A stretch of DNA of 64,000 nucleotides from a virus (Duplodnaviria; Caudoviricetes): IMG/VR virus record IMGVR_UViG_3300028888_000061, positions 64,001 through 128,000 of that record; one strand, given 5' to 3'. Numbering within the stretch: position 1 is the stretch's first letter; every line of letters starts with the position of its first letter. Below the pieces are notes generated by a model that worked only from the letters and a program-made list of their open reading frames with translations, was not told the DNA's origin and did no database searches. This document shows, one piece after another, positions 1-64,000 of the stretch. The translations under genes and the position numbers were made by a program.

Positions 1-762
1 TCCTGTCGTTGTTTTAACCCCTCCAAACTCTCCGACATTGGGCAGAAAAAAGCTCTCATCTACCCTCAACATCACAGAATAAGTTTGACCACATGATGGA
101 CATTCAAGCTGCTTTTCAATGTCGGGACCAAACTCTCCAAGAGATTTGTTTACGTGAGTAAGATAGACTGCATCACGAACAGGAAGGTTGTCATACCAAT
201 CAGCTATGGCAACTGTGTCAGAACCCGCACGGAACAAATTGCACACGTATGTGTACGCAGAGGTTACAGATTTGAGAGTTTTCGCATCCCACCTCATTTT
301 ATTTGCACGCTCTTTAGCAAGGTTTTGTGCTCTCTCTATCATCGCCGGTGTTGTTACCATAACAGTAACATGGTCATGTGATTCAGGTAGTTCAACTTCA
401 AATGGGTATTGGTCAGGTGTAAAATAATTTACTGGAATCGAAGACAAATCCCATTCAATGTCATGCACATCATTGCAGTACGGACATGTGGCTTTCATTT
501 TCAGGATGTTCCCAAGCGACATTGCACGCACTTTGAAGATAATAGCCGTCCAGTCAGAAGCATGAAAGTCAGCCGCCTTGAGTGGACAATCAACAAGACA
601 CGTGTCAATTAACCGACCAATGGATGCTTCCGATGCACCACTCAGAATATGGTCACGAAATGCTTTTGACTTGTAAGGCGTAATGGTTACATACTCGACA
701 CCATTCATTTCCGGATAAATGATGCCACGTGAAGGCAACACCAGTCTTTCTTCGACAGCCAT
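1..762 (-). CDS. Baseplate hub assembly protein (T4 gp26/gp51-like), runs off the window edge
   Basis: Own translation from ATG at 762 (AAGGAG upstream): MAVEERLVLPSRGIIY...IIFKVRAMSLG...CPYC...LECPSCG. The LPSRG start, RAMSLG and two CxxC pairs are typical of this family. Absent from the ORF track because there is no stop in the window. Confidence 0.6.
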   Translation of the reverse strand, partial: MAVEERLVLPSRGIIYPEMNGVEYVTITPYKSKAFRDHILSGASEASIGRLIDTCLVDCPLKAADFHASDWTAIIFKVRAMSLGNILKMKATCPYCNDVHDIEWDLSSIPVNYFTPDQYPFEVELPESHDHVTVMVTTPAMIERAQNLAKERANKMRWDAKTLKSVTSAYTYVCNLFRAGSDTVAIADWYDNLPVRDAVYLTHVNKSLGEFGPDIEKQLECPSCGQTYSVMLRVDESFFLPNVGEFGGVKTTTG

Positions 763-778
763 GATTTTCTCCTTAAAG

Positions 779-1135
779 TTAAACGTACTCTGAATCCATT
801 TCTTCCAGTTCTGCCCGAACTGTCTTCACAATTTTCTCAACGAATGCAGCAGTTTTCTTAAACTTAACCGCCGTAGCTTTATAGTCTTTTGTCTGCCTGT
901 AATGCATGTAAATCTGTACGCAGAGAATGCGACGTTCAATCTCTTCAAATGTGGGAAATTCTATCTTGTCGCCTTGACATAAATCAAGTATCTCAATGAA
1001 CTTATCCCCGAGTGCATACTCTAAGGCGCGAAAGATGTTGCCGTCACTCATGCTATCAAGCAACTCAGACAAAACTTCCCTGTGCGACACAGGCATTTCT
1101 GCGTAAACAACTAAACCGCCCGGCTTTCTTGGCAT
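779..1135 (-). CDS. Mor/C-family-like transcription activator
   Basis: 118 aa; LGDKFIEILDLCQGDKIEFP followed by a C-terminal HTH-like segment (YKATAVKFKKTAAFVEKIVK), the layout of Mu Mor-like proteins. Confidence 0.5.
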   Translation of the reverse strand: MPRKPGGLVVYAEMPVSHREVLSELLDSMSDGNIFRALEYALGDKFIEILDLCQGDKIEFPTFEEIERRILCVQIYMHYRQTKDYKATAVKFKKTAAFVEKIVKTVRAELEEMDSEYV

Positions 1136-1199
1136 CGTAAAACTCCTGTATGTAAACGAACTGACAGATTAACAGCTTATCAACACGAACATAACCATT

Positions 1200-1390
1200 A
1201 TGTTACAATGCATGTTAAGGTGAACTACCCACAGCCTAAAGGCGGTGTGCTTCAAATTCATTAGAATTTGATTTATCCATTCTCACGAATTGGACTTCCT
1301 GTTTCAACGAACAGTCCACATCACCAAAAGATTTGGTTCTGCTTCCCTGCCCTCCGCAGGCATAAGTTCCGATAGTTCCTACCGTACCTT
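1200..1390 (-). ncRNA. Predicted omega/reRNA of TnpB element 1; guide starts at 1219 (CTTAACATGCATTGTAAC...)
   Basis: Established TnpB biology: the reRNA overlaps the tnpB 3' end and right end, and the guide is the flank after TCAC. The 5' boundary is approximate. Confidence 0.6.
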
Positions 1391-2555
1391 TAATCTTGCT
1401 TATCGCATCATTACGCAAATTGATAGCCGCATTGTGATCCCTGCTATGTTCAAGTCCACAAGATGGACAAATCCATTTACGAACGCTCAAATTCTTTACA
1501 GCTTCATTCTTAAAACCACAATGACTGCACAACTGTGATGATGCAAACCACTTATCTGATTTAACAACAGAACAATTATGGAACGTGCTCTTCCATTCAA
1601 GCATATTCACAAATTTATTCCATGACACATCGTTGTAGTTCTTTGCGTTATGGCTGAAACGCATCATGCCTTTAATGTTCAACGTTTCAACACCAATCAC
1701 TTCATAACTACGGACAAGACGGAGAGTTTCTTTCTCCATCCAATCACGCCGCTTATTCGCTATATGTTCTTCAAACTTTGCCAATCGTCGTCTAGCTTTT
1801 TCACGGTTTTTGGAACCTTTCTTGGTTCTCGAAAAGTTCCTCTGTAAATGAGCCAGATGACGTTTTGCTTCTTGCTTGAATGGAACATAATTGTGTGCTG
1901 AGTGATTGTTTGAGTCTATGTAAGCCTTTGACGGAGAAAAATCCAGTCCGATAGCTTGGTTATCACTGCCGGAAAAAGACTTTTCTTTATCGTTCAAACT
2001 TTCATAGACACAACAAATCGAAGCATAACAACGTCCGGATTTAGTTACTTCAACGGTCAAGTTCTTCCGCTTTATCCATTTGTTATGAAACCATGCAGGA
2101 ATATGATTATGACGAAATGTGACCTTACCAATTTTTGGAAATTTCAACCACATTTCATGTTCTGAAAACAGATATTTTGACAGGTCTATTTCTCGAAACG
2201 AGCAACCATCCTTTTTCTTTTTGAAGTGTGGTTTTCCTTTCTTGCCTGCGAAGAAATCAGAGTATGCCTTCTGAGCATCACGACGTGCTTGTTGCAAAGC
2301 AACGGATGAGACTTCTTTCAAGAATGGAAATTGCTCACAAAGCTGTTTCTCTGTCTGGTACTTGAACGCCTTGTAAATCTTGTTCTTTTCATCTTTGTTC
2401 AGGTTACGACCTTTGATGTTATCAGCATAGAATTGTTCCCTTACTTCGACGTATTTGTTATAGACAAAGCGACGACAACCACCAGTTTTTATGAACATCT
2501 GAAACTGCTCTGGTGTAGGGTACAATCTGATTTTAAGACAACGCTTAATTTCCAT
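1236..2555 (-). CDS. tnpB: RNA-guided nuclease TnpB
   Basis: HTH start KIRLYPT, RuvC-I IGLDF, RuvC-II GVETL, zinc finger CSHC/CPSC, RuvC-III RDHNAAINL; catalytic D/E/D intact. Start placed at ATG 2555 rather than TTG 2609. Confidence 0.95.
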   Translation of the reverse strand: MEIKRCLKIRLYPTPEQFQMFIKTGGCRRFVYNKYVEVREQFYADNIKGRNLNKDEKNKIYKAFKYQTEKQLCEQFPFLKEVSSVALQQARRDAQKAYSDFFAGKKGKPHFKKKKDGCSFREIDLSKYLFSEHEMWLKFPKIGKVTFRHNHIPAWFHNKWIKRKNLTVEVTKSGRCYASICCVYESLNDKEKSFSGSDNQAIGLDFSPSKAYIDSNNHSAHNYVPFKQEAKRHLAHLQRNFSRTKKGSKNREKARRRLAKFEEHIANKRRDWMEKETLRLVRSYEVIGVETLNIKGMMRFSHNAKNYNDVSWNKFVNMLEWKSTFHNCSVVKSDKWFASSQLCSHCGFKNEAVKNLSVRKWICPSCGLEHSRDHNAAINLRNDAISKIKGTVGTIGTYACGGQGSRTKSFGDVDCSLKQEVQFVRMDKSNSNEFEAHRL

Positions 2556-2638
2556 TGGTAACTGACCTTTGTTACTGACCGTTTTGAATGGTGGCAAATG
2601 ATCGGTCAAATCATCTTTCGGGGATCAGCCTAGCCACC
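2556..2638 (-). ncRNA. Three-way-junction leader RNA (c4-antisense-like architecture), copy 1
   Basis: GGTGGC-TAG-GCTGATCCCC-GAAA-GATGAT(TTGACCG)ATCATT-T-GCCACC, then CGGTCA-GTAAC-AAAGGTCA-GTTAC-CAATG. Confidence 0.65.
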
Positions 2639-2670
2639 AAACATATTGATAGCATAACCTAATGCTTGTT

Positions 2671-3465
2671 TCAATAAAGAGGACTCTCTTTCATACCACG
2701 GGATTTAGCACGTGGGTTTTCTCGCTCGTCGTATGATAGACGAAACAGAGTTTTATTCGGTTGCTTCGTAATACCTCTTGACAAATCAAAAATCTTTAAC
2801 GTCATGGCATGAGCCTCTTCTTTGTTACTGAACACATAATCCAAAACTTCTTCAGACACCCCATGCGTGTGTATTGACTTGTCGTTATAAGCATTAAGGT
2901 CAAGCACAGTGTCCTCAGTCGGAAGGTATTTGTTATCCTTGTACAGACTGTTCGACATCGTATTACGGATACGGGTGTACAGAATTGCACGAAGGTTCGA
3001 TATCTTACCTGTGAAAAATCGCACCTTGTTATTTAACCAAGAGGCACAGTCGGACACAGCGAGTGTGTTTAAGCTGTTCTGGTCTTCATTTCTGTAATAC
3101 TTGCCAGACACAGAATATGCGAGCATTTGAATGTAAAGCCATCCGAACTCAGTCAGACCTTTGTCGTCAAGAAACTTATCCAAAGTCATTGACTTTGGGT
3201 CGTATTTGAAGGCATCAGGATACTTCTTCAATAAAAGCTGTGTTGCTTTTCTTGCCGAGAAAACCGCTGCCAAATCAAGGGTCTCATCGTTTGAAACAGA
3301 CCCGTCTTGCGTATCATCAGAAGCGTCAGCACTTTCTGAAAAAAGCTCAAGCTCATCACCCGTATCATCACCAACGTACTCCGCAGTTTCCCACGACAAC
3401 TCACCATTTAACTCGTACATGGACACACCCCGTGAACCAGAAGTCCGACTTTTTATGTTTAACAC
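2671..3465 (-). CDS. Possible phage sigma-factor-like protein; C-terminus supplied by the IS left end
   Basis: AVSDCASWLNNKVRFF...LRAILYTRIRNTMSNSLYK resembles sigma region 2.2-2.4; acidic N-terminus. Weak call. Confidence 0.35.
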   Translation of the reverse strand: MLNIKSRTSGSRGVSMYELNGELSWETAEYVGDDTGDELELFSESADASDDTQDGSVSNDETLDLAAVFSARKATQLLLKKYPDAFKYDPKSMTLDKFLDDKGLTEFGWLYIQMLAYSVSGKYYRNEDQNSLNTLAVSDCASWLNNKVRFFTGKISNLRAILYTRIRNTMSNSLYKDNKYLPTEDTVLDLNAYNDKSIHTHGVSEEVLDYVFSNKEEAHAMTLKIFDLSRGITKQPNKTLFRLSYDERENPRAKSRGMKESPLY

Positions 3466-3516
3466 AACGCAAAATTTACGACAAGAAATTGACCGAAAAT
3501 TTGTGCCTGTTTTTAC

Positions 3517-4629
3517 TTATCCAATCTCGAACGAATCCGCCCCTGACAACAAAGACAAGAGCATCGTTTGAACACCAAGGTCATCTGTAAATCCTTCAAG
3601 CACCCAAGACTGCATACAGTAGCGAACAAGTCCGTTCCAGTTAATGTGCCGGTCGCTCAAAGGCTTATCACAAACAAATCGCCTCACTGCATCCGAAACA
3701 TCTGGACTGTCATGGAACAAGGATACACGAAGTATCTCGCTAAAGAAACGTTTGTATTCCTCAACGAACATCGCAATGGGTAACGATAAAAGGCTCTCAA
3801 AGACTTTCTCAATGTATTCCGTTTTTATCTGTACGGAACCTGAATTAAGATTCCGTTGAAGTAAAAGCCGAACAAAGGCAATAATGCCGCGATAAAACCG
3901 TTCGGTATCCTGCATGAAAACATCACGACCGGACAAAAGGTAACGGTCCATAAGCATGTACGCATTACGCATCGAACCACGACTACGCTGTGCGAGAATA
4001 CGACACACCTCGTCAGGGACGTTAATATTTCGCTTGTCAGCACATTTACGTAACGTCTTTTCGATAAGAACGACAGACTTTGTCGTGTAGTGAAGTTCCA
4101 CAGCACGAGAACGTATAGTAGGTAACAGATTATCTGGGTCTGTTGTGCATAACAAAAATTTATGGAAAGGATGCCCTTCTTCAAAGTCCTTCAGAAGCAA
4201 CGTCTGCACGTCACGAGTAAGCTGGTGACATTCATCCAGAACGACAACACTCCACCTGCCGCCTGTGCCATAAGAAAACGAATCAATGATTCCACGAATG
4301 GCATCCTTTCTGTTCACGGTACTCGAATCGTACTCATGGTAAAACTTCCACTCACCAATCGGTGCATTGTTACGCAGACACGCAGCACACAAACCACAGA
4401 TGTCCTTGGATTGCCCAGAACGAAGTCGGTCACAGCACAATGCCTTATAAAACAGACGTGCAGAACTCGTCTTGCCACCGCCATACGAACCGGACAGAAT
4501 TATGGTGTTTGGTGTATTTGAAGGGTCTTTAGCGATATTAAGAAGAATGCGACTATTTTCATCTTCGCCGACAACTTCAGAAAACTTTGATGGTCTCTCT
4601 TCCTGAGCTAACACGTGACTGTACTCCAA
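3517..4629 (-). CDS. dnaX: Clamp-loader ATPase, DNA polymerase III gamma/tau-like
   Basis: RPSKFSEVVG, Walker A GSYGGGKTS, zinc motif CGLCAAC, Walker B VVVLDECH, TIRSR arginine finger, GSMRNA sensor 2. Confidence 0.9.
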   Translation of the reverse strand: MEYSHVLAQEERPSKFSEVVGEDENSRILLNIAKDPSNTPNTIILSGSYGGGKTSSARLFYKALCCDRLRSGQSKDICGLCAACLRNNAPIGEWKFYHEYDSSTVNRKDAIRGIIDSFSYGTGGRWSVVVLDECHQLTRDVQTLLLKDFEEGHPFHKFLLCTTDPDNLLPTIRSRAVELHYTTKSVVLIEKTLRKCADKRNINVPDEVCRILAQRSRGSMRNAYMLMDRYLLSGRDVFMQDTERFYRGIIAFVRLLLQRNLNSGSVQIKTEYIEKVFESLLSLPIAMFVEEYKRFFSEILRVSLFHDSPDVSDAVRRFVCDKPLSDRHINWNGLVRYCMQSWVLEGFTDDLGVQTMLLSLLSGADSFEIG

Positions 4630-4660
4630 TGCGTAAAATAACAGCGGTCAACTTTATATC

Positions 4661-5461
4661 CTAAACCAAACCAGACACATGAAGCAAGTCCAGCACCACG
4701 TTCTTGTAAACATTATACATACTGTCATTATCCAGAGCGAGCTGTGCAATATCACCGAAGTCTTTCTTATACGGAGAGTAAACTCTCTCCACAGTCGGAG
4801 GCTTTCGGGAGAACTTCATTTTGGTATTCAATCTGGAATACCCCGTATCTCCGGCCTCATCATTATCGAATGCGACAACACACCGAGGCGCTGTCTGTGA
4901 AACAAGAGTGAGCATCTCTAAATTCATACCGGACACACCTCCCGATGCAATCGTATATGGATAAAAACACCGCAACCAGTCAGAGTCAAAAGCACTTTCA
5001 ACCAGTAACCAAGGCTTATGATACGGTTTGTCAGAAGTCAGAAATCCATAAGGTACGTATGGAAACGGCGTAAACGAGCGAAAACTTTTAGAAAACACTG
5101 AACGCACCGTCACACCATGAACTTTATCATCCATATCACGTGACGGCATAACAATCACAAGTTCCTCAGAGCAAACAAATTTGCGAAACCAGTCAGGTAA
5201 AAAATCACATGAATATGCTGTTTGTCCGTCAAGCAACCTATAACCCAGATGTGAAGCCCAATACAAATACTTGTCAGCACAGCCTGAATTAAGAATCCTT
5301 AAACGACCGTCAAGATTCCTGTAACGAATACACAAGTCATCCTTTGACGGAACTGTCGGTAATGATGCGAACAAATCCGTCATACGCTTCACAAGGTCAC
5401 ATGCGTCAGCTTTGGTGTAAGGAATGTATGAGTTTACGTCTGTGGATTCCATACAAAACAC
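4661..5461 (-). CDS. TOPRIM-domain DNA primase
   Basis: LLVESAFD and VVAFDNDEAG TOPRIM motifs, KDFGD C-terminal motif; no N-terminal zinc finger seen. Confidence 0.75.
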   Translation of the reverse strand: MFCMESTDVNSYIPYTKADACDLVKRMTDLFASLPTVPSKDDLCIRYRNLDGRLRILNSGCADKYLYWASHLGYRLLDGQTAYSCDFLPDWFRKFVCSEELVIVMPSRDMDDKVHGVTVRSVFSKSFRSFTPFPYVPYGFLTSDKPYHKPWLLVESAFDSDWLRCFYPYTIASGGVSGMNLEMLTLVSQTAPRCVVAFDNDEAGDTGYSRLNTKMKFSRKPPTVERVYSPYKKDFGDIAQLALDNDSMYNVYKNVVLDLLHVSGLV

Positions 5462-6031
5462 TTAAATATCAAGAGACCAGACAGGGTCATTTGGGTCGAG
5501 TTCGTCTGAATCCAGAAGCGTCTGATGTAATCCAAATTGCTCTGTCATCATACGGTCATAAGCAGCATTATTCTTTGAGACTTCGTGAGCATACGCATCG
5601 CACTGCACCTGGAAACTGTGTAAAAGTGCGGTAGCTTTTTTGTCACCGATTTCTGACTTCAACCACTGTAATGCATTATCCAACGCAACTTTACGGCCCT
5701 GGGATGAATTGAATTTCTCGCTATCGAACGTCGCATGGTACTCTTCATAACACTCACGCACCTTGCAAATGTAGCGTATAATTGTCGAACGTTTTTCATC
5801 CGATAACCGGTCAACAGCACGTGAAATGGTCACGGTTGGAGACGACAACTTATACGTGAACCCGTTCTTGATGGGACTCTCTGTTATTTCGTAAGGAATG
5901 CTGAAAAACTCACCTGTTGCGACAACACCATCTGTGATGTACCCGGAGCATTCTTGATAATTTGGTTTCACAACCTTCAATTTCTTACGTTTTTGCACTT
6001 CACGTTTCCCGTAAAATAATTTCTTAGCCAT
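5462..6031 (-). CDS. Hypothetical protein
   Basis: Long ORF abutting the primase gene; likely ATG start at 6031. Confidence 0.6.
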   Translation of the reverse strand: MAKKLFYGKREVQKRKKLKVVKPNYQECSGYITDGVVATGEFFSIPYEITESPIKNGFTYKLSSPTVTISRAVDRLSDEKRSTIIRYICKVRECYEEYHATFDSEKFNSSQGRKVALDNALQWLKSEIGDKKATALLHSFQVQCDAYAHEVSKNNAAYDRMMTEQFGLHQTLLDSDELDPNDPVWSLDI

Positions 6032-6087
6032 CGCTCTACCAAAAGCAAAACCCAACACAGTCTAACAAACTGTGTTGGGTGTCCACA

Positions 6088-7335
6088 TTATTCCTTAATC
6101 AAGTCCAAATGACAAGACCAAGCACCTGATGAAATGTGTAATTCAGAGACATCGGCGGTCACGACAACATCACAGCATGAGGATGGGCATGATTTAAGTA
6201 ACATACTCAACTGAGCAGCATTCACGCACACGGTAAAGTAATTGCGAACCTCTCCAAAAACCTCGTGATGGATTACATGCTTTGTCCCATTATTCTTACC
6301 ACATAACGTAACCGACAACTCTTCGTCATCACCATCTTTGACAAAGCTCACAAGGATGTTGCCATTAAAGAAATCACGCATGTCATCCTGCATAACTGCA
6401 GGAATACTTGCAATACGTTTGAGGGAATCCAACGAGGTTATAATGCCCGCAGATACTTGAACTTTGTCATGTACGACGGATACAGTTCCGAAGCGAGCCA
6501 GAGCGAACTCGAACTGGTCACCAACAAAGCGAACATAAGGGTAGTTGTTCTTAGACTCTGTCTGAATATAAGCTCTAAGAGACTTTGACTGTGTTTTAGA
6601 CAAAAACGATGCAAGAATTTCAGCAGACCATAAAGGGAGTCTGTGAACAAATAAATCACAATCATACCTGACATAACCGCCGGTGTCGTCAACAAAGGCA
6701 TACCCATCTTTAAAAACAAGATTCGGATTAGGTGTCTTCTGTGCTTTTGCGACAACCAAAAGACTGGAGAGAACTTCTTGCATTTCTGACACAGACAGTT
6801 CTTTATCCCAAGTAGGGAAGTTCAACGGAATGTCGAACACACTTTCTGAAAAATTTCCAGTCGGCACATCAAGCCATCCACCAAGCACCAGAGCTCTTAC
6901 ATGAACATGCTCACCATCTTCAATAAATTTAAGGGTGAGATTATCGCCAAGTAACAGATTGTCAAGTTTTTGAAGCATTGACTGCTTCAAAATAACAGGC
7001 TTGCCTTCGTAAACAGCGGTTTTATTCAGCACAGGAATCGACATCTTAATCATCGTTGCGGACGAGTTGTCAGTCGCACTTACGGTAAGACGATTCTCCA
7101 TCGTTCCATTGTCTGTTTCAAACGCATCAACATCAAGCATAAAGAAAACACAATGGGAATCCTTCACACGGTCAGGTAACCGCTGCACGATGTCCAAGAA
7201 CGATTTGAGTGCCTTCCGCCGTATTGTCACATGTGGTTCAGATATGTTGACCTCTTCGTCAGACAAATCTTCGTTCACAAATAACTGATCTTCACTGCAC
7301 ACAGTCTCTAACTCTGCCATAGATTTACACTCCAA
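6088..7335 (-). CDS. Possible sliding-clamp (beta-clamp-like) protein
   Basis: 415 aa; LTVSATD and C-terminal VCVNAAQLSMLLKSC...VVV echo DnaN repeats; replication-gene context. Confidence 0.4.
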   Translation of the reverse strand: MECKSMAELETVCSEDQLFVNEDLSDEEVNISEPHVTIRRKALKSFLDIVQRLPDRVKDSHCVFFMLDVDAFETDNGTMENRLTVSATDNSSATMIKMSIPVLNKTAVYEGKPVILKQSMLQKLDNLLLGDNLTLKFIEDGEHVHVRALVLGGWLDVPTGNFSESVFDIPLNFPTWDKELSVSEMQEVLSSLLVVAKAQKTPNPNLVFKDGYAFVDDTGGYVRYDCDLFVHRLPLWSAEILASFLSKTQSKSLRAYIQTESKNNYPYVRFVGDQFEFALARFGTVSVVHDKVQVSAGIITSLDSLKRIASIPAVMQDDMRDFFNGNILVSFVKDGDDEELSVTLCGKNNGTKHVIHHEVFGEVRNYFTVCVNAAQLSMLLKSCPSSCCDVVVTADVSELHISSGAWSCHLDLIKE

Positions 7336-8233
7336 GTTTGTCCAAATATTGGGTTACGATGTTATGAATTTCGTTTGGCAGTCCCATTTCAGAAACGTAT
7401 GAACGTACAGAAGTTTGTCCGCCGTCATACGAACTGCACAAAGTCTCAACCAAATCGAACATACTCAATGATACCTCTTCCTGGTTGCGCATAATGACCT
7501 CTTCAGGCTTCTTTGCGACAGACACATCAACGAACGAAAATGCATCCGTTGAAACATCATACACCAAGACACGAGGGATACGCATCAGATTATGTGCATC
7601 AGACGAATTTCGTGAAAGACTGCCGGGGCGGTACAGCGTCCAAGACGCTTGTTTAAGAGGCATGTAGGGTGCATGGTCGTGACCGAAAATATACGTGCCA
7701 TAACCAAAGGCATCCAAATCCTCAGTCTGCAAAGACGTATCTGAGAAACCACACTGAAAGTACTCATGTGCCACACAGATTTTCTTCGCTCTGTCCTCAT
7801 CACACGAGGTAATCTTTTGGGAAAAATCATATCCGATGATTTGAAGACCCTCGTCATTCAGGTCAATCGGATTTTCAGAAAGGCGTTTCAAAAACCCAGA
7901 TATGAGCAAGACACCAAGTGATGTATCATTAAGCGTGTCTAGCCTGTCATATCGGATGTCGTGATTACCAACGATAGTGTAACACGTAATCCCGTTATCG
8001 CAGAATGACTGAAACAACTGCATCACTTGTGTGAACAATGACCATGCGACCGTCGGCGCGTCAAACAAATCACCGAGAAACACCACACGGTCGATTTTCT
8101 TTTCCATGCAGTACGACAGAATCCATTTGAGCTTCAGCAGAATGGCTTCTGCATAGTTGTCTTTACGGCACACAGGGTTTTGTGCTTTAAGATGAACGTC
8201 TCCGACGAACATCACTTTATCGTGGTGAATCAT
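7325..8233 (-). CDS. Mre11/SbcD-like nuclease (T4 gp47-like)
   Basis: Phosphoesterase motifs GDVH, GDLFD, GNHD, AHE, GHDH, PGSL; adjacent to the Rad50 pieces. Confidence 0.92.
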   Translation of the reverse strand: MIHHDKVMFVGDVHLKAQNPVCRKDNYAEAILLKLKWILSYCMEKKIDRVVFLGDLFDAPTVAWSLFTQVMQLFQSFCDNGITCYTIVGNHDIRYDRLDTLNDTSLGVLLISGFLKRLSENPIDLNDEGLQIIGYDFSQKITSCDEDRAKKICVAHEYFQCGFSDTSLQTEDLDAFGYGTYIFGHDHAPYMPLKQASWTLYRPGSLSRNSSDAHNLMRIPRVLVYDVSTDAFSFVDVSVAKKPEEVIMRNQEEVSLSMFDLVETLCSSYDGGQTSVRSYVSEMGLPNEIHNIVTQYLDKLGV

Positions 8234-8889
8234 GCCGATACTCCTGTGTCTGATGGTTTATTCTGTTCAAGTGTGTAAACACCGTTCACTACATTGTACA
8301 CCCGATTTCCGTATGGAATAAATCGCTTATCATGTGTGATTAAGACCACGATGAGCCCAATCTGCTTTGTCAACTCTGAGACAAAAGCCATGAAATTCTC
8401 AAGATACGCGGTAGAAATTTGTGTGAAAGCCTCATCCAGAAACACGATTTTCCGAACAGGCAGATTCGACACATAAAAGCACTGGATTAAGAATCCGACT
8501 GTAACAAGAATGCCGCCTGCCACAGAAGAGTCTTTCAAAGGATACTGATACCCACCCTCCTCAAGAACCAACTCAGCACATTTGTTGCCACGCTTATCCG
8601 TTGTTACAATGGTCAGAGAATACTCATGGTCTGTGAAAATCTTTCTCAGACCGAACGTCAGCAGCTTCTCAAGATGGTCTAAAGCACGCCTTGAGAATTT
8701 CTGAACGATATCGTCAATGACAGGCTTAGCCGAATCAAACACACGACCACGTTCCTTCAAATACTCCAGTTGTGCTTTATGACCTGCCAGAATCTCTTCA
8801 TTCTGTTTAGCCTGAGCAACCGCTGCCTTGTAAGCAACAAAAAGCTCGCTTGTACGCTGTTCAATTTCGTCAAAAGTCATGGGTTTCAC
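8230..8889 (-). CDS. Rad50/SbcC C-terminal half (signature and Walker B)
   Basis: Coiled coil, then VAGG signature, IVFLDEAF Walker B, LITHD H-loop. Confidence 0.85.
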   Translation of the reverse strand: MKPMTFDEIEQRTSELFVAYKAAVAQAKQNEEILAGHKAQLEYLKERGRVFDSAKPVIDDIVQKFSRRALDHLEKLLTFGLRKIFTDHEYSLTIVTTDKRGNKCAELVLEEGGYQYPLKDSSVAGGILVTVGFLIQCFYVSNLPVRKIVFLDEAFTQISTAYLENFMAFVSELTKQIGLIVVLITHDKRFIPYGNRVYNVVNGVYTLEQNKPSDTGVSA

Positions 8890-9161
8890 GCCTCTAAAGT
8901 TTGTGCATTGTCGTATGCCTGTAACGCCTGTTCAAGGTCATGCAGTTCAACTGCTAATTCACTTGAAGTACGTTCAAGCAATTCACGTGCAGACAGTTCA
9001 TCGACAACACCATATTCACTCAATGACTCTTTCAAGGCATCAAGCTCTCTTGTCAACGTCTCAAGACGTGCTTCTTCTTTTGCACGTTCGAGCATGATAT
9101 TGTCACGTCGCTTTTTAAGTTCCTCAAATTTCGTAACCATATCCTGTGTTTTAATATCCAT
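8886..9161 (-). CDS. Short coiled-coil protein, probable middle piece of the split Rad50
   Basis: Heptad-rich, about 91 aa from ATG 9161 with AGGAG RBS; stop overlaps the start of the C-terminal half. Confidence 0.6.
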   Translation of the reverse strand: MDIKTQDMVTKFEELKKRRDNIMLERAKEEARLETLTRELDALKESLSEYGVVDELSARELLERTSSELAVELHDLEQALQAYDNAQTLEA

Positions 9162-9209
9162 GTTAAATCTCCTACAAGGTTGAAACAAAAACGAAAGGAA
9201 AACAATGCT

Positions 9210-9250
9210 TATGTATCACAAAGTCGTCATAAACGTGCTTACAGCACCAC
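9210..9250 (-). promoter_or_regulatory. GGTGCTGT-box promoter inside the split Rad50 locus
   Basis: GTGGTGCTGT-N25-TACATA with TG extension; same geometry as seven other copies. Confidence 0.6.
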
Positions 9251-10555
9251 AGACGCTTCGTCGTGAGTACACAAAGGGTTGCCGCATAAAGGGCAAACTT
9301 TAAACTCCGCCAGTTGACTGTCAACGAAATCGCAATCCACATCGAACCCAAGCATCTTCTGCGATGAGACATCAACTTCACGAAACAGAGAGATGGCTAA
9401 GAGACATTTCTCAATAATTTCGTATCGTGACTTTAAGTCAGGGGCATTTCCAAGACGGACAACTGAATTTCGGATATCACGATAGAGATTTACAAGGCGT
9501 GAAATTTTCTCAAGTCTTGACAAGATTTCCATGAACTTGTTTACCGACACAGAAGCAATACTGTCTGACATGCGATAACGAGACAGTTGCTTATTGTAAG
9601 CATCATTCATTTCAACCCATTTCACAACTGTCAGGTAATGTGACAGTGCAGATTCCACACGGTTAATGGGGAATGAAGACACTTCATCACACAGACTAAG
9701 AATCTCACGTGCTTTACGTTGCTCTTCATAGCGAATCACAAGAGAAGACAGCAGATGACGTTTGCGCATCTTGAGCATACACGTGACGATGGAACTGTGC
9801 ATATCTGAATGCTTATGAAGCAATGCAGCACAACGGACACGTTCATCCTGCAACGTAGAAATCCGAGTGAGAATCGAACGAAGACTTTCAATCCGTTCAC
9901 GTTTCATCTTGACCTGCATTACACGTGCATACAAATCAGGAATTGCAGACAGCTCTTTTACACGTGCATCAGACTTTTCAAGTTCAAGCTCAAACTGTGA
10001 AACCAATTCAGTACTCAGCTTTATCTGGTCTGCAATATCTTTCACGTCAGCTTTATACAGGTCATCAAGCCTTGAGACATCGAAACTCTCATGGTAAGTC
10101 AAAACCGAATACAAAGTTGATGGTGAACCGAGTAGAAGGAACGGTCCAGCAAACTGACTGGAAAAGTTAAAATTCACAGACTCAGAGTCAATTTTGACTG
10201 AGGACACTTTCAGGGAATTTGCAACCACATCAAGCTGCTGCCTACCCAGCTTTGTGTACTCTTCGCCGTTCACCACATAACAGGCTTTTCTGTCACGGGC
10301 TTTGGTATCACGTGTATATGTGACATGTGCGTCCCCGGTATCCACATCAATCTGCATCATACCAGAACCATGCGTAACCATAGCATCCGTAAAGCTGTTG
10401 TCCGCAAGACCACGCAAAGCACGCAGTAATGTGGACTTACCGGAAGAGCTTGCACCAAGAATAAGATTGACTCCTGGAACAAAAGACAAGCTCGCCTCGC
10501 GAATAATACCTACGTTTGTCAATTCAACTTTAAACACTGCACTCTCCAAAAACAA
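9239..10555 (-). CDS. Rad50/SbcC N-terminal half (Walker A to zinc hook)
   Basis: GVNLILGASSSGKST Walker A, Q-loop SSQF, long coiled coil, CPLCG zinc hook near the C-terminus. Confidence 0.88.
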   Translation of the reverse strand: MFLESAVFKVELTNVGIIREASLSFVPGVNLILGASSSGKSTLLRALRGLADNSFTDAMVTHGSGMMQIDVDTGDAHVTYTRDTKARDRKACYVVNGEEYTKLGRQQLDVVANSLKVSSVKIDSESVNFNFSSQFAGPFLLLGSPSTLYSVLTYHESFDVSRLDDLYKADVKDIADQIKLSTELVSQFELELEKSDARVKELSAIPDLYARVMQVKMKRERIESLRSILTRISTLQDERVRCAALLHKHSDMHSSIVTCMLKMRKRHLLSSLVIRYEEQRKAREILSLCDEVSSFPINRVESALSHYLTVVKWVEMNDAYNKQLSRYRMSDSIASVSVNKFMEILSRLEKISRLVNLYRDIRNSVVRLGNAPDLKSRYEIIEKCLLAISLFREVDVSSQKMLGFDVDCDFVDSQLAEFKVCPLCGNPLCTHDEASVVL

Positions 10556-10591
10556 ATACCACGCAAGGTGCGTAAAACTTAATACGGGTAC

Positions 10592-10632
10592 GTTTTACCA
10601 CAAAGTCGATATAGAAAAGAGTACAGCACCAC
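10592..10632 (-). promoter_or_regulatory. GGTGCTGT-box promoter (Rad50-N)
   Basis: GTGGTGCTGT-N25-TAAAAC, preceded by TGTGG. Confidence 0.65.
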
Positions 10633-10646
10633 GACAAGTGAGACAC

Positions 10647-10683
10647 AAAAAAAAAGCGTTCTGTGATTAGCAGAACGCTTTTT
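10647..10683 (-). terminator. Intrinsic terminator, possibly bidirectional
   Basis: AAAAAGCGTTCTG-7 nt-CAGAACGCTTTTT, with a 9-T tail on the minus strand. Confidence 0.8.
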
Positions 10684-11268
10684 CATGCAATTCGACACGG
10701 AGGGCACAAAGCCCTTACAATCAATGATGATACAAGTAACATCATAAACCTGAGACTTTAAGGGTAGGAGTATTCCCCACACGAAACGTGCGCTCTGGCG
10801 ATTCTGCCGTAAGTCACAAGGTGTGACCATCCAAGTAGGTTACATGGCTTTCCAACGTACAGCCCTTTACGGGAATTGTGTGCAACGAATCTCCCACATC
10901 TAGCCATCCACTCACCACCGGTTTTGTACCCCGGTGATGAACTGTGCGAGCAAGCCCGTAGGCCCGTTTTCCCTCGTCACAGTCAAGCGTCAAAACGAAG
11001 GTGCACGCCACGATCAATCCGTGTTAGTCATCTCACCCAATAAACACTTCTTCAGAAAACCTACCACAACCGTGATAACCTTTCTGAAGAAGTGTGTAGA
11101 GGAAACGTAAGTCAAGTTAAGACAGCCGCGAAGCCAATCTTTGCTTTTTTCTTGCTCGGAAACAACCCACAAACTCAACACATATAAGATCCTGTACGTT
11201 GGAAAGCCATGTACCAAACCCTTCTTCACCTGTCAAATAACTGCGGCAGGTCTAATGTGCCGCAATCT
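10647..11268 (-). ncRNA. Candidate large structured non-coding RNA (~620 nt)
   Basis: No convincing ORF; upstream TTGCAC-N17-TATCTA; perfect 22-bp (10841-10862/11192-11213) and 15-bp (11044-11058/11081-11095) inverted repeats plus further hairpins; ends at a terminator. Confidence 0.6.
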
Positions 11269-11327
11269 TACTGTTTAGATAACACAGAAATAAAAACCGT
11301 GCAACGTATTTGCTCAACGAAATAAAC

Positions 11328-11723
11328 TCAGCAACAACAGTCAGAACAAATCCGGCTCCAATGAAGAGGGTCAATCTCTGCGTAACCTTCCCAATCAACA
11401 AGGAAATGTTTGCCTTCCTTGTAAAAAATGTCACCTAGCACATTGAAGAACCCTGGATGGATAACCACAACGCCGGTATAGTCCAAGAGGAATGAAAACA
11501 GCACCGTATCATTCCTGTTCATAGGCAGTTCAGAAATGACAAGGAAATGTCCGTCAATCACATCATAAACCACACGTGACATCACACAATGAAGCGACAA
11601 CCACTCACGCATGATGCAAGCATACTGAAAACAGTTGCCTGTAAGCCATGTGGATTCGTCAGGGAAACGTCTGGAACGGTAACTAAAATATTCAGATTCT
11701 AGTTCAGAGAGGCATTGAATCAT
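11328..11723 (-). CDS. Small papain/transglutaminase-like fold protein
   Basis: GNCFQYA...GHFLV...LDYTG suggests a Cys-His-Asp triad. Confidence 0.4.
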   Translation of the reverse strand: MIQCLSELESEYFSYRSRRFPDESTWLTGNCFQYACIMREWLSLHCVMSRVVYDVIDGHFLVISELPMNRNDTVLFSFLLDYTGVVVIHPGFFNVLGDIFYKEGKHFLVDWEGYAEIDPLHWSRICSDCCC

Positions 11724-12046
11724 TGCAGTAACTCACGAAGATTCTTATGACGCAGAAATTTGTACGCCAAATCCTGTGCATAATGCCATAACAATATGTC
11801 CTGCGTTGGATAAGGAAGCTGAACAATCCAGTGAAATTCGTCAGCGTCTTCGTCTGTAAACGGACAAGGAACACCGTCAAAACATGCTTTCATCCATGCA
11901 TCGAAACGCATGGAAATGTTTGCGAAATTAGAGTGGTAAACAATCCCACTACGTTTATCCGTAATGGTCAATAAAGGTGCATAAAACGAATCTACCGACA
12001 GAACAAAATTCGTCATTTCAAACGGAAACACGAAATTCATATACAA
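11720..12046 (-). CDS. Hypothetical protein
   Basis: ORF translationally coupled to 11328-11723. Confidence 0.6.
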   Translation of the reverse strand: MYMNFVFPFEMTNFVLSVDSFYAPLLTITDKRSGIVYHSNFANISMRFDAWMKACFDGVPCPFTDEDADEFHWIVQLPYPTQDILLWHYAQDLAYKFLRHKNLRELLQ

Positions 12047-12055
12047 CCCGAATCG

Positions 12056-12526
12056 CTAAAAAACTTCATCCCAACCCAAGCCGTCATTTGAGTAAAGCGT
12101 CAGCCCGTAATCGTCAAACACATCGCCATCAATTTCCTTGCGATACGTTATCATGTACTGATGCACATCAGACTGTAAATCCTGCATCAGATACTTCATA
12201 CAGGACAGTGCATCATCGTAAGTGACCAACTCTCCGTGGTCTCCGAGAATGCTTGCGAACACAAGCTCACGAGTTGCACAAGGGAACGAAGCTACGATAC
12301 GAAAAAATCCTTTTAACGCGGAAACATCTTGCTCAGAATGAAAAACGCGGCAAGCAATGTCATCGAATGTTCCTGCATCATAGCATATACCGTGAAGCAA
12401 TTCATCATCAGTTTCTCCACCAGTACACCAGCCACAATGGCATTCGTCTTTACGGCCACAACGCTCAGTGAAAAAAGCGATTGCTTTTCTATTCAGCCTT
12501 AAAACCTCTTCTTCATACCATGTCAT
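12056..12526 (-). CDS. Hypothetical protein
   Basis: ATG 12526 with GGAGG RBS; co-oriented with the cluster. Confidence 0.6.
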   Translation of the reverse strand: MTWYEEEVLRLNRKAIAFFTERCGRKDECHCGWCTGGETDDELLHGICYDAGTFDDIACRVFHSEQDVSALKGFFRIVASFPCATRELVFASILGDHGELVTYDDALSCMKYLMQDLQSDVHQYMITYRKEIDGDVFDDYGLTLYSNDGLGWDEVF

Positions 12527-12632
12527 GGCTGATACCTCCAAAAGAATGTAACCCAAACAAAATCAAAGCACTCTCTTTGATAAGAGGGAATCAAAACAAG
12601 ACAACAACTACATGTATCATAAGGAGGAAGTT

Positions 12633-12863
12633 ATGTCGAAATCACTTAAAGTTCTAGCACTATCATCATTATGTGTTATTCTTGTTGGGTGTTCAACAGC
12701 ATCCAACTGGAATAATGCACAAAACTGCAAAAAACTGAAGAGTGACGACCGGTATTACTCATGTTATGTCGTCATCGACGGAAAGGTTAAAACATTCAAG
12801 AAACCGATTATAGAAGACAAACAAAGGAGAAGTGAAACAGATGAACTTGAACATACTCCATGA
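12633..12863 (+). CDS. Small putative lipoprotein
   Basis: AAGGAGG RBS; MSKSLKVLALSSLCVILVGC signal peptide with LVGC lipobox. Confidence 0.6.
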   Translation: MSKSLKVLALSSLCVILVGCSTASNWNNAQNCKKLKSDDRYYSCYVVIDGKVKTFKKPIIEDKQRRSETDELEHTP

Positions 12864-13416
12864 CCAATTCGTGCATACGGTACAAAACGACATCCACAGA
12901 AATGGTACCGAGAACTTGCTTTCATGGCTTGAGACAACGGACTTTTTCACGGCACCTGCATCCGCAAAGTACCACAGCTGCTTTCCTGGCGGACTGTGCT
13001 TACACAGCCTGAACGTACACAAGCGGATTATGACAAAAGTATCAACAGGTGACGGTATAGACAGAGAAAGTCTGGCAATCGTATCCCTGTTCCATGACCT
13101 ATGCAAAGCAAACTTTTACAAGCAAGATTTACGCAACACGAAAGACGAAAGCGGTCAGTGGATAAAAGTTCCTTATTACACGTTTGACGACCAGTTTCCA
13201 TTGGGACACGGTGAAAAAAGTCTGTTTCTGATACAGCGGCATATTGAGCTTACGAACGAAGAAGCACTGGCCGTCCGATGGCACATGGGTAACTTCGGTC
13301 TGATGATTGGTTCAAATGAAATGATTGCTTTGAACAATGCAATGCGTAAAAGCCGCTTACTTATCATGCTTCAACAGGCAGATACAGAGGCGGCTTTTTG
13401 GGACGAGACTGTGTGA
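12841..13416 (+). CDS. HD-domain phosphohydrolase
   Basis: FFTAPASAKYH...GGLCLHSLNV...LFHDLCK...GHGEKS...RWHMG...AD. Confidence 0.88.
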   Translation: MNLNILHDQFVHTVQNDIHRNGTENLLSWLETTDFFTAPASAKYHSCFPGGLCLHSLNVHKRIMTKVSTGDGIDRESLAIVSLFHDLCKANFYKQDLRNTKDESGQWIKVPYYTFDDQFPLGHGEKSLFLIQRHIELTNEEALAVRWHMGNFGLMIGSNEMIALNNAMRKSRLLIMLQQADTEAAFWDETV

Positions 13417-13417
13417 G

Positions 13418-14575
13418 TTATCGAATACGAGAAAAGAATCGAACGCCGATAGGTTTGTTATTGTCTGGCGACATACGTCGAAATCCGTTCCCTAAATCCT
13501 GAGTATCGACCGCATCAAGGCATACGCACATATATCGTTTTCCGTCGCTCGTGTCCTGATGCAGGTAGACAAGACCACTGAAACCATTTCTGAAAAAGTC
13601 AATGATTGAATTGTGGTATGAACCGAGCGGCTCAATGTCGAACCATAAACGATCAGCAAAAGGTGCATCGCACATAACAGTTTCAATCACATTATCGTTT
13701 TCGTCGTAGTAGCACAGTTGCATTTTTCCATCGACAAGACCATGAATCAGTTTCATGGATTTCGGAAACGGAATGAGTCTGCCACCGGCTGATTCATTCC
13801 CGGCTTTCGGCACACGAATCGTAAACCCACACATGAGCGACAGATTAGTGCCGAAGAACTCTTTACGTGGAGAACCCAGTTTGTCAGCAAGCAACCCACG
13901 TCTGTCGGTATAAATAGACATAGGTGTTTCACTTTTATCGCAAGCAACGAGCCAGTTGTCTTCCATATAGGCGTAGAACCCATAATCTCGACAAACAGGA
14001 GAAACACTTACCTTTGGAAACGGAGTATAAACTTCGACATCGCCCTGAACATAGGACACTTCAAGACCGTAATACGTATCGTAATAACGGACACCATGCT
14101 CGGACAACCATACGATGTTTCGTTCAGGTGACTTCGACAACGACGACAGAAAACTGTGCATGAAACCGACAAGCGGGATATTATGAAACACAGGATAAAC
14201 ACTCTGAATCTTGTCGAACACGGCAACCGGTTGGTCTGATGCGTGTTTCTTGAGTTCGTCCAAACTCAAACCAAACCGATCCGTATCATTGCAAAAAGCT
14301 GAATGGTCACATGTCACACGAAAGATTTCCTGTTCTGAAAAGTTCTCATTACCATCCATCACGTCCAGATACGGGATAACGCCACTATATTTAAAGTACG
14401 TACACGGAACACGGGATTTCATCATAACCGAACCGATGCCGGGTTTCTGGAACTTAAACAAGTATTGCGTTGTTGCATCGCCTGAATACCGGTAAAAGTC
14501 CGTTTGAGCTTTAGAAAGTGCAATGTCGAAGTCACGAGCATGTTCAATAAGCGAACGTGAAATGTATGTGGTCAT
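13418..14575 (-). CDS. Hypothetical protein
   Basis: 385-aa ORF with GGAG RBS; no motif recognised. Confidence 0.65.
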   Translation of the reverse strand: MTTYISRSLIEHARDFDIALSKAQTDFYRYSGDATTQYLFKFQKPGIGSVMMKSRVPCTYFKYSGVIPYLDVMDGNENFSEQEIFRVTCDHSAFCNDTDRFGLSLDELKKHASDQPVAVFDKIQSVYPVFHNIPLVGFMHSFLSSLSKSPERNIVWLSEHGVRYYDTYYGLEVSYVQGDVEVYTPFPKVSVSPVCRDYGFYAYMEDNWLVACDKSETPMSIYTDRRGLLADKLGSPRKEFFGTNLSLMCGFTIRVPKAGNESAGGRLIPFPKSMKLIHGLVDGKMQLCYYDENDNVIETVMCDAPFADRLWFDIEPLGSYHNSIIDFFRNGFSGLVYLHQDTSDGKRYMCVCLDAVDTQDLGNGFRRMSPDNNKPIGVRFFSRIR

Positions 14576-14593
14576 GTTAGCAAAACTCCAAGA

Positions 14594-14992
14594 TTAGAAA
14601 AACCCGTTATCCATAGCTGCAAGGTGTTCGTTAAGTTCTTCCTCACTTTCATATTCGGAAACAATTTCATTCACATCATCATCATCTTCGTCATCCTGAA
14701 AGTCTTGAACAGCCTTGTTTAAAGATTCCTGATGCTCTTGAGCATCAGGTGACACAGGAGCTCTTACAGGCATCGTGAAAGAAAACAAACCGCCAAGCGA
14801 AGACACATGTTCACCTCTCTGGGGTGGAATACGTGTGTTACAACCAATAGAGTTACCTGCATTTGAGGTGACTGGTAAGGTTACGTTGAGACAGCAAGAC
14901 AAAACAAGTTCCTCAAGTGTAACATTACGGTCAGAAGCAGCTTTGCACAAGTCAGCCATTTGTTTTTCAGAAAAGGAAAGAACAATATTCAT
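14594..14992 (-). CDS. Hypothetical protein (RHH-like N-terminus, acidic tail)
   Basis: MNIVLSFSEKQMADLCKAASDRNVTLEELV; AGGAG RBS. Confidence 0.5.
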   Translation of the reverse strand: MNIVLSFSEKQMADLCKAASDRNVTLEELVLSCCLNVTLPVTSNAGNSIGCNTRIPPQRGEHVSSLGGLFSFTMPVRAPVSPDAQEHQESLNKAVQDFQDDEDDDDVNEIVSEYESEEELNEHLAAMDNGFF

Positions 14993-14994
14993 AG

Positions 14995-15282
14995 TCAGCT
15001 CCTGAAAGAAAGGGATGAAGCATTGAGGCGTTCTCTCGTTGCAGAATCCAAAAGAAACCAAGCATCGTCACCATTATCATCAACAGCGAGCACAAACGAG
15101 AAGGCTTCCTCACTCCGACTTTTATGATGGGATTTCATCTCTTCAATCATCTGAGAGAAAAATACCGGTTGTGCAGAAATAGCAGCATCAATCGTGTCGT
15201 AATCCACGCAACTCGAATCAAATGGTCGCTCATTACCGTTCCTGTCAAACTCACGGATTCCATAATGTAATTCGTATCTCAT
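14995..15282 (-). CDS. Hypothetical protein
   Basis: AGGAGG RBS; downstream of a GGTGCTGT-box promoter. Confidence 0.6.
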   Translation of the reverse strand: MRYELHYGIREFDRNGNERPFDSSCVDYDTIDAAISAQPVFFSQMIEEMKSHHKSRSEEAFSFVLAVDDNGDDAWFLLDSATRERLNASSLSFRS

Positions 15283-15317
15283 CGGTACCTCCTAAACGAG
15301 AATTTTGAAGCATCGTC

Positions 15318-15358
15318 AAGATACCATAGACACACATGAGTGAAACAAACAGCACCAT
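15318..15358 (-). promoter_or_regulatory. GGTGCTGT-box promoter
   Basis: ATGGTGCTGT-N25-TATCTT. Confidence 0.65.
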
Positions 15359-15359
15359 G

Positions 15360-15392
15360 AAAAAAGGGACAAACCAAATGGTTTGTCCCTTT
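15360..15392 (-). terminator. Intrinsic terminator after HU
   Basis: AAAGGGACAAACC-AAAT-GGTTTGTCCCTTT with T tail on the minus strand. Confidence 0.8.
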
Positions 15393-15418
15393 AATGTCAC
15401 ACCTGCAAGTCGCCGGTA

Positions 15419-15766
15419 TTACTTCTTTGAGGATTTCTTGGCAGGTTTCTTATCTGCTTTTTTCTCGCTTTTACCTGCACAATTTAACGCATTCTTGATA
15501 ACTGTGGACTGCTTGAACACAACTGCTTTCTGAGCAGGGATGTGAAGAGCTTCGCCAGTTCTCGGATTGCGTGCTTCACGTGCAGCACGTTCACGAACTT
15601 TGAGGATGCCAATCCCGTTCAACGCAACGTCTTCACCTGACTGAAGAATTCTTGCGAACTCCTTGATGATTGCATCGTAAACGAGTTCAATGTTCCTCTT
15701 GGAAAGGTTTGCTCCGTCTATCACTAATTGTTCGGATAAGGATGAAATGATGTCAGCTTTTTTCAT
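15419..15766 (-). CDS. hup: HU/IHF-family DNA-binding protein with Lys-rich tail
   Basis: MKKADII...GEDVALNGIGILKVRERAAREARNPRTGE...VVFKQS. Confidence 0.93.
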   Translation of the reverse strand: MKKADIISSLSEQLVIDGANLSKRNIELVYDAIIKEFARILQSGEDVALNGIGILKVRERAAREARNPRTGEALHIPAQKAVVFKQSTVIKNALNCAGKSEKKADKKPAKKSSKK

Positions 15767-15903
15767 AAGATGCCCCTATGATATGTCCTGTCGGACGTGT
15801 TAAATCAAGGACTAAACCAGGCGTCCTTGTGCGAATGCTTTGATACTCCGTGTTTCGTAAACACGCAAGAAAATTTCGTGAACAACACAACGAAATTCAG
15901 ATT

Positions 15904-16116
15904 TCACGCTTTTTCAGTTTCTTTGTTTTGCTCAATACGACTGATTTCGTGTTGAAGATAATCAAGTGCCTTTCTCAGGTCTGGCAATGGGTCATCGGTT
16001 TTTACACCGGCTCGTAGCAGGTATTTCAACGTATTGCCCAAAGAAAAATTCAAGCCATACGCTTCAATAATGTCTATCGCCTCATACCCTTGCTTGCAGT
16101 AATACGGATTTTTCAT
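15904..16116 (-). CDS. DUF3310-like phage protein
   Basis: PYYC...EAIDII...FSLGNTLKYLLRAGVK...DLRKALDYL. Confidence 0.85.
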   Translation of the reverse strand: MKNPYYCKQGYEAIDIIEAYGLNFSLGNTLKYLLRAGVKTDDPLPDLRKALDYLQHEISRIEQNKETEKA

Positions 16117-16131
16117 TAAAAACCCCCCTCT

Positions 16132-16548
16132 TCAATTACGAATTACACAACATGGGAATCCATCGAAAATATTGAGGATTTCTATGGAGTGCCCAAGAAA
16201 ATTACGCAGCGAACTCACTGTGCCCCATCCATTGTCGGCATCGTATTCCGACAGCATTTCATTATGTTGAAGTACAAATGTGTTTGCTTCCCTGTACATC
16301 CGCAACAAATCTTGTGTCGTGTAACCATGTTCATCAATACACCAAATCGCATCGTACAGAGATTCCGTTTCGCTTACAGGAACATGCTGACACATCGTGA
16401 CAAGATTGCCTGTGATGTTGCCTATCTCAACACATCCGTCAGAAATGCAGGAACAATACCCAGACTCAAGAATGTATTTCGGTATCACATAGCATGGAAA
16501 ACCGCCGTAATGAATTTCAGGAAACTTAATGTATAACGTAGCACTCAT
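16132..16548 (-). CDS. Hypothetical phage protein
   Basis: NITGNL and YDADNGWG motifs; GGAG RBS. Confidence 0.65.
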   Translation of the reverse strand: MSATLYIKFPEIHYGGFPCYVIPKYILESGYCSCISDGCVEIGNITGNLVTMCQHVPVSETESLYDAIWCIDEHGYTTQDLLRMYREANTFVLQHNEMLSEYDADNGWGTVSSLRNFLGHSIEILNIFDGFPCCVIRN

Positions 16549-16603
16549 GCGCTCTCCAAATCAGAAAGGTGAACGAACAAAATAAAAGAGAGAAAGGAAT
16601 ATT

Positions 16604-17020
16604 TCAAACGGCGAGTTCTCGATATCCTTCACATTCAAATATGGCTTCCATCAGAAAACCACCTTCCGTTGTTTTAACGATTCGTGATGATTTGAATCTC
16701 GTTTTCATGCATTCATATTTGCTTTCGACCTTACAGTCTTGTCCGAAACCCCAAATCGTTGCATCATCCACAAGAAAATCAACGTCTTGAGTTCTCTGCA
16801 TCTGCTGAGCCAGAGAAAATAGAACGTCTTTTTCTATGTCACTCTTGTCGATTGGGTACAAGCATTGGATGCTCTTAAGCGTGAATGTAGAGCACTCTTG
16901 AGCACACGTCATGCTGTTGATCATATAACGAAACAAATGCTTTCCATCGTTATATGACGGAATACGGATAGCAAGCTCATAGTACAGTTGATTGTGTGTC
17001 CAATTATCGTCTAAACTCAT
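16604..17020 (-). CDS. Hypothetical protein
   Basis: GAGG RBS; co-oriented ORF. Confidence 0.6.
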   Translation of the reverse strand: MSLDDNWTHNQLYYELAIRIPSYNDGKHLFRYMINSMTCAQECSTFTLKSIQCLYPIDKSDIEKDVLFSLAQQMQRTQDVDFLVDDATIWGFGQDCKVESKYECMKTRFKSSRIVKTTEGGFLMEAIFECEGYRELAV

Positions 17021-17035
17021 TTCAAAAACCTCGTT

Positions 17036-17602
17036 TCAAAAAGTCAATGTTTTCAAGTCCATTCCATGCGTATTCAGGTAATGGCAGATGTACAGAAACG
17101 CTTCACAGCAATCATGGCACGGAGGTCGTATCTTTCCGGTTTTTGAAACGACAGGAACACTCCATCCGGCAGCATGGAAACGTTCAAGTAACTTCGTGGC
17201 ACGGTTCACGGAGACGGTTTTTGTGTAGTCTCGTTTGGAATGAATCGTCCGCAGGGTGGACGGGTTGTACGTTTGCAACACATGGTCTTTAATACGCTCA
17301 AAAATCAACGAATCCAAGCAGTACAGTGCAGGGGACATAGAACTTGCAGGTAGCGGTTCTTCCATTACAACACGTACAGGGTCAAACGACATAACCCAAG
17401 ATGCAATGTCATTAGCCAGTGCAAATGCAGACTCGAACACGGAATGGAAACCACGTTTGACCGTACCGTCAACAGACGCCTTCCCGGTTATTGGATGGGA
17501 TAGGTTATGGAATACAACACGCTTCGACCCGTCTTGCATAACACAACAAAGTCCTGTTCGAGAGAATGACGGATCAATTCCAACCAGATTGTATGGCAAC
17601 AT
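17036..17602 (-). CDS. RuvC-like Holliday junction resolvase
   Basis: VGIDPSFSRTGLC, VVMEEP and HDCCEA acidic motifs. Confidence 0.8.
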   Translation of the reverse strand: MLPYNLVGIDPSFSRTGLCCVMQDGSKRVVFHNLSHPITGKASVDGTVKRGFHSVFESAFALANDIASWVMSFDPVRVVMEEPLPASSMSPALYCLDSLIFERIKDHVLQTYNPSTLRTIHSKRDYTKTVSVNRATKLLERFHAAGWSVPVVSKTGKIRPPCHDCCEAFLYICHYLNTHGMDLKTLTF

Positions 17603-17688
17603 GAGAACTTATCCACCAGAAAACAAAAAGGAAAGAACAAAGAAACGAGCATGTGTTATCACTACAAAACAAACGTAGTGATAACACA

Positions 17689-18177
17689 TCAAGATAGGAA
17701 ACGTCCAGATTCTTCAAGATACGCAAAGAATTGAGTGTCGTTCATGCCTACAGTTTTCAGCGGATTATATTCCAACGTATGTGCTTCATCCGCATCGTAT
17801 TCGTCCATCAGCAAATCAACGATTTCGTTGTACGCATTAACCTGATGGACACCATGATGTTTTCTCCACGAGCATTCAATCCAAAACTGATTTTCGACGA
17901 TGATGTAAGTATGCGTTGCAATCATGCGTCCGTTTTTATGCAATCCCGTGAAGTAACAGCGATATTCGAGCCAATGACGCTGTATTGCACTCGCTTCTGC
18001 AACCACGAAATCCCAGCACACGCCGCCACCCGCTTGCTTCAGTTCCGATGGAGATTTGATGTGGTCGAAACCAACATCATCGTAATCGTATGCGACAAGA
18101 CGATCATGCAAGCGTTTGAGGTATTTTGAGATTAAGTGCATTAGAGGATGCTCCAGGAAGAAACTCAAAATGAACAA
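17689..18177 (-). CDS. Transglutaminase/papain-like protein
   Basis: GGVCWDFV...THTYI...WIE, a Cys-His-Glu pattern; start may be 18141. Confidence 0.5.
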   Translation of the reverse strand: MFILSFFLEHPLMHLISKYLKRLHDRLVAYDYDDVGFDHIKSPSELKQAGGGVCWDFVVAEASAIQRHWLEYRCYFTGLHKNGRMIATHTYIIVENQFWIECSWRKHHGVHQVNAYNEIVDLLMDEYDADEAHTLEYNPLKTVGMNDTQFFAYLEESGRFLS

Positions 18178-18278
18178 ATAAAAAGTCAGGTCTCTTTGTA
18201 ATTTCGACAGACTTCAAATATCCTGACACACTTGCATTGATAAACTTCAAGGTAACAAGTATGCCTTCCACATGTCCA

Positions 18279-18683
18279 TTACGGCAGCACATCACACGAA
18301 GATAACACGTGCTGCCGTATGGCAATCCAATCCACATGACCGTCAACCATAGGAATGCCTAACCCATGGTCGTCAATGTAAAGGTCGGCACCTACTTTTG
18401 TTTGTCCACCATATAGTTCACGTGACTGTGGATTGTCGTTTACTGCGTATAGTTGGATTCCACGTGATTTACACCAATCGACGGCCTCTGAGAGCGTGTC
18501 ATGTCCGTCATGCAGAACATGCGTCCTGCATGTGTGAAGAATAATCTTATGACCAAGGCTCACAAAAAGTTTGAGAACCTCAACCGCAAATGGAATTTCT
18601 TCACCGATACGAGGATAATCCTCTTTCACGAGGGTTCCGTCAAAATCAACAGCAATAATCATACTCCAACTCCTCTTCTTCAC
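18279..18683 (-). CDS. HAD-superfamily phosphatase
   Basis: IAVDFDGTL, LHTCR, K-V-G-ADLYIDD. Confidence 0.88.
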   Translation of the reverse strand: MKKRSWSMIIAVDFDGTLVKEDYPRIGEEIPFAVEVLKLFVSLGHKIILHTCRTHVLHDGHDTLSEAVDWCKSRGIQLYAVNDNPQSRELYGGQTKVGADLYIDDHGLGIPMVDGHVDWIAIRQHVLSSCDVLP

Positions 18684-19422
18684 AAGATTCCTCGTCTTTA
18701 CAAGATTCCTCTTCGATACAGTCCCGAAGATGTTCAGACAAATCTTCTAGGTCATCAGCAAACGAACGTAGTTCAGAAATAAAATCCTGAATACACTCCA
18801 AATCACAGTCTTCAGGAGTATTGCCTCTCGCAAACTGAGACAAGGCTAAAAAAGTTCCATTCTCTCCTTCCATACTGTGCATGTTATTTAACAACGGAAT
18901 GTTGCTCACTCGTTTTGAATAACGATTATAAACGTCAAAAAGCCGTTTCAAATCATCGACAGTGACAACAACCGAATGACGCTTATAACCACACATAACA
19001 TGTTCCATCTTTGTGATGGAACCTATCGGACGTAACACGTATCCATCGACCGCAAGAACGTCCAGAGTGTTCGTGCTTTCATTGAAAGACACAATCACAG
19101 GGTGGTCAATGTCTGCGAAAATGTCCGAACGGTGACATCCCCCGTGAACATAAATTGCACTATGTTTAAGGTTTTCGACAAGGGACGCATCATCAATCTT
19201 ACGGATATAAACACCACAAGAAGACGATGAAACAAAGCCATCAATGATTGTGGAGAATGTGTCTATGTGCTCCAAATCGGAGAACTTGAGTTCGTGATTG
19301 AACACGTACTCTTGTTTTGCATTATGTACTGTTGGAAAGTCATCAAGAAGACGGCTTTTTCGGAGTGATTCATTATGGTTTCTGGTGTAGGACTTGATGA
19401 TGTTCTCAAAGCTGTAGTTCAT
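18646..19422 (-). CDS. Hypothetical protein
   Basis: AAGGAGG RBS; 258 aa with acidic tail. Confidence 0.65.
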   Translation of the reverse strand: MNYSFENIIKSYTRNHNESLRKSRLLDDFPTVHNAKQEYVFNHELKFSDLEHIDTFSTIIDGFVSSSSCGVYIRKIDDASLVENLKHSAIYVHGGCHRSDIFADIDHPVIVSFNESTNTLDVLAVDGYVLRPIGSITKMEHVMCGYKRHSVVVTVDDLKRLFDVYNRYSKRVSNIPLLNNMHSMEGENGTFLALSQFARGNTPEDCDLECIQDFISELRSFADDLEDLSEHLRDCIEEESCKDEESCEEEELEYDYCC

Positions 19423-19477
19423 GGTTGCCTCCTTATGGCATCATGTTCGACGGACACCCTATCCGTCAGACAAGCCC

Positions 19478-19518
19478 TTTATACCACAAGAGACAGAGCA
19501 CAAACGAAACAGCACCAC
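19478..19518 (-). promoter_or_regulatory. GGTGCTGT-box promoter
   Basis: GTGGTGCTGT-N25-TATAAA, preceded by TGTGG. Confidence 0.7.
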
Positions 19519-19519
19519 G

Positions 19520-19551
19520 AAAAAAGGGATGCAGAATTGCATCCCTTTTTT
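19520..19551 (-). terminator. Intrinsic terminator (bidirectional)
   Basis: AAAAAAGGGATGCA-GAAT-TGCATCCCTTTTTT. Confidence 0.8.
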
Positions 19552-19572
19552 CGACAGGAAAATGGACTACGA

Positions 19573-20307
19573 CTACATCACGAAGTTTCCTTCAAGTGCT
19601 TTTGTGTCAACCGGCGCGGCAGGAACTGCAGGAGCAGATGCCTGTACGTTCGACATCTGACCACCGTTTATGAATGAACGGTATTTGTCAATGTTAAACC
19701 TGACACCGACCGCATCAAACAACTCATTAACATGAGCACTCAGCGTATCAGACACCCATTTTTTAAACTCAGGAACCTGCTGATAGAGACATGCAGAAGA
19801 ACCTGCCATGGATTCAAGACCACCGGCGAATTGTCCAGTCGTAGGTGTAAGAATCCAATCTCGTGTCATAATATCGCCGTTCGCAAAACTGTCTGCCATG
19901 CGTTTGTTGTACGTCTGGAAATGAACACTCCAAACGTAGATACGAAGGTTTTTCAGACTAATATCGCTCACGATGGCACGAACAGGGTCAGCAAGACCTT
20001 CATACGACAAAACAGGGAACAGAATACGACGTGTGGTATCCACATCAGGATTACTTGACATGTGTTTACAGCATTCACCCTGGTCGCACAAAATCGTACC
20101 GAACCCTTTGAGATAGTGCTGCTGATATCCAAGACCACCGTCAGTCAGGAAGGCAATACGTGTTTTACGTTGAGGGTCAAGTTTGAGCTTGTTAATGGAA
20201 AATTCGTCAATGACAGAACCTGCCGGGATATACGATGCAATCCCACCAAAACCGATGCTGTCTGAACTGAGAAGCGATTTGACATCTACCATAGTGTTTT
20301 CGGACAT
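19573..20307 (-). CDS. Probable single-stranded DNA-binding protein (gp32-like)
   Basis: RIAFL...HY...C...CC zinc-type motif, RRILFPVLSY, YVWSV, DWILT; flexible C-tail. Confidence 0.55.
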   Translation of the reverse strand: MSENTMVDVKSLLSSDSIGFGGIASYIPAGSVIDEFSINKLKLDPQRKTRIAFLTDGGLGYQQHYLKGFGTILCDQGECCKHMSSNPDVDTTRRILFPVLSYEGLADPVRAIVSDISLKNLRIYVWSVHFQTYNKRMADSFANGDIMTRDWILTPTTGQFAGGLESMAGSSACLYQQVPEFKKWVSDTLSAHVNELFDAVGVRFNIDKYRSFINGGQMSNVQASAPAVPAAPVDTKALEGNFVM

Positions 20308-20476
20308 TTCTTTTTCTCCAAGCGAAAGTTAAGTTTTGTGTACTTATACGTGAGTAACCAAACAAAATCACGTACCCTGTCCAGAATACTGGAACTCGGA
20401 CGACACCGTAGCAAAGACCCGTGTGCCTCGACGTTTCTATGCGCATTCTCGAAACGTCTCAGCGAACACAAGAGGG

Positions 20477-20517
20477 GTTATAACACAGATTTGAACAGAT
20501 GTGAACAACAGCACCAC
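20477..20517 (-). promoter_or_regulatory. GGTGCTGT-box promoter (SSB)
   Basis: GTGGTGCTGT-N25-TATAAC, preceded by TGTGT. Confidence 0.7.
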
Positions 20518-20546
20518 GACAAATGCATTTTCTTTTCACACACGCA

Positions 20547-20978
20547 TCAGACACCCGTATGACCGAATCCTCCTGAACCACGCTCCGTGGTTTTATCGAC
20601 AGAAACCACCTGATGAAAATCCACGGTCTCATGCTTCATTACGACCATCTGTGCGATACGGTCTCCTATCGCAATGATAAACGGCTTCTGGCTCACATTG
20701 CACAGAATGACACCAACCTCACCCGTGTAATCAGAATCTACCGTTCCAGGGCTGTTTAAAACAAACACACCGTGTTTTGCAGCAAGACCACTTCTGGAAC
20801 GTATCTCGACATGATAACCTTTCGGAATGTCCATACGCAGTCCTGTACGAACGACACGAAACTCATTTGGTAAAAGCATCACTGCCTCGGCAGAACACAA
20901 ATCCGCACCTGCAGCTTCCTCTGTCGAATAAACCGGCAGCTTGGCTGTCCCAATCATTAACTCAATTCCAATGTCCAT
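20547..20978 (-). CDS. dut: Trimeric dUTPase
   Basis: AGADL, RSRSGLA, GTVDSDYTGEV, RIAQMV, RGSGGFGHTG. Confidence 0.96.
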   Translation of the reverse strand: MDIGIELMIGTAKLPVYSTEEAAGADLCSAEAVMLLPNEFRVVRTGLRMDIPKGYHVEIRSRSGLAAKHGVFVLNSPGTVDSDYTGEVGVILCNVSQKPFIIAIGDRIAQMVVMKHETVDFHQVVSVDKTTERGSGGFGHTGV

Positions 20979-20996
20979 GAAAATCTCCAAAAATGG

Positions 20997-21102
20997 AACA
21001 CGTCCGTAAAGGGGTCTAATTTGCGTTCTGACGCATTTTTTACTTTAGACGTGTACTTACTAGGGTAAGGTCGTAACTTTTTAGTACAGGGCAAATTTGA
21101 CC
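20997..21102. repeat. Dispersed ~105-bp element, copy 1 (core GTGTACTTACTAGGGT at 21051-21066)
   Basis: Exact 16-bp core and arm spacing shared with 22032-22136 and 39527-39611. Confidence 0.85.
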
Positions 21103-21119
21103 GCTCTGTGTTTGAAATG

Positions 21120-21860
21120 TCACAGGGTTATCTGACAGGGGATGGTCATCGTCTCTCTGATACGTTTTATCTGCGTCCACAAATTGCGTGCTTCCTGTTC
21201 GATTTCATCTTTTGTTCTGTCCTTGTTCCAGTCAAGGGTAATAACATGAGAGAACCGTGACAGATTTGAAGTGAGCTCTCGGTACTCTGCGATAAGTCCT
21301 TCCATGTACTCACGCGGTATGCTGCTCTCGCACTTCCGTTTTTCTTTCTCGCTGATACGCTGTGCAAGACGGCGCATCGAAGTGTCCGGTGAAACATCCA
21401 GGTAAACAAAGCATTGCGGGTACATAATCTCCCGAGACATGTTGTGGAACAGCTCAAAGTAGCAGTCTGCTTCATCATGCGTCATATCGCCGGACTTTTC
21501 GAGTTTGCACACAAAAATCGAATCCGACCAGATAGAGCTGTCGGCGACAGAGTTTTCTCCGTTCATTGCCATCGACTGAGCAAGACGTGTCTGCTCCAAG
21601 CGTTTGTTCAAAAGGTAAATCTGAATCGTAAACGCCCATCTCGGAACGTCCTTGTAGTACAAAGCAAGGAATGGATTCTTTGACCCCTCATCGTCTTCGG
21701 TAGCAGGCTCAAACATTGTCCTGCATGGTTTCCCTGTATCTTCTGCAATCGCTTTGGCTAAAGCACGACAAAATGAGGTCTTGCCGGAAGCAATGCACCC
21801 GATGACAGGAATATGAACTCCTGATGGATAAACGGCGCAGCGAAAATTTGAAATGGTCAT
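21120..21860 (-). CDS. Deoxynucleoside kinase (dNK/dAK-dGK family)
   Basis: IGCIASGKTS P-loop, FEP, FLALYYKDVPRWAFTIQIYLL, DSSIWSD, YLDVSP, R.CE lid; ATG at 21860 with AAGGAG. Confidence 0.9.
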   Translation of the reverse strand: MTISNFRCAVYPSGVHIPVIGCIASGKTSFCRALAKAIAEDTGKPCRTMFEPATEDDEGSKNPFLALYYKDVPRWAFTIQIYLLNKRLEQTRLAQSMAMNGENSVADSSIWSDSIFVCKLEKSGDMTHDEADCYFELFHNMSREIMYPQCFVYLDVSPDTSMRRLAQRISEKEKRKCESSIPREYMEGLIAEYRELTSNLSRFSHVITLDWNKDRTKDEIEQEARNLWTQIKRIRETMTIPCQITL

Positions 21861-22031
21861 TGGAATCTCCTTGCTTTGCAGTGAACAAAACAGCGAACAG
21901 TGTGTCCGCAACACTATGCCTGTCTGATACGAACAATGTGGTTTTAGCGTCAACAATAACAGGTGCATTCGTTCGACAAACACGATTAAGACAGAAAGTC
22001 ATTTTCGTCAACAAAGAACAGCAAAAAACAA

Positions 22032-22136
22032 AACACGTCCATAAAGGGGTCTAATTTGCCCTGTATGCGATTTTATGACACAGACGTGTACTTACTAGGG
22101 TATGTTCAAAATCGTCGTCAGAACGCAAATTTTGGC
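22032..22136. repeat. Dispersed element, copy 2 (core 22086-22101)
   Basis: AACACGTCCRTAAAGGGGTCTAATTTGC leader and 21-bp AGACGTGTACTTACTAGGGTA match copy 1. Confidence 0.85.
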
Positions 22137-22161
22137 TGCCATGCTGCGAAGTTTAAGGTTT

Positions 22162-22592
22162 GGTGCGGGCAGAGGGTTAAAACCCCACCAAAGAATTCGA
22201 GGTGCATATCCACAGGGTGCGGGCAGAAGGTTAAAATCAAAGTAACGACCACAAACAGGAGCGAAACAAGGGTCACGACTACGTTCTTGATGACAGCATT
22301 GTTCAAACCATGACTATGTTTTTCCACAGGATAATTTTTCAGGATGCGATGCTAGAGCATAAGTTACGACTACGATCTTAACGACAGGATGCTGATGCTT
22401 ACGCATGACATGACTTGACTACGTTCTTGATTACAGGTGAAGACTTTACAGGAATTCGAGCTTGAACGCTCTTTGACATGACTATGTTCTTTACTACAGG
22501 ATGTGATGCTTACGCATGGCATGGCATGACTATGTTCTTTCAACAGGATGATTTCAGGATGTGATGCTAAAACATGACATGGCATGACTAAG
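22162..22592. repeat. Iteron-like direct repeats
   Basis: Two copies of GGTGCGGGCAGARGGTTAAAA (22162, 22216); about seven copies of GACTAYGTTCTT-N-ACAGG interleaved with GATGYGATGCT; TTTTCCACA DnaA-box match near 22320. Confidence 0.75.
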
Positions 22593-22656
22593 AACGTCAC
22601 TTTAAGATTTTTGCAAACCTTCAAAAATACGTTCATCTCCTTGATTTTATTGACAT

Positions 22657-22830
22657 TTTAAATTTATTTCACTTTGGCATGTTTTGTGCAATATATTATA
22701 TAATCAAAGTTAATACAATCTAATCTTTCTCTCTTTCTCCTCACTTTCTATCGAAAGTGATTATATTGGATTACTTTTGATTATATAATATATTGCACAT
22801 AGTATGCCAAAATTTAAAAAATTTTTAAAA
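22657..22830. other. AT-rich long inverted repeat, candidate replication origin
   Basis: Perfect 24-bp arms 22685-22708/22776-22799 within ~70-bp imperfect arms; inner hairpin 22741-22760; sits at the gene-orientation and GT/AC composition switch. Confidence 0.6.
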
Positions 22831-23075
22831 GTGTTGAAATTGTTGAAGTTCAGACAGTTTTCAGAAAATTTTGAAAGCTGAAAAAGCTGAAGAAAAAGTG
22901 CGAATTTTGGTTGAGGACAAATTTTATGGAAGTTAATACGGCTGGCATGATTTTTGCTAGAAGACTTGTACGTAAGTACTCATCCACCTGTGAACTATGA
23001 TTTTGGTTAAAGACCGATTCAGGCATATTCCTGTTTTGCTTTACTTTGAATGGAATTTGCTGTATCAGAAAATTT

Positions 23076-23171
23076 GTGTGGCTAGGGTAGCTACCGAAAA
23101 GACGTAAAGCCTAACGTCCGCCACACTCTCTTTTTAGAGATGACTCAGGCACGTATTTGAGGCTGAATACC
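23076..23171 (+). ncRNA. Three-way-junction leader RNA, orphan copy 3
   Basis: GTGTGGC-TAG-GGTAGCTACC-GAAAA-GACGT(AAAGCCTA)ACGTC-C-GCCACAC ... AGGCACGTATTTGAGGCTGAATACC. Confidence 0.65.
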
Positions 23172-23187
23172 GTTAAAATTTCACGCC

Positions 23188-24051
23188 TTGAACTTTAACA
23201 GATGCGATTGGGAAACCCACCGCTTTCGTATTTCCTGTATGGAGTGTTTTATGTTCGAGACTGCACGCACAGATACTTCCTGTGCATCAAAGACTTTGTT
23301 TTCGATGGCTGTAAAGATTTGTGGTATACAGACATTGATAACTGAGTTAGGTACTTTGGTATCATCCAAGGACGTTGGAGCTTCCTGTGACGATAATGCT
23401 GATGAACTGTTTACCTCGGATGTTCAGTTTGTTGGAATCAAGCAGAGGCCATTGAATGAGTCTGTCTGTTCTGCATTACGGAGAGAATCCTGGTGTCTGT
23501 TGAATCATGTTCCAATTCCTCTGTCGCTTGAATTTTACAGAGACCTTCAAAGTGCTACTTTTGAGTTTGGTTCTTTTCTGAACGATACCAGGACTTCATC
23601 TGTTTCTTCTTGTCCCATTGGAAAATTTCGTTCGTCGAAGTTGTTTTTCTCTCTTGACCTTTATCGTGATTTTGCCATTTCTCGTTCCGCTTCTGAGAAT
23701 GGCGACTGTCGCCTTTATCTGTCGATTTCCAACATCTTGTCCCAATGGGATACCTCAATTTTTGAAACGCTTCTTAATGAATCGGATGTCACCTCGATAT
23801 CTTACGCGCTCTCGCAGCTTGTCGGTAAAAAAGAATCTGCTTTAGAACTCAGTAATGGAACGCAGAAGGCTCTTTATCGTTACGTGCTCGCTTTCCGCTC
23901 GGCTTTACCTGATAGTTATCTCCGCCTGTTCTCTTACCGGTCAAAGTACGTTGCGTTCTATCCGTACAAAACTTTAAAGCTCCTTGGATTTCCTCCTGTT
24001 GTTGAATTTGAAGGGATGATTAAGAATAACTTACTTGGTATTGTGGAGTAA
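23188..24051 (+). CDS. Hypothetical protein, first gene right of the candidate origin
   Basis: Long ORF; start uncertain (ATG 23251 has an upstream GGAG). Confidence 0.6.
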   Translation: MNFNRCDWETHRFRISCMECFMFETARTDTSCASKTLFSMAVKICGIQTLITELGTLVSSKDVGASCDDNADELFTSDVQFVGIKQRPLNESVCSALRRESWCLLNHVPIPLSLEFYRDLQSATFEFGSFLNDTRTSSVSSCPIGKFRSSKLFFSLDLYRDFAISRSASENGDCRLYLSISNILSQWDTSIFETLLNESDVTSISYALSQLVGKKESALELSNGTQKALYRYVLAFRSALPDSYLRLFSYRSKYVAFYPYKTLKLLGFPPVVEFEGMIKNNLLGIVE

Positions 24052-24159
24052 GAAGGATTTTGTTTGGCTTGTGGCATTTGCTTTTATCAGACTGATGGTA
24101 TGGGTTTTTGCCCAATCAAAGTTGTGAGCAGGAAACCCCCACGTTTGGAGAATTTGAGT

Positions 24160-25689
24160 ATGGCAAAACGTAAAACGAAGAGTGATGAAATTGTGAGTAC
24201 GGTTGCATTGGAAACCCCTGTGGAGAACATGGAAACCTCTGTGGAAACCCCTGTAAGGAAATCGAAAAAGGTTAAGACCGAGAAAACGGAGAAGACCGAG
24301 AAGACCGAGAAGACAGAGAAGACAGAGAAGACGGCATGTCAGTCATCTGATGTGGAGTCTTTATCTCTTGTTGCTGATTCAGAAGTTCAGGCAACTGAAC
24401 CTCAGGAGTCATTGCATGACGCTACGGAAACCGCAACCGAGGAACCTGAACCTTTCCGTATTGCTGCTGTTCCCGGTAAACCGCAAGAGTCTAACGATGA
24501 TGATTCTGTGATACAGCTTGTACCAGATACGGATGCTCAAACACAAGCAGAGGCGGATGCTGAGCAGGAACCTTTCCGTGTGGTTGATGTTCCGCCAAAC
24601 AGCATATCGTCGGATGATTACGATGCACGTCAGAGCATTAGCGTACCTGTTACGGAGAAACGTAAGGATGAGGGTTATCTTCGGTTAAACAAACCGAAAC
24701 TCGGTATGCTTATGGTTAAACCAGAACTTGAGGATTCTGTCGAAAGCAATGATGTTTCCTTAGTCGGTGAGTCTGATGAGAATGATTCCGATGAAAATCA
24801 GCCTGATGCAGAGGATGCTGCACAGCAGGATATGGATGATTTCTTTGTCGTTCACAGGCATGTGTCTGCTGATGATGTTCCGCAGGATTGTGCTGATTCG
24901 GGTGAACCTGATGAAATGATTCCTGATGAACCTGATGAACCTGATGAACTGGATGATTTTACTGATGAGCCGAGTGATTATTTGGATGACGATGACGTGG
25001 AGGATGAACCTTGTGACCAGGATAATTCCTCTTATCCATCGTGTCTTGAACCACCTGCCTGTCCTGTGTTTGTTTGTAAGGGTGTTTTTGACTTACCGTT
25101 CGTCAAAAAATCTTCGTCAGACAAGTGTTATCTTGTACCTGATGGAAAGAATGAAAAGTTGCGTTTCGAGCGTTCTTACACGGTGAAGAAATCACGTCCT
25201 TACAGACGTGATTTGAACTATGAGCTTGAGGATACGTGTATCGCTGATATGCCTTATTACTGCTTCGACGGTCACGTTGTAGGCATGGCTCACGAGTTCG
25301 ACCCACTGTCCGGGATGTACATGAATGAGGTTTACACGACACGCGGTGTGTATTCTTTCAGAACGTGTTCAGAATTACCTGAGCGTTCAGGTTCGTATGA
25401 TGACTTTTTTCAGACGATTTTGAACACCCTCATTCTCTACGATGCAGAGTTTACTCCGTTATGTGATTTGTCTGGGTATGACTGTACTTCTGTGGACAGT
25501 GAATGCGATGACATTTCCGTTGTGTGTATGGGTGTGCTTGAGGTGTGTGGTGTTCGTTATGGTATGCGTTCCGACTGCACAGTTGATTTTGAAAGCGTGA
25601 TTAGAGCTTTGTGGGAAATCATAAATACAGATGACTCCGATGAAGACCTTGGATTTTATCGTGCGTATTTTAAACTTTTAGGAGACTGA
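24160..25689 (+). CDS. Highly acidic low-complexity protein
   Basis: GGAG RBS before ATG 24160; basic N-terminus, KTE repeats, long D/E-rich region. Confidence 0.7.
   Translation: MAKRKTKSDEIVSTVALETPVENMETSVETPVRKSKKVKTEKTEKTEKTEKTEKTEKTACQSSDVESLSLVADSEVQATEPQESLHDATETATEEPEPFRIAAVPGKPQESNDDDSVIQLVPDTDAQTQAEADAEQEPFRVVDVPPNSISSDDYDARQSISVPVTEKRKDEGYLRLNKPKLGMLMVKPELEDSVESNDVSLVGESDENDSDENQPDAEDAAQQDMDDFFVVHRHVSADDVPQDCADSGEPDEMIPDEPDEPDELDDFTDEPSDYLDDDDVEDEPCDQDNSSYPSCLEPPACPVFVCKGVFDLPFVKKSSSDKCYLVPDGKNEKLRFERSYTVKKSRPYRRDLNYELEDTCIADMPYYCFDGHVVGMAHEFDPLSGMYMNEVYTTRGVYSFRTCSELPERSGSYDDFFQTILNTLILYDAEFTPLCDLSGYDCTSVDSECDDISVVCMGVLEVCGVRYGMRSDCTVDFESVIRALWEIINTDDSDEDLGFYRAYFKLLGD
24274..24333 (+). 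repeat. 9-bp coding tandem repeat (KTE x6-7)
   Basis: AARACNGAG units with synonymous variation. Confidence 0.85.
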
Positions 25690-25690
25690 G

Positions 25691-25924
25691 ATGAAAAAAG
25701 ATAACGTGTTTTCCTATGTGTATGAGAATACCGACTTGTCTGTGTTCCATGAGTATCCGAATAATGTGTCCATCGTGTGTTCTGACGGTAGTGTTCAGAA
25801 CATTGTGAACATGCACTCAAAGTCTCTTGGCGAGGTGATTACTAATGTGAACGCTCAAGACATTACGTTTTTTGAGTTTGACCGAGAGGGTGTTCAGACG
25901 GTAGTTGTGCTTCCTGATAACTGA
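25691..25924 (+). CDS. Hypothetical protein
   Basis: AGGAG RBS; follows the acidic protein directly. Confidence 0.6.
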   Translation: MKKDNVFSYVYENTDLSVFHEYPNNVSIVCSDGSVQNIVNMHSKSLGEVITNVNAQDITFFEFDREGVQTVVVLPDN

Positions 25925-25929
25925 CTTTC

Positions 25930-25971
25930 GTGGTGCTGTGTGTTCTGGTTACTTTAGTTTTGTGTTAAAAG
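25930..25971 (+). promoter_or_regulatory. GGTGCTGT-box promoter (recA)
   Basis: GTGGTGCTGT-N26-TAAAAG, preceded by TGTGT. Confidence 0.6.
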
Positions 25972-26037
25972 GCATGATGCGGTAAAGGTGTCATGCCTTT
26001 GTTTTTACTGTCCCATTTACTTTTGTTCGGAGAAGTT

Positions 26038-27333
26038 ATGCCAAGAGTGTCTGCAAAAAGTACGGTAAAGAAGAGTTCATCACGTGGTGCGAAGAAGGAA
26101 ACGTCATCTGCTGCGGTTGAAAAGAGAACCCGTAAATCCAGTAAACCAAGCAAACAAGTCGCAAAGGAAGTTGTAAATGACACAGAAGAAATCATTGAGG
26201 AGACTCTTACAGAAATAACAGAAGACGGTGAGCAGGTTTCGGTTCGTGTAACGAATGATTCCAATGCCGGTAAGGATGTTCAGATTGAGGATTCTGAGTG
26301 GAATGAGGATAATCAGAGAGACTTGGAAGCCTTTAACGCTATGCCAGAGGCACGCAGGAAGTACTATGACAATTTGACGGCTGCGGTGCTTCGAGACCGT
26401 AAGTATATCAAGTCTGGCAGTTTCGTTCTCGACGCAATCCTGTCTGATGGTCAAGGAATTCCTACAGGAACGTTCATTGAGCTGACTGCACCGTATGCCG
26501 TCGGCAAATCAAGTCTTCTTTTGTTCATGTGTAAGAATCTTTGTGACCAAGGATATCGTTGTGCTTACATCGACACAGAGCGTGGACTGAACGACAAACA
26601 GATTGCGAGTTTTGGGCTTACGAATCATACCAAGTCTCGTATGTTCCTGCCGATGACTATCGACACGTTTGAAGAAATTGACGAGTTCTTATGCAATGCT
26701 TTGACTGATGATACGTTGAAATTTATCGTTGTCGATTCTTTAACGGCTGCTTCTGCGTCCGATATGATTGAGAAGGAAACTGGTCAGAATCAGACATTGG
26801 CTATCCATGCACGTACAATTTCTGCGTTCTTGCGACGGTTTAGGTCTAAGTTCGGCACATCCGACAAGACTATTTTCTTTGTGGCACAAAACCGAAAGCA
26901 GTTTACTCAGTACGGTGCACAGGACGGTGCAGCCGGTGGCGAGGCACAAAAGCATTACATGGACATCACTATCCGGATGAAATTAAAGGACAAGCTGACC
27001 AGAAAAATAAAAGGCTCTACCGAGAAGCAGCAGTATGGAACGATATGCACGATTATGTGTGACCCAAAGAACCGTTTCTGCAGTCCACGTATTCCGATGA
27101 GCATCGCTATCGTGTGGGGCAAGGGTGTTTCAAATGCAGCCGCTCTTTATGACGCTTTAGTGAGTCAGGGAAAAATCACGCAGAAAGGTTCTTTTTATGT
27201 GATTGAGGGCGTCGATGGACGTGAAGAGCAGTTTCGTGGTCAGGACGCCGTCACGTTCTATATCTCACAGCATTCGGATTATTATTTAAGGCTTGTTGAA
27301 CGTCTTGGTGGTATCCGGCTACCAAAGGTGTAA
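26038..27333 (+). CDS. recA: RecA/UvsX recombinase with long N-terminal extension
   Basis: SGSFVLDAIL.GIPTG, Walker A APYAVGKS, YIDTE, IVVDSL, AQNR, AGGEAQKHY, KNRF. Confidence 0.9.
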   Translation: MPRVSAKSTVKKSSSRGAKKETSSAAVEKRTRKSSKPSKQVAKEVVNDTEEIIEETLTEITEDGEQVSVRVTNDSNAGKDVQIEDSEWNEDNQRDLEAFNAMPEARRKYYDNLTAAVLRDRKYIKSGSFVLDAILSDGQGIPTGTFIELTAPYAVGKSSLLLFMCKNLCDQGYRCAYIDTERGLNDKQIASFGLTNHTKSRMFLPMTIDTFEEIDEFLCNALTDDTLKFIVVDSLTAASASDMIEKETGQNQTLAIHARTISAFLRRFRSKFGTSDKTIFFVAQNRKQFTQYGAQDGAAGGEAQKHYMDITIRMKLKDKLTRKIKGSTEKQQYGTICTIMCDPKNRFCSPRIPMSIAIVWGKGVSNAAALYDALVSQGKITQKGSFYVIEGVDGREEQFRGQDAVTFYISQHSDYYLRLVERLGGIRLPKV

Positions 27334-27349
27334 TTAACGTATCAGTCAG

Positions 27350-27380
27350 AATCCCATCGTTTCGTCACGGTGGGATTTTT
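27350..27380 (+). terminator. Intrinsic terminator after recA
   Basis: AATCCCATCGT-loop-ACGGTGGGATTTTT. Confidence 0.75.
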
Positions 27381-27440
27381 CGTTTATCAAAGGAGTGTAT
27401 TGTCGCTGTGCATGGTGCACTTCTTTTTTAACTTTGTTCA

Positions 27441-28103
27441 TTGAGTTGGACGATGGCTGAGAATTTGTCTGCTTCTGTTGTGTCTTCATCTGTTTCTTTA
27501 CCGCTTTCAAAAACATGCCTCTATATGGCTCATGCTTTTATGTCAGGAAGGCCACACCCTGTTTCTTACGTGAAATCTGCGATAGATACAGGTTCCGTGA
27601 GTATCGACACAGAGACCTCCGATGTGTGTATGGAGAAAGCCAGGTTATGCCTGAATGACCTTGATGCTTTAATTTCACGTCTGTCGAAAGATGGAAATGC
27701 GGAACGATTGCTGACACGCTTAGTTGAGATGGCTAAGTTTGTTGGAACAGAACACGCAGTACGAGAGTCTGATTTGGGTGTTCTTGCTTTTATGTTTCGT
27801 CAGCATTTTGGTTGTCGGAAAAAAGACAGGAGACCAAAAACCCAGTGTTATGAATTCGCCCCGTATGGTAAAGTTTCCGTTGTTCCGTCTCAGGTTTCAT
27901 TTATGGCTGATGGCGTAGATGTTTACGGTAAGTACTTCAGACTGTATTCTGTTACTGATGAAGACGCAAAGGTACTTTACGTGGTACGGTCGGATGAATG
28001 GATTGATGACTTTCTTGAAGCCGATGTGCTGACATTAAATGTCGAAAAGCGTGAGACCCGAAAGGGTGTCAATCAGTCTTTATGCAGTCTTGTGATAAAG
28101 TAA
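27441..28103 (+). CDS. Hypothetical protein
   Basis: 220-aa co-oriented ORF. Confidence 0.6.
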   Translation: MSWTMAENLSASVVSSSVSLPLSKTCLYMAHAFMSGRPHPVSYVKSAIDTGSVSIDTETSDVCMEKARLCLNDLDALISRLSKDGNAERLLTRLVEMAKFVGTEHAVRESDLGVLAFMFRQHFGCRKKDRRPKTQCYEFAPYGKVSVVPSQVSFMADGVDVYGKYFRLYSVTDEDAKVLYVVRSDEWIDDFLEADVLTLNVEKRETRKGVNQSLCSLVIK

Positions 28104-28118
28104 TTCAGGAGGTGTACT

Positions 28119-29219
28119 GTGCAGCAGTTTGAAAATGAGGAGTTTTACGTCGAGGTTTATGACAGATACAGCGAAAAGCCTTTGTTTGACGCAGCGTGCA
28201 TTGTGTTCAGTCTGGGGCGTAAGATGCTTGATTGGGCTTTAGCTCGTGTGCCCAATGAGGAGAAAGTCCTTTCAGAGCATCCATGTGGACGTAACTATTT
28301 GACGCTTGGTGGCGTTAGGACTTTGTGCAAGAAATCGAATTCGAAGAAAAGTCGCCGGTTTCGTGATTGGTTTGAGAATGTTGTCGTAAGCAGTGTGTTT
28401 CCGCAGGATGTTGTTGATGCAGCAGACTTGTTTGTCAGTGAAAATGATTTGTCCACTTCTGACGATTCGTCATGTAAGGCACAGAAAAAGTCTGTTGAAG
28501 TGTTTGATGAGCAAAACGACGTTGCGACGCAATTACAGTCTTCAAACACGTGTCAAGAAACAGAAGCCTCGAATAATCTCGTTAAGTGTTTCGACAATGG
28601 TGTTTTCAGTGTTCGTACTGTTATGCGTGACGGTGAAACGTGGTTTGTTGCAAGTGATGTGTGTAAGTGTCTTGGACTGGCACAGGTAAGTCGTGCATGT
28701 GACAGGCTGGATGAGGACGAGAGAGTCTTACTAAAAGTAACCCACCCCCAGAACCCTGAAAAAGAGTTGGATGTGTGTGGTGTTTCTGAATCTGGTCTCT
28801 ATGCTCTGATTTTGCGCTCAAATAAACCAGAGGCAAAGCCATTTCGTAAGTGGGTGACTTCGGAAGTTCTGCCTACCATACGAAAAACCGGCATGTACGT
28901 TCCGCAGCATGTTATGGACAGGATAGCGGTGCTTGAACAGATGGTTCTTGAAATTCGTGATGTATTACCGGTTCAGAATCAGCAGTCATCGTTTAGAACT
29001 GCACGTGATGTTTGTGAAGAACTTGGTCTTGATGTTGTTGACACGACGTTCAAGTTTATTGTGTCGTCTTACATGAAGAATCTTTGTGATCAGCATCCAG
29101 AGCGTGAGACATACAGTCGTGGGTTTAACGGGATACGGGTTTTTCCTTCCTGGGTAACTGACGAGTTTATATCTATGTATCGAACCAATCCAAAGATACT
29201 TGACCCTTATCTTCCGTGA
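28119..29219 (+). CDS. Bro-N domain antirepressor-like protein
   Basis: VRTVMRDGETWFVASDVCKCL...VSESGLYALILRSNKPEAKPFRKWVTSEVLPTIRKTG; degenerate second Bro-N copy at the N-terminus. Confidence 0.9.
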   Translation: MQQFENEEFYVEVYDRYSEKPLFDAACIVFSLGRKMLDWALARVPNEEKVLSEHPCGRNYLTLGGVRTLCKKSNSKKSRRFRDWFENVVVSSVFPQDVVDAADLFVSENDLSTSDDSSCKAQKKSVEVFDEQNDVATQLQSSNTCQETEASNNLVKCFDNGVFSVRTVMRDGETWFVASDVCKCLGLAQVSRACDRLDEDERVLLKVTHPQNPEKELDVCGVSESGLYALILRSNKPEAKPFRKWVTSEVLPTIRKTGMYVPQHVMDRIAVLEQMVLEIRDVLPVQNQQSSFRTARDVCEELGLDVVDTTFKFIVSSYMKNLCDQHPERETYSRGFNGIRVFPSWVTDEFISMYRTNPKILDPYLP

Positions 29220-29276
29220 CATGATGCGTGCAATCTAAACTTATTAGTTTGCGTTTCGTAGCATTGGAGGTTTTTC

Positions 29277-30899
29277 ATGGCAGGACGCACGGTTCCAAAG
29301 ACAACAAGGGTTAGTTCGGACAACGAGAATCCGCAGGGCGTCCATCCGTCTGTGTCATCGGATGGCGTCATAGAGAAAAAGAGTGGTGGTCTTTTTCAGT
29401 GGGTCAAGAGTCTGTTTGGTGGGCGTGTTCGTGTTGTCGATGACCCGCAAGATTCTCGTGACGATTTTCTGAAAGACCTTATTTCAAGAACAGATTGTTC
29501 CATTCTCGGCGACCTTCACAATTATGCAACTGACCGAGAGGGCATGATTGCTGATTATAAGGAAATGCTTACAGATGCAACAGTTATTGCAGCTGTTGAG
29601 TTAATCGCAGAGGATTCAAGTATCATCGATAACGATACGAATCTTGCGGCATGGGTTACATGTCAGGATGACCCTGACTTCGGCGACATGATGACCCAAT
29701 GGCTCGCAGATACGGTGAACATCAATGACCTTATTTATCCGATAGCTTTCAATATCGTTGCTTTCGGAGAGTGTTTTCTAAATACGAATTTTACGAATGA
29801 AGTGTACCGTGAGAATTTTACTCTCGGTGATTTCTTTTCCATTGCTGACCCGCTTGAGTGTATTCACCTGTTTCGTTTTGGTGCTCCTCTTGGGTATGCC
29901 ATACGAGAAGGTGATGGTGTTTACACGTATGGCGAGAATGACGCGATTCTTCCGGAGAAGTCTTACATACATTTCATTTCTGACCGTGGGCAAGACCAGG
30001 CAGTAGGCGACCCTGATGACGGTGTTGTTATCCGTTACGGTACAAGTTTTCTGGATGCCGCAAAGTACCTTTTCAGACAGAAGAAATTATTGGATGACTT
30101 ATTGATTCTCGCCCGTCTTACTAGAAGTGCTTTTTATCGCATTTTCAGTGTTGAGGTAGGGAACGCAACAAGTCAGGATACCGCCAGGATGATGCGTGAG
30201 GTACGCACAGCCATCAACTCAAAACAGTCTCTTAATGTCGCACAGGGTGTTTTCAGTTCTGTGAACGCTCCAATGATAACCGGCGGTAATGTTTACATTC
30301 CGGTTAGAAACGGTGTTGGTAATGTGAGTGTCAATGAGGTTTCTGCTCCGACAGAGATTGGACAGCTTACGGATGTGAATAATATCTTAAAGAGCTTTAT
30401 GGGTGCTTTAGGTGTTCCGCCTCAATTTCTTGGTTTCGCAGATGAAACAGGAGGCGGTCTGAATGATTCAACGCTTACGCAGCTTGATATCCGTTATGCA
30501 AGAAAAGTCAAACGTGTGCAGCGTATTTTGCGTGAAGGTATCAAGAAGCTCGTTATCTGGAAATGTCTTATTGACGATATCATGCCGCCTGAGTTTACAA
30601 TTCAGATGCCGACCATTCTCACAGGTGAAGACGAAAAGCGTGCTACTGCGATTACTGCAGAAGTTGACCGTATGAATACAGCACTTGACATCGTTGCAAA
30701 GATTGACCCTGAATACATGAACGGCGTGAATAAACGTGAACTGATTTACTTCATTCTGCACAAGGTGTTCAAGAATGATGACCTGCTTGACGCTCTGGGT
30801 TACAACAATCCGCAACCGGAAACACAGGGAAACGGAGAAGAGGGCGGTGAAGATGAAGAGGGTGGATTCGACAGAGGTGGCGGATTCGGCGCTGTGTAG
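29277..30899 (+). CDS. Portal protein (T4 gp20-like)
   Basis: DYKEM, YGTSFLDAAK...QKKLLDDLLILARLTRS..RIFSVEVG, YIPVR, ALGVPPQFL, RYARKVKRVQ. Confidence 0.9.
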   Translation: MAGRTVPKTTRVSSDNENPQGVHPSVSSDGVIEKKSGGLFQWVKSLFGGRVRVVDDPQDSRDDFLKDLISRTDCSILGDLHNYATDREGMIADYKEMLTDATVIAAVELIAEDSSIIDNDTNLAAWVTCQDDPDFGDMMTQWLADTVNINDLIYPIAFNIVAFGECFLNTNFTNEVYRENFTLGDFFSIADPLECIHLFRFGAPLGYAIREGDGVYTYGENDAILPEKSYIHFISDRGQDQAVGDPDDGVVIRYGTSFLDAAKYLFRQKKLLDDLLILARLTRSAFYRIFSVEVGNATSQDTARMMREVRTAINSKQSLNVAQGVFSSVNAPMITGGNVYIPVRNGVGNVSVNEVSAPTEIGQLTDVNNILKSFMGALGVPPQFLGFADETGGGLNDSTLTQLDIRYARKVKRVQRILREGIKKLVIWKCLIDDIMPPEFTIQMPTILTGEDEKRATAITAEVDRMNTALDIVAKIDPEYMNGVNKRELIYFILHKVFKNDDLLDALGYNNPQPETQGNGEEGGEDEEGGFDRGGGFGAV

Positions 30900-30956
30900 C
30901 TGAACACTATCAAAAGTGTTGTCAGATGAGTTAGGGGCCAATGGGGAGATTGTGTC

Positions 30957-31682
30957 ATGTTGGACGCAACGCATACGCTTTTTTTCATCATCGGCTTCCT
31001 TGTGCTTTTCAGTGTGGTGATGCCGTTGGTGGCACGTGTTACGAAAATTTCTTTTACATGGACTTTGGTAATCGTTTATCTCGGAATCCTGTTTGGTGTT
31101 ATACTTGATTTCTCGCATCTTACGAACGAAGTCCGTATGATTCTTGCAGTAGGCTCAATACTTGTGTCGGTGGCTTACATTCTTTCACATGTGTCTGAGA
31201 AAGCTCGGGCACGTGGTGAACAGTTACGTCTGCCAGAGATGAATTTGAAGAAAGGAAATACTCGTGTTAATGTAAAGTTCTCTGATGCTAAGAAGATTGT
31301 ATCTGAGGATGATGACAATCTTGATTTGAATGAACTTTCAACACTTCCGTATAACAACAACGATGCATTCGACACGGAGTTTCCTGTGCAGCAGGATAAC
31401 ACTTCGGTTGTTCAGAGTCAGATGAGAAGTACACAGGAGCGTATTACTGCACAGGAAAATCCGTATGCCATACGGACTCCTGTTCCTCAGACTTGCGCTC
31501 AGTCGAATCGTTCATTACGGCCTGTGTCCTCTGTGAACGACACGGTTGACCAGGACGAACTTGCACAGTTTATGAGGACTGACAGACGTGTTCGCCGGGA
31601 TGGAAACACAGGTGTCCATAGAATGTCCTCAAGTCAGGGATTTTCTTCTACACGTTCTGGAAACTGGAATCAGCCTCAGTGA
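30957..31682 (+). CDS. Membrane protein (about three N-terminal TM helices, polar tail)
   Basis: Three hydrophobic stretches in the first 80 aa; holin-like role unproven. Confidence 0.6.
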   Translation: MLDATHTLFFIIGFLVLFSVVMPLVARVTKISFTWTLVIVYLGILFGVILDFSHLTNEVRMILAVGSILVSVAYILSHVSEKARARGEQLRLPEMNLKKGNTRVNVKFSDAKKIVSEDDDNLDLNELSTLPYNNNDAFDTEFPVQQDNTSVVQSQMRSTQERITAQENPYAIRTPVPQTCAQSNRSLRPVSSVNDTVDQDELAQFMRTDRRVRRDGNTGVHRMSSSQGFSSTRSGNWNQPQ

Positions 31683-31715
31683 ATTACCCACCCGCTAAAA
31701 CGGTGGGTAATTCAC
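31679..31715. repeat. Perfect 14-bp-stem palindrome between convergent genes, IS605 right-end-like
   Basis: GTGAATTACCCACC-CGCTAAAAC-GGTGGGTAATTCAC. Confidence 0.75.
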
Positions 31716-31720
31716 GAACA

Positions 31721-34700
31721 TCACACGATTTGGTTGTTGTATGGTATGTCTAACACATAAAGATGTTCCGTTGAGTTTCCGATAGCCATCAGTAATACCA
31801 GGTCGCCGACTTTCAGCAGCACATCATCATCGATGTCGTGGCAGTAGGGCTTCAGGCTCTTTGGTTTTTCAGTCAGCGACATGTCGTACTCTCCAATGCT
31901 GTTGGATAATGACATAGACGGTCCGACCATTGCTCCAAGTTCACTTACGAGTGATGAGTCTAAGGTACCACTTGCAGCTTCAAATGTGTCATTGACTTTA
32001 GTTGCTACATCGCCGAGTTTGTTTAGTGTCGATATTACTTCATTCACACCTTTCGTAGCACCGAGCATCGTCATTATTTTTTCTGTTAGTGCTTTCAGGT
32101 CTATTGTTTTACCTACGAGTTCTCCTATACCGCCCATTATGTTTTTTACGATGTCGTTGAACTCTGATGCGAACTCTGAGATATCTGCTTTGGCATCTTC
32201 CATAAACGCTGTCAGCTTGTCCATTACTTTTTGTTCTGCATCAGACAGTAGTGGCTCTATATGCTTGAGGGCGTCAAAGTCAACCACATCAAAAGCCTTG
32301 TCAATGGCATTTGGAATCGTCTCCGTCACTGCCTGTTTTGCTTTTTTCATATTTTCCAGGATTTGTTCAAAGTTGTCTGCCGAGCTTGACTCCGTTTCTG
32401 TATTTGCGTCATGCTCTTTTTTGACAATCGTTGAAATGTTGTCACGGTAGACATGCATAGGAAGTAGGCTATTTGGTACTGCGTTTTTCTTTAGCCGTGC
32501 TCTGTCTTGTATTTTATCATTTTTAGGGTCTATGCTGATGAACATCAATTCCTTGCAGGCATTGGTCTGTACTTCTATGCTGAAGTCTTTAGTATAGGAC
32601 ATCACATCGCCGTCTTTCTTTTTGTTGTACCTTATTGCTACCTGGCTTTCGTCTTCACCTGTTCGTGTGAATACTCCTATGCCTGTATCTGTGCCTTCTG
32701 TTTTTATCGGTTGCGTGAGGAAGAAGAATGTGGAGACATCAACCGGTGAAGCTCCCTCGTCTTCGTACCAGAGTATTTGGTCGCATGTGACCGTTACGTC
32801 TTTGCTTGCCACGGTATTTAGCTGCTCTCTTTCACGGAAGACTTTATTTCCAGAGTCGTCAACTACAGGGTTGTTGTCTTCGTCAAGTTCTGGCTCGTAT
32901 ACGGTATTCCAGAATGTAAACTCTTCAACATTTCCGTTCTTATCGGTTCCGACACCTCTGTTCACTTCATACAGCAAAATAGGTAATTCCATGTTGCTCG
33001 TTGTCATAGGGTATATGTAGTGCAATCCATTTACTGTGAAGAAGCTGTTTTTCTGCATGATTAGCGGGTTTTCCATTTCAACGTACTTCCGCATGTTTAT
33101 AGTGAACTCTGTGTCACTGTAAGAAAACTTTAGTCCGTTTGGGTCTTTATCCACATCGCCGATGCTTACCTTTACCTGTGAACGTCCTGATGGAATACCC
33201 GCCGGTTTTTTGTATGGGTACTTTGACGTGTCAAATACGAACACAAGCCAATTTGTAAGAAGTGCTGCCTGTTCTGCATTTAGTGTTATGACCTTTCCTT
33301 TCATCTCTGGATGTTTTTCAAGGTATTCTTCACTCACCAGATTTTGTGCCTTGAATACAGACACTTCTTTAAGTTTTGTTTCTTGCGTAGTCTTTACGGA
33401 TTTCTTTTTCTTTTCGGCCTGTATCTCACGTATGTCAATAACGAATGCGGGGCACACTTGGAATATTATACCTGTCTGGCTGTCAACTCGGATATATCCA
33501 GAGTTCGAGTGTTTGTAGCAATAGAACTCATTTCCAGACATGTCTGTGAGTGCTTTCGGTGTGTATGACCCGTTTGTTTGTTGTTCGTATAACACGCCAC
33601 CTTTAATGAGGACATGCAGAGATGCAAGCATTTCATTTACGTATGCGCAGAAGTACCACCTTGCGTAGTTAATCAGAGAACCCATCTTTGAGGTTTCCTG
33701 TTCGCTATAAGTTCCTATTTCACTTATGTAGGTAAGATAACTGCCGTATGAGGTTTTACCTGAGTAGGTACGTGATTCTGTCTTCCATTTCGGAAAGAAA
33801 TCATTGTTGATGTCTATTTCCGGAAGGGTCATGTTGTATTTGTCTATGTACGTATATTTTATGCTGTCTGGCTGTATTCCGATAATGGAACAGATGTAGT
33901 TTAGGATTCCGTCATCTACGGTACGTGCATACTTCGTGGAATCTTCGATACCTTGTATGGTTGCCTCTAAGATTTGTCCGACAATTTCATCTCTGTCAGA
34001 ACTTTGTACGATTAGTGTTTGAGGTAGCTTTTCAAGTGTTTTGGAAACGAGTTCAGAAGGCTTGGCTGTCGGATTGTTCAGTGCATCAGCATAAGACACT
34101 ATCGGAATCATCTTTTTCTGAAGCCATGCCGCAAAGTCGTTAGAGATTCGACTGTAAACTTTCTGCGTTGCTTGGGTCACAGGGGATGACTTTTTCAGAT
34201 ATGGTGAATCTTTTATGTCGTATAAGCTGACACGTCTCCCACGTATTCCATCCCATAGTTCTGTACCTTCGTCCGGTTTACTTGTTACTGTACATCCTTC
34301 GTACACCGAGTTTAGAAATTCGTTCAGGATTGAATTTACGCTTGTCATTTCTGATGTAGATGGCGTCATACGTTCCTCAATCGTTTCGTACACGTCATCC
34401 ATCGGTTTAAATTGTTCTACGAGCATTCCGGGAAGTGCTTTTACGACATCACCGGCATCAGTATTCAGCAACCACTGTGTCTTGCTTACCAGCTGTTTTG
34501 CTGTTCGCCCTACAAAGCTCTGCATTATTTTTTCTTTTAGCGGTTCAAATGCTTTTATTAGTAATTCGATGATTTTGTCTTTTCCATAATCGAATGCTTT
34601 TTTTAGCGCCTCTTTCACGGCCTTGACTACGAAACCGACAATTTTATCACATATCTTTTCCAGAACTTTTTTCACGACTATTGACGCCATGAAGCGTGCT

Positions 34701-35776
34701 GGCATTGGAAGTTTTGCGATGATTGGCGAAATTGCCTGTGACACTATCTTTGCCAGTTTTTTCTTTACCTTTCTTAGTGGTGGCTTTAGCTTTTTGTTTA
34801 CTACGTTGAGTATTTTGTCACGTATTTTCCCTACGGCTTCGTTATAGAGCGCTGTTACCTTGTTTACGAGAGGTGACACAACGCTCATAATGATTTCTTT
34901 TAGTTGACTCTGCACCACACCTACTGCGGAAGCAGCCAGGTTTTTTAATTGCTCTTCGGCTGTCTTTTGAAGAGCATTTATTTTCTGAACGATTTGTTTT
35001 TCTGCATCAGTCAACGCTTCATGTAGTACATCTCGTTTGTTTATCAGTTCATCGAACCCATAGGCTTCTTTTAGTCTTGGAAGAAGTCCAGATACGAGGT
35101 TTACACCATCAGAGAGCAGTGTTTGCACACTGTTTCCTGGTATCGCAAGGGAGCTAAGGATTGAACTCTTTATTTTATCGATTATGTCTGATGCGTCCAG
35201 TGATGGGATTAAAGAGTCATTGCTTCCAGGTTCAAGCGGTTTCGTCATGCTCGACAGTGCATTCGAGAATGATTCTTCGACGATTTGTCCAACATCTACT
35301 GATGTTGCCGGTGCGGGTATTCCAGTTTCAGACAAAGACACGAAAATTGGCGGAATATTGACAATACCGATTGCATTCAAGGCTGTGGACACGGTTGTAA
35401 TCCACGTCATTGTCAGAGGGTCGAACATGTAGTTCGAGATGCTTATGCTTCCGTTTCCTGCGAATGACCCTTTGTAGTAAATCGTCTGTGGATTTTCCCA
35501 GAGGTTGGCTGCCATGACGAGTCCACGTGGAAGCATGGCTCGTCTGTAGCCATAGCTTTCCAGTTCGTGTTCCATGTCTTTGCCTTTATCCTCGCTTGAC
35601 TTTGGTTGTTTTATGTCGCCATCAAGTGCATTGAGGTCTACGTACACGAGTCCGTTTTCTTTCCAGGACGAAGGCATGTAAACGATGCGGCCTATGTAAA
35701 CGGATAATGGACTGGATGAAATGGCATCCTCGAACGATAATGGTTTTTTTGCTTTTGATTTAGGCATGGTTCTCAC
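31721..35776 (-). CDS. Large probable virion/baseplate protein with long helical regions
   Basis: 1351 aa; termini resemble gp5/gpV OB-fold strands; amphipathic helical tracts inside. Confidence 0.5.
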   Translation of the reverse strand: MRTMPKSKAKKPLSFEDAISSSPLSVYIGRIVYMPSSWKENGLVYVDLNALDGDIKQPKSSEDKGKDMEHELESYGYRRAMLPRGLVMAANLWENPQTIYYKGSFAGNGSISISNYMFDPLTMTWITTVSTALNAIGIVNIPPIFVSLSETGIPAPATSVDVGQIVEESFSNALSSMTKPLEPGSNDSLIPSLDASDIIDKIKSSILSSLAIPGNSVQTLLSDGVNLVSGLLPRLKEAYGFDELINKRDVLHEALTDAEKQIVQKINALQKTAEEQLKNLAASAVGVVQSQLKEIIMSVVSPLVNKVTALYNEAVGKIRDKILNVVNKKLKPPLRKVKKKLAKIVSQAISPIIAKLPMPARFMASIVVKKVLEKICDKIVGFVVKAVKEALKKAFDYGKDKIIELLIKAFEPLKEKIMQSFVGRTAKQLVSKTQWLLNTDAGDVVKALPGMLVEQFKPMDDVYETIEERMTPSTSEMTSVNSILNEFLNSVYEGCTVTSKPDEGTELWDGIRGRRVSLYDIKDSPYLKKSSPVTQATQKVYSRISNDFAAWLQKKMIPIVSYADALNNPTAKPSELVSKTLEKLPQTLIVQSSDRDEIVGQILEATIQGIEDSTKYARTVDDGILNYICSIIGIQPDSIKYTYIDKYNMTLPEIDINNDFFPKWKTESRTYSGKTSYGSYLTYISEIGTYSEQETSKMGSLINYARWYFCAYVNEMLASLHVLIKGGVLYEQQTNGSYTPKALTDMSGNEFYCYKHSNSGYIRVDSQTGIIFQVCPAFVIDIREIQAEKKKKSVKTTQETKLKEVSVFKAQNLVSEEYLEKHPEMKGKVITLNAEQAALLTNWLVFVFDTSKYPYKKPAGIPSGRSQVKVSIGDVDKDPNGLKFSYSDTEFTINMRKYVEMENPLIMQKNSFFTVNGLHYIYPMTTSNMELPILLYEVNRGVGTDKNGNVEEFTFWNTVYEPELDEDNNPVVDDSGNKVFREREQLNTVASKDVTVTCDQILWYEDEGASPVDVSTFFFLTQPIKTEGTDTGIGVFTRTGEDESQVAIRYNKKKDGDVMSYTKDFSIEVQTNACKELMFISIDPKNDKIQDRARLKKNAVPNSLLPMHVYRDNISTIVKKEHDANTETESSSADNFEQILENMKKAKQAVTETIPNAIDKAFDVVDFDALKHIEPLLSDAEQKVMDKLTAFMEDAKADISEFASEFNDIVKNIMGGIGELVGKTIDLKALTEKIMTMLGATKGVNEVISTLNKLGDVATKVNDTFEAASGTLDSSLVSELGAMVGPSMSLSNSIGEYDMSLTEKPKSLKPYCHDIDDDVLLKVGDLVLLMAIGNSTEHLYVLDIPYNNQIV

Positions 35777-35824
35777 TCTCGTTTTCAGTGACAGATAAAC
35801 ACCTTTTCGTTTCGATACCTAAAG

Positions 35825-35978
35825 AAAAAGCGGCAAGACTTTCGTCATGCCGCTTTAATGGGTTGGCTGCTTAGGTGTCGGGGCAACCAAGCAGCCGATT
35901 CATTAACCTTTTTGCTCTCATTAGGTCGCCTGAGCGGCCAATCTCGCAAAGCCATAGTGCTAGTAAGGCTAAGGTGAT
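35825..35978 (-). ncRNA. Candidate ~155-nt structured small RNA or leader ending in an intrinsic terminator
   Basis: Multi-stem 5' part, long hairpin TTAATG..GGCTGCTT..AAGCAGCC..CATTAA, terminator AAAGCGGCA-TGACGAAAGTCT-TGCCGCTTTTT. Confidence 0.5.
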
Positions 35979-36081
35979 GTTTTTGATAAGTATGCGAGTC
36001 GCAAACCCATTCGGCTTTAGCCCGTGTGTAAGCGAGCAATATATCTTGAAACAAGATTAAAATAATGCTATTTTTATGTTT

Positions 36082-36169
36082 GGGTGGTTAGTCCGACGGG
36101 ATGAAAAGTGAGTAAGCCTCTCACCTACCACCCTCTAAAGCAAAAGGCACGTATTCAAGGCTAAATACC
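36082..36169 (+). ncRNA. Three-way-junction leader RNA, copy 2
   Basis: GGGTGGT-TAG-TCCGACGGGA-TGAAAA-GTGAG(TAAGCCT)CTCAC-CT-ACCACCC ... AGGCACGTATTCAAGGCTAAATACC-ATG; promoter TTGAAA-N17-TATTTT upstream. Confidence 0.65.
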
Positions 36170-37282
36170 ATGTTCAAAGCGTTCAAGTACAGACTCTATC
36201 CTACTGCACCTCAAGCAGAAAAAATCAACCAGAACATTGGTTGTGCTAGGTTCGTCTATAACCAGTTATTGGACGACAGAATCAAGGTCTATAAGGAAAC
36301 CAAACAGAAGTCCAAAAAGACTTACAGTGATTTAAAAGAAGAGTATGAATTTTTGAAGAAAGCTGATAGTCGTGCTTTGCTCCATGCCAGAGAAGCACTG
36401 GATGAAGCCTATAATAAGTTCTTCAAAGAACCAAACACAGGATTTCCAAAGTTCAAGGATAAGCACAAATCCAAATGGAGTTATACCACGGATAACAACA
36501 GTGATTCTATCCGATTTGATGGTAATCGTTTCAAACTTCCTAAAATAGGATACGTCAAAGTTGTTGAACATAGATTGCATGAGGGACGTATTCTTACTGC
36601 AACGATAAGCAAAGAGCGTAGTGGAGAATATTACGCATCTGTCCTGTGTGAAATAGAGCAACCAGAGTCATTGCCTGTCACAGATAAGTTTATTGGCATA
36701 GACTTAGGCTTACATGACATCGTTGTTTGTTCCGATGGAACGAGGGTTGAAGCTCCAAAGCACTTTCGTAAAGCGGAACATAATTTAGCGAGGAGGCAAC
36801 GTGCTTTTTCTCGCACACAGAAAGGCTCTAATGGACATGAAAGAGCACGTTTGAAAGTTGCCCGGTGTCATCAGAAAATAAAGAATCAACGTAATGATTT
36901 CTTGCAGAAGTTGTCCACCAAACTGATACACGAAAACCAAGTGATTTGTTTGGAAGACTTGTCTGTCAAAGGAATGGAACGAAACCACAAACTGGCTAAA
37001 AGTGTTACGGATGCTTCGTTTAGCAGGTTCGTTTCGATGCTTGCGTACAAGGCAGAATGGTATGGACGCAAGATAGTCAAGATAGACCGTTTTTACCCAA
37101 GCACTCAACTATGCAGTGGCTGTGGATATAAGAATGAGTCTGTCAGAGGACTGAAAGGCTTAAAAGTCAGGGAATGGATTTGTCCAAACTGTGGAGAAGT
37201 CCATGATCGAGATTTGAACGCCGCAAGGAACATCCTCAAAGAAGGAATAAGAGTTTTTGAACCTACGGAACGTGGGGGATAG
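36170..37282 (+). CDS. tnpB: RNA-guided nuclease TnpB
   Basis: KAFKYRLYPT, IGIDLG, ICLEDL, CSGC/CPNC, RDLNAARNI; catalytic triad intact. Confidence 0.96.
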   Translation: MFKAFKYRLYPTAPQAEKINQNIGCARFVYNQLLDDRIKVYKETKQKSKKTYSDLKEEYEFLKKADSRALLHAREALDEAYNKFFKEPNTGFPKFKDKHKSKWSYTTDNNSDSIRFDGNRFKLPKIGYVKVVEHRLHEGRILTATISKERSGEYYASVLCEIEQPESLPVTDKFIGIDLGLHDIVVCSDGTRVEAPKHFRKAEHNLARRQRAFSRTQKGSNGHERARLKVARCHQKIKNQRNDFLQKLSTKLIHENQVICLEDLSVKGMERNHKLAKSVTDASFSRFVSMLAYKAEWYGRKIVKIDRFYPSTQLCSGCGYKNESVRGLKGLKVREWICPNCGEVHDRDLNAARNILKEGIRVFEPTERGG

Positions 37283-37397
37283 CGAGTTTACTGCATGTCA
37301 CACTAGCAGAAATAGTTCTATTAGTGGAGATGTGCTTGCACTTGAAGCCAACCCGATAAAGCGGGTTGGTAGTTCACAACACAGCAGAATTTGTTGG
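37230..37397 (+). ncRNA. Predicted omega/reRNA of element 2; guide starts at 37378 (AACACAGCAGAATTTGTTGG)
   Basis: Position relative to the tnpB stop and the TCAC right end; boundaries approximate. Confidence 0.6.
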
Positions 37398-37410
37398 TCA
37401 ATCGTTATCG

Positions 37411-39423
37411 TCAGTAATCATCGTCACGGTACATTACGCTGTCCCAGTCAATCGTGCTGCCGTACAGGTCTTCCATTTCGTCTTCTGCTGTGTGCTTCGG
37501 TGTAAGCGGCATTTTTAATGCATCACGTTCGTCATATCCTGACACAAAACATTCTGATGGCCGTTGTACGGAGCCGTTACCGTTTGATTTGTCGTCTCTA
37601 TAAGTAAGTGTCTCTGTCGGGTTGTGCATGGATAAAGACAGAATGTCTTGTGGGTCGTATGATGGTGACTGGGTTTCGTATGCGTTGTAAAGTGCACCGA
37701 CGACGGCGTCCATACGATCTTTCATGCCGCCGTGCGCCGTATCACTCGGGTGATCCACTTTGTGTTTATCTCTATTCCAATCCAGATTGAACAGCTCGTG
37801 TTTTATCGCCTCCGCAAAGTCAGAAGGAAATTTCACGATGTTTCGGTACATGCAATCAACGAAAAACAGATAGGCTTTGTCTGTTCGATCAACGCTCTGA
37901 TACCGGCAAGGAATTCTGTGTTCTTCAAAGAGCTGTAACGACGCTTGTGATTGGAAATTATCCATGCTGACCATTCCGATAATGAGCTTTTTTGAAAGGA
38001 ATATAATGAACTCATTGATTCTAGCTATGGAAATCTTTCGTGGTCTGGGCGGAGGGACAATACGTAACGAAAAGTCAAAGGTGTAAACAGGTGTACGCAC
38101 ACCGTCTGCGATGGTCTCTCCAGACTTGTAGCAGCACGCAATACCCGCCGCATCGTTGGTCAAACCTAAGTCGATGTGGATGAAACGTGGCTTGTTTTTG
38201 TCTGCAAAGTCATGTTCAATGTAATACTGAATGCAGTTTGTCGGTGAGTCATTGTTTGTTTCAATGGTGAACTCGTTTTTGCTGAATATCTGAACCAGTG
38301 ACTGGTCAATGCATTTGTCAAAAATGTGTCTGTCTTGGAACAGTTTGCCTTGTGCATATACAGACATGCCTGAGATGTCTCTTAATGCTAGGTAGATGTC
38401 GCGTTCGTATTGGTCTCTTGTGTCCACTGGAACTGCATCCACAAGTCGCCGCATATCCTGTGGAAGTTCTGATACGATTTCGTTGATGGATTTGTTATGG
38501 TCAACGGGGATGTTCAGTTGGCTTTCGATTTTCTCCGGACTGTCCATGATGAACGGTTCGTACTTTTCATTTCCGCAGAAGACGAAGAATCGTTCCTTCT
38601 TGTGTGCCCACGGTTTGACATCCCACGTTCTTACGTTGATGGCTTTCGAGCGTTTGTCTGACTGTGCTTTCTTAAAGAGATGTTCGGTGTACGAGTTGCT
38701 TGTTGTTGCTGACGAGATGACGATGTTCATTCCGAATTTTTCACCGTTTAGCGAGAAACGTGATGCTTGTCGTGACAAAACCGCATTATGCATTTTCTGC
38801 ATTTCGGTTAGTGAACTTGCATCGCCGGTCGCGTCACCTTTGAAATTTGCCTCGTCAATGATACTTGCGATGACATTGTTTCCTATCATATCCCCTTCAC
38901 CTGTACCGAAGATAACGGATATGTTATTTGGAAACCGAAGTTCAGAGTCTATGTGTTCATCACGTGGGAATTTTTCTTTGAAATATGGGATTGTGTCGAT
39001 GATTTCTCGAAGTTGTGAACCGAGACGAATGGCCATGAATTTCGACACTGCACAGAAGTAAAGGAAAACGATTGGCGATGTCGGCATAAGACCATAACGT
39101 CCCTGTATGTTTTCATAAACGCTCTGCTCATAGAGTTTACGTATGAAACAGTACAGACCGAATGTGGTCTTTCCACCTCCGATCCCGCCAGATACAACCA
39201 GCATGTCGTACTTGTTTTCATACTCAAACAAGTCGCACATCAGTTCTTGGTAATATGGGTAAATTCCGGTCGGCACTCCGTCATTCCATTTGAAAATCCC
39301 ACCGTTCCCTACATAGTACGGGTTTTGAATCCAGTCCTTGATTGGTACGACTGGTTCTTTTAGTTCTGGCTTTTTTACTTGCAGTTGTTTTAGGGCATTT
39401 TGAATTGCTTTGTAGTTAGCCAT
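37411..39423 (-). CDS. terL: Terminase large subunit
   Basis: Walker A GGIGGGKT, Walker B IIDEANF, ISSA coupling motif, nuclease HIDLG..DAAG, SMDNFQS, KVDHP...KDRMDAV. Confidence 0.92.
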   Translation of the reverse strand: MANYKAIQNALKQLQVKKPELKEPVVPIKDWIQNPYYVGNGGIFKWNDGVPTGIYPYYQELMCDLFEYENKYDMLVVSGGIGGGKTTFGLYCFIRKLYEQSVYENIQGRYGLMPTSPIVFLYFCAVSKFMAIRLGSQLREIIDTIPYFKEKFPRDEHIDSELRFPNNISVIFGTGEGDMIGNNVIASIIDEANFKGDATGDASSLTEMQKMHNAVLSRQASRFSLNGEKFGMNIVISSATTSNSYTEHLFKKAQSDKRSKAINVRTWDVKPWAHKKERFFVFCGNEKYEPFIMDSPEKIESQLNIPVDHNKSINEIVSELPQDMRRLVDAVPVDTRDQYERDIYLALRDISGMSVYAQGKLFQDRHIFDKCIDQSLVQIFSKNEFTIETNNDSPTNCIQYYIEHDFADKNKPRFIHIDLGLTNDAAGIACCYKSGETIADGVRTPVYTFDFSLRIVPPPRPRKISIARINEFIIFLSKKLIIGMVSMDNFQSQASLQLFEEHRIPCRYQSVDRTDKAYLFFVDCMYRNIVKFPSDFAEAIKHELFNLDWNRDKHKVDHPSDTAHGGMKDRMDAVVGALYNAYETQSPSYDPQDILSLSMHNPTETLTYRDDKSNGNGSVQRPSECFVSGYDERDALKMPLTPKHTAEDEMEDLYGSTIDWDSVMYRDDDY

Positions 39424-39526
39424 GCTTTAGTCTCCTGAAATGTGTCCCACACTCCCGTATATTGTCTGATATCGTGTTTACACTAAGTGCTTCAAGCGCA
39501 AAACAAAAAATCGCGTAGAACAGCTC

Positions 39527-39611
39527 AAATTTGCTCTCTACGCGATTTTTTGTTCCATAGGTGTACTTACTAGGGTGATGCCGTAACTTTTTCGTACAGG
39601 TTAAATTTTGC
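39527..39611. repeat. Dispersed element, copy 3 (core 39561-39576)
   Basis: Same 16-bp core; AATTTGC 33 bp before and AAATTT 27 bp after, as in copy 1; left arm also forms an 18-bp hairpin with 39502-39519. Confidence 0.8.
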
Positions 39612-39629
39612 TACTCTCGTGAGGATGTT

Positions 39630-39989
39630 TTACGAAGCAACGCCACCTGCATACTTGAGTGATACGGTCATCAGGTCTTTATCCACAAGCATGTAAAACT
39701 TGAAGTAGATGGAGCGAGACTTTACGTCAACCGTGTATTCGCTCGTTTGCAAAATCATGCCGTCTATTGCGTTTATGCAGTTACGTATTTCTGCATGAAT
39801 TTCACGAAGTGTGACCTGATTCAATGGTGCGTATTTGAACTTGTGCAAATTGCTGCCGAAATTCGGGTAGTACGGTCTTGTGCCTTTTGGTGTGTTCAAT
39901 ATATACGCAAGGTATTCACGGACGGCATCAGAACCTGTATCCCATACAAAGTTTCTGTTGTGGTATTTTTCAGAGAATGTACGTAGCAT
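39630..39989 (-). CDS. Baseplate wedge subunit gp25-like
   Basis: ILNTPKGTRPYYPNFGSNL motif; 119 aa. Confidence 0.85.
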   Translation of the reverse strand: MLRTFSEKYHNRNFVWDTGSDAVREYLAYILNTPKGTRPYYPNFGSNLHKFKYAPLNQVTLREIHAEIRNCINAIDGMILQTSEYTVDVKSRSIYFKFYMLVDKDLMTVSLKYAGGVAS

Positions 39990-39996
39990 AAGATTT

Positions 39997-40962
39997 CTAC
40001 TCTGTCAGTGACCGGTGAAGCTCCAATAGCTTCCAGAATACATCTTGTTTTGATTGCACGTATTTGAGCACTGCTTTTTTTACTCTGTGCCCATACGTTG
40101 TTTGCGCTTGTCTGACTAGCTTTCCGTACCCACCTGAGTTTCCCATTACGTCTCCGTCCATAACACGTCCAAGAAAGGTCATTATTGATGACTCTACTTT
40201 CCATGCTTCCATTGAGTCCATTACTTCAAACAGTGTTTTTGTGAATGCTTCTGTGTCACGGTCTCCGATTCTGACGAACAGTGGGTAAACACTAACGTCT
40301 TTCATCTGCTTCTTTGTCGGCATACCTTTTTTGAGTAAAAGACTTTTCAGCATCAGATTAAGAAATTCAGGCATCCGTTCTGAAAACTCTTTCTGGAAGT
40401 ATCCGATTCTGCTGCGTGTTTTTTCATTTTCTTTTGGGTAGAACCATGTGATGTAATCTCGTATTTTGAAGAATTTAACGACCTTCTCTTCACCAAGATG
40501 CTTTTTCAGAACGCAGTTTTCTTTGTCTTCGATGTCGAACATTTCAGTAAGTACGATGTAGTTCTTTATGAACTCAAGCCGTTCAAGCACTGTCTCTGTA
40601 ACGATTCCTGTGTAGAGGATTCCGCTGAATGATGGACGGTACTTTTTTATGTCATCTGTCAGGATGAAGTTTGAGTACAGCAAGTGGAAGAAATCCCATT
40701 GAGCTTTCGGTGCAACCACGATTCTACGTACCAGGGAAGTTTCATCAAGAAGTCCGCGAGTTCTTGTTCTCGTGCTTGCTTTCTGAATCAGCTCTATTCG
40801 TCTTTGTTGAGAGTTCACCGACCGTTCTTTTGACAATGTTTTCAGCCGGTCATTGAGCAGTCTTTGTTGTGTTATTCGTTTAAGTAATTCTGTGTCTTGT
40901 TTGTAAAGACGTATTTTAAGACCCACGATGGTTCTCCTACTTATGTTCGAGAATGTACGCAA
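39997..40962 (-). CDS. Hypothetical protein (possible clamp-loader small subunit)
   Basis: Long ORF, start uncertain; lies near the clamp-like gene. Confidence 0.5.
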   Translation of the reverse strand: MRTFSNISRRTIVGLKIRLYKQDTELLKRITQQRLLNDRLKTLSKERSVNSQQRRIELIQKASTRTRTRGLLDETSLVRRIVVAPKAQWDFFHLLYSNFILTDDIKKYRPSFSGILYTGIVTETVLERLEFIKNYIVLTEMFDIEDKENCVLKKHLGEEKVVKFFKIRDYITWFYPKENEKTRSRIGYFQKEFSERMPEFLNLMLKSLLLKKGMPTKKQMKDVSVYPLFVRIGDRDTEAFTKTLFEVMDSMEAWKVESSIMTFLGRVMDGDVMGNSGGYGKLVRQAQTTYGHRVKKAVLKYVQSKQDVFWKLLELHRSLTE

Positions 40963-41578
40963 TTCTGTCTGTCATTCCTGTCCCCATATCTGCACGATTG
41001 CATAATGTGTTGACACGGCACAAGTTCCAGGAATGTTTCAAAACTTCTGTCCTGTATGCATCAGAGGTCCTTATCATGCCGACAGTTTCTTCTGCCAATT
41101 CTTTTCTCACTTCTTGTGGGTTTGCACTTCCGAGTTTTAAAGCACGTGGATGCTTTTTGATATAAGGAAATCTTGACAGGAACGTACTCATTCCGATGTC
41201 CTGCGAAGACAGAACAATGACTTTGTGCTGTGTCTCCTCAAGGAATTTCAGCATCTTTGTTTGTACCTGTATTGCTGTGTCAGCGTTGTCGATAAACGAC
41301 AAGTTGAATATGACTGGGTAACGGAGTTCAAAATCAATGTCGTCATATCTGCTGATAATGTTTTGGAGCTCAGTGAGGGTTGTTTCACAGTAGGTTTGGT
41401 CTTTTGTGTCTTCATAGGTTTCATCGTCATTCTCGTTATCTGTTTCCACACGAAGTCCGATGTTGTTCACTTTGTTTATGAGTTCAGGGTGTTTCTCTCT
41501 TAGTACGGTGAGAAATCCTCTCACGGCGTCTCCGAGATACAGCCTTGGGTAAGGTATTTGTGTCTTTGTGTCGTCCAT
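40937..41578 (-). CDS. Hypothetical protein, degenerate clamp-loader (delta'-like) fold
   Basis: VQTKMLKFLEE...VIVLSS...TFLSRF echoes the clamp-loader ALLK.LEE and TI.SR motifs. Confidence 0.5.
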   Translation of the reverse strand: MDDTKTQIPYPRLYLGDAVRGFLTVLREKHPELINKVNNIGLRVETDNENDDETYEDTKDQTYCETTLTELQNIISRYDDIDFELRYPVIFNLSFIDNADTAIQVQTKMLKFLEETQHKVIVLSSQDIGMSTFLSRFPYIKKHPRALKLGSANPQEVRKELAEETVGMIRTSDAYRTEVLKHSWNLCRVNTLCNRADMGTGMTDRIAYILEHK

Positions 41579-42049
41579 TTACACACATTTCTCCAATAAG
41601 ACTGAGATGTCTTTCGTTTTTGTTGTACGTTCAGTCTCACGTGGGTTGTCACGAATGATAAGCAGCAGTTTCAGCATACTTTCGAGTATGGAATTTTCAA
41701 TGCAGTCGCCGATACCAAATTCTTTTTCATACATGCACAGTTCGTATTCTGTGTTCTTGTCCTGACCAACAAGGACAAGACGTAATGTCAGGCGGCTGTT
41801 TCTCCATGTGTCCATAGCATGTTCAATCAGTATGTACACAGGTATATCGCATTTTCTACCGAACATGCCACAAAACAGCTCGAACCTTCTGTTTCGTGAC
41901 GAGTACACAGGGTTCACGTACCAGAAGTTTTGTTCGAGCCACTTGTCAATATCGTATGCGAGGTATCGTATGTTTTTGACAACCATGGTGCCTGTGCCTA
42001 TTGGCTTAGATTTGAAGAGGTGACAGACGGTAAATTGTTGTGTATCCAT
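41579..42049 (-). CDS. Hypothetical protein
   Basis: Coupled ORF in the same operon. Confidence 0.55.
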   Translation of the reverse strand: MDTQQFTVCHLFKSKPIGTGTMVVKNIRYLAYDIDKWLEQNFWYVNPVYSSRNRRFELFCGMFGRKCDIPVYILIEHAMDTWRNSRLTLRLVLVGQDKNTEYELCMYEKEFGIGDCIENSILESMLKLLLIIRDNPRETERTTKTKDISVLLEKCV

Positions 42050-43256
42050 TGGTCTGTTTGTCAGAGCGGAATGTCATCGGTTCGTACATTCCTTTCTCTG
42101 GGAATTCCAGAGAAACTTTTGACGGAAGTGCTTTGATGATTTTGGTAAGGTATTTCTCATCAAAGGCGTCTGCTTTTGATTCTGTCTCCGACGTATTCAA
42201 GAGTTCTGTTTTCGATGTTTCTATGGAGTCTTCAATCGTTTTTGATTGTCCGCCTCTCACTTTCAGACTGTTTCCAATGCTGAAATGAACGGGCTTTATT
42301 GTGTTTGAGCCTTTTGTGTAGGTTTCTTTGACGCATTTCAGGAAAGACAGGAATTTCGCTTTGCTTTTACTGTCTAAGGTGAGTTTGTTTGTTTGTGTTT
42401 TATCCCATTCTGTAAAGCACTTTGCGTAGTTCGTTTGTCTGGCGTCTTCGTAAAATTTGCCAAACTCGAACCATCCATCACCTACTGTGTACAGGCATTT
42501 GATTGACGCTACGGTCTCTCGTGTGAAGTTTATCACGGATGCTTCATGTGACAGTATGTACTCAAGGCAGCGCGCCGGTATGACGTACAGATATCCGGAG
42601 AAGAGGTCTTTTCCGGATACGTGTTCTTTTTTCTGTGAAGTCACGCAGACATGATTGTTTGTCCACATGAGGAAACCTGTTGATGGACAGTAAACGATTT
42701 CTGCTTCTGATGCTAAGTCTGCTCTGGATGCTTTTGGGGCTAGTTTCATCGTATCAATGATACGTTGTTTCACACTGTAATTGAACATAAGGGACCTTGC
42801 GACGGTTTTATTCTCACCGTACATGATGTCATAGGCTTCTGAGATTTCGTATGAGTCATTTACCAGCACCATCGGTGTTTTTCTAAGTACTTCATCGAAC
42901 TCGTTCTCCAATGTCATGTACGTGTTTTGTGCTTTGTGTCTGATGGATACACTGAAAGCATTTTCTGTGTTTGAAAAAAACGATATAAGGTCTTCTGATT
43001 TAATGCAAAAACAGAGGTCTTTGTCTAATTTCTGTGCTTCGTTTTTGCTGAGGTATCTGTAGATGGTTTTTGTTTCGAGACCATACTTGACGGTTTTCCC
43101 TTCAATAATTGCATCGTTTATGAAGTAGAGGGTTGTCTTCTTTGCTTCAGCAAAGGATATCTGTTCAGCAACATGCAGCATGTCGGTTATCTTGAACGTC
43201 AGCAATGTTTTTTCGTTGTTCGTCATGTCTTTTACCTTTATGTTTAGATGTCTCAA
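42006..43256 (-). CDS. Beta-sliding-clamp-like protein
   Basis: WTNNH, YVIPARCL and C-terminal AFDEKYLTKIIKAL...SLEF...PMTF...SPLQI parallel DnaN. Confidence 0.5.
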   Translation of the reverse strand: MRHLNIKVKDMTNNEKTLLTFKITDMLHVAEQISFAEAKKTTLYFINDAIIEGKTVKYGLETKTIYRYLSKNEAQKLDKDLCFCIKSEDLISFFSNTENAFSVSIRHKAQNTYMTLENEFDEVLRKTPMVLVNDSYEISEAYDIMYGENKTVARSLMFNYSVKQRIIDTMKLAPKASRADLASEAEIVYCPSTGFLMWTNNHVCVTSQKKEHVSGKDLFSGYLYVIPARCLEYILSHEASVINFTRETVASIKCLYTVGDGWFEFGKFYEDARQTNYAKCFTEWDKTQTNKLTLDSKSKAKFLSFLKCVKETYTKGSNTIKPVHFSIGNSLKVRGGQSKTIEDSIETSKTELLNTSETESKADAFDEKYLTKIIKALPSKVSLEFPEKGMYEPMTFRSDKQTNGYTTIYRLSPLQI

Positions 43257-43294
43257 GTCCTCTTAGTGTTGTTAGCCATCCGTTGCTTACTGTG

Positions 43295-43335
43295 TCTTTA
43301 CCATAATTTCACGCTGTTTCCTGTTACAGCACCAC
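43295..43335 (-). promoter_or_regulatory. GGTGCTGT-box promoter (clamp-like operon)
   Basis: GTGGTGCTGT-N25-TAAAGA, preceded by TATGG. Confidence 0.6.
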
Positions 43336-43401
43336 ATATCCCTGACAATCTAAAAGAGTGTGTGTCATGGTTATGCTGACTTTTTCCTTTGGTGGGTTGC
43401 G

Positions 43402-44793
43402 ATGATACGATTTGAAAAGCATTACAGATATGAAAGTGACGATTCCGTGTATGATGGTGTTACAGACACGGATGCGTCTTCATGGTTTACTGCGGAGTTT
43501 TTGAAACGCAGGTTTTCAGAGTATAATACTCGGTTTTTCGGCGGTCAGATTCCTGAAGTTCCAGTTAAAATCGGTCGTGTGTCCCAGAAGGTGTTGGGAA
43601 AGTGCGTCACTCGGACAAGCGGAGCAACAGCAGAAGACGCAAGAGAGTTCGTTCTGAAACAGCTGATGGACAAGAAAATTACGGACGATATGGATTCCAT
43701 TAAGGGTGCTTTGGAACAGTATTACAGTGAGCATCCACAAAGCGTTCATGTAGAGGAAATCCATATAACTGATGGTAAATGGACGAATCGTTTTTTCTTG
43801 GAAGGCACTCTATTGCACGAGATGTGTCATGCCTATCAGATTGAGGTGCTTTGTAAGAGTAACATCATCCTGTATTCAAAGGATTGCAAGCTCGGTAAGG
43901 GAAGTGCCGGTCACGGTCCTAAATTCTTTGAAGCCGCTGATTTGGTGAACAGCAGTCGTGACAACGTGGAAGGGTTTAAGATAACGCAGTACGGCTCGGC
44001 AGAAGAGATGTCTCGAAAAGCATATAAGAAAGCGGACGGGTATCTTTATGTCAGGTGTCTTGCCAATCAGATGATTGAAGTCTCTTTCGTCAGTGCGAAA
44101 TCTTCAAGGCAGACCGTTGTTGACATGTCAGGCACGTCATACATGTTCGGGTTTCGGGACGGTGATGTTAAGGCTAAGTTCAAGGTTACCAGACGAACCC
44201 AGTTCAAACTTACGAACAAGTATGTCCGTGATGTTGAAGAAGCAATCGTGAATGGTGACTTGTTTTTGTACGCCGTGAACGAGTATGGTGTATGGGACCG
44301 TTTAATCCTTACGGAGAATGACCGTACTGACATTAGTCAGTTTATAGGTTACAATTCTGTTGTCGATTGCTCGTTGTTCGGGGTCACAGCGAATTATGGC
44401 GACTTGGATGACCTTGTAAAGGGTGTTGCTTCAACGGGTGCCAAGTGGTTGGTTAAACGTATCAGTCGTGTAATTGAGCGTGCGGGTATTTCAGAGCAGT
44501 ACGTTCGCATCTATCCTGAATCTTTTGAGTCTATGTTCGCAATTACTGATGAAGACAGTATTTCATTTTATGGACGCTGTCTGAATCAGCCGGAAGATGG
44601 TCGTCTTTCGTTCTCAGCACTCAAGCGTCCGTTTACAGAAAGAAGACACCGTAGGTCGTATGAGATGAATGCTTCCGATTTATCAGATAAAGTGGACGAT
44701 GCCTTATTCTCTCTGTTCGATTTTGACAACAGCGATGTGTCAGTAGACAGTAATGGTGACCTTGTGATGGAAGTCGAACATCACGTTCTTTAA
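43402..44793 (+). CDS. SprT-like zinc metalloprotease
   Basis: FSEYNTRFFGG.IP, TLLHEMCH (HExxH), GHGPKF. Confidence 0.85.
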   Translation: MIRFEKHYRYESDDSVYDGVTDTDASSWFTAEFLKRRFSEYNTRFFGGQIPEVPVKIGRVSQKVLGKCVTRTSGATAEDAREFVLKQLMDKKITDDMDSIKGALEQYYSEHPQSVHVEEIHITDGKWTNRFFLEGTLLHEMCHAYQIEVLCKSNIILYSKDCKLGKGSAGHGPKFFEAADLVNSSRDNVEGFKITQYGSAEEMSRKAYKKADGYLYVRCLANQMIEVSFVSAKSSRQTVVDMSGTSYMFGFRDGDVKAKFKVTRRTQFKLTNKYVRDVEEAIVNGDLFLYAVNEYGVWDRLILTENDRTDISQFIGYNSVVDCSLFGVTANYGDLDDLVKGVASTGAKWLVKRISRVIERAGISEQYVRIYPESFESMFAITDEDSISFYGRCLNQPEDGRLSFSALKRPFTERRHRRSYEMNASDLSDKVDDALFSLFDFDNSDVSVDSNGDLVMEVEHHVL

Positions 44794-44809
44794 GTGTGGG
44801 CTTTTTATT

Positions 44810-46498
44810 ATGGCAAGCAGATTAAAGGGTAGAGATTACACAACGTTGCGCCGAGAACTCATTGAGATGGTTCGTCAGCGTGTGCCTGTGGACTGGAATC
44901 CTAATAACATAGCAGACCCGCTGATAGCCGTCATTGAAGCCATTGCTTTAGCCGGGGACCATCTGCATTATTACATCGATTCGTGGCGACGTGAATGCGA
45001 TATGGCAACAGCCACACTTCAGTCGAGTATTTATTCGTATGCACTTCGTGAGGGATACAGTATGGTTCTCCCTCGTGGTAGTCGTGTCCGGGCTTTTATT
45101 CAGCCTACACCTGAGCGTGACGAACGTGGCGAGATAATTGATGGTCAGGAGCACGTCCCTGTTCCTGTTGACCTTCCAAGGTTTACCCAATTCAATGCAC
45201 CTGGTATTTCAAAGTCTTTGTTTGCAGTTAAAGACTTTACAAAGGTCGTTTCTTATTACGGCAAGACGGTTGTTTCAGAGCAGTGTATTGATTTAGTGTG
45301 CGGTGAGCTCAATTCAATCACATTTCGTTACTCTGATATTGATGCGTATTCTCGCATTGAGCTTCCAGACCCTTACATCGACGGAGAACTTGTTGAGCTC
45401 ACAAGTACAACACCTACTGGTGGTACAGTCGTTTGGGAGTGTGTCTCTGATGTTGTCACAAAGGGGTTGCAGGGAAATGTTTACTCTTTAGTTCCGACTT
45501 TTGTCTCAGGGGCAACAAGACTTTACATTGAGTTCCCTTTGAATTACAGGAATCTTATTACGTCTTCACGTGTTTTGTTTACGTTCCGTTTCGTCTCTGT
45601 GTCGAACATTACTCGGCCACTTCCGATTACATTGACAACGGCTGTGATTTCGTCAGACCAGGTTGAGATTTCAGGTATTGATGAGCTTGGTGGTTATTCT
45701 GGATATGAAACTGCTGATGCAGTCCGCCGAAATTACCCGCTGTACACACGTGACTTTACAGCATTGCTTACTAAGCAGGATTATCGCCTGTACTTGTCTT
45801 ATCGTTATGGTGGTCGTATTCTTGTGTACGACAAGCAGGACGAATATGACAGTCAGGATTATGAGCATGGCGTGTTTGGTTTGTGGGAACGCAGCATGTA
45901 CGTGATTAGTGAGCTTCCTTATAGAGCGAGGGAACTTGCGAAATACGATTTGGCTTCTCGGTCTTCTCGTTCAGACATGATATGGATGATTCCTTTCGGG
46001 TATTATGCTTATGGTATCCTTGTTGTGGTTAATGTTGATTTAGCAAAGGTGTCTGAGGATGAGATTTCAACGCTTACGGAACGTGCCTTGTTGAATCTCT
46101 ATAACGGTACCGATGAAATCAAGGGTCCTATACAGTCGGTTATTTTATCGACCGTTCACGGCGTCAGCGAACATATTGCGAATGTTCAGGCTATGTTGTT
46201 TAAATATCATGGTTCCCAGTTTCAGGGGATAATGACGATGAATAAACCGTCTGCAAAGAATCAGGAACTGCAGAAGACGTTAAACGGGTTTACAAGCGAT
46301 TATGCGTACAAGGTCAAGAACTGTATGCCTAAGCATGTGAGCGGATTTTCTGACTATAACGATGCGGTTCTTCACTGGACACTTGGTTATGATTCAGAAG
46401 AGATAGACACGTATGAGGAAGGAACACAGGAGTATGAAGATACGCATTTCCTGATTCCATTCTGTCAGAAAGTGACTGTGTGGGTATATTCCATTTAG
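44810..46498 (+). CDS. Baseplate wedge protein (T4 gp6 / P2 gpJ-like)
   Basis: RDYTTLRRELIE...W...DPLIAVIE...LHYYID...ATATLQSS; GG..YETADAVR...LLTKQDY. Confidence 0.85.
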   Translation: MASRLKGRDYTTLRRELIEMVRQRVPVDWNPNNIADPLIAVIEAIALAGDHLHYYIDSWRRECDMATATLQSSIYSYALREGYSMVLPRGSRVRAFIQPTPERDERGEIIDGQEHVPVPVDLPRFTQFNAPGISKSLFAVKDFTKVVSYYGKTVVSEQCIDLVCGELNSITFRYSDIDAYSRIELPDPYIDGELVELTSTTPTGGTVVWECVSDVVTKGLQGNVYSLVPTFVSGATRLYIEFPLNYRNLITSSRVLFTFRFVSVSNITRPLPITLTTAVISSDQVEISGIDELGGYSGYETADAVRRNYPLYTRDFTALLTKQDYRLYLSYRYGGRILVYDKQDEYDSQDYEHGVFGLWERSMYVISELPYRARELAKYDLASRSSRSDMIWMIPFGYYAYGILVVVNVDLAKVSEDEISTLTERALLNLYNGTDEIKGPIQSVILSTVHGVSEHIANVQAMLFKYHGSQFQGIMTMNKPSAKNQELQKTLNGFTSDYAYKVKNCMPKHVSGFSDYNDAVLHWTLGYDSEEIDTYEEGTQEYEDTHFLIPFCQKVTVWVYSI

Positions 46499-46501
46499 CG
46501 G

Positions 46502-47746
46502 ATGGGTAGTTCACTTATGAGAGCAATGACGGAATACCTGGCAGAACATCTGCCTATCATAGAACTTCTTCTTGAGGAGTTCCGACTGTCCATAAAAGAC
46601 CACGCACGTGAGCTTGCGGATTCATTACAGCTTTATGGTATGGATGCCGACACTGTACGTGCAAAACTGGACATGCTTGGTATGGATGTCGGTGAACTTG
46701 AAGAGACCTGGGTTCCGTCACCACAGTTCTACAAGCTGTACAGAAGGATTATCCGTAACCGTTCTACGAGTGGTTCTGTTCAGACTCTTGTTCGTACAGG
46801 CGGACAGCTTGAGGCCAGTTACCGTACACTGGACGAGATGAATTTCTACAAGAATCTTAACGTGTACAGGGATTATCAGAACCCAACGGTCTTTGGTAAA
46901 GACGGTTACTTTTATACCGTTTATGACCCGAAGTATCCTGTCTCCTCTAATGCTCTTATTCGTAACGCTTTGCCCGCAGGATATTCTCTGTTCTTTGTCA
47001 CTCAGTTTTACGGTCACGAAGACTCTGAGATTTTTCAGTATGATACGATAATCACAAACGCTCCGCTTTACAGAGACCCATATACGGAACATCTCGACAA
47101 TGACCGTGTGTACATTTCAGACTTTCCTGATGATGCTGTAAATGAATGTGACCTTGTTTTTGATTACGTTCTTCACGAAGCTCTCCGGCTGTCAAACGTA
47201 AAGGGTATCATGCCACAACACGACATGGGATGGTCTCTTGGAGGTTTGTCTGTTCGCTCGAAAACTCTTGGAGATTTGTTCCGTGAGCGTGATGTACGTA
47301 CACAACCGAAGAACAAAACATGGGTTGAACTTCTTAACCATCAAGGTACAGGACTTGTAAATGAAGGGCAGCATTATGTTCATGCCGGTGTTGTAACTGG
47401 TGTTCAGCGTGTTCGTGAGGACGGACTTGTGATTACCGACTCTATGCAGTATCACAAGGAGATGATTGTTTCGGAACGTCAGGAGTTCGACATTCTCCAT
47501 GAAGCTGTTAATATACCTGTTCCCGATGATGACTCACGCATCTATGTTGACATTGTTGTTCCAGTTTCTCCGACGGATGTTGTTGATGTTGGTACGTTTG
47601 AAGATGTACCTACGGGTGTTATTCCGTTTTCGGTGCGTTCGACGGCAGCTTGTGTTGTTGAGTCGGATGACGATGTTGTTTCTTGTGATTTGGTTGCAGA
47701 CGTTGGTACGATTGAGTTGTCAATCTTTGAAATTCCTGAGATGTAA
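46502..47746 (+). CDS. Probable baseplate wedge protein (gp7/gpI-like)
   Basis: Directly follows the gp6-like gene; LPAGY motif. Confidence 0.5.
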   Translation: MGSSLMRAMTEYLAEHLPIIELLLEEFRLSIKDHARELADSLQLYGMDADTVRAKLDMLGMDVGELEETWVPSPQFYKLYRRIIRNRSTSGSVQTLVRTGGQLEASYRTLDEMNFYKNLNVYRDYQNPTVFGKDGYFYTVYDPKYPVSSNALIRNALPAGYSLFFVTQFYGHEDSEIFQYDTIITNAPLYRDPYTEHLDNDRVYISDFPDDAVNECDLVFDYVLHEALRLSNVKGIMPQHDMGWSLGGLSVRSKTLGDLFRERDVRTQPKNKTWVELLNHQGTGLVNEGQHYVHAGVVTGVQRVREDGLVITDSMQYHKEMIVSERQEFDILHEAVNIPVPDDDSRIYVDIVVPVSPTDVVDVGTFEDVPTGVIPFSVRSTAACVVESDDDVVSCDLVADVGTIELSIFEIPEM

Positions 47747-47748
47747 GC

Positions 47749-48258
47749 ATGAGTTCTAAGGAAAAACAAGTCGCTGTCGAAGCAGTTTATAGCATGTTTT
47801 CTTATGCAAGTTTGCATGTGTGTCTGTTTCATATCAGCAAGTTATTTGAGGGTTTTTCCGTTTCAAACTTCTCTAGGTTTTGTGACTGTCTTGAACATTA
47901 TGAGAATTATCGCTCGAATGATTCTGTTGTTATGGCAGAACTTTATACCGAGGAGCGTATTCAGCAACTTTTTTCAGACTCACGATGTTTGATGAAACCT
48001 GATGTGTTTGTATCTAACGGAATAATAACGATTTACACACACGGTGTTGGTTGGTACGTTTTCCATGATATGGGAACTTTGAAGACTGTCAGTGAATGGG
48101 CACTTCAAAAGTATGTGCAGTACGACACTTTGTTTAAGACTTGCGGCATTGACATTGACCCATACGAAGAGTTTCGGAAGTGTGTGTCAAACAAGAAGGC
48201 AGTAAATTCACGTCGCAATAAGATTTCTCGTTCTACCAAGAGAGTTTGTGATGCTTAA
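47749..48258 (+). CDS. Hypothetical protein
   Basis: Coupled ORF. Confidence 0.55.
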   Translation: MSSKEKQVAVEAVYSMFSYASLHVCLFHISKLFEGFSVSNFSRFCDCLEHYENYRSNDSVVMAELYTEERIQQLFSDSRCLMKPDVFVSNGIITIYTHGVGWYVFHDMGTLKTVSEWALQKYVQYDTLFKTCGIDIDPYEEFRKCVSNKKAVNSRRNKISRSTKRVCDA

Positions 48259-48559
48259 GATTGTTATTGAGAGTTTTGAGTTTCTTTCCGACAGTTGCAG
48301 TCGTCTTGAAGTGTTTCACTTTACAGACGGCTCTAAGAAACTCTTCTGTGTGTTTGAGTTAAATGCACTTACGTTGTCGTTTTTTAACACAGCAGACATG
48401 ATGAAGATTTACCATATTCAGATTTCATCAGAGTATGGTGTTGTTGATGACGGCTCTTTTGTCTGTACTGAGATTTCTTGTGCTTCTGACAAGGGTATGT
48501 CTGTTTGTTTCGTCCCTTATGGTGTATGCCGACAGACAAAGAGGGTATTCCATGACTGA
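48248..48559 (+). CDS. Hypothetical protein
   Basis: Coupled ORF overlapping both neighbours. Confidence 0.5.
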   Translation: MMLKIVIESFEFLSDSCSRLEVFHFTDGSKKLFCVFELNALTLSFFNTADMMKIYHIQISSEYGVVDDGSFVCTEISCASDKGMSVCFVPYGVCRQTKRVFHD

Positions 48560-49193
48560 TTCGCTTTTTGCTTCGTTTCGTAAGGCTGTGTTGGCAGGCT
48601 TGTTTATTTCGCTTGGGTGTATTGTCAATTTGATGGTCGGCGGTGCTCTCGGAGCTTTTTTGTTTTCGTTTGGATTGTTGTCTGTTGTTCTGTATGGTGT
48701 TCCGTTGTACACCGGAAAGGCAGGATTCTGTTCGACCATTGATGACCTTAAAAGACTTTGTGTTATTCTGTTAGGTAATATCGTTGGTGCGTTTCTTCTC
48801 GCTGTTTGCGTTCATTTCTGCTTTCCAGAGGTGTCTGTCGCCTCAGAAAACATCTTGTCTTCTCGTTTGTCGTCAGATGTTCCTCGTGCTGTACTTGCTT
48901 CTATTCTGTGTGGTTTTGTGATGACTACGGTTGTTCGGTTTGCACGACGAACAGAATTTTCACAAAACAATCAAAAGTATGATGGCAATTTGGTGGTTCT
49001 ACTACTTGGTATTCCATTGTTCATCTTGTCCGGGTATTGGCATAGCATTGCTGATGCTTTTTATTATTCCGTGTGTTTGACGTTCAGTGTCAAGTTACTT
49101 GTCGTTTACCTTATTACGGTTGTTGGCAACTTCATCGGATGCAATTTGTACAATCTCATTTCTGGTGGAACTGTCTTTGTCCGTGATAAATAG
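48552..49193 (+). CDS. Formate/nitrite transporter (FNT) family channel
   Basis: KAVLAGLFISLG, GAFLFSFGL, LYTGK, GNIVGA, HSIADAFY, GNFIG; about six TM helices. Confidence 0.88.
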   Translation: MTDSLFASFRKAVLAGLFISLGCIVNLMVGGALGAFLFSFGLLSVVLYGVPLYTGKAGFCSTIDDLKRLCVILLGNIVGAFLLAVCVHFCFPEVSVASENILSSRLSSDVPRAVLASILCGFVMTTVVRFARRTEFSQNNQKYDGNLVVLLLGIPLFILSGYWHSIADAFYYSVCLTFSVKLLVVYLITVVGNFIGCNLYNLISGGTVFVRDK

Positions 49194-49213
49194 TTGTATC
49201 GTGGAGAGTTTTT

Positions 49214-49498
49214 ATGATAAAAAAACGAGAGTCTAAAAAATCCTTCAAACGTGAGGGTTTGTGGGATACGTTTATCGACCACGGACATGAAATTTTACTT
49301 GCCACATCCCTATTGGATTCTGTGATAAATAAGACGATTTCCACAAAGAGACAGCTTGTCCGTGCTGAAGAGACGGGCGAGGATGAAGCTGCCTCAACTG
49401 CACTACAGCAGTATATTGACGAAATCCATGAAATTTCTGCTCGCATGGAGGATTTGGACATGATAGACCCTACATGGGAGCGTAAGCGATACCTGTAA
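49214..49498 (+). CDS. Hypothetical protein
   Basis: GGAG RBS; basic N-terminus. Confidence 0.6.
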   Translation: MIKKRESKKSFKREGLWDTFIDHGHEILLATSLLDSVINKTISTKRQLVRAEETGEDEAASTALQQYIDEIHEISARMEDLDMIDPTWERKRYL

Positions 49499-49530
49499 TC
49501 ATTTTTCTTTTTGTTAAGGAGAGATGTCGT

Positions 49531-51363
49531 ATGTTCGACCGCGTTGTTTTGTGTTCTGAAGGTAAAACTCTTCACGCAGCTTTACGTGCTAAGAATCTTG
49601 AACTTGCCAATAATGATTTGGTCAAGGTTTATCTGATAAATGAAAGCACGTTGAACAGCAGCTTTGACATGGCCGGTGTCACGGCTTCAATGATGAGCGG
49701 CGTTCCACAGCTCACGTCTGTTTTCTCGATGCAGACGGAACTTCATGTTGCGGCTTATGGTTCATCCAGTAATTCATCGGTAGGTGGTTACTATGCCGTT
49801 GTCGTGGTAAGTGGCAAGGCTTTGATTTGTGCCCGTTCTGATGAGCGTTTGATTGCTAATGAAAAATTGGCAATGACCTTTGATGTCGAAGAGACCAACG
49901 GTGTTTTGAAAGCTACTGCCGACTTTGATGGAAACATCACTCAAGGTCTTTTGAAAATGCTTGTTGGTGCCGGAGAAGTGTCAATCAAGAAACACACAGA
50001 TGATGATGCTGCCATTGGCACTTTTACTGTGAATGATTCTTCTGACACAGAGATTGACCTTGCGTTGGGTACTGCAGCTGATGCTGATGTTCTTGAGGGT
50101 TCGGCTCTTGAGTGTTTCAGTGATTCAGAGTTAATTTCTGACAACGACAAGTTGGTTAATCTCGAACAGGCTGACGATGTCGCTAAAATGCGTGCTGAAG
50201 AAGTTGCCGCTTCTATTGGCGATGGTGAGTTGACAATTAGTGCGGGTAATAACACAGTCACATTCACTGCAAACAGTGATTCTGATGCATCCCTTACGCT
50301 TGGTGAAGCGGCGAATCATGGTGTTGATTCTTCGATTACGTCAGGTACGACTTCCAACGGTCTCCCAACGTCTTCGGCTGTTGATGCTTTCGTTGGTAAA
50401 GGTGATTTGTCGATTACCGTTCATCCTAACGGTGCTGCACTTAATACGACATTCAGTGCAAATGCTTCGTCCAATGTGAACATTAACCTCGGTTTGGGCG
50501 ATGCTGCTGATAAAGATGTTGACAGTGCTGTTTCCGACAACTCGACAAACTTGCCGACCAGTGCTGCTGTTGCCACTTATGTTTCTGACCAGTTGAGCGA
50601 CCCGGACAATGTTGGTAATGGTACAATCAGTGTTTATGCCGGTTCTGCAAACAACACAGCTCTTGGGTCTTTCACCGTAAATCAGAAAGCCAATTATAAT
50701 TTGGTTCTTGGTGCAGCCGCTGAAAAGGGTGTTGACTCTTCCATTCCTACTACAAATGTTTCGACAAACTTGCCGACCAGTGAAGCGGTTGTTGACTATG
50801 TTGGTAAAGCAAATCTTACTATTAAGAAGCATACGTCAGACAACAGTCCTGTCGGTACATTTAGTGCGAATGCACAGACAGATGTTGCTGTTGACCTCGC
50901 ATTGGGTACGGCTGCCGACAAGGATGCTTTGCTCGATAACAATCTGACGGATGTCACGAATCACGGTGATGACCTTACGTCACTTTCACAGGTGAAGACG
51001 TTAGTAGAGCAGGCCACTGCTGTGAACGCTCTTGCACCTGCCGACGCTGCTGTACAAGAAATCACACCGGCAGTTGGTCAGATGATGTGGCTTGCAATCA
51101 ACTTCTCTGGTCAGGTTGGTATCGTGGATTTCACAACCGCCGCTGTCCAGTCTTCGACGCCTTCTTGGAATGGAACAACGACTTCTGCGACAGATGCTTA
51201 TCTTGCTGAAATCGTAGACAATGCCGGTGACTTCCGTGCTACACAGAATCGCATAATTGCCGGTTGTACGTTCCGTACTCTGAACGCTATGGATTCAACA
51301 GGTATGACAAGTCCTTCTTATGGATTTGCTCTTTGTGTTTGTACAGCAGTTCCAGAACCGTAA
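49531..51363 (+). CDS. Tail fibre-like protein with internal repeats
   Basis: Repeated LG.AA.K.VDS...NLPTS.AV / G.FT.N units; N-terminus paralogous to 51534 (ADFDG..TQGLL). Confidence 0.7.
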   Translation: MFDRVVLCSEGKTLHAALRAKNLELANNDLVKVYLINESTLNSSFDMAGVTASMMSGVPQLTSVFSMQTELHVAAYGSSSNSSVGGYYAVVVVSGKALICARSDERLIANEKLAMTFDVEETNGVLKATADFDGNITQGLLKMLVGAGEVSIKKHTDDDAAIGTFTVNDSSDTEIDLALGTAADADVLEGSALECFSDSELISDNDKLVNLEQADDVAKMRAEEVAASIGDGELTISAGNNTVTFTANSDSDASLTLGEAANHGVDSSITSGTTSNGLPTSSAVDAFVGKGDLSITVHPNGAALNTTFSANASSNVNINLGLGDAADKDVDSAVSDNSTNLPTSAAVATYVSDQLSDPDNVGNGTISVYAGSANNTALGSFTVNQKANYNLVLGAAAEKGVDSSIPTTNVSTNLPTSEAVVDYVGKANLTIKKHTSDNSPVGTFSANAQTDVAVDLALGTAADKDALLDNNLTDVTNHGDDLTSLSQVKTLVEQATAVNALAPADAAVQEITPAVGQMMWLAINFSGQVGIVDFTTAAVQSSTPSWNGTTTSATDAYLAEIVDNAGDFRATQNRIIAGCTFRTLNAMDSTGMTSPSYGFALCVCTAVPEP

Positions 51364-51383
51364 GCGTATTCTTGTTTGTGTTT

Positions 51384-51414
51384 AAAAAGGGACACTGTTC
51401 AGTGTCCCTTTTTT
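51384..51414 (+). terminator. Intrinsic terminator
   Basis: AAAAAGGGACACTG-TT-CAGTGTCCCTTTTTT. Confidence 0.75.
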
Positions 51415-51533
51415 GTTTTCTGCTTTGGTTTAAATCTCTATCAAAGCTAAGAGCTATCTATATCTTTGGGTAGTTTTAACTTTGTTTCTAACGAAGATTT
51501 CTTACATACTCTATATGTACAGGAGACCGTCTT

Positions 51534-54500
51534 ATGGCATTTGACTTATGTGTAATACCTGTATCAACAGTTCCGTACCTGTCTGCATTACAGACCCGTC
51601 AGTTTTCGATGACGGAGATAACAGCTCATCTCGTTTCTGAAAAACTGACTCGTGAGCAGTGTCGTTCGATGACGCCTGAGACGTTTTCTGCTTCTTATGG
51701 TTCTTCAGCTTATGCACTGCATGTTCGTAGTTCGGTTTCGTCCGAGATAAACCTTGCCCTCACATCGTCTGCTAATGACAACGCTCCGACAGGGTATTCC
51801 GTCGTCATTCAGGGTTATCTTGTTTCTCAGGAGCAGCAGGTGGTTCTTGGCGTGTGCGTCTCTGATGAACCCATTGTGGCTGACATATCGTTGCGTTTGT
51901 TCGTGAATATCGAGGAAACGAATAATGTTTTTCGTTTGAGTGCTGACTTTGACGGTATGGTCACCCAGGGTCTTTTGGACGATATTCTTGAGACGTATGT
52001 CACGACTGATACAGACCAAGACATAACAGGCGAAAAAACATTTACAGAAAGCAGTCTGAAAATCGGTTCTGACACGATTAAGCATTATTCGTTCAAGCAT
52101 GGTCAGGAATTTGTCATCGGCACACAGACTGCTTCAACAAATGCATGGACAGGTGTGTCTGTACAGGATGCATTGTATGACGGCATGTGCATCAATTTCT
52201 ATCTTCCGTATGCAGGAACTACCGATGCTGCTACGTTGACACTCACGATGGCTAACGGAAGCACAACGGCTGCAATCCCTATTAAGTATCGTGGTAACAA
52301 TAACGTCACTACAACGTTCCCCGTCGGTTCAATCATTCAGCTTACATACTGTGAGAACAAAACGATAGGTAGTAATACCATCACAGGATGGTTTGCCGAT
52401 TCAAACTACGTGGCATCTATTACGGTTTCCTATGAACGCAATCGTATCGGCGGTCGTGTGGTTGCCGGGAGTACAGGTCTTTATGCTTTTCAGCCGAGTC
52501 TTCTGGTTGACCGTGACGGTAATAAATACGTATCCATTACGACATCAAGCACAGCACATGCTTCCGGGACTCCAAAGACGTGTACTACATTGGGATTTTA
52601 CCCAGAAAGTATCCTCACCAGTGATACATCTTATGCTAGTGGGAGTATTGCGGTTGCCAATAAGATTTGGCGTACATACACTTTAACCGTGAATCAGTGT
52701 TTCGGCACAGCCTCATTGACAGCTTCCAGACCTGTGTATCTTGTCTGCACGTTTAACCGTAATGATGGAAAGTTCTACCTCGACACAGCACAGTGGTGGT
52801 CACAGACGATTCCTCAACAGGAAAATGGAAAGTTGTACATTTTCCTCGGCATTACGGCAACCGCAACAGCGTTCACATTGGACTCCATTCATCCAATTCT
52901 CTGCTATAAAGACGGTCGTGTTCAGGAAGTTACGTATGCTTCATTGGTCACAAATGACCGAATTGATGCAATAGAGGAGTCGATACCTCAGAATCTTTCA
53001 GACCTTGAGGATGACCTCGGTGTTCTTACTGAGCATCAGTCGTTGGCTGCATACCCGACAAGCGCATCGTACAATTCTTCTACGAAAAAGATTACGTTCA
53101 AGAATGCGAGCAATACAGCACTTCCAAACATGGAAATCGACGCCACGGATTTCATTAAGGACGGCATGGTAAGTGATGTAGCAATCCAGAATGACAATCT
53201 TGTTGTGTCGTTCAATACGGATGCAGGAAAAGAAGATATCTCCATACCTCTGTCCAGTATCTTTGACCCCAGTAATTATTACACGAAAACACAGACCGAT
53301 ACACAGATAAGTAATGCGATTGACGCTCTCGGTGAGGCCGCAGAATATGACGTTGACCCGTTCCCAATCACGGATGCATCATCCGGAAATCTCGTCACGA
53401 CTATTTCCATGACTCAGTGGGTTCGCAGTCAGAATTATGCAAAGATAACAGACCTTCCTACAGTCAATAACGCAGCTCTTACCATCCAGAGAAATGGTGC
53501 TACGATTGCGACCTTTACAGCTAATGCTTCAAGCGGTGTTACTGCTGATATTTCTGTACCGGAGAACACGAGTGACCTTGAGAACGATTCTGGATTTGTT
53601 TCTGAAAGTGATTTGGGGGATGCGGCTTTCCGAAGTGTCGATACAAGTATCGTAAACGCATCATCAGGAAATCTTCCAACAGTGGAAGCCGTGACAGGGT
53701 GGGTTTCGTCGCAGCTTGATGGTTATGCACAGTCTGATGATATTCCTACCGTAGGAAATGCCACCATTACGATACAGAAACGCTCTGGTACGAGTGCAGG
53801 TAACTTCACAACAAATGCCACAGCAAACAAGACCATCAATTTGAGTCTCGGAGCTGCCGCAGACAAAGCCGTAGACACGTCCATCTCCAACACGTCTTCG
53901 ACAAATCTCCCAACGACTTCCGCTGTTGCAACTTGGGTGAACTCTCAGACTGGCAATTTCGTAACTCTTAATACTCAGCAGACAATCACCGCACGGAAGA
54001 CTTTAAACTCAGGTGATTATAATGCGTATCTTAATGCCTCTAATATTACTGTTGAATATTCGCCATCCTCTGGGCATACAGCAACGGCTTCGTTGCTTCC
54101 GACAGGTCTTTCTGTTGATGGTGTTCATTTTCTGAACAGCTACGGTCGTGCCGGTGATAACTTCCTGGTTGCGTCTGTTGAAGGTACGCATGGATTCTCG
54201 GAACTTACAGTTAATGGAGGTCTTGGCTTCACGTTCTGCAATAAGGGAATAAACGATGAGGATTACAGCTATCCTCTTCGGATAAACGCAAACGATACGA
54301 CCTTTGACGAAAATCAGTCTCTTTATTTGGCACGTGATACGAATACGTACCTTCGTGTCTCTGACACGATTACTGATTTCGAGGTCTCACTTGATGACGA
54401 TAATTCGCCTACACAGTTATGGTTTAAACCTGGTCATGTTTACTATGGTGTTGTTATAACATCACATACGTCTGTCGGCGTGATTCAGTCTTCACAGACT

Positions 54501-57500
54501 ACGCTTGCGTCTCCAACCAATCCACCCTCGTCATTTTTGAATGCCGTTACGCAGAATGGAATAAATGATTACGGTTTCTATGCTGAACATAATAGCAATA
54601 ATGAACCCACAACGATAGGTTTCTGGGTTTCCGTTATGTCGAACTCAAGAGAGTTCGTATATGTGTTCCCATTCTATTCCTACAATATTCCTTATGAGTT
54701 CGACAGTTATACAACAGGTCAGCAGGGTCAGGGTCACAGAGTCTTGGTGAAGAACTCAAGTGGTGTGTACACCCTGTCTAATGATGGGTTTGTCCTTAGA
54801 CAGCGTACAACCATGTCCATTAAGGATTACGTTGACAGACTTGTAAATACAGGCTCAGGCGGCGATGAAGTTCAGAATCCAATGTTCGTTGTTCAGTCTC
54901 AAGGTACAACAGTCGTATCCTCTTTGAGCAATTTGAGTGATTATCGTACACAGAGGGTTAATGATTCCGATAATCCGCATTACAAACCGAATGATTTTTC
55001 GGTTAGAATCGATGTTCCGTCTGTTCCTGCTAATGGGTCGTCGTATGAGGTTTACATTCAGAATACCACGTATATTGGAAGTATTGTGGTGGCCTGTAAT
55101 GGTTCTCATTACGGTTACCCGATTTATTTCCGTGGAGAAACCAACCTTCACTGTCCAACCGTACCTGGCGGAAGTGTGATACGTCTTACGCTGTACAACA
55201 ACGCATTTTACGGTGATTTCTATGATCTTGCTGATTTTGGTGATGAACATGAGGCGTATGTTTATGTCGGAAGAGTCCCTGTAAATCTCTCAGATTATGA
55301 TCTCAGTAACTTTTCTGGTCTTATTGGCATGGACAAAGCGACTGGGAAATATGCACAGTTGTTTGATGTATCTGTCACACAGAATGGTGCGTCTGTTAAT
55401 TCACCTGAATTGAAGAAAGGTACGCCGATTTATGTGTGTTTCTATGGAGAATGCTTTGCTGCACATCCAAAAGTCCCGTTCGGAAACATCCTTCGGATTT
55501 TCGATTCATACTATGTACGTGAGGCGATTTCTACCGACAAACTTCCTTTTACATTTTATCCGTTTACCTCTGGCGATACGGTTGATGCACATGTCGTGAC
55601 TAATCCGAACAGCACACAGGGTTATAAGTATTTCCACATGGATAATTGCCCGGTTTACATTTCTTCTGTTGCGAATCGGGTTTTATTGGGCAATCCTCCT
55701 GAGTCTGAGAATGCACGTCTGATTGGATTTCTCTGTAAAGGTGCTGAAAATTCTGGACTGCTTCATCTTGTGGATAACGATGATGTGTTTTATGTGTCGG
55801 ACGACGATTACTCCAAGACTTTTGCAGGTGTTTGGGATTACAATACAGTCGATTCAGAGACCTACGCTTTGTCTGGTGTGAGTACTTTCGCCAAGTTGTC
55901 AGATGCATCGGATAATGTACTGGTAGGTCTGTCAAAGAACTCTTCCAAACTGGTTCCGTTACTTGTGTACGATGCCTGCGGTGGCGACTTGATGATAAAC
56001 GCAGACCTTGACTGGGATTCGCCTGTTTATGCGCTTTTTGAGGGATTCAGGTGCTTCTCTGCACATCCTCTGGTCGATTTCAGACAAGTTCTTAAATATA
56101 ACAGCGGTTCTTTCATGTTCACGTTTTCTCCCATGAGTTCCGAGACACCCAGTGTTGCTTATGGTAATGACGGAAATCAGTATTTCGGAAGTGCTAATTA
56201 TCCTGTGTTTATTAGTGATTTTTATGGCGGTTATGAAGGTTATAAGAGTTTCTGTGTCGGTATACCTTCCGATGTGAATATTCCGTCCTCGGATATTCAC
56301 TGGCGGTTGCTTGGTTATACGACAAGCACGCCCGGCTACATTCGTCTGGTTGAATCACATCCGTTCCTTAAAGATTTCATTCATCAGACAGGCGGGTATG
56401 TCAAACTGTCGAAGTTCACAGACACATTTTACGATGCATCCATCGGTAATTACGTAACCCCTTCGCAGTATGTGGATTATTTCAGAACGAACAACGGGTT
56501 ATCTCTAAGTGATGCTGTGAATGAACTTGTGTCGAACTATGGCGATACAGTTTTCCACCTTAAGGACTTGGATTCATCGTCAATTTACGCATCAGAGTCG
56601 GATGGAGAGGTGTTTGTTTCCTTGCCGTACATAACAACGGTTGAGTTTAAGAACAGAATGTCTTTCAGAATTTCGTCGGGTGAGGTTTCATACATTGACC
56701 ACTATGGTGTGTATCATGGTAAGGCTACAAGTGCCGATTCAGCAACCACATCGACATCTTCAACGTATGCCAGATATTTAAGGTATGCTTCAACAAATGT
56801 GTTGATTGCTGCAAGTACAAGTGTTGTTACAAGTAATGCAACCATCCGACCGGTTGCATCGAATTCAAGTCTGAATCTTGGTACAAGTGCGTACAAATGG
56901 GGTACTGTCTATGCTACCTATCTCGGCGACCTGTCTTACCCATTGACTTCTTCATATTCGACATCACTTTATTGTACGAATGTGTATTCGAGTGGGTCTT
57001 CGTCTGTACAGTGCTTTACATTAGGAACAAATTCGTCTTATGCGAATGACATTTCTATTCCAGGAACGGACTCAGATGGAAGTCGTGGGTATTTGCATCC
57101 TTCTGTTGATTATGGTGCAGACCTTGGAAGTAGTGCTAGATGTTTCAACAAAGTCTGGACAAAAGACATCAAGGCTTATGGCACCATTTATGGCAATCTT
57201 GATGGTACGGACGGCAATATTACCGTACCAACTAATTTTATAACAGTTGGCACTACCAGTTTGTCGTTTAGAGTCTGGACTACTTCTGGAACTGGTGGAT
57301 TTTCAACGGGTTCGTTTAATATTCCAACAAGTGCGAGTATTGGAAATGTTGCTCATTGGGCGAAACTTAGACAGATTGTTTCTGGCATTATTTCGAGGTC
57401 AAGTGGTACCGCACCGAATTCGACTGATTCTTCACATGGTATTGGTTCTATAAGAATCGCCGCTATGTATAGAGCTACTTCTGATACCTCATCACAGATT

Positions 57501-57707
57501 GATACCAACCTATATAATGGATTCCTTGTTGGTGGTGCTAATTTAAGACAAATTGCACTTTACTCAAGTTCCACAAATGTTAAATGTCAGTATGTTTCTC
57601 AAACATTATCAACTGGGTCTTGGGTATGTTTAATGCCATTAACAAACAATTCAATGTCTTCTGGCACTACATCATATCCAATAGGTTTGTTTGTTCGTAT
57701 TGCGTAA
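51534..57707 (+). CDS. Long tail fibre / receptor-binding protein (2057 aa)
   Basis: DTDQDITGEKTF and TQQTITARKT fibre motifs, SDLEND repeats, NLGTSAYKW/DLGSSA..F motifs, C-terminal GLFVRIA; followed by a chaperone gene. Confidence 0.85.
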   Translation: MAFDLCVIPVSTVPYLSALQTRQFSMTEITAHLVSEKLTREQCRSMTPETFSASYGSSAYALHVRSSVSSEINLALTSSANDNAPTGYSVVIQGYLVSQEQQVVLGVCVSDEPIVADISLRLFVNIEETNNVFRLSADFDGMVTQGLLDDILETYVTTDTDQDITGEKTFTESSLKIGSDTIKHYSFKHGQEFVIGTQTASTNAWTGVSVQDALYDGMCINFYLPYAGTTDAATLTLTMANGSTTAAIPIKYRGNNNVTTTFPVGSIIQLTYCENKTIGSNTITGWFADSNYVASITVSYERNRIGGRVVAGSTGLYAFQPSLLVDRDGNKYVSITTSSTAHASGTPKTCTTLGFYPESILTSDTSYASGSIAVANKIWRTYTLTVNQCFGTASLTASRPVYLVCTFNRNDGKFYLDTAQWWSQTIPQQENGKLYIFLGITATATAFTLDSIHPILCYKDGRVQEVTYASLVTNDRIDAIEESIPQNLSDLEDDLGVLTEHQSLAAYPTSASYNSSTKKITFKNASNTALPNMEIDATDFIKDGMVSDVAIQNDNLVVSFNTDAGKEDISIPLSSIFDPSNYYTKTQTDTQISNAIDALGEAAEYDVDPFPITDASSGNLVTTISMTQWVRSQNYAKITDLPTVNNAALTIQRNGATIATFTANASSGVTADISVPENTSDLENDSGFVSESDLGDAAFRSVDTSIVNASSGNLPTVEAVTGWVSSQLDGYAQSDDIPTVGNATITIQKRSGTSAGNFTTNATANKTINLSLGAAADKAVDTSISNTSSTNLPTTSAVATWVNSQTGNFVTLNTQQTITARKTLNSGDYNAYLNASNITVEYSPSSGHTATASLLPTGLSVDGVHFLNSYGRAGDNFLVASVEGTHGFSELTVNGGLGFTFCNKGINDEDYSYPLRINANDTTFDENQSLYLARDTNTYLRVSDTITDFEVSLDDDNSPTQLWFKPGHVYYGVVITSHTSVGVIQSSQTTLASPTNPPSSFLNAVTQNGINDYGFYAEHNSNNEPTTIGFWVSVMSNSREFVYVFPFYSYNIPYEFDSYTTGQQGQGHRVLVKNSSGVYTLSNDGFVLRQRTTMSIKDYVDRLVNTGSGGDEVQNPMFVVQSQGTTVVSSLSNLSDYRTQRVNDSDNPHYKPNDFSVRIDVPSVPANGSSYEVYIQNTTYIGSIVVACNGSHYGYPIYFRGETNLHCPTVPGGSVIRLTLYNNAFYGDFYDLADFGDEHEAYVYVGRVPVNLSDYDLSNFSGLIGMDKATGKYAQLFDVSVTQNGASVNSPELKKGTPIYVCFYGECFAAHPKVPFGNILRIFDSYYVREAISTDKLPFTFYPFTSGDTVDAHVVTNPNSTQGYKYFHMDNCPVYISSVANRVLLGNPPESENARLIGFLCKGAENSGLLHLVDNDDVFYVSDDDYSKTFAGVWDYNTVDSETYALSGVSTFAKLSDASDNVLVGLSKNSSKLVPLLVYDACGGDLMINADLDWDSPVYALFEGFRCFSAHPLVDFRQVLKYNSGSFMFTFSPMSSETPSVAYGNDGNQYFGSANYPVFISDFYGGYEGYKSFCVGIPSDVNIPSSDIHWRLLGYTTSTPGYIRLVESHPFLKDFIHQTGGYVKLSKFTDTFYDASIGNYVTPSQYVDYFRTNNGLSLSDAVNELVSNYGDTVFHLKDLDSSSIYASESDGEVFVSLPYITTVEFKNRMSFRISSGEVSYIDHYGVYHGKATSADSATTSTSSTYARYLRYASTNVLIAASTSVVTSNATIRPVASNSSLNLGTSAYKWGTVYATYLGDLSYPLTSSYSTSLYCTNVYSSGSSSVQCFTLGTNSSYANDISIPGTDSDGSRGYLHPSVDYGADLGSSARCFNKVWTKDIKAYGTIYGNLDGTDGNITVPTNFITVGTTSLSFRVWTTSGTGGFSTGSFNIPTSASIGNVAHWAKLRQIVSGIISRSSGTAPNSTDSSHGIGSIRIAAMYRATSDTSSQIDTNLYNGFLVGGANLRQIALYSSSTNVKCQYVSQTLSTGSWVCLMPLTNNSMSSGTTSYPIGLFVRIA

Positions 57708-57719
57708 AAGGAGTTGTTT

Positions 57720-58118
57720 ATGCAAGTTTCTCATGCACAGTGGGTCGATACGGAGCACACTTGTTTTAATGTCATTGTCAGCTCTGATGAGTTTGAGAAT
57801 TTACCATATAGTGTTTGCTTAAACAGTGATGACGAAGCACCTGTACACAGACAGCTTGTTGAGATGTACAGGAATGGTCAACTTGAAATACAGGAATGCG
57901 ATGAAGAAGCATTGAACAATGAAGTCATTTCTTCTGTAAGATTACAGAGGGACGCATTACTGTCAGAGACCGACAAGTTTATGACGATTGATTACCCAAT
58001 ATCAGACGAAGACCGTAATGCACTAAGAGTATATCGCCAGGCACTTCGTGATGTTCCACAGCAGGAAGGATTCCCTGACAATGTGGTATGGCCGGAGAAA
58101 CCATCCTGTCTCAAGTGA
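57720..58118 (+). CDS. Tail fibre assembly chaperone
   Basis: VRLQRDALLSETD...DYP...YRQALRDVPQQEGFP..VVWPEKP. Confidence 0.88.
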   Translation: MQVSHAQWVDTEHTCFNVIVSSDEFENLPYSVCLNSDDEAPVHRQLVEMYRNGQLEIQECDEEALNNEVISSVRLQRDALLSETDKFMTIDYPISDEDRNALRVYRQALRDVPQQEGFPDNVVWPEKPSCLK

Positions 58119-58335
58119 TGAACTTTGTACGGAGTCGTTTATCAAATAAGGTAGCTGGCCCCTATTCTTTAGTGGTTCAACTAGATGTCTATTTGGGCAT
58201 TTGCAATTCTTTTGGCTCCTTCTGGGGTCAAAAGAATTTTTTGTTTCAGCAAGGTTCAAACTGAGTGCCGCCCTCCTCATCGTAACTGACTTTCTTGGCG
58301 GTGACATACTTTCGTACTGTTATTGGAGGTCTGCT

Positions 58336-60990
58336 ATGTTCGAGCAACAGGTCATTACAAGTCGAGGTTTGTTTCTTCTTAATCAGATGAAGACACAAAT
58401 GGATTCTCGTTTGTCGTTTGTTGGCGTTTTTGGTTCTGACGAACGTGTTTCCAATGAGAATCTTTTTCGTCTTGAACCTCATCAGTTGTCTGCTTGGACA
58501 CAGGGTACTCTGTTTAAGGTATACCCAACAAAGTACGCAAACTTAAATGATACACGTATCGCTGTGTCATTTAACGATAATAACGGTGAGGGTCGTTCAT
58601 TAAAGTCTGTTGCATTGCTTGCACGACTTATGCGAACGCAGACTACGAATCCTTCCTTTGCACAGGTGTCAATTACACCTGAATTGTCTGTACGTGCTAA
58701 ACAGGCAGGTGTCGCTGGAAACGATTACTTTGTTCAGTTTGTGTCTGACTCAGAGTCTGCACAAGGAGACATTATCGTCTCGTTAAGACGTGGTTCTGAC
58801 GAATTGGGTTCGTTACGTATTACAAGCGAGATGTCTGTTGAGGATGTTAATGCGTCTTCGTTGGTTTTAGGTTCAGCCACTGGTACTGCTCCGACAACAG
58901 TTCCTTTAAGTGAGCATGTCGAGTTCGTAGGTACTTTCGGAAATCTGTTCAATTCATCCGCGATTATTTTTAGAGATGCCCTTTCAGGTGGTTCTGATGG
59001 TGAAGAGTCTGAGGTCCCTGTTGATGAACCCATTGTGTTTGCAGTAGCAACTACGGACACTGCCATTACGATTAAGAATGACGGTAAGAACAATATATTC
59101 TTTACGTTCCAGTTGTTAATCACGAATGGGTATGCACGTATTAAAGCTGACGAACATGCACGTGCTCTGCTTCAGGATATCGAGGACACTTCCAAAGAGG
59201 ACAAAGGCGGCGTTGCAACCATAATGTTCAATGCTGCGACAAGTGATTTGCAGCTGTTTGACCGTGAAGGTCATTTGATTGACCAGGCAAATCTGCCTGC
59301 CGGTTTTTATAATAACGGAGAGTTCGTTACCATAAGAAACCGACAGAATGTCTATGACGAAAAGATTTGGATTTCGCATAAGGATGTCATTGAAAATGCA
59401 AACACACTGTATGAGTTTACAGATGAAGAACAGGGCGTTGAGTATGGTATTGTCGCCGGATTACCGTTGGTCGATAAAGCATCCAAAGGTCATGCAGACC
59501 ATTTCGTGTCATACCTTATGGAGACGGATGAGGTAGGTCTTTTCAGTGTTGTTCTGTCAGAAAACGACGGAATGTCCTTTGAATTGTTCTCTGATTCATA
59601 TTCGTCTCTCACGAAACTTTCACAGCCTTCTGTTAGAGACTTTTTCAATATCAGTGAAGACCGTGATGTGAACACTTTGGAAGATGTCGGTGACGACTCT
59701 GTTGCAGTGTTTGACATTGAGTCTGTTTCACCTATTCAGGCTCTTCGTTTATGGCAGGGTTATTCTCAACTTGCCTTATCACGGAATGAGGTTCAGGACG
59801 CTCTTGCTTCAAGGTTTGTTTCTTTAATCTGTGAGTATGATCCCTCGGAGTTGATTTCCGATGAGGGTGACGATGGTTCTTCACAAGAGTGGTTGGTATC
59901 GTATCTTTATGATTTGGGTGTCATTAGCAGCAGTACGACAAGTCTTGAAAGTGCAAAGCAAGAACTTAACCTTCTCATGGAAGCTGCTTCTGATAATGAT
60001 GAGACAGTGCGTACTAAACGACATAAACTTGCACGTGAATTTGCGACAAGTTTCCCGAATGCGATTGGGTTCACTCCTGACGATGCTATTGAAGACGTTA
60101 TTGGTATTCCTAGTGTTGCTGTGTTCCCTGAGGATATACGCAAAGCGTACTCTTTGAACGATGTCGCTGTGTTGAAAGAGAAGTATTCCGCATTGGGAAC
60201 CGAAGAGAATGGTCTTTTAGCTGCCAATGCTGACACGTTGGCAGATGTTCTTCGCGGTATCTATGAAGCTCAGGTTGAAAATGCACGTAAGGCTTACATT
60301 GCAGCTGATAATGCATGGAAATCCATTTACGGCGTTCATGGATTGATGCACAGTGTGGCTGTATCGTCTGACGGTGTGACATTTAGAAGCCATGAATGGG
60401 GATATAGGATTCACCTTAGACAAGAGACAAACGGCGGACAGCAAAAGATTGCATTGTCGAGAATGGATGGAGCGAATGCAAGTACGTTTGCGTTCATCGG
60501 CGACTCAGGCGTTCTTGGTGGTGCACCTTTATTTACTGTTATCGTTGCTGCACATGCAGAGATGTATGAAGGCGTTTCTACATGGAGACTGGACAGTTTG
60601 AGTTCGTCTGACGGATTCATTCCTGAGTTGTTTGGTGGTACAGATGGTTTGGAGCACGGTGAGGGTGTGTCTCAATGGGGCGATGAAGTTGTGTTTAACG
60701 TAAGGAATGTGGAAACCCTGGTTGTTCGTCTTGCTGATAACCTTTCCAATCTTCCTTTCAACCATGTGTCTATGGATATACAGGGTGTTACAGGCGTAAA
60801 TCGGATACCATGCGAACAGTTCAAGCACTTGAATTGCATTGTTCCTTTGTACATGGAGAGTCAGGATTCTCGTGGTTGTGCCGTAAATATGACTGAGATT
60901 CTTAATTCTTGGGTACAGACTGAGGACATGTACAAGCCTGATATTATCATTATTCGTGGATACGGTTTGTTCATTCAGACACAGAAATAA
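58336..60990 (+). CDS. Probable tail/baseplate-anchored structural protein
   Basis: GGAGG RBS, then MFEQQVITSRG fibre-anchor-like start; sheath-like insert AKQAGVAGND...LSGGSDG. Confidence 0.55.
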   Translation: MFEQQVITSRGLFLLNQMKTQMDSRLSFVGVFGSDERVSNENLFRLEPHQLSAWTQGTLFKVYPTKYANLNDTRIAVSFNDNNGEGRSLKSVALLARLMRTQTTNPSFAQVSITPELSVRAKQAGVAGNDYFVQFVSDSESAQGDIIVSLRRGSDELGSLRITSEMSVEDVNASSLVLGSATGTAPTTVPLSEHVEFVGTFGNLFNSSAIIFRDALSGGSDGEESEVPVDEPIVFAVATTDTAITIKNDGKNNIFFTFQLLITNGYARIKADEHARALLQDIEDTSKEDKGGVATIMFNAATSDLQLFDREGHLIDQANLPAGFYNNGEFVTIRNRQNVYDEKIWISHKDVIENANTLYEFTDEEQGVEYGIVAGLPLVDKASKGHADHFVSYLMETDEVGLFSVVLSENDGMSFELFSDSYSSLTKLSQPSVRDFFNISEDRDVNTLEDVGDDSVAVFDIESVSPIQALRLWQGYSQLALSRNEVQDALASRFVSLICEYDPSELISDEGDDGSSQEWLVSYLYDLGVISSSTTSLESAKQELNLLMEAASDNDETVRTKRHKLAREFATSFPNAIGFTPDDAIEDVIGIPSVAVFPEDIRKAYSLNDVAVLKEKYSALGTEENGLLAANADTLADVLRGIYEAQVENARKAYIAADNAWKSIYGVHGLMHSVAVSSDGVTFRSHEWGYRIHLRQETNGGQQKIALSRMDGANASTFAFIGDSGVLGGAPLFTVIVAAHAEMYEGVSTWRLDSLSSSDGFIPELFGGTDGLEHGEGVSQWGDEVVFNVRNVETLVVRLADNLSNLPFNHVSMDIQGVTGVNRIPCEQFKHLNCIVPLYMESQDSRGCAVNMTEILNSWVQTEDMYKPDIIIIRGYGLFIQTQK

Positions 60991-61009
60991 CAAGTGTGGT
61001 TAGCTTATC

Positions 61010-61042
61010 AAACCCCTTGCATCCCTTTGCAAGGGGTTTTTT
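61010..61042 (+). terminator. Intrinsic terminator
   Basis: AAACCCCTTGCA-loop-TGCAAGGGGTTTTTT. Confidence 0.8.
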
Positions 61043-61062
61043 CATTTTACTCGGAGGTTATT

Positions 61063-61365
61063 ATGAACGATATAACTATCATTACCGGTAACAATCCTTT
61101 TATTGTTACTGTCATTGCAAGTCTTCTTGGTGCTTTTCTTGCTCTTTGCTTGTTTGGTGTTTTGCGTGTTATGGTTAAAAAACTTATTGCTGCAAAAGCA
61201 CAGTCTGGTAAAAGTGAAGAGGCGAAACCTTCTGACGATTCTGGTGATGTTGCTGACAAGCAGGAAGCTGCGTCTGAGGACGAATCAAAGACTGCTGATA
61301 ACGAAGCCGCTACTCCTGACGCTTCCGAAAAAGCAGATGACAAAGAAAGCAGCGCACAGAACTAA
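61063..61365 (+). CDS. Single-TM membrane protein with acidic tail
   Basis: GGAGG RBS; one hydrophobic helix. Confidence 0.6.
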   Translation: MNDITIITGNNPFIVTVIASLLGAFLALCLFGVLRVMVKKLIAAKAQSGKSEEAKPSDDSGDVADKQEAASEDESKTADNEAATPDASEKADDKESSAQN

Positions 61366-61406
61366 GTCTCTTCTTATCCCTCAAATTTTAAACAGTGGTG
61401 ACATCC

Positions 61407-62033
61407 ATGACAAGACATAAACGTAAAGTACGATGTGAGGCGTCAGACATCTACCAGGAATTTGATGACCATCCGATGCTCCAGAGCATTTGTGATACGG
61501 TACTCAGCATACCTTCTTTGGTTCCGTTTAGTGTTGACCTCAATCTGTACCTTTATTCAGAAGAGCCTTTAACTTACGTTATTGACCTTGTCATGGCTGA
61601 CACTGGATTTCATTTGTTCTCATTGTCCGTTGTTTTCCGTTTTGAAAATACGGTGCATGTCTTTGATGCAGACATTCTCTATTCATGTGATGATGTTCCA
61701 TGTTATGAGGATGCTTTTATTGCGTCATGCGACAATATTTCCGATGCAACTTCTGTTGAGATGTTCCTTGAGAGTTTGTCTGGGATTGTTGAGTCTTATA
61801 TGCAGGAGCTTCTTTGCGATATTCCGTTGTATGTATGTGAGGACATGTGCAGTGCAGGTGTGACTCAGTGTCCTGCATATATACCGGTTAAAACTGTGCT
61901 TGGTCTTGGTCAGTTGGCAGAACACACATTGGATGTTCCTGTTGTTCCTGATAAAACAGATAAAAAGATGGCAACTCGGGTCAGGCATCTTTTGACTAAA
62001 CAGCAGAAGACGTTATCCAATGAATTGAAGTGA
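61407..62033 (+). CDS. Hypothetical protein
   Basis: Basic N-terminus ending RCE; acidic body. Confidence 0.6.
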   Translation: MTRHKRKVRCEASDIYQEFDDHPMLQSICDTVLSIPSLVPFSVDLNLYLYSEEPLTYVIDLVMADTGFHLFSLSVVFRFENTVHVFDADILYSCDDVPCYEDAFIASCDNISDATSVEMFLESLSGIVESYMQELLCDIPLYVCEDMCSAGVTQCPAYIPVKTVLGLGQLAEHTLDVPVVPDKTDKKMATRVRHLLTKQQKTLSNELK

Positions 62034-62045
62034 TTTTCATGGAGT

Positions 62046-62480
62046 GTGTTTATGCGCAGGCAACGAACCAGATATGAGCATATTATGAAACATCGATTGT
62101 CATTTGGCAGACGGTATGAAGCTGACGGTGAGAGCGATGACGGTGCTTCGACAAAAACGACAGGCATGGCTTATCGTTTTTACTCGCTTCTCTATGGTGA
62201 GCGAACGTTGGCACAGTGTATGGAATACCCTGATGTGGAAAATAATGTCCATGACTTTGAAATCTTTGCAATGAGTCAGTCAGGTGTGAAGGCTGCTCTT
62301 AAAGAGACTACTTTTTTAAAAAAGCAGGACTACGCAATTATAAACCGTTTGAGAAGCGGATTTCTGGATGTTATTGTCGGGTATGTGATTCCTGAATCGG
62401 TTAAATATACGAACACGTGGGAGTATGCCGAAGTGTCCGTTGGTATGGACCAGGATATCAAGGTTACATGGAGACATTGA
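62046..62480 (+). CDS. Hypothetical protein
   Basis: Basic N-terminus ending RYE; start uncertain. Confidence 0.6.
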   Translation: MFMRRQRTRYEHIMKHRLSFGRRYEADGESDDGASTKTTGMAYRFYSLLYGERTLAQCMEYPDVENNVHDFEIFAMSQSGVKAALKETTFLKKQDYAIINRLRSGFLDVIVGYVIPESVKYTNTWEYAEVSVGMDQDIKVTWRH

Positions 62481-62520
62481 TGGTGCTGTACCAGTCTCAT
62501 TCTCCTTATTGTGGTATACT
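62480..62520 (+). promoter_or_regulatory. GGTGCTGT-box promoter (methyltransferase)
   Basis: ATGGTGCTGT-N25-TATACT, preceded by TGTGG. Confidence 0.7.
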
Positions 62521-62564
62521 CGTCAAATCTACGGTTTGAACTAAACTTCTAATTTGGGGCAACA

Positions 62565-64000
62565 ATGAAAAATTACGGAGACGTTTGTCTTATCAACGGC
62601 GGTAAAGTCGAGGCGGTTGACTGCGTTATTGGAGGCAGCCCATGTCAAAACCTGTCTGTGGCCGGAAACAGAAAGGGTCTTGAAGGGAGCGAGTCACGTC
62701 TTTTCCTTGAACAGATGCGTGTGGTCAAAGAAATGCGGCAGGCTACCGGATTTCAGAAACCACGTTACATGGTCTGGGAGAACGTTATCGGTTCCCTATC
62801 CTGTAACAAAGGAAAGGACTTTCAGTGCGTTTTAAATGAGTGTGTTGAAACTGCGCTCTTGGGTAAGATAAACCTCAACAAAGGAACGAAAGATGGCGAA
62901 GAGAACTTTACAGAAGAAGACAGAGATGGAAGAGAGACGGGAATCCCTGATGTGCCTATGCCTAAAGACGGAAAGTGGCCAAAATCCGGAATCCTCTACG
63001 ATGACATGGGAAGATGGAGCATTGCTTGGAGAGTACATGATGCACAATATTGGGGAGTCGCCCAACGCCGTCGTAGAATCGCGCTTGTCTGCGATTTTGG
63101 AGGAATGTCCGCACCAGAAGTACTACTTGAGCAGCAAAGCGTGTCAGGGGATTTTAACCCGTGCAACACGCAGGGGGAAAGAGTTACCGAAACCTCTGTT
63201 GGAAGCTCTGAAGAATCAGATAGAATCTGGGATGCAAGGGGAAATGGAAACGGACAGCTCTGCGCAACTCTCACAGGAGACCATGACAACCGAATAACGG
63301 ATTACACGAATGTCGTTGTCCAGAAAGAAGAGCCTTATCTTTTAGAAAGCAATCAGAATCATGCTACTGTAACTAATAATGGCGTGTGTTCTACTTTACC
63401 GGCATCCATGGGTTTAGGTGGCGGTTATGTTCCGATGGTTACAGAAGAGTCTTATTCAATCAATGGTGATGCACATGAATCTGGCGTATCGGTTATGAAT
63501 GAAGTGTCTCATGCTTTGAAGACCACAACAAAAGAATCTGTATTCGTGAAACAGATTTCAGATGAAGTTGCATCAGAGCCATCTTATCCGTGTATCTGCA
63601 TTGGAAATGGTCAGGCTCATGTTACTGAGCATTACACCGAAGAGATTTCACAGACGTTAAACTGTATGCACGACCCAATGACTATTCTTGAGCCTTGTGC
63701 TTATCAGTTGGTCGGCGTGAACAGTAACAGCATGAAGAGTTCCAATCCGAACAGTGGGTGTTACGAAACGGAACAGGCAGGTACGATAACTACGAATGGT
63801 TGTGTACCGAATAACCAGGGCGGTACTGCCATTATGGAGCCTGTAATACCTCTTGAAGGAAATGGGTGCCGTGAATCACATAAAGGTGATGGGTGGAGTA
63901 CAGAGCAGGTTTCTTATACGTTGAATACTGTAGAGAGGCATGGGGTTGCGTATGGTGAAACAGATTCCTCCGCTGAATCTCACCCTGTTGTTGTAGACCG
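62565..64000 (+). CDS. DNA cytosine-5 methyltransferase, probably permuted and multi-TRD; runs off the window
   Basis: Own translation: MKNYGDV...GGSPCQNLSVAG (IV), WENV (VI), DAQYWGVAQRRRRI (VIII), then repeated TL/ATL TRD-like units. Confidence 0.9.
   Translation, partial: MKNYGDVCLINGGKVEAVDCVIGGSPCQNLSVAGNRKGLEGSESRLFLEQMRVVKEMRQATGFQKPRYMVWENVIGSLSCNKGKDFQCVLNECVETALLGKINLNKGTKDGEENFTEEDRDGRETGIPDVPMPKDGKWPKSGILYDDMGRWSIAWRVHDAQYWGVAQRRRRIALVCDFGGMSAPEVLLEQQSVSGDFNPCNTQGERVTETSVGSSEESDRIWDARGNGNGQLCATLTGDHDNRITDYTNVVVQKEEPYLLESNQNHATVTNNGVCSTLPASMGLGGGYVPMVTEESYSINGDAHESGVSVMNEVSHALKTTTKESVFVKQISDEVASEPSYPCICIGNGQAHVTEHYTEEISQTLNCMHDPMTILEPCAYQLVGVNSNSMKSSNPNSGCYETEQAGTITTNGCVPNNQGGTAIMEPVIPLEGNGCRESHKGDGWSTEQVSYTLNTVERHGVAYGETDSSAESHPVVVD
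62893..63297 (+). CDS. Nested alternative-frame methyltransferase accessory (beta-like) polypeptide
   Basis: SRLSAILEE..QKYYLSSKACQGILTRATRRGKELPKPLLEAL, encoded in the +1 frame inside the MTase gene. Confidence 0.6.
   Translation: MAKRTLQKKTEMEERRESLMCLCLKTESGQNPESSTMTWEDGALLGEYMMHNIGESPNAVVESRLSAILEECPHQKYYLSSKACQGILTRATRRGKELPKPLLEALKNQIESGMQGEMETDSSAQLSQETMTTE

What the first reader, a model, noticed from the sequence alone, without database searches (positions are those of the whole stretch)
2556..36169. Both tnpB genes carry a three-way-junction leader RNA whose loop covaries with targets at the start codon
Seen: two clearly divergent TnpB elements (leaders at 2556-2638 minus and 36082-36169 plus) share the layout TTGAAA-N17-TAT promoter, P1 stem, TAG, short P2, GAAA(A), P3 hairpin, P1 close, then a twice-repeated short target. 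The second target lies in the loop of a small hairpin ending just before the ATG. In copy 1 the P3 loop is TGACCG and the targets are CGGTCA and GGTCA. In copy 2 the loop is AGCCT and the targets are AGGC and AGGCT. Loop and targets change together, and the stems also covary. Established: P1/P7 c4 antisense RNA is a three-stem junction that represses a downstream gene by loop pairing. Inference: these TnpA-less elements have a 5' riboregulator, separate from the 3' omega RNA, that limits translation of the nuclease with element-specific loop keys. I do not know of such a regulator described for TnpB.
Basis: partly seen in the sequence, partly recalled or inferred. Interest (0 to 1): 0.85.

Follow-up and report, generated by a model that had tools for sequence, protein, structure and literature searches.

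The report
Lock-and-key leader RNA before tnpB
Two RNA-guided nuclease (tnpB) transposons in a phage genome each begin with a small three-stem RNA whose loop matches two sites just before the start codon; it belongs to a catalogued phage RNA motif of unknown function, and that motif behaves as a programmable lock-and-key controller of the gene behind it.

Summary
Both tnpB genes have a sigma-70-like promoter, a three-way-junction RNA, two short sites complementary to the P3 loop, then the ATG. The second site lies on the Shine-Dalgarno sequence, in a hairpin loop. A third, tnpB-less copy lies at 23076-23170.

The RNA is not new as a structure. Copies 2 and 3 pass the gathering score of Rfam int-alpA (RF02996). 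They do not match C4, which finds P1 c4 and P4 CI.

Loop-target matching holds across the family. Of 14 loop classes from IMG/VR, 11 have two or more perfect matches of at least 5 nt in their own downstream 70 nt. Mismatched pairs reach 2.2%.

In six uncultivated phage genomes the cassette precedes three divergent TnpB lineages and also unrelated genes. TnpB relatives at 53% identity or less lack it, as does this genome's third tnpB. Promoter and RNA lie inside the mobile unit.

Best reading: a c4-like anti-Shine-Dalgarno riboregulator that limits TnpB translation. No expression data exist, and cis versus trans action is open.

It is a new variant of a known kind. It gives a candidate function to an orphan Rfam motif. 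I found no paper describing a 5' regulator of this kind for TnpB.

The parts
1220..2716 (-). TnpA-less IS200/IS605-type element 1 (left-end hairpin to right end ...GGTAGTTCAC)
   Evidence: The left-end hairpin CCACG/CGTGG is at 2716-2696. The right end GGTAGTTCAC finishes at 1220. Homology to the G001 copy (L038) runs from 2674 to 1218.
2646..2674 (-). Promoter-like TTGAAA-N17-TATCAA of leader 1
   Evidence: Read from the sequence and aligned with the copy 2 promoter. The consensus scan does not report it because the -10 ends in A.
2589..2639 (-). Three-way-junction RNA, copy 1 (P1, UAG, weak P2 GGCUGAUCCCC, GAAAG, P3)
   Evidence: There is no RF02996 hit. The homologous TnpB1-type leader in G004 (L249) scores 29.9 bits, E 3.3e-5.
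2603..2609 (-). P3 loop key UUGACCG
   Evidence: Complementary to both sites. Duplex energy is -10.1 kcal/mol on its own target and -2.7 and -2.9 on the copy 2 and copy 3 targets.
2576..2581 (-). Target site 1, CGGTCA
   Evidence: offset +9 after P1, as across the family.
2558..2575 (-). Target hairpin GTAAC-aaaGGTCA-GTTAC with site 2 (GGTCA 2563-2567) on the SD-like AAGG; the ATG is at 2555
   Evidence: hairpin predicted; hairpin stem covaries.
1236..2555 (-). tnpB1, 439 aa
   Evidence: Pfam HTH_OrfB_IS605, OrfB_IS605 and Cas12f1-like TNB. The RuvC D/E/D positions are kept in the alignment to TnpB2.
35993..37377 (+). TnpA-less IS200/IS605-type element 2
   Evidence: Homology to copies in other genomic contexts runs 36016-37377 (L001) and 35983-37353 (L002). 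The flanks lie elsewhere in G001. Left-end and right-end hairpins are seen.
36046..36074 (+). Promoter-like TTGAAA-17-TATTTT with TG extension
36082..36133 (+). Three-way-junction RNA, copy 2
   Evidence: RF02996 int-alpA scores 36.4 bits (gathering score 35.8) over 36081-36147. The MFE fold is the junction.
36115..36119 (+). P3 loop key AGCCU
36145..36148 (+). Target site 1, AGGC
36151..36168 (+). Target hairpin GTATT-caAGGCTa-AATAC with site 2 (36158-36162) on the SD-like AAGG; the ATG is at 36170
36170..37282 (+). tnpB2, 370 aa
   Evidence: Pfam HTH_OrfB_IS605, OrfB_IS605 and TNB. D178, E262 and the HDRD motif are invariant among six relatives.
23076..23126 (+). Three-way-junction RNA, copy 3 (solo, no tnpB)
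   Evidence: RF02996 scores 37.5 bits over 23075-23140. The junction sequence is identical to the leader of the TnpB2-like element in G004.
23147..23170 (+). Copy 3 sites: AGGC 23147-23150 and the hairpin GTATT-tgAGGCTg-AATAC (AGGCT 23160-23164); no start codon follows
   Evidence: There is no significant tnpB remnant downstream.

Best explanation
Each of the two tnpB transposons carries a self-contained regulatory cassette inside its left end. The cassette is a promoter that starts transcription at or near the first base of a ~52-nt three-way-junction RNA of the int-alpA class, followed by two short direct-repeat sites complementary to the RNA's P3 loop.

Site 1 lies about 9 nt after the junction. 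Site 2 lies in the loop of a small hairpin, covers the Shine-Dalgarno sequence, and ends 1-3 nt before the ATG.

I propose that the P3 loop, an anti-SD core (CC) plus 2-4 specificity bases, pairs with these sites and lowers TnpB translation. This is how P1 c4 RNA blocks icd/ant.

If the RNA also acts in trans, its amount would rise with copy number, and it would then give the element copy-number-dependent self-limitation. That would work in the manner of IS10 multicopy inhibition, with a key private to each TnpB lineage.

Shown: the structure, Rfam membership for copies 2 and 3, loop-site covariation, site 2 overlapping the SD, and location inside the mobile unit.

Inferred: that pairing happens in vivo, that it represses rather than activates, and whether it acts in cis, in trans or both.
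For: 1. Rfam int-alpA (RF02996) hits above the gathering score for copy 3 (37.5 bits) and copy 2 (36.4 bits).

2. All close TnpB2 relatives (64-87% identity, L001-L006) and all TnpB1 relatives (L038, L249) carry the leader. The key is kept within a lineage. The one key switch (L006) has compensating changes at both sites.

3. Formal pair count: 90.3% of cells paired against 33-45% for slid controls. The covariation score is 0.464 against 0.04-0.13. No shuffle of 500 reaches it. Four of six loop-site-2 pairs change on both sides.

4. Family-wide permutation test on 14 distinct loop classes found by a target-blind pattern:
- 13 of 14 have at least one perfect match of 5 nt or more in their own downstream 70 nt, and 11 of 14 have two or more.
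- Cross pairs reach 20% and 2.2%.
- Site offsets are stereotyped at about +9 and +22 to +26.

5. In one scaffold shared between phage genes (GUAUU...AAUACC hairpin), the loop content changes to match a different key: AAUCGUCAG with CUGACG and UGACGG.

6. Predicted duplex energies are orthogonal between copy 1 and copies 2 and 3: -10.1 against -2.7 and -2.9 kcal/mol.

7. Homology between copies in different genomic contexts includes the promoter and leader and stops at the right end.

8. The layout parallels P1 c4, which has the RNA, then target a2, then target b2 on the SD of icd.
Against: - There are no expression, end-mapping or probing data.
- Pairings are short: 4 and 5 bp in copy 2, 6 and 5 bp in copy 1.
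- One loop cannot occupy both sites at once, so the role of site 1 is unexplained.
- Copy 1 does not reach any Rfam score and its P2 is degenerate.
- L038 has lost site 1 and the hairpin yet keeps an intact tnpB.
- Copy 3 keeps both sites but has no start codon behind them.
- The third tnpB of this genome and all TnpB relatives at 53% identity or less lack the cassette, so it is not needed for TnpB elements in general.
- The SD sits in a hairpin loop, which could equally present it to ribosomes.
Confidence: 0.6

Rival explanations
1. The cassette is a purely cis-acting leader fold, a pseudoknot between the P3 loop and site 1 or site 2. It would tune mRNA stability or enhance or time translation, for example by holding the SD hairpin open. 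There would be no trans-acting RNA and no copy-number sensing.
For: Transcription appears to start at P1, so no processing is needed to form the junction. Site 1 is usually the longer match and the nearest one, which favours intramolecular pairing. Copies 1 and 2 have no obvious terminator after P1.
Against: Different genes in one phage genome carry different keys, while copies of one TnpB lineage share a key. That pattern fits a need for specificity between molecules. Copy 3 is an RNA with sites but no gene start behind them. Many family members have a U-rich tract right after P1, which could release a free RNA.
Confidence: 0.2
2. Loop-site pairing controls transcription elongation rather than translation. 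This would be premature, Rho-dependent termination as for P4 CI RNA with seqA and seqC, or polarity following loss of translation.
For: P4 CI RNA and P1 c4 belong to one Rfam family. From my own knowledge of the P4 and P1 literature, one key sequence there meets two target copies and causes termination or polarity. The one-key, two-site layout seen here resembles that.
Against: Site 2 consistently covers the SD and ends just before the ATG in about a dozen independent cassettes. That position is what translational control needs. No terminator-like site follows the targets.
Confidence: 0.1
3. The junction is a DNA-level feature of the transposon's left end, a single-strand DNA fold recognised during IS200/IS605 transposition. 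It would not be a regulatory RNA.
For: IS200/IS605 ends act as folded single strands (established knowledge), and the motif lies in the left part of the element.
Against: Separate left-end and right-end hairpins typical of the family lie upstream of the promoter and at the right end. The same motif, always co-oriented with and just upstream of a gene, precedes many non-transposon genes. The covarying partner sites lie on the SD.
Confidence: 0.03

Closest known systems
Rfam int-alpA RNA motif (RF02996; reported among the 224 candidate RNAs of PMC5737381)
   Same: It has the same three-way junction: P1, UAG, a short P2, GAAAAG, P3, then P1 closure CCUGCCAC. Copies 2 and 3 pass the gathering score. 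The Rfam consensus itself shows CCU in the P3 loop and AgGG about 12 nt after P1. That is the loop with site 1, left unannotated as a pair.
   Different: Rfam lists it as an sRNA. I found no paper that assigns it a function. From memory, it was named for an integrase-alpA context. Here there is no int or alpA; the RNA is the leader of tnpB inside an insertion sequence. Copy 1 is too divergent to score.
P1/P7 c4 antisense RNA and P4 CI RNA (Rfam C4, RF01695)
   Same: It is a three-stem RNA encoded upstream of, and on the same strand as, its target. Short loop sequences pair with sites just downstream, the last one on the SD of the first gene. Specificity is set by covarying key and target. The 3' arm CCUGCCAC(C) is shared.
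   Different: There is no covariance-model match at E up to 10, while P1 c4 scores 68.8 bits and P4 CI 74.9 bits. P1 is short and the junctions are different and conserved (UAG, GAAAAG). One key serves two repeated sites, instead of two keys (a', b'). No upstream a1/b1 copy exists. The RNA starts at the transcription start, so RNase P 5' processing seems unnecessary. The client genes differ.
Transposon antisense control: IS10 RNA-OUT/RNA-IN, and the IS200 tnpA 5'UTR with art200 (PMC5435999 for IS200)
   Same: Each is an element-encoded RNA that occludes the ribosome-binding site of the element's own protein gene and so limits activity. The proposed copy-number-dependent inhibition is the same idea as IS10 multicopy inhibition (my own knowledge).
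   Different: Those RNAs are transcribed from the opposite strand and are fully complementary. Here the regulator lies on the same strand and upstream, with only a 5-7-nt loop key. It controls tnpB, the guide-RNA nuclease, not the transposase.
Rfam IS605-orfB-I/II motifs (5' of orfB/tnpB; recalled from memory)
   Same: They are conserved structures upstream of tnpB.
   Different: Neither leader matched any such family in scans at E up to 10.

Membership tests
Rfam int-alpA (RF02996) | Covariance-model score at or above the gathering score of 35.8 bits | tested here: met
   Copy 3 scores 37.5 bits and copy 2 scores 36.4 bits. Copy 1 has no hit at E up to 10. Its lineage mate L249 scores 29.9 bits, E 3.3e-5.
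Rfam int-alpA (RF02996) | Three-way junction with a UAG junction, a short P2, a GAAAAG junction and a P3 hairpin closed by P1 | tested here: met
   MFE folds of copies 2 and 3. P1 is 95% paired with double changes in 4 of 7 pairs. Copy 1 has GAAAG and a 2-bp P2.
Rfam int-alpA (RF02996) | Name-giving context between an integrase gene and alpA | tested here: not met
   The neighbours are tnpB, or unknown genes, an Ant homologue and a portal-like gene for copy 3. No integrase or alpA is adjacent. The context gives the family its name but does not define the model.
C4 antisense RNA (RF01695: P1 c4, P4 CI) | Covariance-model match | tested here: not met
   No C4, c4-2 or c4-a1b1 hit at E up to 10 on either leader. 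The positive controls scored 68.8 bits (P1) and 74.9 bits (P4).
C4 antisense RNA (RF01695) | RNA encoded upstream on the same strand, with complementary target sites downstream and the last on the SD of the first gene | tested here: met
   compared with the P1 annotation and sequence.
C4 antisense RNA (RF01695) | Two different key sequences (a' in a junction strand, b' in a loop) for two different targets | tested here: not met
   A single P3 loop key matches two direct-repeat sites.
C4 antisense RNA (RF01695) | Maturation by RNase P, and repression shown genetically | not testable with these tools
   This needs RNA end mapping and genetics.
IS200/IS605 family, tnpB-only element | TnpB with HTH_OrfB_IS605, OrfB_IS605 (RuvC) and a zinc-finger TNB domain | tested here: met
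   The catalytic D/E/D positions are conserved.
IS200/IS605 family, tnpB-only element | Subterminal hairpins at the left and right ends and a conserved right-end terminus; no terminal inverted repeats needed | tested here: met
   The left-end and right-end hairpins are similar to each other (for example L004). The right end ...GGTAGTTCAC is shared by all copies. Homology stops at that end.
IS200/IS605 family, tnpB-only element | Absence of tnpA (Y1 transposase) in the element | tested here: met
   The elements are about 1.4-1.5 kb and hold only tnpB. The flanking ORFs have no transposase domain.
IS200/IS605 family, tnpB-only element | 3' omega RNA with a guide beyond the right end | not tested
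   Only the conserved right-end sequence was read. No omega-RNA model was run.

The most novel reading that the evidence does not exclude
int-alpA-class RNAs may form a natural library of orthogonal lock-and-key riboregulator cassettes: promoter, key RNA, and two locks with one on the SD. Phages and their selfish passengers would swap these cassettes in front of mobile or moron genes. Three TnpB lineages would have captured the cassette as a trans-acting, copy-number-sensing brake on the RNA-guided nuclease. Orphan key RNAs such as copy 3 would let the phage, or a dead element, silence a live tnpB that carries the same lock.
Probability: 0.3. Interest if true: 0.8.

Novelty: new variant of a known kind. 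Interest (0 to 1): 0.62.

Why it matters
- It gives a testable function to an orphan Rfam motif that occurs in isolated Enterobacter, Salmonella, Klebsiella, Edwardsiella, Pantoea, Vibrio and Pseudomonas phages. None of the 11 matching records annotates an RNA there; two list a hypothetical protein under the match.
- It would be, as far as I could find, the first 5' post-transcriptional control described for TnpB. TnpB is the ancestor of Cas12 and a genome-editing tool. Its expression level matters for both transposon fitness and host damage.
- The family offers at least 14 natural key/lock pairs on one compact scaffold. This is a ready-made set of candidate orthogonal translational regulators.
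- The cassette appears in TnpB lineages only 35% identical, while closer TnpB relatives lack it. That points to modular exchange of regulatory RNA between phages and their insertion sequences.

Tried and rejected
- Megablast of both elements against GenBank phages found no match.
- Rfam C4, c4-2, c4-a1b1 and any IS605-orfB family gave no hit on the leaders.
- I looked for the leader upstream of 80 bacterial and archaeal and 30 viral TnpB relatives at 53% identity or less. There were only chance matches away from tnpB.
- Is copy 3 a decayed tnpB element? Local alignment of its downstream 80 nt to tnpB 5' ends is not better than shuffles (p 0.17-0.99). It has no left-end hairpin. Rejected as unsupported.
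- Relatives of the genes downstream of copy 3 were not found, so its conservation in that operon could not be judged.
- A search of the whole genome for further hairpin-presented AGGCT or GGTCA sites next to start codons, to find a trans regulon, gave only chance-level hits besides the known sites.
- Are downstream genes mostly homing endonucleases? Only about 7 of 37 are (HNH_3, AP2, NUMOD4, T5orf172). The rest are mixed or unknown, so the cassette is not nuclease-specific.
- MAFFT alignment of 32 family members did not put P3 in register. I therefore did not build my own covariance model and relied on RF02996 and a scripted parser.
No reads were laid.
- The supplement of PMC5737381, which describes int-alpA, is not held. 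I cannot exclude that loop-SD pairing was remarked on there.
Full report
**Setting.** The window is bases 64001-128000 of a single 138,361-bp IMG/VR virus record. It has 43% G+C and CheckV estimates it 72% complete. It holds two tnpB genes. tnpB1 is at 1236-2555 on the minus strand (439 aa). tnpB2 is at 36170-37282 on the plus strand (370 aa). Both have the Pfam domains HTH_OrfB_IS605, OrfB_IS605 and Cas12f1-like TNB. They are 35% identical, with the RuvC acidic positions kept.

**The observation.** Upstream of each ATG lies the same series of elements:
- TTGAAA-N17-TAT(CAA/TTT). The consensus scan reports this for copy 2 at 36046-36074.
- A P1 stem, then UAG, a short P2, and GAAA(A)G.
- A P3 hairpin, then closure of P1.
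- Two short sites complementary to the P3 loop. The second lies in the loop of a 5-bp hairpin that ends 1-3 nt before the ATG and covers the SD-like AAGG.

Copy 1 uses loop UUGACCG with CGGUCA and GGUCA. Copy 2 uses AGCCU with AGGC and AGGCU. A third copy at 23076-23170 has the copy 2 key and both sites, but no tnpB and no start codon after the hairpin. The junction is the minimum-free-energy fold of copies 2 and 3.

**What the RNA is.** An Rfam scan places copy 3 (37.5 bits) and copy 2 (36.4 bits) above the 35.8-bit gathering score of int-alpA, RF02996. This motif was catalogued in 2017 (PMC5737381). I found no paper assigning it a function. Copy 1 does not score. It has GAAAG instead of GAAAAG and a 2-bp P2. 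Its lineage mate in another phage (L249) has a regular P2 and scores 29.9 bits.

Neither leader matches C4, c4-2 or c4-a1b1. The same scan finds P1 c4 at 68.8 bits and P4 CI RNA at 74.9 bits. So the RNA works like c4 in layout but is not a member of that family.

The parallel with c4 is close in other respects. P1 c4 is followed 3 nt later by target a2 and then by b2 on the SD of icd. The two families also share the 3' arm CCUGCCAC.

**Covariation among tnpB relatives.** Every IMG/VR relative of TnpB2 at 64-87% identity (L001-L006) has the leader. So does each of the two TnpB1 relatives (L038, L249).
- The TnpB1 lineage always has UUGACCG.
- The TnpB2 lineage has AGCCU, with one exception.
- The exception is the most divergent member, L006. 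Its loop is CAUAGACCA and both sites have become UGGUCUA and GGUCUA.

On a 12-sequence alignment (A6), P1, the loop-site-2 helix and the target hairpin are 90.3% paired. With the 3' partner slid by 1-3 columns the figure falls to 33-45%. The covariation score is 0.464 against 0.04-0.13 for the slid versions, and no shuffle of 500 reaches it. Four of the six loop-site-2 pairs change on both sides. This holds although two rows are out of register in that helix.

**Covariation across the family.** About half are real junctions. I reduced the parsed members to 14 distinct loop classes:
- 13 have at least one perfect Watson-Crick match of 5 nt or more in their own downstream 70 nt.
- 11 have two or more such matches.
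- For loops paired with other members' downstream regions the rates are 20% and 2.2%.

By my own arithmetic, at a 2.2% rate the chance of 11 or more in 14 is of the order of 1e-16.

The sites sit at stereotyped offsets, about +9 and +22 to +26 after P1. The second overlaps the SD. The Rfam consensus shows the same thing unannotated: CCU in the P3 loop and AgGG about 12 nt after P1. Loop-site matching is therefore a property of the int-alpA class, not of tnpB.

**Clients of the cassette.** In the IMG/VR sample the downstream genes are mixed. They include HNH_3 (3), AP2 (2), NUMOD4, T5orf172, a C5 methylase, DUF927, DUF551, a glycosyltransferase and many unknowns. One is a third, very divergent TnpB-like protein (L247; TNB domain, E 6e-15).

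The five phage records that hold the tnpB relatives each show one to four RF02996 matches at E up to 0.01. Some precede tnpB and others precede unrelated genes. Within one genome, different genes have different keys, while copies of one TnpB lineage share a key.

One non-tnpB cassette uses the very same GUAUU...AAUACC hairpin as copy 2. Its loop content is changed to match its own key, AAUCGUCAG with CUGACG and UGACGG.

In enterobacteria the RNA sits in moron-like slots. One example lies between rha and the terminase genes, before a DUF551 gene in an E. coli prophage, with no RNA annotated. It also occurs in isolated phages of seven genera.

**Is the leader part of the transposon?** Yes.
- Left-end and right-end hairpins typical of IS200/IS605 lie upstream of the promoter and at the right end, which always finishes ...GGTAGTTCAC.
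- In G001 the homologues of the copy 2 flanks lie far from each other and from that genome's TnpB2-like element.
- Homology between the two elements nevertheless runs from 36016 to exactly 37377. Against L002 it runs from 35983.
- For copy 1 against L038 it runs from 2674 (the -35 hexamer) to 1218.

**Limits of the association.**
- TnpB relatives at 53% identity or less lack the cassette: 80 bacterial and archaeal loci and 30 viral ones.
- The genome's third tnpB, outside the window, also lacks it. Its 5' region has only a terminator-like hairpin before the SD.
- The cassette is present in lineages only 35% identical yet absent from closer relatives. It has therefore been exchanged or captured, not inherited with TnpB.

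**Mechanism.** I think the most likely mechanism is pairing of the P3 loop, an anti-SD core plus specificity bases, with the SD-covering site 2, which lowers TnpB translation. Site 1 would act as a second, usually stronger, docking site.

Predicted duplex energies make copy 1 orthogonal to copies 2 and 3: -10.1 against -2.7 and -2.9 kcal/mol. Copies 2 and 3 are cross-reactive, at -7.5 to -9.8 kcal/mol. If the RNA acts in trans, this gives lineage-private, copy-number-dependent inhibition. It would also let the solo copy 3 damp tnpB2.

None of this is shown. Cis versus trans action, repression versus activation, and the role of site 1 remain open. One loop cannot hold both sites at once. L038 has lost site 1 but keeps its gene. 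Copy 3 has sites but no start codon.

The rivals are:
- a purely cis-acting pseudoknot leader (0.2);
- a P4-CI-like termination device (0.1);
- a DNA-level transposition signal (0.03).

**Novelty and score.** The structure is an already catalogued motif and the logic is that of c4. The new parts are the function it suggests for int-alpA, the one-key, two-lock layout, and its capture by TnpB elements. I found no paper on any of these. The supplement of the 2017 paper was not available. I rate it a new variant of a known kind, with interest 0.62.

Noticed in passing
G000:C1:52843-54291 (outside the window, about 9.7 kb before its start): A third tnpB-only element lies on the minus strand. Its protein matches TnpB1 and TnpB2 at about 26% identity. 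It has a left-end hairpin and the right end GGTAGTTGAC, but no three-way-junction leader. Its 5' region instead has a hairpin GAAAGTCA...TGACTTTC followed by TTTTT just before the SD.
   Followed up: partly
window 23251-30899 (+): Copy 3 heads a plus-strand gene row in a divergent intergenic region. The row holds two unknown proteins (266 and 541 aa), a UvsX/DnaB-like ATPase (25993-27333), an anti-repressor Ant homologue (28119-29219) and a portal-like protein (29277-30899). A key RNA upstream of an ant gene recalls P1 immI.
   Followed up: partly
L247 (G003:C1 about 3460-5030, minus): A 488+-aa protein with a Cas12f1-like TNB domain (E 6e-15) and a weak OrfB_IS605 match follows an int-alpA-type RNA. 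The key is AAGUUAUUCAC and the repeated sites are GAAUAAGU and AUAAUAAGU. This is a third TnpB-like lineage with the cassette.
   Followed up: partly
window 2671-3465 (-): The 264-aa ORF upstream of element 1 reads through the element's left-end hairpin. Its stop codon lies inside the -35 hexamer TTGAAA. Either the element inserted into the gene's 3' end, or the ORF is extended by chance.
   Followed up: no
L249 (G004:C1 about 239966-241534): This TnpB1-like copy lacks about 470 bp of tnpB relative to copy 1, and its first ORF is only 129 aa. It still keeps an intact leader with both sites. It is a possible orphan key RNA, like copy 3.
   Followed up: no
L241/L246/L248/L257 (G002, G003, G005): The same cassette-gene combinations recur in different phage genomes. 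For example, the key AUUUACCUG precedes a 492-aa protein with a faint REase_MTES_1575 match in both G002 and G005. Several client proteins begin with a shared ...FG(R/K)LTV motif and have no Pfam family.
   Followed up: partly
L253 (E. coli NZ_CP031134.1 3282515-3282611): An enterobacterial int-alpA-type RNA with its two sites lies between rha and the terminase genes of a prophage, directly before a DUF551 gene. RefSeq annotates no RNA there.
   Followed up: partly
window 2609-2555 (-): The longest ORF call for tnpB1 starts at a TTG inside the P3 loop (1236..2609, 457 aa). The Pfam domain start and the relatives show that the real start is the ATG at 2555. Automatic annotation would swallow the leader.
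   Followed up: yes

What the first reader, a model, noticed from the sequence alone, without database searches (positions are those of the whole stretch)
10647..11268. ORF-poor ~620-nt transcription unit with long-range perfect helices: candidate large ncRNA
Seen: in a gene-dense genome this gap has only short unconvincing ORFs, a promoter-like TTGCAC-N17-TATCTA at ~11275-11303 (minus) and a terminator at 10647-10683. It holds nested pairing: a 5' hairpin TGCGGCA/TGCCGCA, a perfect 22-bp helix (10841-10862 with 11192-11213) enclosing ~330 nt, an inner 15-bp helix (11044-11058/11081-11095), and CACCGG/CCGGTG and GTCACA/TGTGAC hairpins. Established: ROOL and GOLLD are large ornate RNAs of similar order of size found in phages. 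I cannot assign a family by eye. Alternative: the 22-bp repeats begin and end with TA, so they could be MITE termini with a TA duplication.
Basis: partly seen in the sequence, partly recalled or inferred. Interest (0 to 1): 0.75.

Follow-up and report, generated by a model that had tools for sequence, protein, structure and literature searches.

The report
New large structured jumbo-phage RNA
The gene-free gap is a stand-alone gene for an elaborately folded non-coding RNA of about 620 bases, kept in shape by compensatory mutations in eight lineages of uncultured rumen jumbo phages, matching no catalogued RNA family and of unknown function.

Summary
Window 10641-11304 (minus strand) is a self-contained transcription unit: a sigma-70-type promoter (TTGCAC-N17-TGtTATCTA), a 5' hairpin, a 22-bp perfect long-range helix (P1) closing a multi-helix core, a 3' domain and a strong intrinsic terminator.

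Homologous units lie in the same slot, upstream of an SbcC/Rad50-like ATPase gene, in seven other lineages of about 230-245 kb rumen phages (ATPase 95-49% identical). On the eight-sequence core alignment 87.5% of cells pair, against 39-47% in slid controls. Twenty-six pairs change on both sides (0 of 500 shuffles reach this). G-U pairs favour the minus strand. No ORF is conserved and indels shift frames.

No Rfam family matches, ROOL and GOLLD included. The element is single-copy, syntenic and absent from prokaryote genomes, so it is not a MITE. Contigs of two sheep-gut RNA libraries hold part of it at 100% identity.

The leader (5' hairpin plus YCUUGAAA) resembles the Bacillus rrn hairpin-boxA leader, though the window's own copy is degenerate.

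Function is unknown. The best guess is an abundant trans-acting structural RNA, analogous to ROOL and GOLLD. This scan found the same family before on another genome (e1-5665154, e1-5665167).

The parts
11276..11304 (-). Sigma-70/sigma-A-type promoter: -35 TTGCAC (11299-11304), 17-nt spacer, extended -10 TGtTATCTA (11276-11284). Predicted start about 11268-11270.
   Evidence: Sequence. The same TTGCxx-N17-TATCTA layout is in L009, L020, L026, L010 and L029. The motif is unique in the 138-kb record. The simple promoter scan did not list it because it requires T at the last -10 position.
11240..11266 (-). 5'-terminal hairpin (AUUGCGGCA / UGCCGCAGU). Its sequence varies between lineages but a hairpin is kept.
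   Evidence: L010 has GAUGCG-A-GGC / GCC-CGCGUC and L020 has UGCGAU / AUCGCA at the same position.
11228..11240 (-). boxA-like single-stranded motif directly 3' of the hairpin. It reads UUAUUUGACA here (degenerate), GUUCUUUGAAAG in L009 and YCCUUGAAA in five other lineages.
   Evidence: B. subtilis rrn boxA-like consensus AUGAUCUUUGAAA, placed right after a 5' hairpin, from PMC13753749. NusB binding is not shown.
11192..11213 (-). P1 5' strand of the 22-bp perfect closing helix.
   Evidence: Seventeen tested pairs are 100% paired in 8 sequences, and 8 of them change on both sides.
10841..10862 (-). P1 3' strand.
11184..11190 (-). P2 5' strand AUCUUAU (core UCUUA invariant). Proposed to pair with GUGAGAU at 11030-11036; a local alternative pairing with UGUGGG cannot be excluded.
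   Evidence: Five pairs are invariant, so covariation gives no support either way.
11119..11151 (-). P2a tetraloop hairpin (AAGAU-U-GGCU UCGC GGCU-GUCUU) preceded by a conserved A-rich strand (GAAAAAAG, 11144-11151).
   Evidence: helix 3: 90% paired, 2 pairs changed on both sides. The loop is UUCG-like, or GCGA in L010.
11041..11098 (-).
   Evidence: Twelve of 24 pairs change on both sides. Compensatory changes occur even between L010 and L029.
11009..11036 (-). Most conserved block: GUGAGAU (P2 3' strand), GACUAA junction, and P3 hairpin CACGG-AUUGA-UCGUG.
   Evidence: Invariant runs UGAGAUG and UUGAUCG. P3 is 100% paired with one double change.
10880..11006 (-). P4 (GUGCA 11002-11006 with UGCAC 10880-10884) enclosing variable hairpins, including the CACCGG/CCGGUG hairpin.
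   Evidence: Three of 5 P4 pairs change on both sides. The inner hairpins differ completely in sequence between lineages but persist.
10863..10879 (-). Conserved junction CACAAUU (core CACA invariant) and P5 hairpin CCC-GUAAA-GGG (GNRA-like pentaloop), stacked directly on the P1 3' strand.
   Evidence: invariant run AGGGCUGU.
10690..10840 (-). 3' domain: hairpins GUCACA/UGUGAC, GGC/GCC and CACG/CGUG, invariant ACUCCU (10766-10771), and conserved hairpin AAGGGC-UUUGU-GCCCU-CC (10699-10716).
   Evidence: The G-C to U-A double change in the conserved hairpin is seen in L010, L029 and L030.
10641..10684 (-). Intrinsic terminator: 14-bp stem, 7-nt loop, run of 9 U.
   Evidence: Terminators at the same place in L009, L020, L026, L010, L029 and L030.
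10590..10632 (-). Separate phage-type promoter box (GTGGTGCTGT ... TTTGTGG) for the downstream SbcC/Rad50-like ATPase gene (9239-10555). It is not part of the RNA but marks its boundary.
   Evidence: Sixteen copies of GTGGTGCTG in the 138-kb record. The box follows the RNA terminator in the relatives too.

Best explanation
Window 10641-11304 (minus strand) is a stand-alone gene for a structured non-coding RNA of about 620 nt. It belongs to a family not catalogued in Rfam and so far seen only in a clade of uncultured ruminant-gut jumbo phages (about 230-245 kb, T4-like portal).

Shown:
- It has its own host-type promoter and intrinsic terminator.
- Selection acts on RNA base-pairing, not on coding or on DNA.
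- The fold is a core of about 370 nt in which a 22-26-bp helix (P1) closes a multi-helix junction (P2 with two hairpins, P3, P4 with variable hairpins, P5 with a GNRA-like loop). The longest invariant runs lie at the helix ends, junctions and hairpin loops.
- A 3' domain with two invariant motifs follows the core.

Inferred:
- Host RNA polymerase makes it from a promoter class different from that of the neighbouring phage genes.
- Its leader (5' hairpin followed by YCUUGAAA) works like the hairpin-boxA leader of Firmicute rRNA operons, recruiting NusB/S10 so that the polymerase runs through the many hairpins and the RNA folds co-transcriptionally. I give this about 35-40%.
- The product accumulates as a stable trans-acting RNA serving as a structural scaffold or RNP/RNA-only assembly during infection, as proposed for ROOL and GOLLD. 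I give 'trans-acting stable RNA' about 70% and 'multimeric assembly' about 15%.

The biochemical role is not known.
For: - Anatomy confirmed.
- Homologous units sit upstream of the ATPase gene in L009/L028, L020, L026, L021, L022, L010/L027 and L029, plus a partial copy in L030. nhmmer E-values run from 1e-161 to 2e-17.
- RNAalifold on 6 sequences: 106 pairs, 51 with double-sided changes.
- Curated core structure on 8 sequences: 87.5% of cells paired against 39-47% with slid partners; 26 pairs changed on both sides against 6-12 slid and 15.2 +/- 2.3 shuffled (0/500); covariation score 0.320 against 0.08-0.13; P1 100% paired with 8 covarying pairs.
- Strand: 63 G-U cells against 17 A-C cells; 87.5% paired on the sense strand against 79.0% on the antisense.
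- No ORF is conserved in frame or position, and close relatives carry 1-2-nt indels.
- Promoter conserved in 6 of 8 lineages and unique in the genome, while neighbouring genes use a 16-copy GTGGTGCTG box.
- Contigs of two sheep-gut metatranscriptome libraries (one sample) hold 10862-11036 at 100% identity with word depth 125-173. Contigs of the same phage on neighbouring genes in those runs have depth 2-5. This is suggestive only: contigs do not give strand, ends or true level.
- Leader resemblance to B. subtilis rrn (small 5' hairpin immediately followed by AUGAUCUUUGAAA, which binds NusB; PMC13753749), compared.
- Nearest cultured relatives by portal protein are Firmicute jumbo phages (Bacillus SP-15, Listeria LIS04, about 29% identity).
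Against: - Only eight full-length sequences from one narrow clade, most of them found through the neighbouring gene. The shuffle control therefore overstates significance, and synteny is partly by ascertainment.
- P2 and several 3'-domain helices have no covariation, and one alternative pairing for UCUUAY exists.
- The window's own boxA-like motif is degenerate (UUAUUUGACA) and L022's is unrecognisable. NusB binding is untested and the host is unknown.
- RNA evidence comes from assembled contigs of one sample, without strand or ends.
- Nothing tested here speaks to the biochemical function.
Confidence: 0.85

Rival explanations
1. It is a miniature inverted-repeat transposable element (MITE), whose 22-bp termini were duplicated with a TA target site.
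For: The perfect 22-bp inverted repeat begins and ends with TA. The phage does carry TnpB/IS605-type elements elsewhere.
Against: - Single copy in the 138-kb record.
- Same slot in every lineage down to 49% ATPase identity, with no empty site.
- The arms differ between lineages by compensatory changes and G-U pairs.
- The conserved sequence lies between and outside the arms, and the promoter and terminator lie outside them.
Confidence: 0.01
2. It is a long cis-acting leader (attenuator or riboswitch-like element) controlling the downstream SbcC/Rad50-like recombination-nuclease operon.
For: It always lies directly upstream of, and in the same orientation as, the ATPase gene.
Against: - A 14-bp stem / U9 terminator ends the unit, and the ATPase gene has its own phage-type promoter box downstream of it.
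- In L010 and L024 a small ORF separates the RNA unit from the ATPase gene, and the gene map of P0008's contig, which has no DNA on hand, shows one in the same place.
- At 620 nt with a multi-helix junction it is far beyond known leaders.
- The linkage is partly an artefact of how the homologues were found.
Confidence: 0.05
3. It is a DNA-level element (replication origin, packaging site or palindromic SbcCD substrate), and the hairpins act as DNA cruciforms.
For: Long inverted repeats lie next to recombination and replication genes. Both strands fold well (z about -7.6 each).
Against: - Pairing is better on one strand (63 G-U against 17 A-C cells).
- Conserved promoter and terminator flank it.
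- No iterons or AT-rich unwinding stretch; GC is slightly above the surroundings.
- Part of it is present in RNA libraries at depth far above the flanking genes.
Confidence: 0.03
4. It is a very divergent member of ROOL or GOLLD, rather than a new family.
For: Similar size to ROOL (about 620 against 581 nt), rumen origin, phage-encoded, own transcription unit, and apparently abundant.
Against: - No ROOL or GOLLD hit even at E up to 10 on the window copy, or up to 5 on five homologues, with permissive filters.
- No tRNA island nearby: one tRNA, 33 kb away.
- Absent from prokaryote genomes and prophages.
Confidence: 0.03
5. The region encodes one or more small proteins.
For: ORFs of 39-71 aa exist on the minus strand.
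Against: - ORFs break, shift frame or vanish in relatives. L029 has only three ORFs of 35 aa or more, none matching the window's.
- 1- and 2-nt indels separate genomes 93% identical.
- Substitutions are compensatory in stems rather than synonymous.
Confidence: 0.02

Closest known systems
ROOL RNA (Rfam RF03087; Weinberg et al. 2017, PMC5737381; cryo-EM 10.1101/2024.12.08.627333)
   Same: Large (581 nt on average against about 620 nt), ornate and multi-junction. First seen in rumen metagenomes, encoded by phages and prophages, a free-standing gene, highly expressed, function unknown.
   Different: No sequence or structure match by the Rfam covariance model. Not near tRNA genes. Found only in lytic-type jumbo-phage contigs, not in bacterial genomes. 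It is dominated by one very long closing helix and an rrn-like leader. Multimer formation is untested.
GOLLD RNA (Rfam; cryo-EM 10.1101/2024.12.08.627333)
   Same: Large phage-associated structured RNA with a two-domain layout (conserved part plus more variable part), reported to rise during phage lysis, function unknown.
   Different: GOLLD is larger (often over 800 nt) and usually next to tRNAs. No covariance-model match here.
Leader and processing stem of bacterial rRNA operons (hairpin + boxA + long stem bracketing 16S; B. subtilis boxA-like AUGAUCUUUGAAA, PMC13753749)
   Same: The order of elements is the same: strong host-type promoter, small 5' hairpin, YCUUGAAA motif immediately after it, then a long helix formed by sequences flanking a structured RNA.
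   Different: The enclosed RNA is not rRNA-like (no Rfam rRNA hit). The window's boxA-like copy has two mismatches and L022's is lost. Neither NusB/S10 binding nor RNase III cleavage has been tested.
phi29 pRNA (packaging RNA)
   Same: A phage-encoded, non-coding structural RNA that acts in trans. It is a precedent for a phage using an RNA as a machine part.
   Different: pRNA is 174 nt, of a different fold and genomic context. No Rfam match here.

Membership tests
ROOL (RF03087) | Match to the family covariance model | tested here: not met
   No hit at E up to 10 on window 10400-11500, at gathering threshold on the whole window, or at E up to 5 on five homologous loci.
ROOL (RF03087) | About 580 nt, phage or prophage context, rumen and Firmicute occurrence | tested here: met
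   About 620 nt. IMG/VR phage record. Ruminant-gut runs. Nearest cultured relatives are Firmicute jumbo phages.
ROOL (RF03087) | Frequent proximity to tRNA genes | tested here: not met
   No tRNA in the 64-kb window. One tRNA-Lys in the 138-kb record, about 33 kb away.
ROOL (RF03087) | [quoted passage not shown] | not testable with these tools
   Pseudoknots and quaternary structure cannot be established from eight sequences. They need more homologues or cryo-EM.
GOLLD | Match to the family covariance model | tested here: not met
   no hit.
Other large RNAs (OLE, RNase P, tmRNA, group I/II introns, HEARO, rRNA) | Match to an Rfam model, or an ARAGORN tmRNA call | tested here: not met
   Searches give only generic hairpin (miRNA-like) noise below threshold.
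MITE | Multiple copies, with empty sites in relatives | tested here: not met
   Single copy. Present in the same slot in all eight lineages.
MITE | Terminal inverted repeats conserved as protein-binding DNA sequence | tested here: not met
   The arms change sequence between lineages through compensatory and G-U changes.
Nus-factor (rrn-type) antitermination leader | boxA sequence in the nascent RNA just after a 5' hairpin | tested here: inconclusive
   GUUCUUUGAAAG (L009) and YCCUUGAAA (five lineages) against B. subtilis AUGAUCUUUGAAA. The window copy UUAUUUGACA and L022 deviate, and an 8-mer match alone is weak.
Nus-factor (rrn-type) antitermination leader | Binding of NusB/S10 and read-through of terminators | not testable with these tools
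   Needs biochemistry, and the host is unknown.
Independent ncRNA gene | Own promoter and terminator, conserved structure with covariation, no conserved ORF | tested here: met

The most novel reading that the evidence does not exclude
The phage has built an rRNA-operon mimic. A host-type promoter, a 5' hairpin and a boxA-like element recruit the host Nus antitermination complex. A 22-26-bp flanking stem acts as a folding clamp or processing stem. The resulting very abundant RNA of about 370-620 nt assembles, alone or with phage or host proteins, into a large particle used during jumbo-phage infection, for example to sequester ribosomal or defence components.

The same expression platform (leader, closing stem, 3' hairpin UAAGGGC...GCCCUC, terminator) carries a different core in a more distant phage (L024). 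That hints at a modular family of phage 'designer' RNAs.
Probability: 0.15. Interest if true: 0.85.

Novelty: new variant of a known kind. Interest (0 to 1): 0.72.

Why it matters
Very few large, intricately folded non-coding RNAs are known in bacteria and phages (ROOL, GOLLD, OLE, raiA, HEARO). Each has opened new biochemistry, most recently RNA-only nanocages.

This is another such RNA. It comes from lytic-type jumbo phages of the rumen, and its architecture is clean and testable. Covariation support is strong despite the few sequences, and RNA libraries hint that it is abundant.

Its rRNA-operon-like leader suggests how a phage might borrow the host's machinery for making and folding stable RNA. 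The family gives structural biologists a compact new target and phage biologists a conserved non-protein gene whose loss can be tested once a host is found.

Tried and rejected
- **Phage GenBank collection.** blastn and megablast with the region and its 6-kb surroundings found no match.
- **IMG/VR scans.** The 17-mer ATTCCNGTAAAGGGCTG returned five extra loci (L011-L015), all chance hits in unrelated, mostly coding sequence. An ATPase alignment query added no new lineage.
- **Prokaryote genome scans.** The conserved RNA block gave 0 hits. The phage TnpB, tried as a host clue, had no relative, so the host stays unknown.
- **P0008's contig.** No DNA was available. L023 lacks the upstream region.
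- **L025** (ATPase 35% identical) has no gap and no RNA.
- **Coverage as evidence of processing.** The RNA-run contigs cover only 10862-11036 (X19) and 10889-11032 (X20, adapter letters at both ends). I considered that this marks a processed fragment released by RNase III cuts in P1 and P2b. I do not use it, because uncovered parts prove nothing with contigs, both runs are from one sample, and the contig ends lie within a few bases of sites that vary between strains (L009, L020), so assembly breaks are an equally good explanation. Run X21 laid only unrelated pieces.
- **Tools unavailable.** Q-INS-i structural alignment was not installed. I did not attempt a full-length covariance model: the core alignment has 393 columns, just within the tool's 400-column limit, but calibration of a model that long would exceed the time limit.
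- **Anti-Shine-Dalgarno idea.** I looked at the invariant ACUCCU and CCUCC motifs as anti-Shine-Dalgarno mimics or pseudoknot partners. I found no consistently complementary conserved partner.
- **Upstream 131-aa gene.** Pfam and PHROGs give nothing for it, and L029 lacks it, so it is not an obligatory partner.

Full report
**Where it lies.** The window is bases 64001-128000 of a 138-kb IMG/VR virus record, estimated 72% complete. Close relatives reach 227-243 kb, so this is a jumbo phage. It has a T4-like portal protein. Its nearest cultured relatives, at only about 29% identity, are Firmicute jumbo phages such as Bacillus SP-15 and Listeria LIS04. Sequencing runs that hold the stretch are sheep, goat and bovine gut metagenomes from 11 studies.

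- The 22-bp perfect inverted repeat (10841-10862 / 11192-11213) is there, as are the inner hairpin (arms 11041-11067 / 11072-11098, with a 15-bp perfect part), the small hairpins and the terminator (10650-10684 plus a U-run on the minus strand).
- The promoter reads -35 TTGCAC (11299-11304), 17 nt, extended -10 TGtTATCTA (11276-11284).
- Only short ORFs are present.
- The minus strand folds to -241 kcal/mol (z = -7.65 against dinucleotide shuffles) and the plus strand to -200 kcal/mol (z = -7.58).

**It matches no catalogued RNA.** cmscan against Rfam 15 finds nothing in the region at gathering thresholds, or at E up to 10 with permissive filters. It also finds nothing at E up to 5 on five homologous loci. 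There is no ROOL, GOLLD, OLE, RNase P, intron, rRNA or tmRNA hit, and ARAGORN finds no tRNA or tmRNA.

**Homologues.**
- A scan of IMG/VR for the helix arm found two near-identical contigs carrying both copies.
- The downstream gene (9239-10555) is an AAA_23 SbcC/Rad50-like ATPase, followed by a Metallophos nuclease gene. It led to relatives at 95, 83, 57, 53, 50 and 49% protein identity.
- All of them keep a gene-free gap of 0.8-1.1 kb upstream of the ATPase gene.
- nhmmer finds the RNA unit across its whole length in each of them, with E from 1e-161 to 2e-17.
- A metagenome scan with the most conserved block added one more contig, L026. The same block is absent from 185,579 prokaryote species genomes.
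- This gives eight distinct full-length copies (window, L009, L020, L026, L021, L022, L010, L029) and one partial copy (L030).
- The element is single-copy in the 138-kb record.

**Structure and covariation.**
- RNAalifold on six sequences predicted 106 pairs, 51 with compensatory double changes.
- I wrote an explicit core structure (P1, P2, P2a, P2b, P3, P4, P5) and had it counted on the eight-sequence MAFFT alignment A4. The results are in the table below.
- P1 is paired in every cell, with 8 of 17 pairs covarying. P2b has 12 covarying pairs and P4 has 3 of 5.
- P2 (UCUUA/UGAGA) and P5 never vary, so they are neither supported nor contradicted. An alternative local partner for UCUUAY exists.
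- The shuffle control ignores phylogeny, so the slid controls are the fairer comparison.

| Measure | Proposed structure | 3' partners slid 1-3 columns | Shuffled partners |
|---|---|---|---|
| Cells forming a standard pair | 87.5% | 39-47% | 79.4% (0/500 reach observed) |
| Pairs with changes on both sides | 26 | 6-12 | 15.2 +/- 2.3 (0/500 reach 26) |
| Covariation score | 0.320 | 0.08-0.13 | 0.175 (0/500 reach observed) |

- The longest invariant runs lie at helix ends, junctions and loops: CAGG, UCUUA, UGAGAUG, UUGAUCG, CACA and AGGGCUGU.
- The 3' domain keeps an invariant ACUCCU and a hairpin AAGGGC-UUYGU-GCCCU. That hairpin shows a G-C to U-A double change in three sequences.

**Which strand, and is it coding?**
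- In the counted helices 63 cells are G-U on the minus (sense) strand, and only 17 are A-C, which would be G-U on the other strand. Pairing is 87.5% on the sense strand against 79.0% on the antisense.
- This agrees with the orientation of the promoter and terminator.
- No ORF is conserved in position and frame. L029 has only three ORFs of 35 aa or more, none matching the window's. The 93%-identical relatives differ by 1- and 2-nt indels.

**Expression signals.**
- The TTGCxx-N17-TATCTA promoter is conserved in six of eight lineages. In this genome the motif TGnTATCTAAA occurs only here.
- The neighbouring genes, including the ATPase gene directly after the RNA terminator, carry a different, recurrent box: GTGGTGCTG followed about 20 nt later by TTTGTG, 16 copies in the record.
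- The RNA therefore belongs to a different, host-type transcription class.
- In two sheep-gut metatranscriptome libraries from one sample, contigs identical to the window cover 10862-11036 and 10889-11032 with word depths of 125 and 173. Contigs of the same phage on neighbouring genes in those runs have depths of 2-5.
- With contigs this is only suggestive. It gives no strand, ends or true level, and the runs were chosen because they hold this stretch.

**An rRNA-operon-like leader.**
- A note from this scan on a related genome (e1-5665154) mentioned a boxB/boxA-like leader, so I tested it.
- In all lineages a small hairpin of variable sequence follows the predicted start. Directly after it comes GUUCUUUGAAAG (L009) or YCCUUGAAA (L020, L026, L021, L010, L029). 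The window has UUAUUUGACA, and L022 is degenerate.
- A 2026 study reports that B. subtilis rrn operons begin with a small 5' hairpin immediately followed by a boxA-like sequence, consensus AUGAUCUUUGAAA, which binds NusB (PMC13753749).
- With the long flanking helix P1, the order of elements mirrors an rRNA operon: promoter, hairpin, boxA, then a stem bracketing a structured RNA.
- I regard Nus-factor recruitment as a reasonable inference (about 35-40%), not a result. RNase III processing of P1 is an untested idea.

**Rivals.**
- The MITE reading fails on copy number, on synteny without empty sites, and on the RNA-type covariation of the arms.
- A cis-leader role is unlikely, given the strong terminator, the separate downstream promoter, and small ORFs intervening in some relatives.
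- A DNA-level role does not explain the strand asymmetry or the promoter-terminator frame.
- Divergent ROOL or GOLLD membership fails the covariance-model test and the tRNA-context test. There is one tRNA in the record, 33 kb away.

**What it most likely does.**
- It is a stable, trans-acting structured RNA made by host polymerase.
- Its conserved junction core and GNRA-like and A-rich elements suggest a compact tertiary fold.
- By analogy with ROOL and GOLLD, which are phage-encoded, abundant and form RNA-only nanocages (10.1101/2024.12.08.627333), a scaffold or assembly role is the leading guess. Nothing here tests it.

**Earlier work in this scan.** Two follow-up reports on another genome (e1-5665154, e1-5665167) described the same family as new, from five lineages. 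This report adds three more lineages, the formal pair counts, the strand test, the promoter-class contrast, the RNA-library observation and the literature comparison for the leader.

Noticed in passing
L024:1062-1805 (+): A phage whose ATPase is only 35% identical has an ORF-free unit of about 700 nt in the same slot. It has a 5' hairpin followed by UUCUUUGAAACUUGAAUAAC (15 of 19 bases as in L020), a composite long-range closing helix (1167-1176/1485-1494 and 1179-1206/1454-1481), a 3' hairpin UGUAAGGGC-AUAUAC-GCCCUCUCC like the family's, and a terminator. It lacks the core motifs, and gives no nhmmer hit and no Rfam match above noise. It is either a very divergent homologue or the same expression platform carrying another core.
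   Followed up: partly
window 10590-10632 and 15 other sites in the 138-kb record: A recurrent phage promoter-like box: GTGGTGCTG(T), then about 20 nt, then TTTGTG. It lies upstream of many genes on both strands, including the ATPase gene and the ORF at 8886-9188 (box at window 9250). It is probably the phage's own middle or late promoter class.
   Followed up: partly
window 23075-23140 (+): The only Rfam hit above gathering score in the window: int-alpA RNA (RF02996), 37.5 bits, just upstream of the ORF at 23188-24051.
   Followed up: no
window 1236-2609 (-): A full-length TnpB (HTH_OrfB_IS605, OrfB_IS605 and Cas12f1-like TNB domains) carried by the phage. No close relative was found in 185,579 prokaryote species genomes.
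   Followed up: partly
L020:1130-1819 (+): In the 83%-identity relative, a 229-aa protein with a Cas12f1-like TNB zinc-ribbon domain sits two genes upstream of the RNA. The window has a 108-aa ORF with no Pfam match in that position.
   Followed up: no
window 8230-10555 (-): The SbcC/Rad50-like function seems split over separate ORFs: an AAA_23 N-terminal ATPase (9239-10555), a 100-aa ORF (8886-9188), and an ATPase-family C-terminal piece (8230-8889, phrog_15167). The SbcD-like Metallophos nuclease (7325-8233) follows. The same gene order is called in all relatives.
   Followed up: partly
L029:1-260 compared with L010:2038-2955: L029 lacks the two small genes (107 and 124 aa) that precede the RNA in its 85%-identical relative L010. 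The conserved small gene upstream of the RNA (131 aa in the window, 11328-11723) is therefore dispensable and not an obligatory partner.
   Followed up: partly

Follow-up and report, generated by a model that had tools for sequence, protein, structure and literature searches.

A dispersed intergenic element with interchangeable halves brackets the deoxynucleoside kinase gene of an uncultured ruminant-gut phage

The DNA analysed here, referred to as the window, is a 64,000-bp stretch (bases 64001–128000) of a 138,361-bp IMG/VR virus record (G000), and encodes among others a gp25-like baseplate gene, a tail protein and a UvsX-like recombinase. DNA near-identical to the window was found in sheep, bovine and goat gut metagenome runs, and near-identical proteins are carried by contigs of 238 kb, 237 kb and 234 kb; a blastn search of GenBank phages returned zero matches. 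The relatives used for comparison were the IMG/VR contigs G001 (227,618 bp, 96% complete), G002, G003, G004 and G005, together with two metagenome contigs of 238 and 243 kb; JAEEGK010000061.1 (abbreviated JAEEGK in the names of element copies) and Ga0233376_1000001 are among the contigs bearing copies of the element described below.

A deoxynucleoside kinase (dNK) gene and the dUTPase gene downstream of it lie on the minus strand of the window, and dNK sits between two directly oriented copies, c and d, of a repeated element (Table 1). By tblastn dNK is 97% identical in G005 and 78–79% identical at the amino acid level in G001, and it has no relative in the collection of bacterial and archaeal reference genomes that was searched. 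The first-pass annotation of this DNA had reported a shared leader and a 21-bp core on both sides of the gene, in direct orientation and 1035 bp apart, with complementary arms swapped across dNK, and we confirmed these observations. The core, AGACGTGTACTTACTAGGGTA, is present as an exact 21-mer on the plus strand in both copies; a third core, with three mismatches, belongs to copy e further along the window, and no core repeats were expected in 100 shuffles. The common leader spans 27 nt (20998–21024 and 22033–22059) and falls within a direct repeat of 84 nt (20989–21072 and 22024–22107) that is 76% identical overall. Two inverted repeats connect the opposite ends of the pair: the left arm of copy c is complementary to the right arm of copy d at 16/16 positions, and the segment 21085–21110 is complementary to 22040–22065 over 26 nt at 85% (13 exact, 17/18 when extended). 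It had also been noted that no recombinase was visible in the window, which is correct for site-specific enzymes but overlooks the general UvsX/RecA-like recombinase, the sole recombinase that we found.

The gene-poor gap at 22160–22600, which separates the divergent dNK and 287-aa/541-aa operons, is packed with iteron-like direct repeats of 21-, 28- and 36-nt families (2–4 copies each) and may be an origin or a regulatory region. Beyond it, at 23075–23140 (+), a match to the int-alpA RNA (Rfam RF02996; 37.5 bits against a gathering score of 35.8) sits just upstream of the plus-strand gene at 23188, in a phage record without an integrase.

Table 1. Genes, element copies and candidate promoter discussed in the text. 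Coordinates are window positions unless marked as record positions.
Feature	Position	Strand	Details
dUTPase gene, downstream of dNK	20547–20981	−	PF00692, E 2.8e-31
Deoxynucleoside kinase (dNK) gene, 247 aa	21120–21863	−	PF01712, E 1.1e-33; strong Shine-Dalgarno
UvsX/RecA-like general recombinase	25993–27333	+	phrog_97, E 2.8e-31
Element copy c, between dUTPase and dNK	20983–21124	+	nhmmer E 1.5e-36
Copy c, leader	20998–21016		
Copy c, left arm	21018–21033		class A
Copy c, small hairpin	21022–21035		within the left arm
Copy c, T run	21036–21041		
Copy c, core	21047–21067	+	
Copy c, conserved right block	21068–21102		
Copy c, right arm	21084–21102		class B′
Element copy d, upstream of dNK	22018–22155	+	nhmmer E 1e-29
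Copy d, leader	22033–22051		
Copy d, left arm	22053–22065		class B
Copy d, core	22082–22102	+	
Copy d, right arm	22116–22131		class A′
Candidate dNK promoter	21985–22027	−	degenerate box 22019–22027 and extended −10-like site 21985–21993; inferred by comparison with 22 boxes
Element copy e, between gp25-like baseplate gene and 670-aa gene	39494–39632	+	
Copy e, core	39557–39577		
Full element copy (record position)	11261		
Full element copy (record position)	41098	−	
Full element copy (record position)	42850		
Full element copy (record position)	84983		copy c
Full element copy (record position)	86018		copy d
Full element copy (record position)	103494		copy e

A profile built from the copies identified six full elements and one half copy in the record, and further copies in every relative (G001, G002, G003, G004, G005, JAEEGK010000061.1 and Ga0233376_1000001). 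The core 19-mer had zero matches in 185,579 bacterial and archaeal reference genomes, no Rfam family matched the element, and a scan with the right-block pattern returned the known relatives only, plus one chance match in coding sequence. The element is a dispersed, intergenic sequence of ~135 bp that is specific to a clade of large ruminant-gut myoviruses. Contigs from three DNA runs broke at the element, where depth was 4–7 times that of the flanks. Copies also cluster: besides c and d, copies f and b are inverted relative to each other at a distance of 1.6 kb, and 263 bp separate two copies in G001. A ~200-nt non-coding repeat outside the window (G000:C1:40893-41100) adjoins copy f and has six copies in G002 at 76–87% identity; it could be an RNA gene family.

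Read along the core strand, the element opens with a left module of one of two kinds, either a 7-bp GC-rich hairpin (GCGTAGA/TCTACGC) flanked by A and T runs or the conserved leader, whose first seven bases, ACACGTC, pair with GACGTGT at the start of the core. An arm with a conserved short motif follows, then a T run and the core, after which the right module is either a conserved block ending in a B′ arm or an inverted copy of the left module that provides an A′ arm (copy d and seven others). The stem between leader and core is paired at 7/7 positions in five copies, and the G002 copy G002_37585 carries a compensatory A-T pair; in nearly all copies the hairpin, whether leader–core or GC-rich, is followed on the minus strand by a U-rich tract. 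The leader of copy c pairs with the start of its core in folds of both strands (z −2.3 on the minus strand), and its small hairpin and T run were flagged on the plus strand. Copy d has a complete 7/7 leader–core stem and a U-rich tail on the minus strand, and gave no folding signal (z 0.1 and 0.5). The GC-rich hairpin of copy e, between A and T runs at 39513–39543, has a fold of −38 kcal/mol with a z of −4.6 on both strands and is a predicted bidirectional terminator. RNAalifold applied to all 22 non-redundant copies returned no consensus structure on either strand. The invariant portion of the element consists of the right half of the core and the right block, ~45 nt together, which a plain terminator does not need. 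A second type of element has the same left module and its inverted copy around a different central sequence (G000:C1:137235-137298 (−) and G001:C1:141003-141064), and the module of arm and T run is therefore a reusable unit between which the "core" can vary.

The right arm abuts the 3′ end of an opposite-strand gene in 4/6 G000 copies and the left end faces the start of the next gene, so that each copy, followed in gene direction, presents the end of a gene, the right arm, the core, the terminator hairpin and then a promoter or a ribosome-binding site. There is no consensus promoter within the element, which was compared in turn with sigma-70, sigma-54, Bacteroidetes-type and T7-like promoters and matched none of them consistently; the phage does not encode a sigma70_r2 domain. 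A miniature transposable element (MITE) with target-site duplication was likewise rejected, as no duplication is seen in the flanks and the supposed end falls within the terminator hairpin. A phage-specific promoter class consists of an RTGGTGCTG box and, ~22 nt further on, an extended −10 (TGnTAnnnT). The record contains 22 such boxes; examples in the window lie at 4691, 9242, 10624, 15350, 19510 and 20509 on the minus strand and at 25930 on the plus strand. Such a box often stands directly behind a T-rich terminator tail, and one directly follows copy b. Besides the candidate dNK promoter of Table 1, a second candidate was placed at about 21919–21960. A high-depth contig from an RNA run ends at 20443, near the start predicted for the box at 20509, and RNA run X20 yielded small contigs only, one of which (21040–21223) spans the dNK 3′ end, the right arm and the core, with the reservation that contig bounds are not RNA ends. 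The predicted terminator of copy c lies directly before the dUTPase ribosome-binding site, which begins ~10 nt past the leader with no separate promoter in between; expression of dUTPase thus requires either read-through or an unrecognised promoter.

We tabulated the left and right arms of the 22 non-redundant copies. These fall into two main complementary classes, A/A′ and B/B′, in addition to hairpin-type left arms, and all four left/right combinations occur: A–A′ in four copies (two JAEEGK, two G001), B–B′ in another four (a, b, G002_49808 and JAEEGK_10434), A–B′ in copy c and G002_37585, and B–A′ in copy d and G001_3513. B/B′ is the commonest form in the element family. The A arm of G002_37585 matches the A′ arm of the window at 16/16 positions and the two JAEEGK A arms match it at 14, while B arms match every B′ arm at 12–16. 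Because an A arm from another genome fits the A′ arm of the window perfectly, complementarity belongs to the class and not to the pair c/d, and the exact cross-matches around dNK reflect the consensus of each class rather than a private relation between the two copies. Across the family, arms are on average scarcely more complementary within an element (7.8) than between elements (6.7); the own-pair scores of copies c and d are 10 and 7, as against 16 for each of their cross pairs.

Comparison of copies also revealed mosaic structure. For at least 28 nt the left half of copy c is the same as that of G002_37585, and for 36 nt the right half is the same as that of copy a; the positional orthologues f (G000) and JAEEGK_13138 are unlike in both arms. 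Three G000 and three JAEEGK copies have cores identical at 21/21 positions within flanks that are only 70–75% identical. Beside the right arm of copy b there is an unrelated 378-aa gene in JAEEGK010000061.1 versus a 238-aa gene in G000, and an intergenic gap that is free of the element in G000 contains one in JAEEGK010000061.1. Within the region around b and f (JAEEGK010000061.1:32866-46939 versus G000:C1:40-55 kb) one gene is inverted, a gene whose G000 homologue lies ~87 kb away is inserted, and another gene is replaced non-homologously. The relatives that were compared provided no clean pair of two-element and one-element alleles.

The dNK locus itself could be followed in two relatives. 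G005 is collinear with the window at the locus (~85% identity) and also has dNK bracketed by two elements; the genes persist, but the cores of both elements have decayed to 76–81% identity. Relative to the window, the c-left and d-right arms of G005 carry changes at no fewer than five positions and are still complementary at 17/20, whereas its d-left arm is not of class B and has no match to c-right, so that only the A:A′ cross-pairing is preserved. This coordinated change is accounted for by the change of all left modules in that lineage and by d-right being an inverted left module, and selection for pairing is not required. An 8.6-kb segment (window 18700–27329) comprising dUTPase, dNK, the repeat-rich gap, the 541-aa gene and uvsX is inverted in G005; its end points are not at element copies, and rearrangements among the relatives do not all end at elements. 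In G001, dNK (G001:C1:43926-44759) lies directly upstream of uvsX in the order 541-aa gene, dNK, uvsX, 244-aa gene, 188-aa gene on one strand, with a plain terminator and no adjoining element, and dUTPase is ~95 kb from dNK, also without an element. The placement in G001 marks dNK as an old resident that has changed position, but in a phage clade whose gene order is heavily reshuffled throughout.

The first-pass annotation had inferred that a circle carrying dNK and B-core-B′ integrated into an A-core-A′ site through an attC-like cassette system. As far as the available data allow this to be tested, the integration reading is unsupported, and the three outcomes that the annotation itself had listed as refuting were observed: the arms assort freely, and neither an empty site nor a circle junction was found. 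Tyrosine recombinases (PF00589) were absent from G000, the 96% complete G001 and G002 in searches whose controls responded; serine recombinases (PF00239) were absent from G000 and G001, and Y1 (RAYT/TnpA) transposases (PF01797) from G000, G001 and G002. No available relative lacks dNK and has dUTPase beside a single A-core-A′ element. Among assembled contigs, none from four runs skipped dNK and none from runs X2, X3 and X4 joined 21046 to 22082; no clean junction of a 1035-bp circle was recovered. A single 190-nt contig from run X4 joins the d-left arm to the core and B′, as a back-joint of 1035 would; since its first 93 nt do not come from upstream of dNK and the contig has the same depth as the genome, it most likely represents another locus.

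On balance we consider it somewhat more likely than not that the repeats are a dispersed terminator or boundary element, comparable to the promoter-early stem-loops (PeSLs) of T4-type phages, whose halves are shuffled by homologous recombination. Every copy, read in gene direction, ends in a hairpin and U tract predicted to act as an intrinsic terminator, and dNK would form an ordinary, self-contained transcription unit composed of terminator d, a promoter, the gene and terminator c, with the degenerate box behind copy d presumably serving it. The "swapped arms" would then arise because left and right modules exist in two interchangeable classes that have been reshuffled among copies, and the occurrence of arms in every combination is what likens the family to PeSLs rather than to a dedicated integration system. 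For the reshuffling we infer as the likely route the one described for T4-type PeSLs, in which copies recombine homologously or convert one another by way of their common core, with the UvsX-like recombinase as the likely agent of exchange between copies. Three observations sit less easily with this account: the invariant ~45 nt exceed what a plain terminator needs, the terminator predicted in copy c precedes dUTPase without an intervening promoter, and rearrangements such as the 8.6-kb inversion have end points away from the element.

The main rival is a narrower version of the same process, namely one reciprocal homologous exchange within the 21-bp core between a resident A-core-A′ and a B-core-B′ present together with dNK on either a circle or a second copy of the genome, the equivalent of PeSL mini-circle integration, which would predate the split of G000 and G005. 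Such an exchange would yield exactly the observed arrangement, A-core-B′ ... B-core-A′ in direct orientation, both parental types are known as solo elements in relatives, dNK is elsewhere in G001, a UvsX-like recombinase is present and the X4 contig has a junction of the anticipated kind. We nevertheless judge it unlikely, given that G005 keeps only the A:A′ cross-pairing, that A–B′ and B–A′ hybrids also occur singly at other loci, that the X4 contig looks like another locus and that the empty site was not encountered. We estimate from the class frequencies that an adjacent reciprocal A–B′/B–A′ pair would arise by chance in only a few percent of cases, and a single exchange therefore stays a reasonable account of the pair c/d, although it is neither demonstrated nor needed. 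The same arrangement has a formal analogy to attL (A-core-B′) and attR (B-core-A′), which is the point in favour of a dedicated site-specific cassette system of the integron or lambda att type with the 21-bp core as crossover site; the free assortment of arms, the absence of tyrosine and serine recombinases and Y1 transposases from the genomes searched, and the failure to find a cassette array, an empty site or a circle make this the least credible of the readings. Somewhat better placed, though still decidedly improbable, is the proposal that the element is a new recombination or mobility site of very large phages, at which a putative phage factor reads the core and foldable arms as single-stranded DNA or RNA; genes, dNK for one, would be moved or exchanged individually from one boundary site to another with no known integrase or transposase involved.

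Two further readings concern protein binding and RNA pairing. As its alternative, the first-pass annotation had proposed a single motif that takes the forms A and B around a fixed core, and this comes closer to what the element family shows than the integration reading does. In its fuller form, a phage protein that binds DNA, for instance an insulator, a transcription activator or a factor of the nucleoid or of replication, would recognise arms and core, with A and B as two affinity variants of one motif and the symmetry imposed by a dimeric or looping protein. Conservation of the arm classes across genomes (G000 and G002 have the same A arm, and G001 retains 14/16 of A′), the perfect conservation of six cores within less conserved flanks and the lack of covariation demanding left–right pairing of arms all speak for such sites, but no candidate protein was identified, the arms are ~76 bp apart and in G005 both cores next to dNK have decayed although the genes persist, and we regard this reading as rather improbable. 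Long-range RNA pairing of A with A′ and B with B′, by which the dNK message would be looped for processing or regulation (for example as an RNase III site), could explain why c-left and d-right changed together between G000 and G005, and transition-type mismatches between arms are mostly G.T on the core strand (21 versus 6). This appears very unlikely to us, as the lineage-wide change of left modules is the simpler account, B:B′ pairing is lost in G005, the G.T excess stems from one or two recurrent positions in the family and copy d lacks a folding signal.

The likeness to T4-type promoter/stem-loop cassettes drawn in the first-pass annotation holds as an analogy, and can be specified by reference to the published descriptions of PeSLs (Arbiol et al. 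2010, PMC2839356; Comeau et al. 2014, PMC4122927). When flanking PeSL cassettes exchange, the products include chimeric cassettes as well as insertions and deletions, and mini-circles are formed too (PMC2839356). PeSLs and the rumen phage element are alike in being short composite regulatory motifs that occur between genes in several copies and contain a terminator stem-loop (here a predicted one); both often bracket single small or non-essential genes, have chimeric halves among their copies and reside in phages with UvsX-type recombination. In contrast, the rumen phage element has no sequence relation to PeSLs, it does not share their internal strong sigma-70-like promoter, a box-type promoter lying outside it after some copies only (b, and a degenerate one after d), and it has an invariant 21-bp core, a 45-nt block and quasi-palindromic arms in two classes; mini-circles and presence/absence alleles are not seen for it in the assembled contigs.

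Other known systems resemble the element in part. Integron attC sites share imperfect palindromes flanking a gene and variable arms around a conserved feature, but the rumen phage has neither an IntI-type integrase nor a cassette array, the own arms of copies c and d do not pair within one site, dNK appears to have its own (candidate) promoter, and the crossover would be central instead of at the edge of the site. REP/BIME sequences are likewise dispersed between genes, where they follow gene ends; they consist of arm motifs in inverted arrangement joined by a conserved linker, and they are tied to transcript termination or stability, as predicted for the rumen element, which differs in being phage-borne, restricted to one phage clade and unaccompanied by a RAYT/Y1 transposase in the genomes searched. 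Lambda attL and attR have the same formal layout of a common core with exchanged flanking arms; here, however, there is no integrase, and the same phage genomes contain attB-like as well as attP-like forms at scattered positions.

The present evidence reveals no new cassette-integration system. For uncultured ruminant-gut phages of ~230–240 kb the element would instead parallel the portable-homology cassettes of T4-type phages, in the form of a more elaborate and previously undescribed motif. Comparison of its copies flags an invariant 45-nt block beyond the needs of a plain terminator, and the element offers a handle on how mosaic phage genomes are punctuated and reshuffled.
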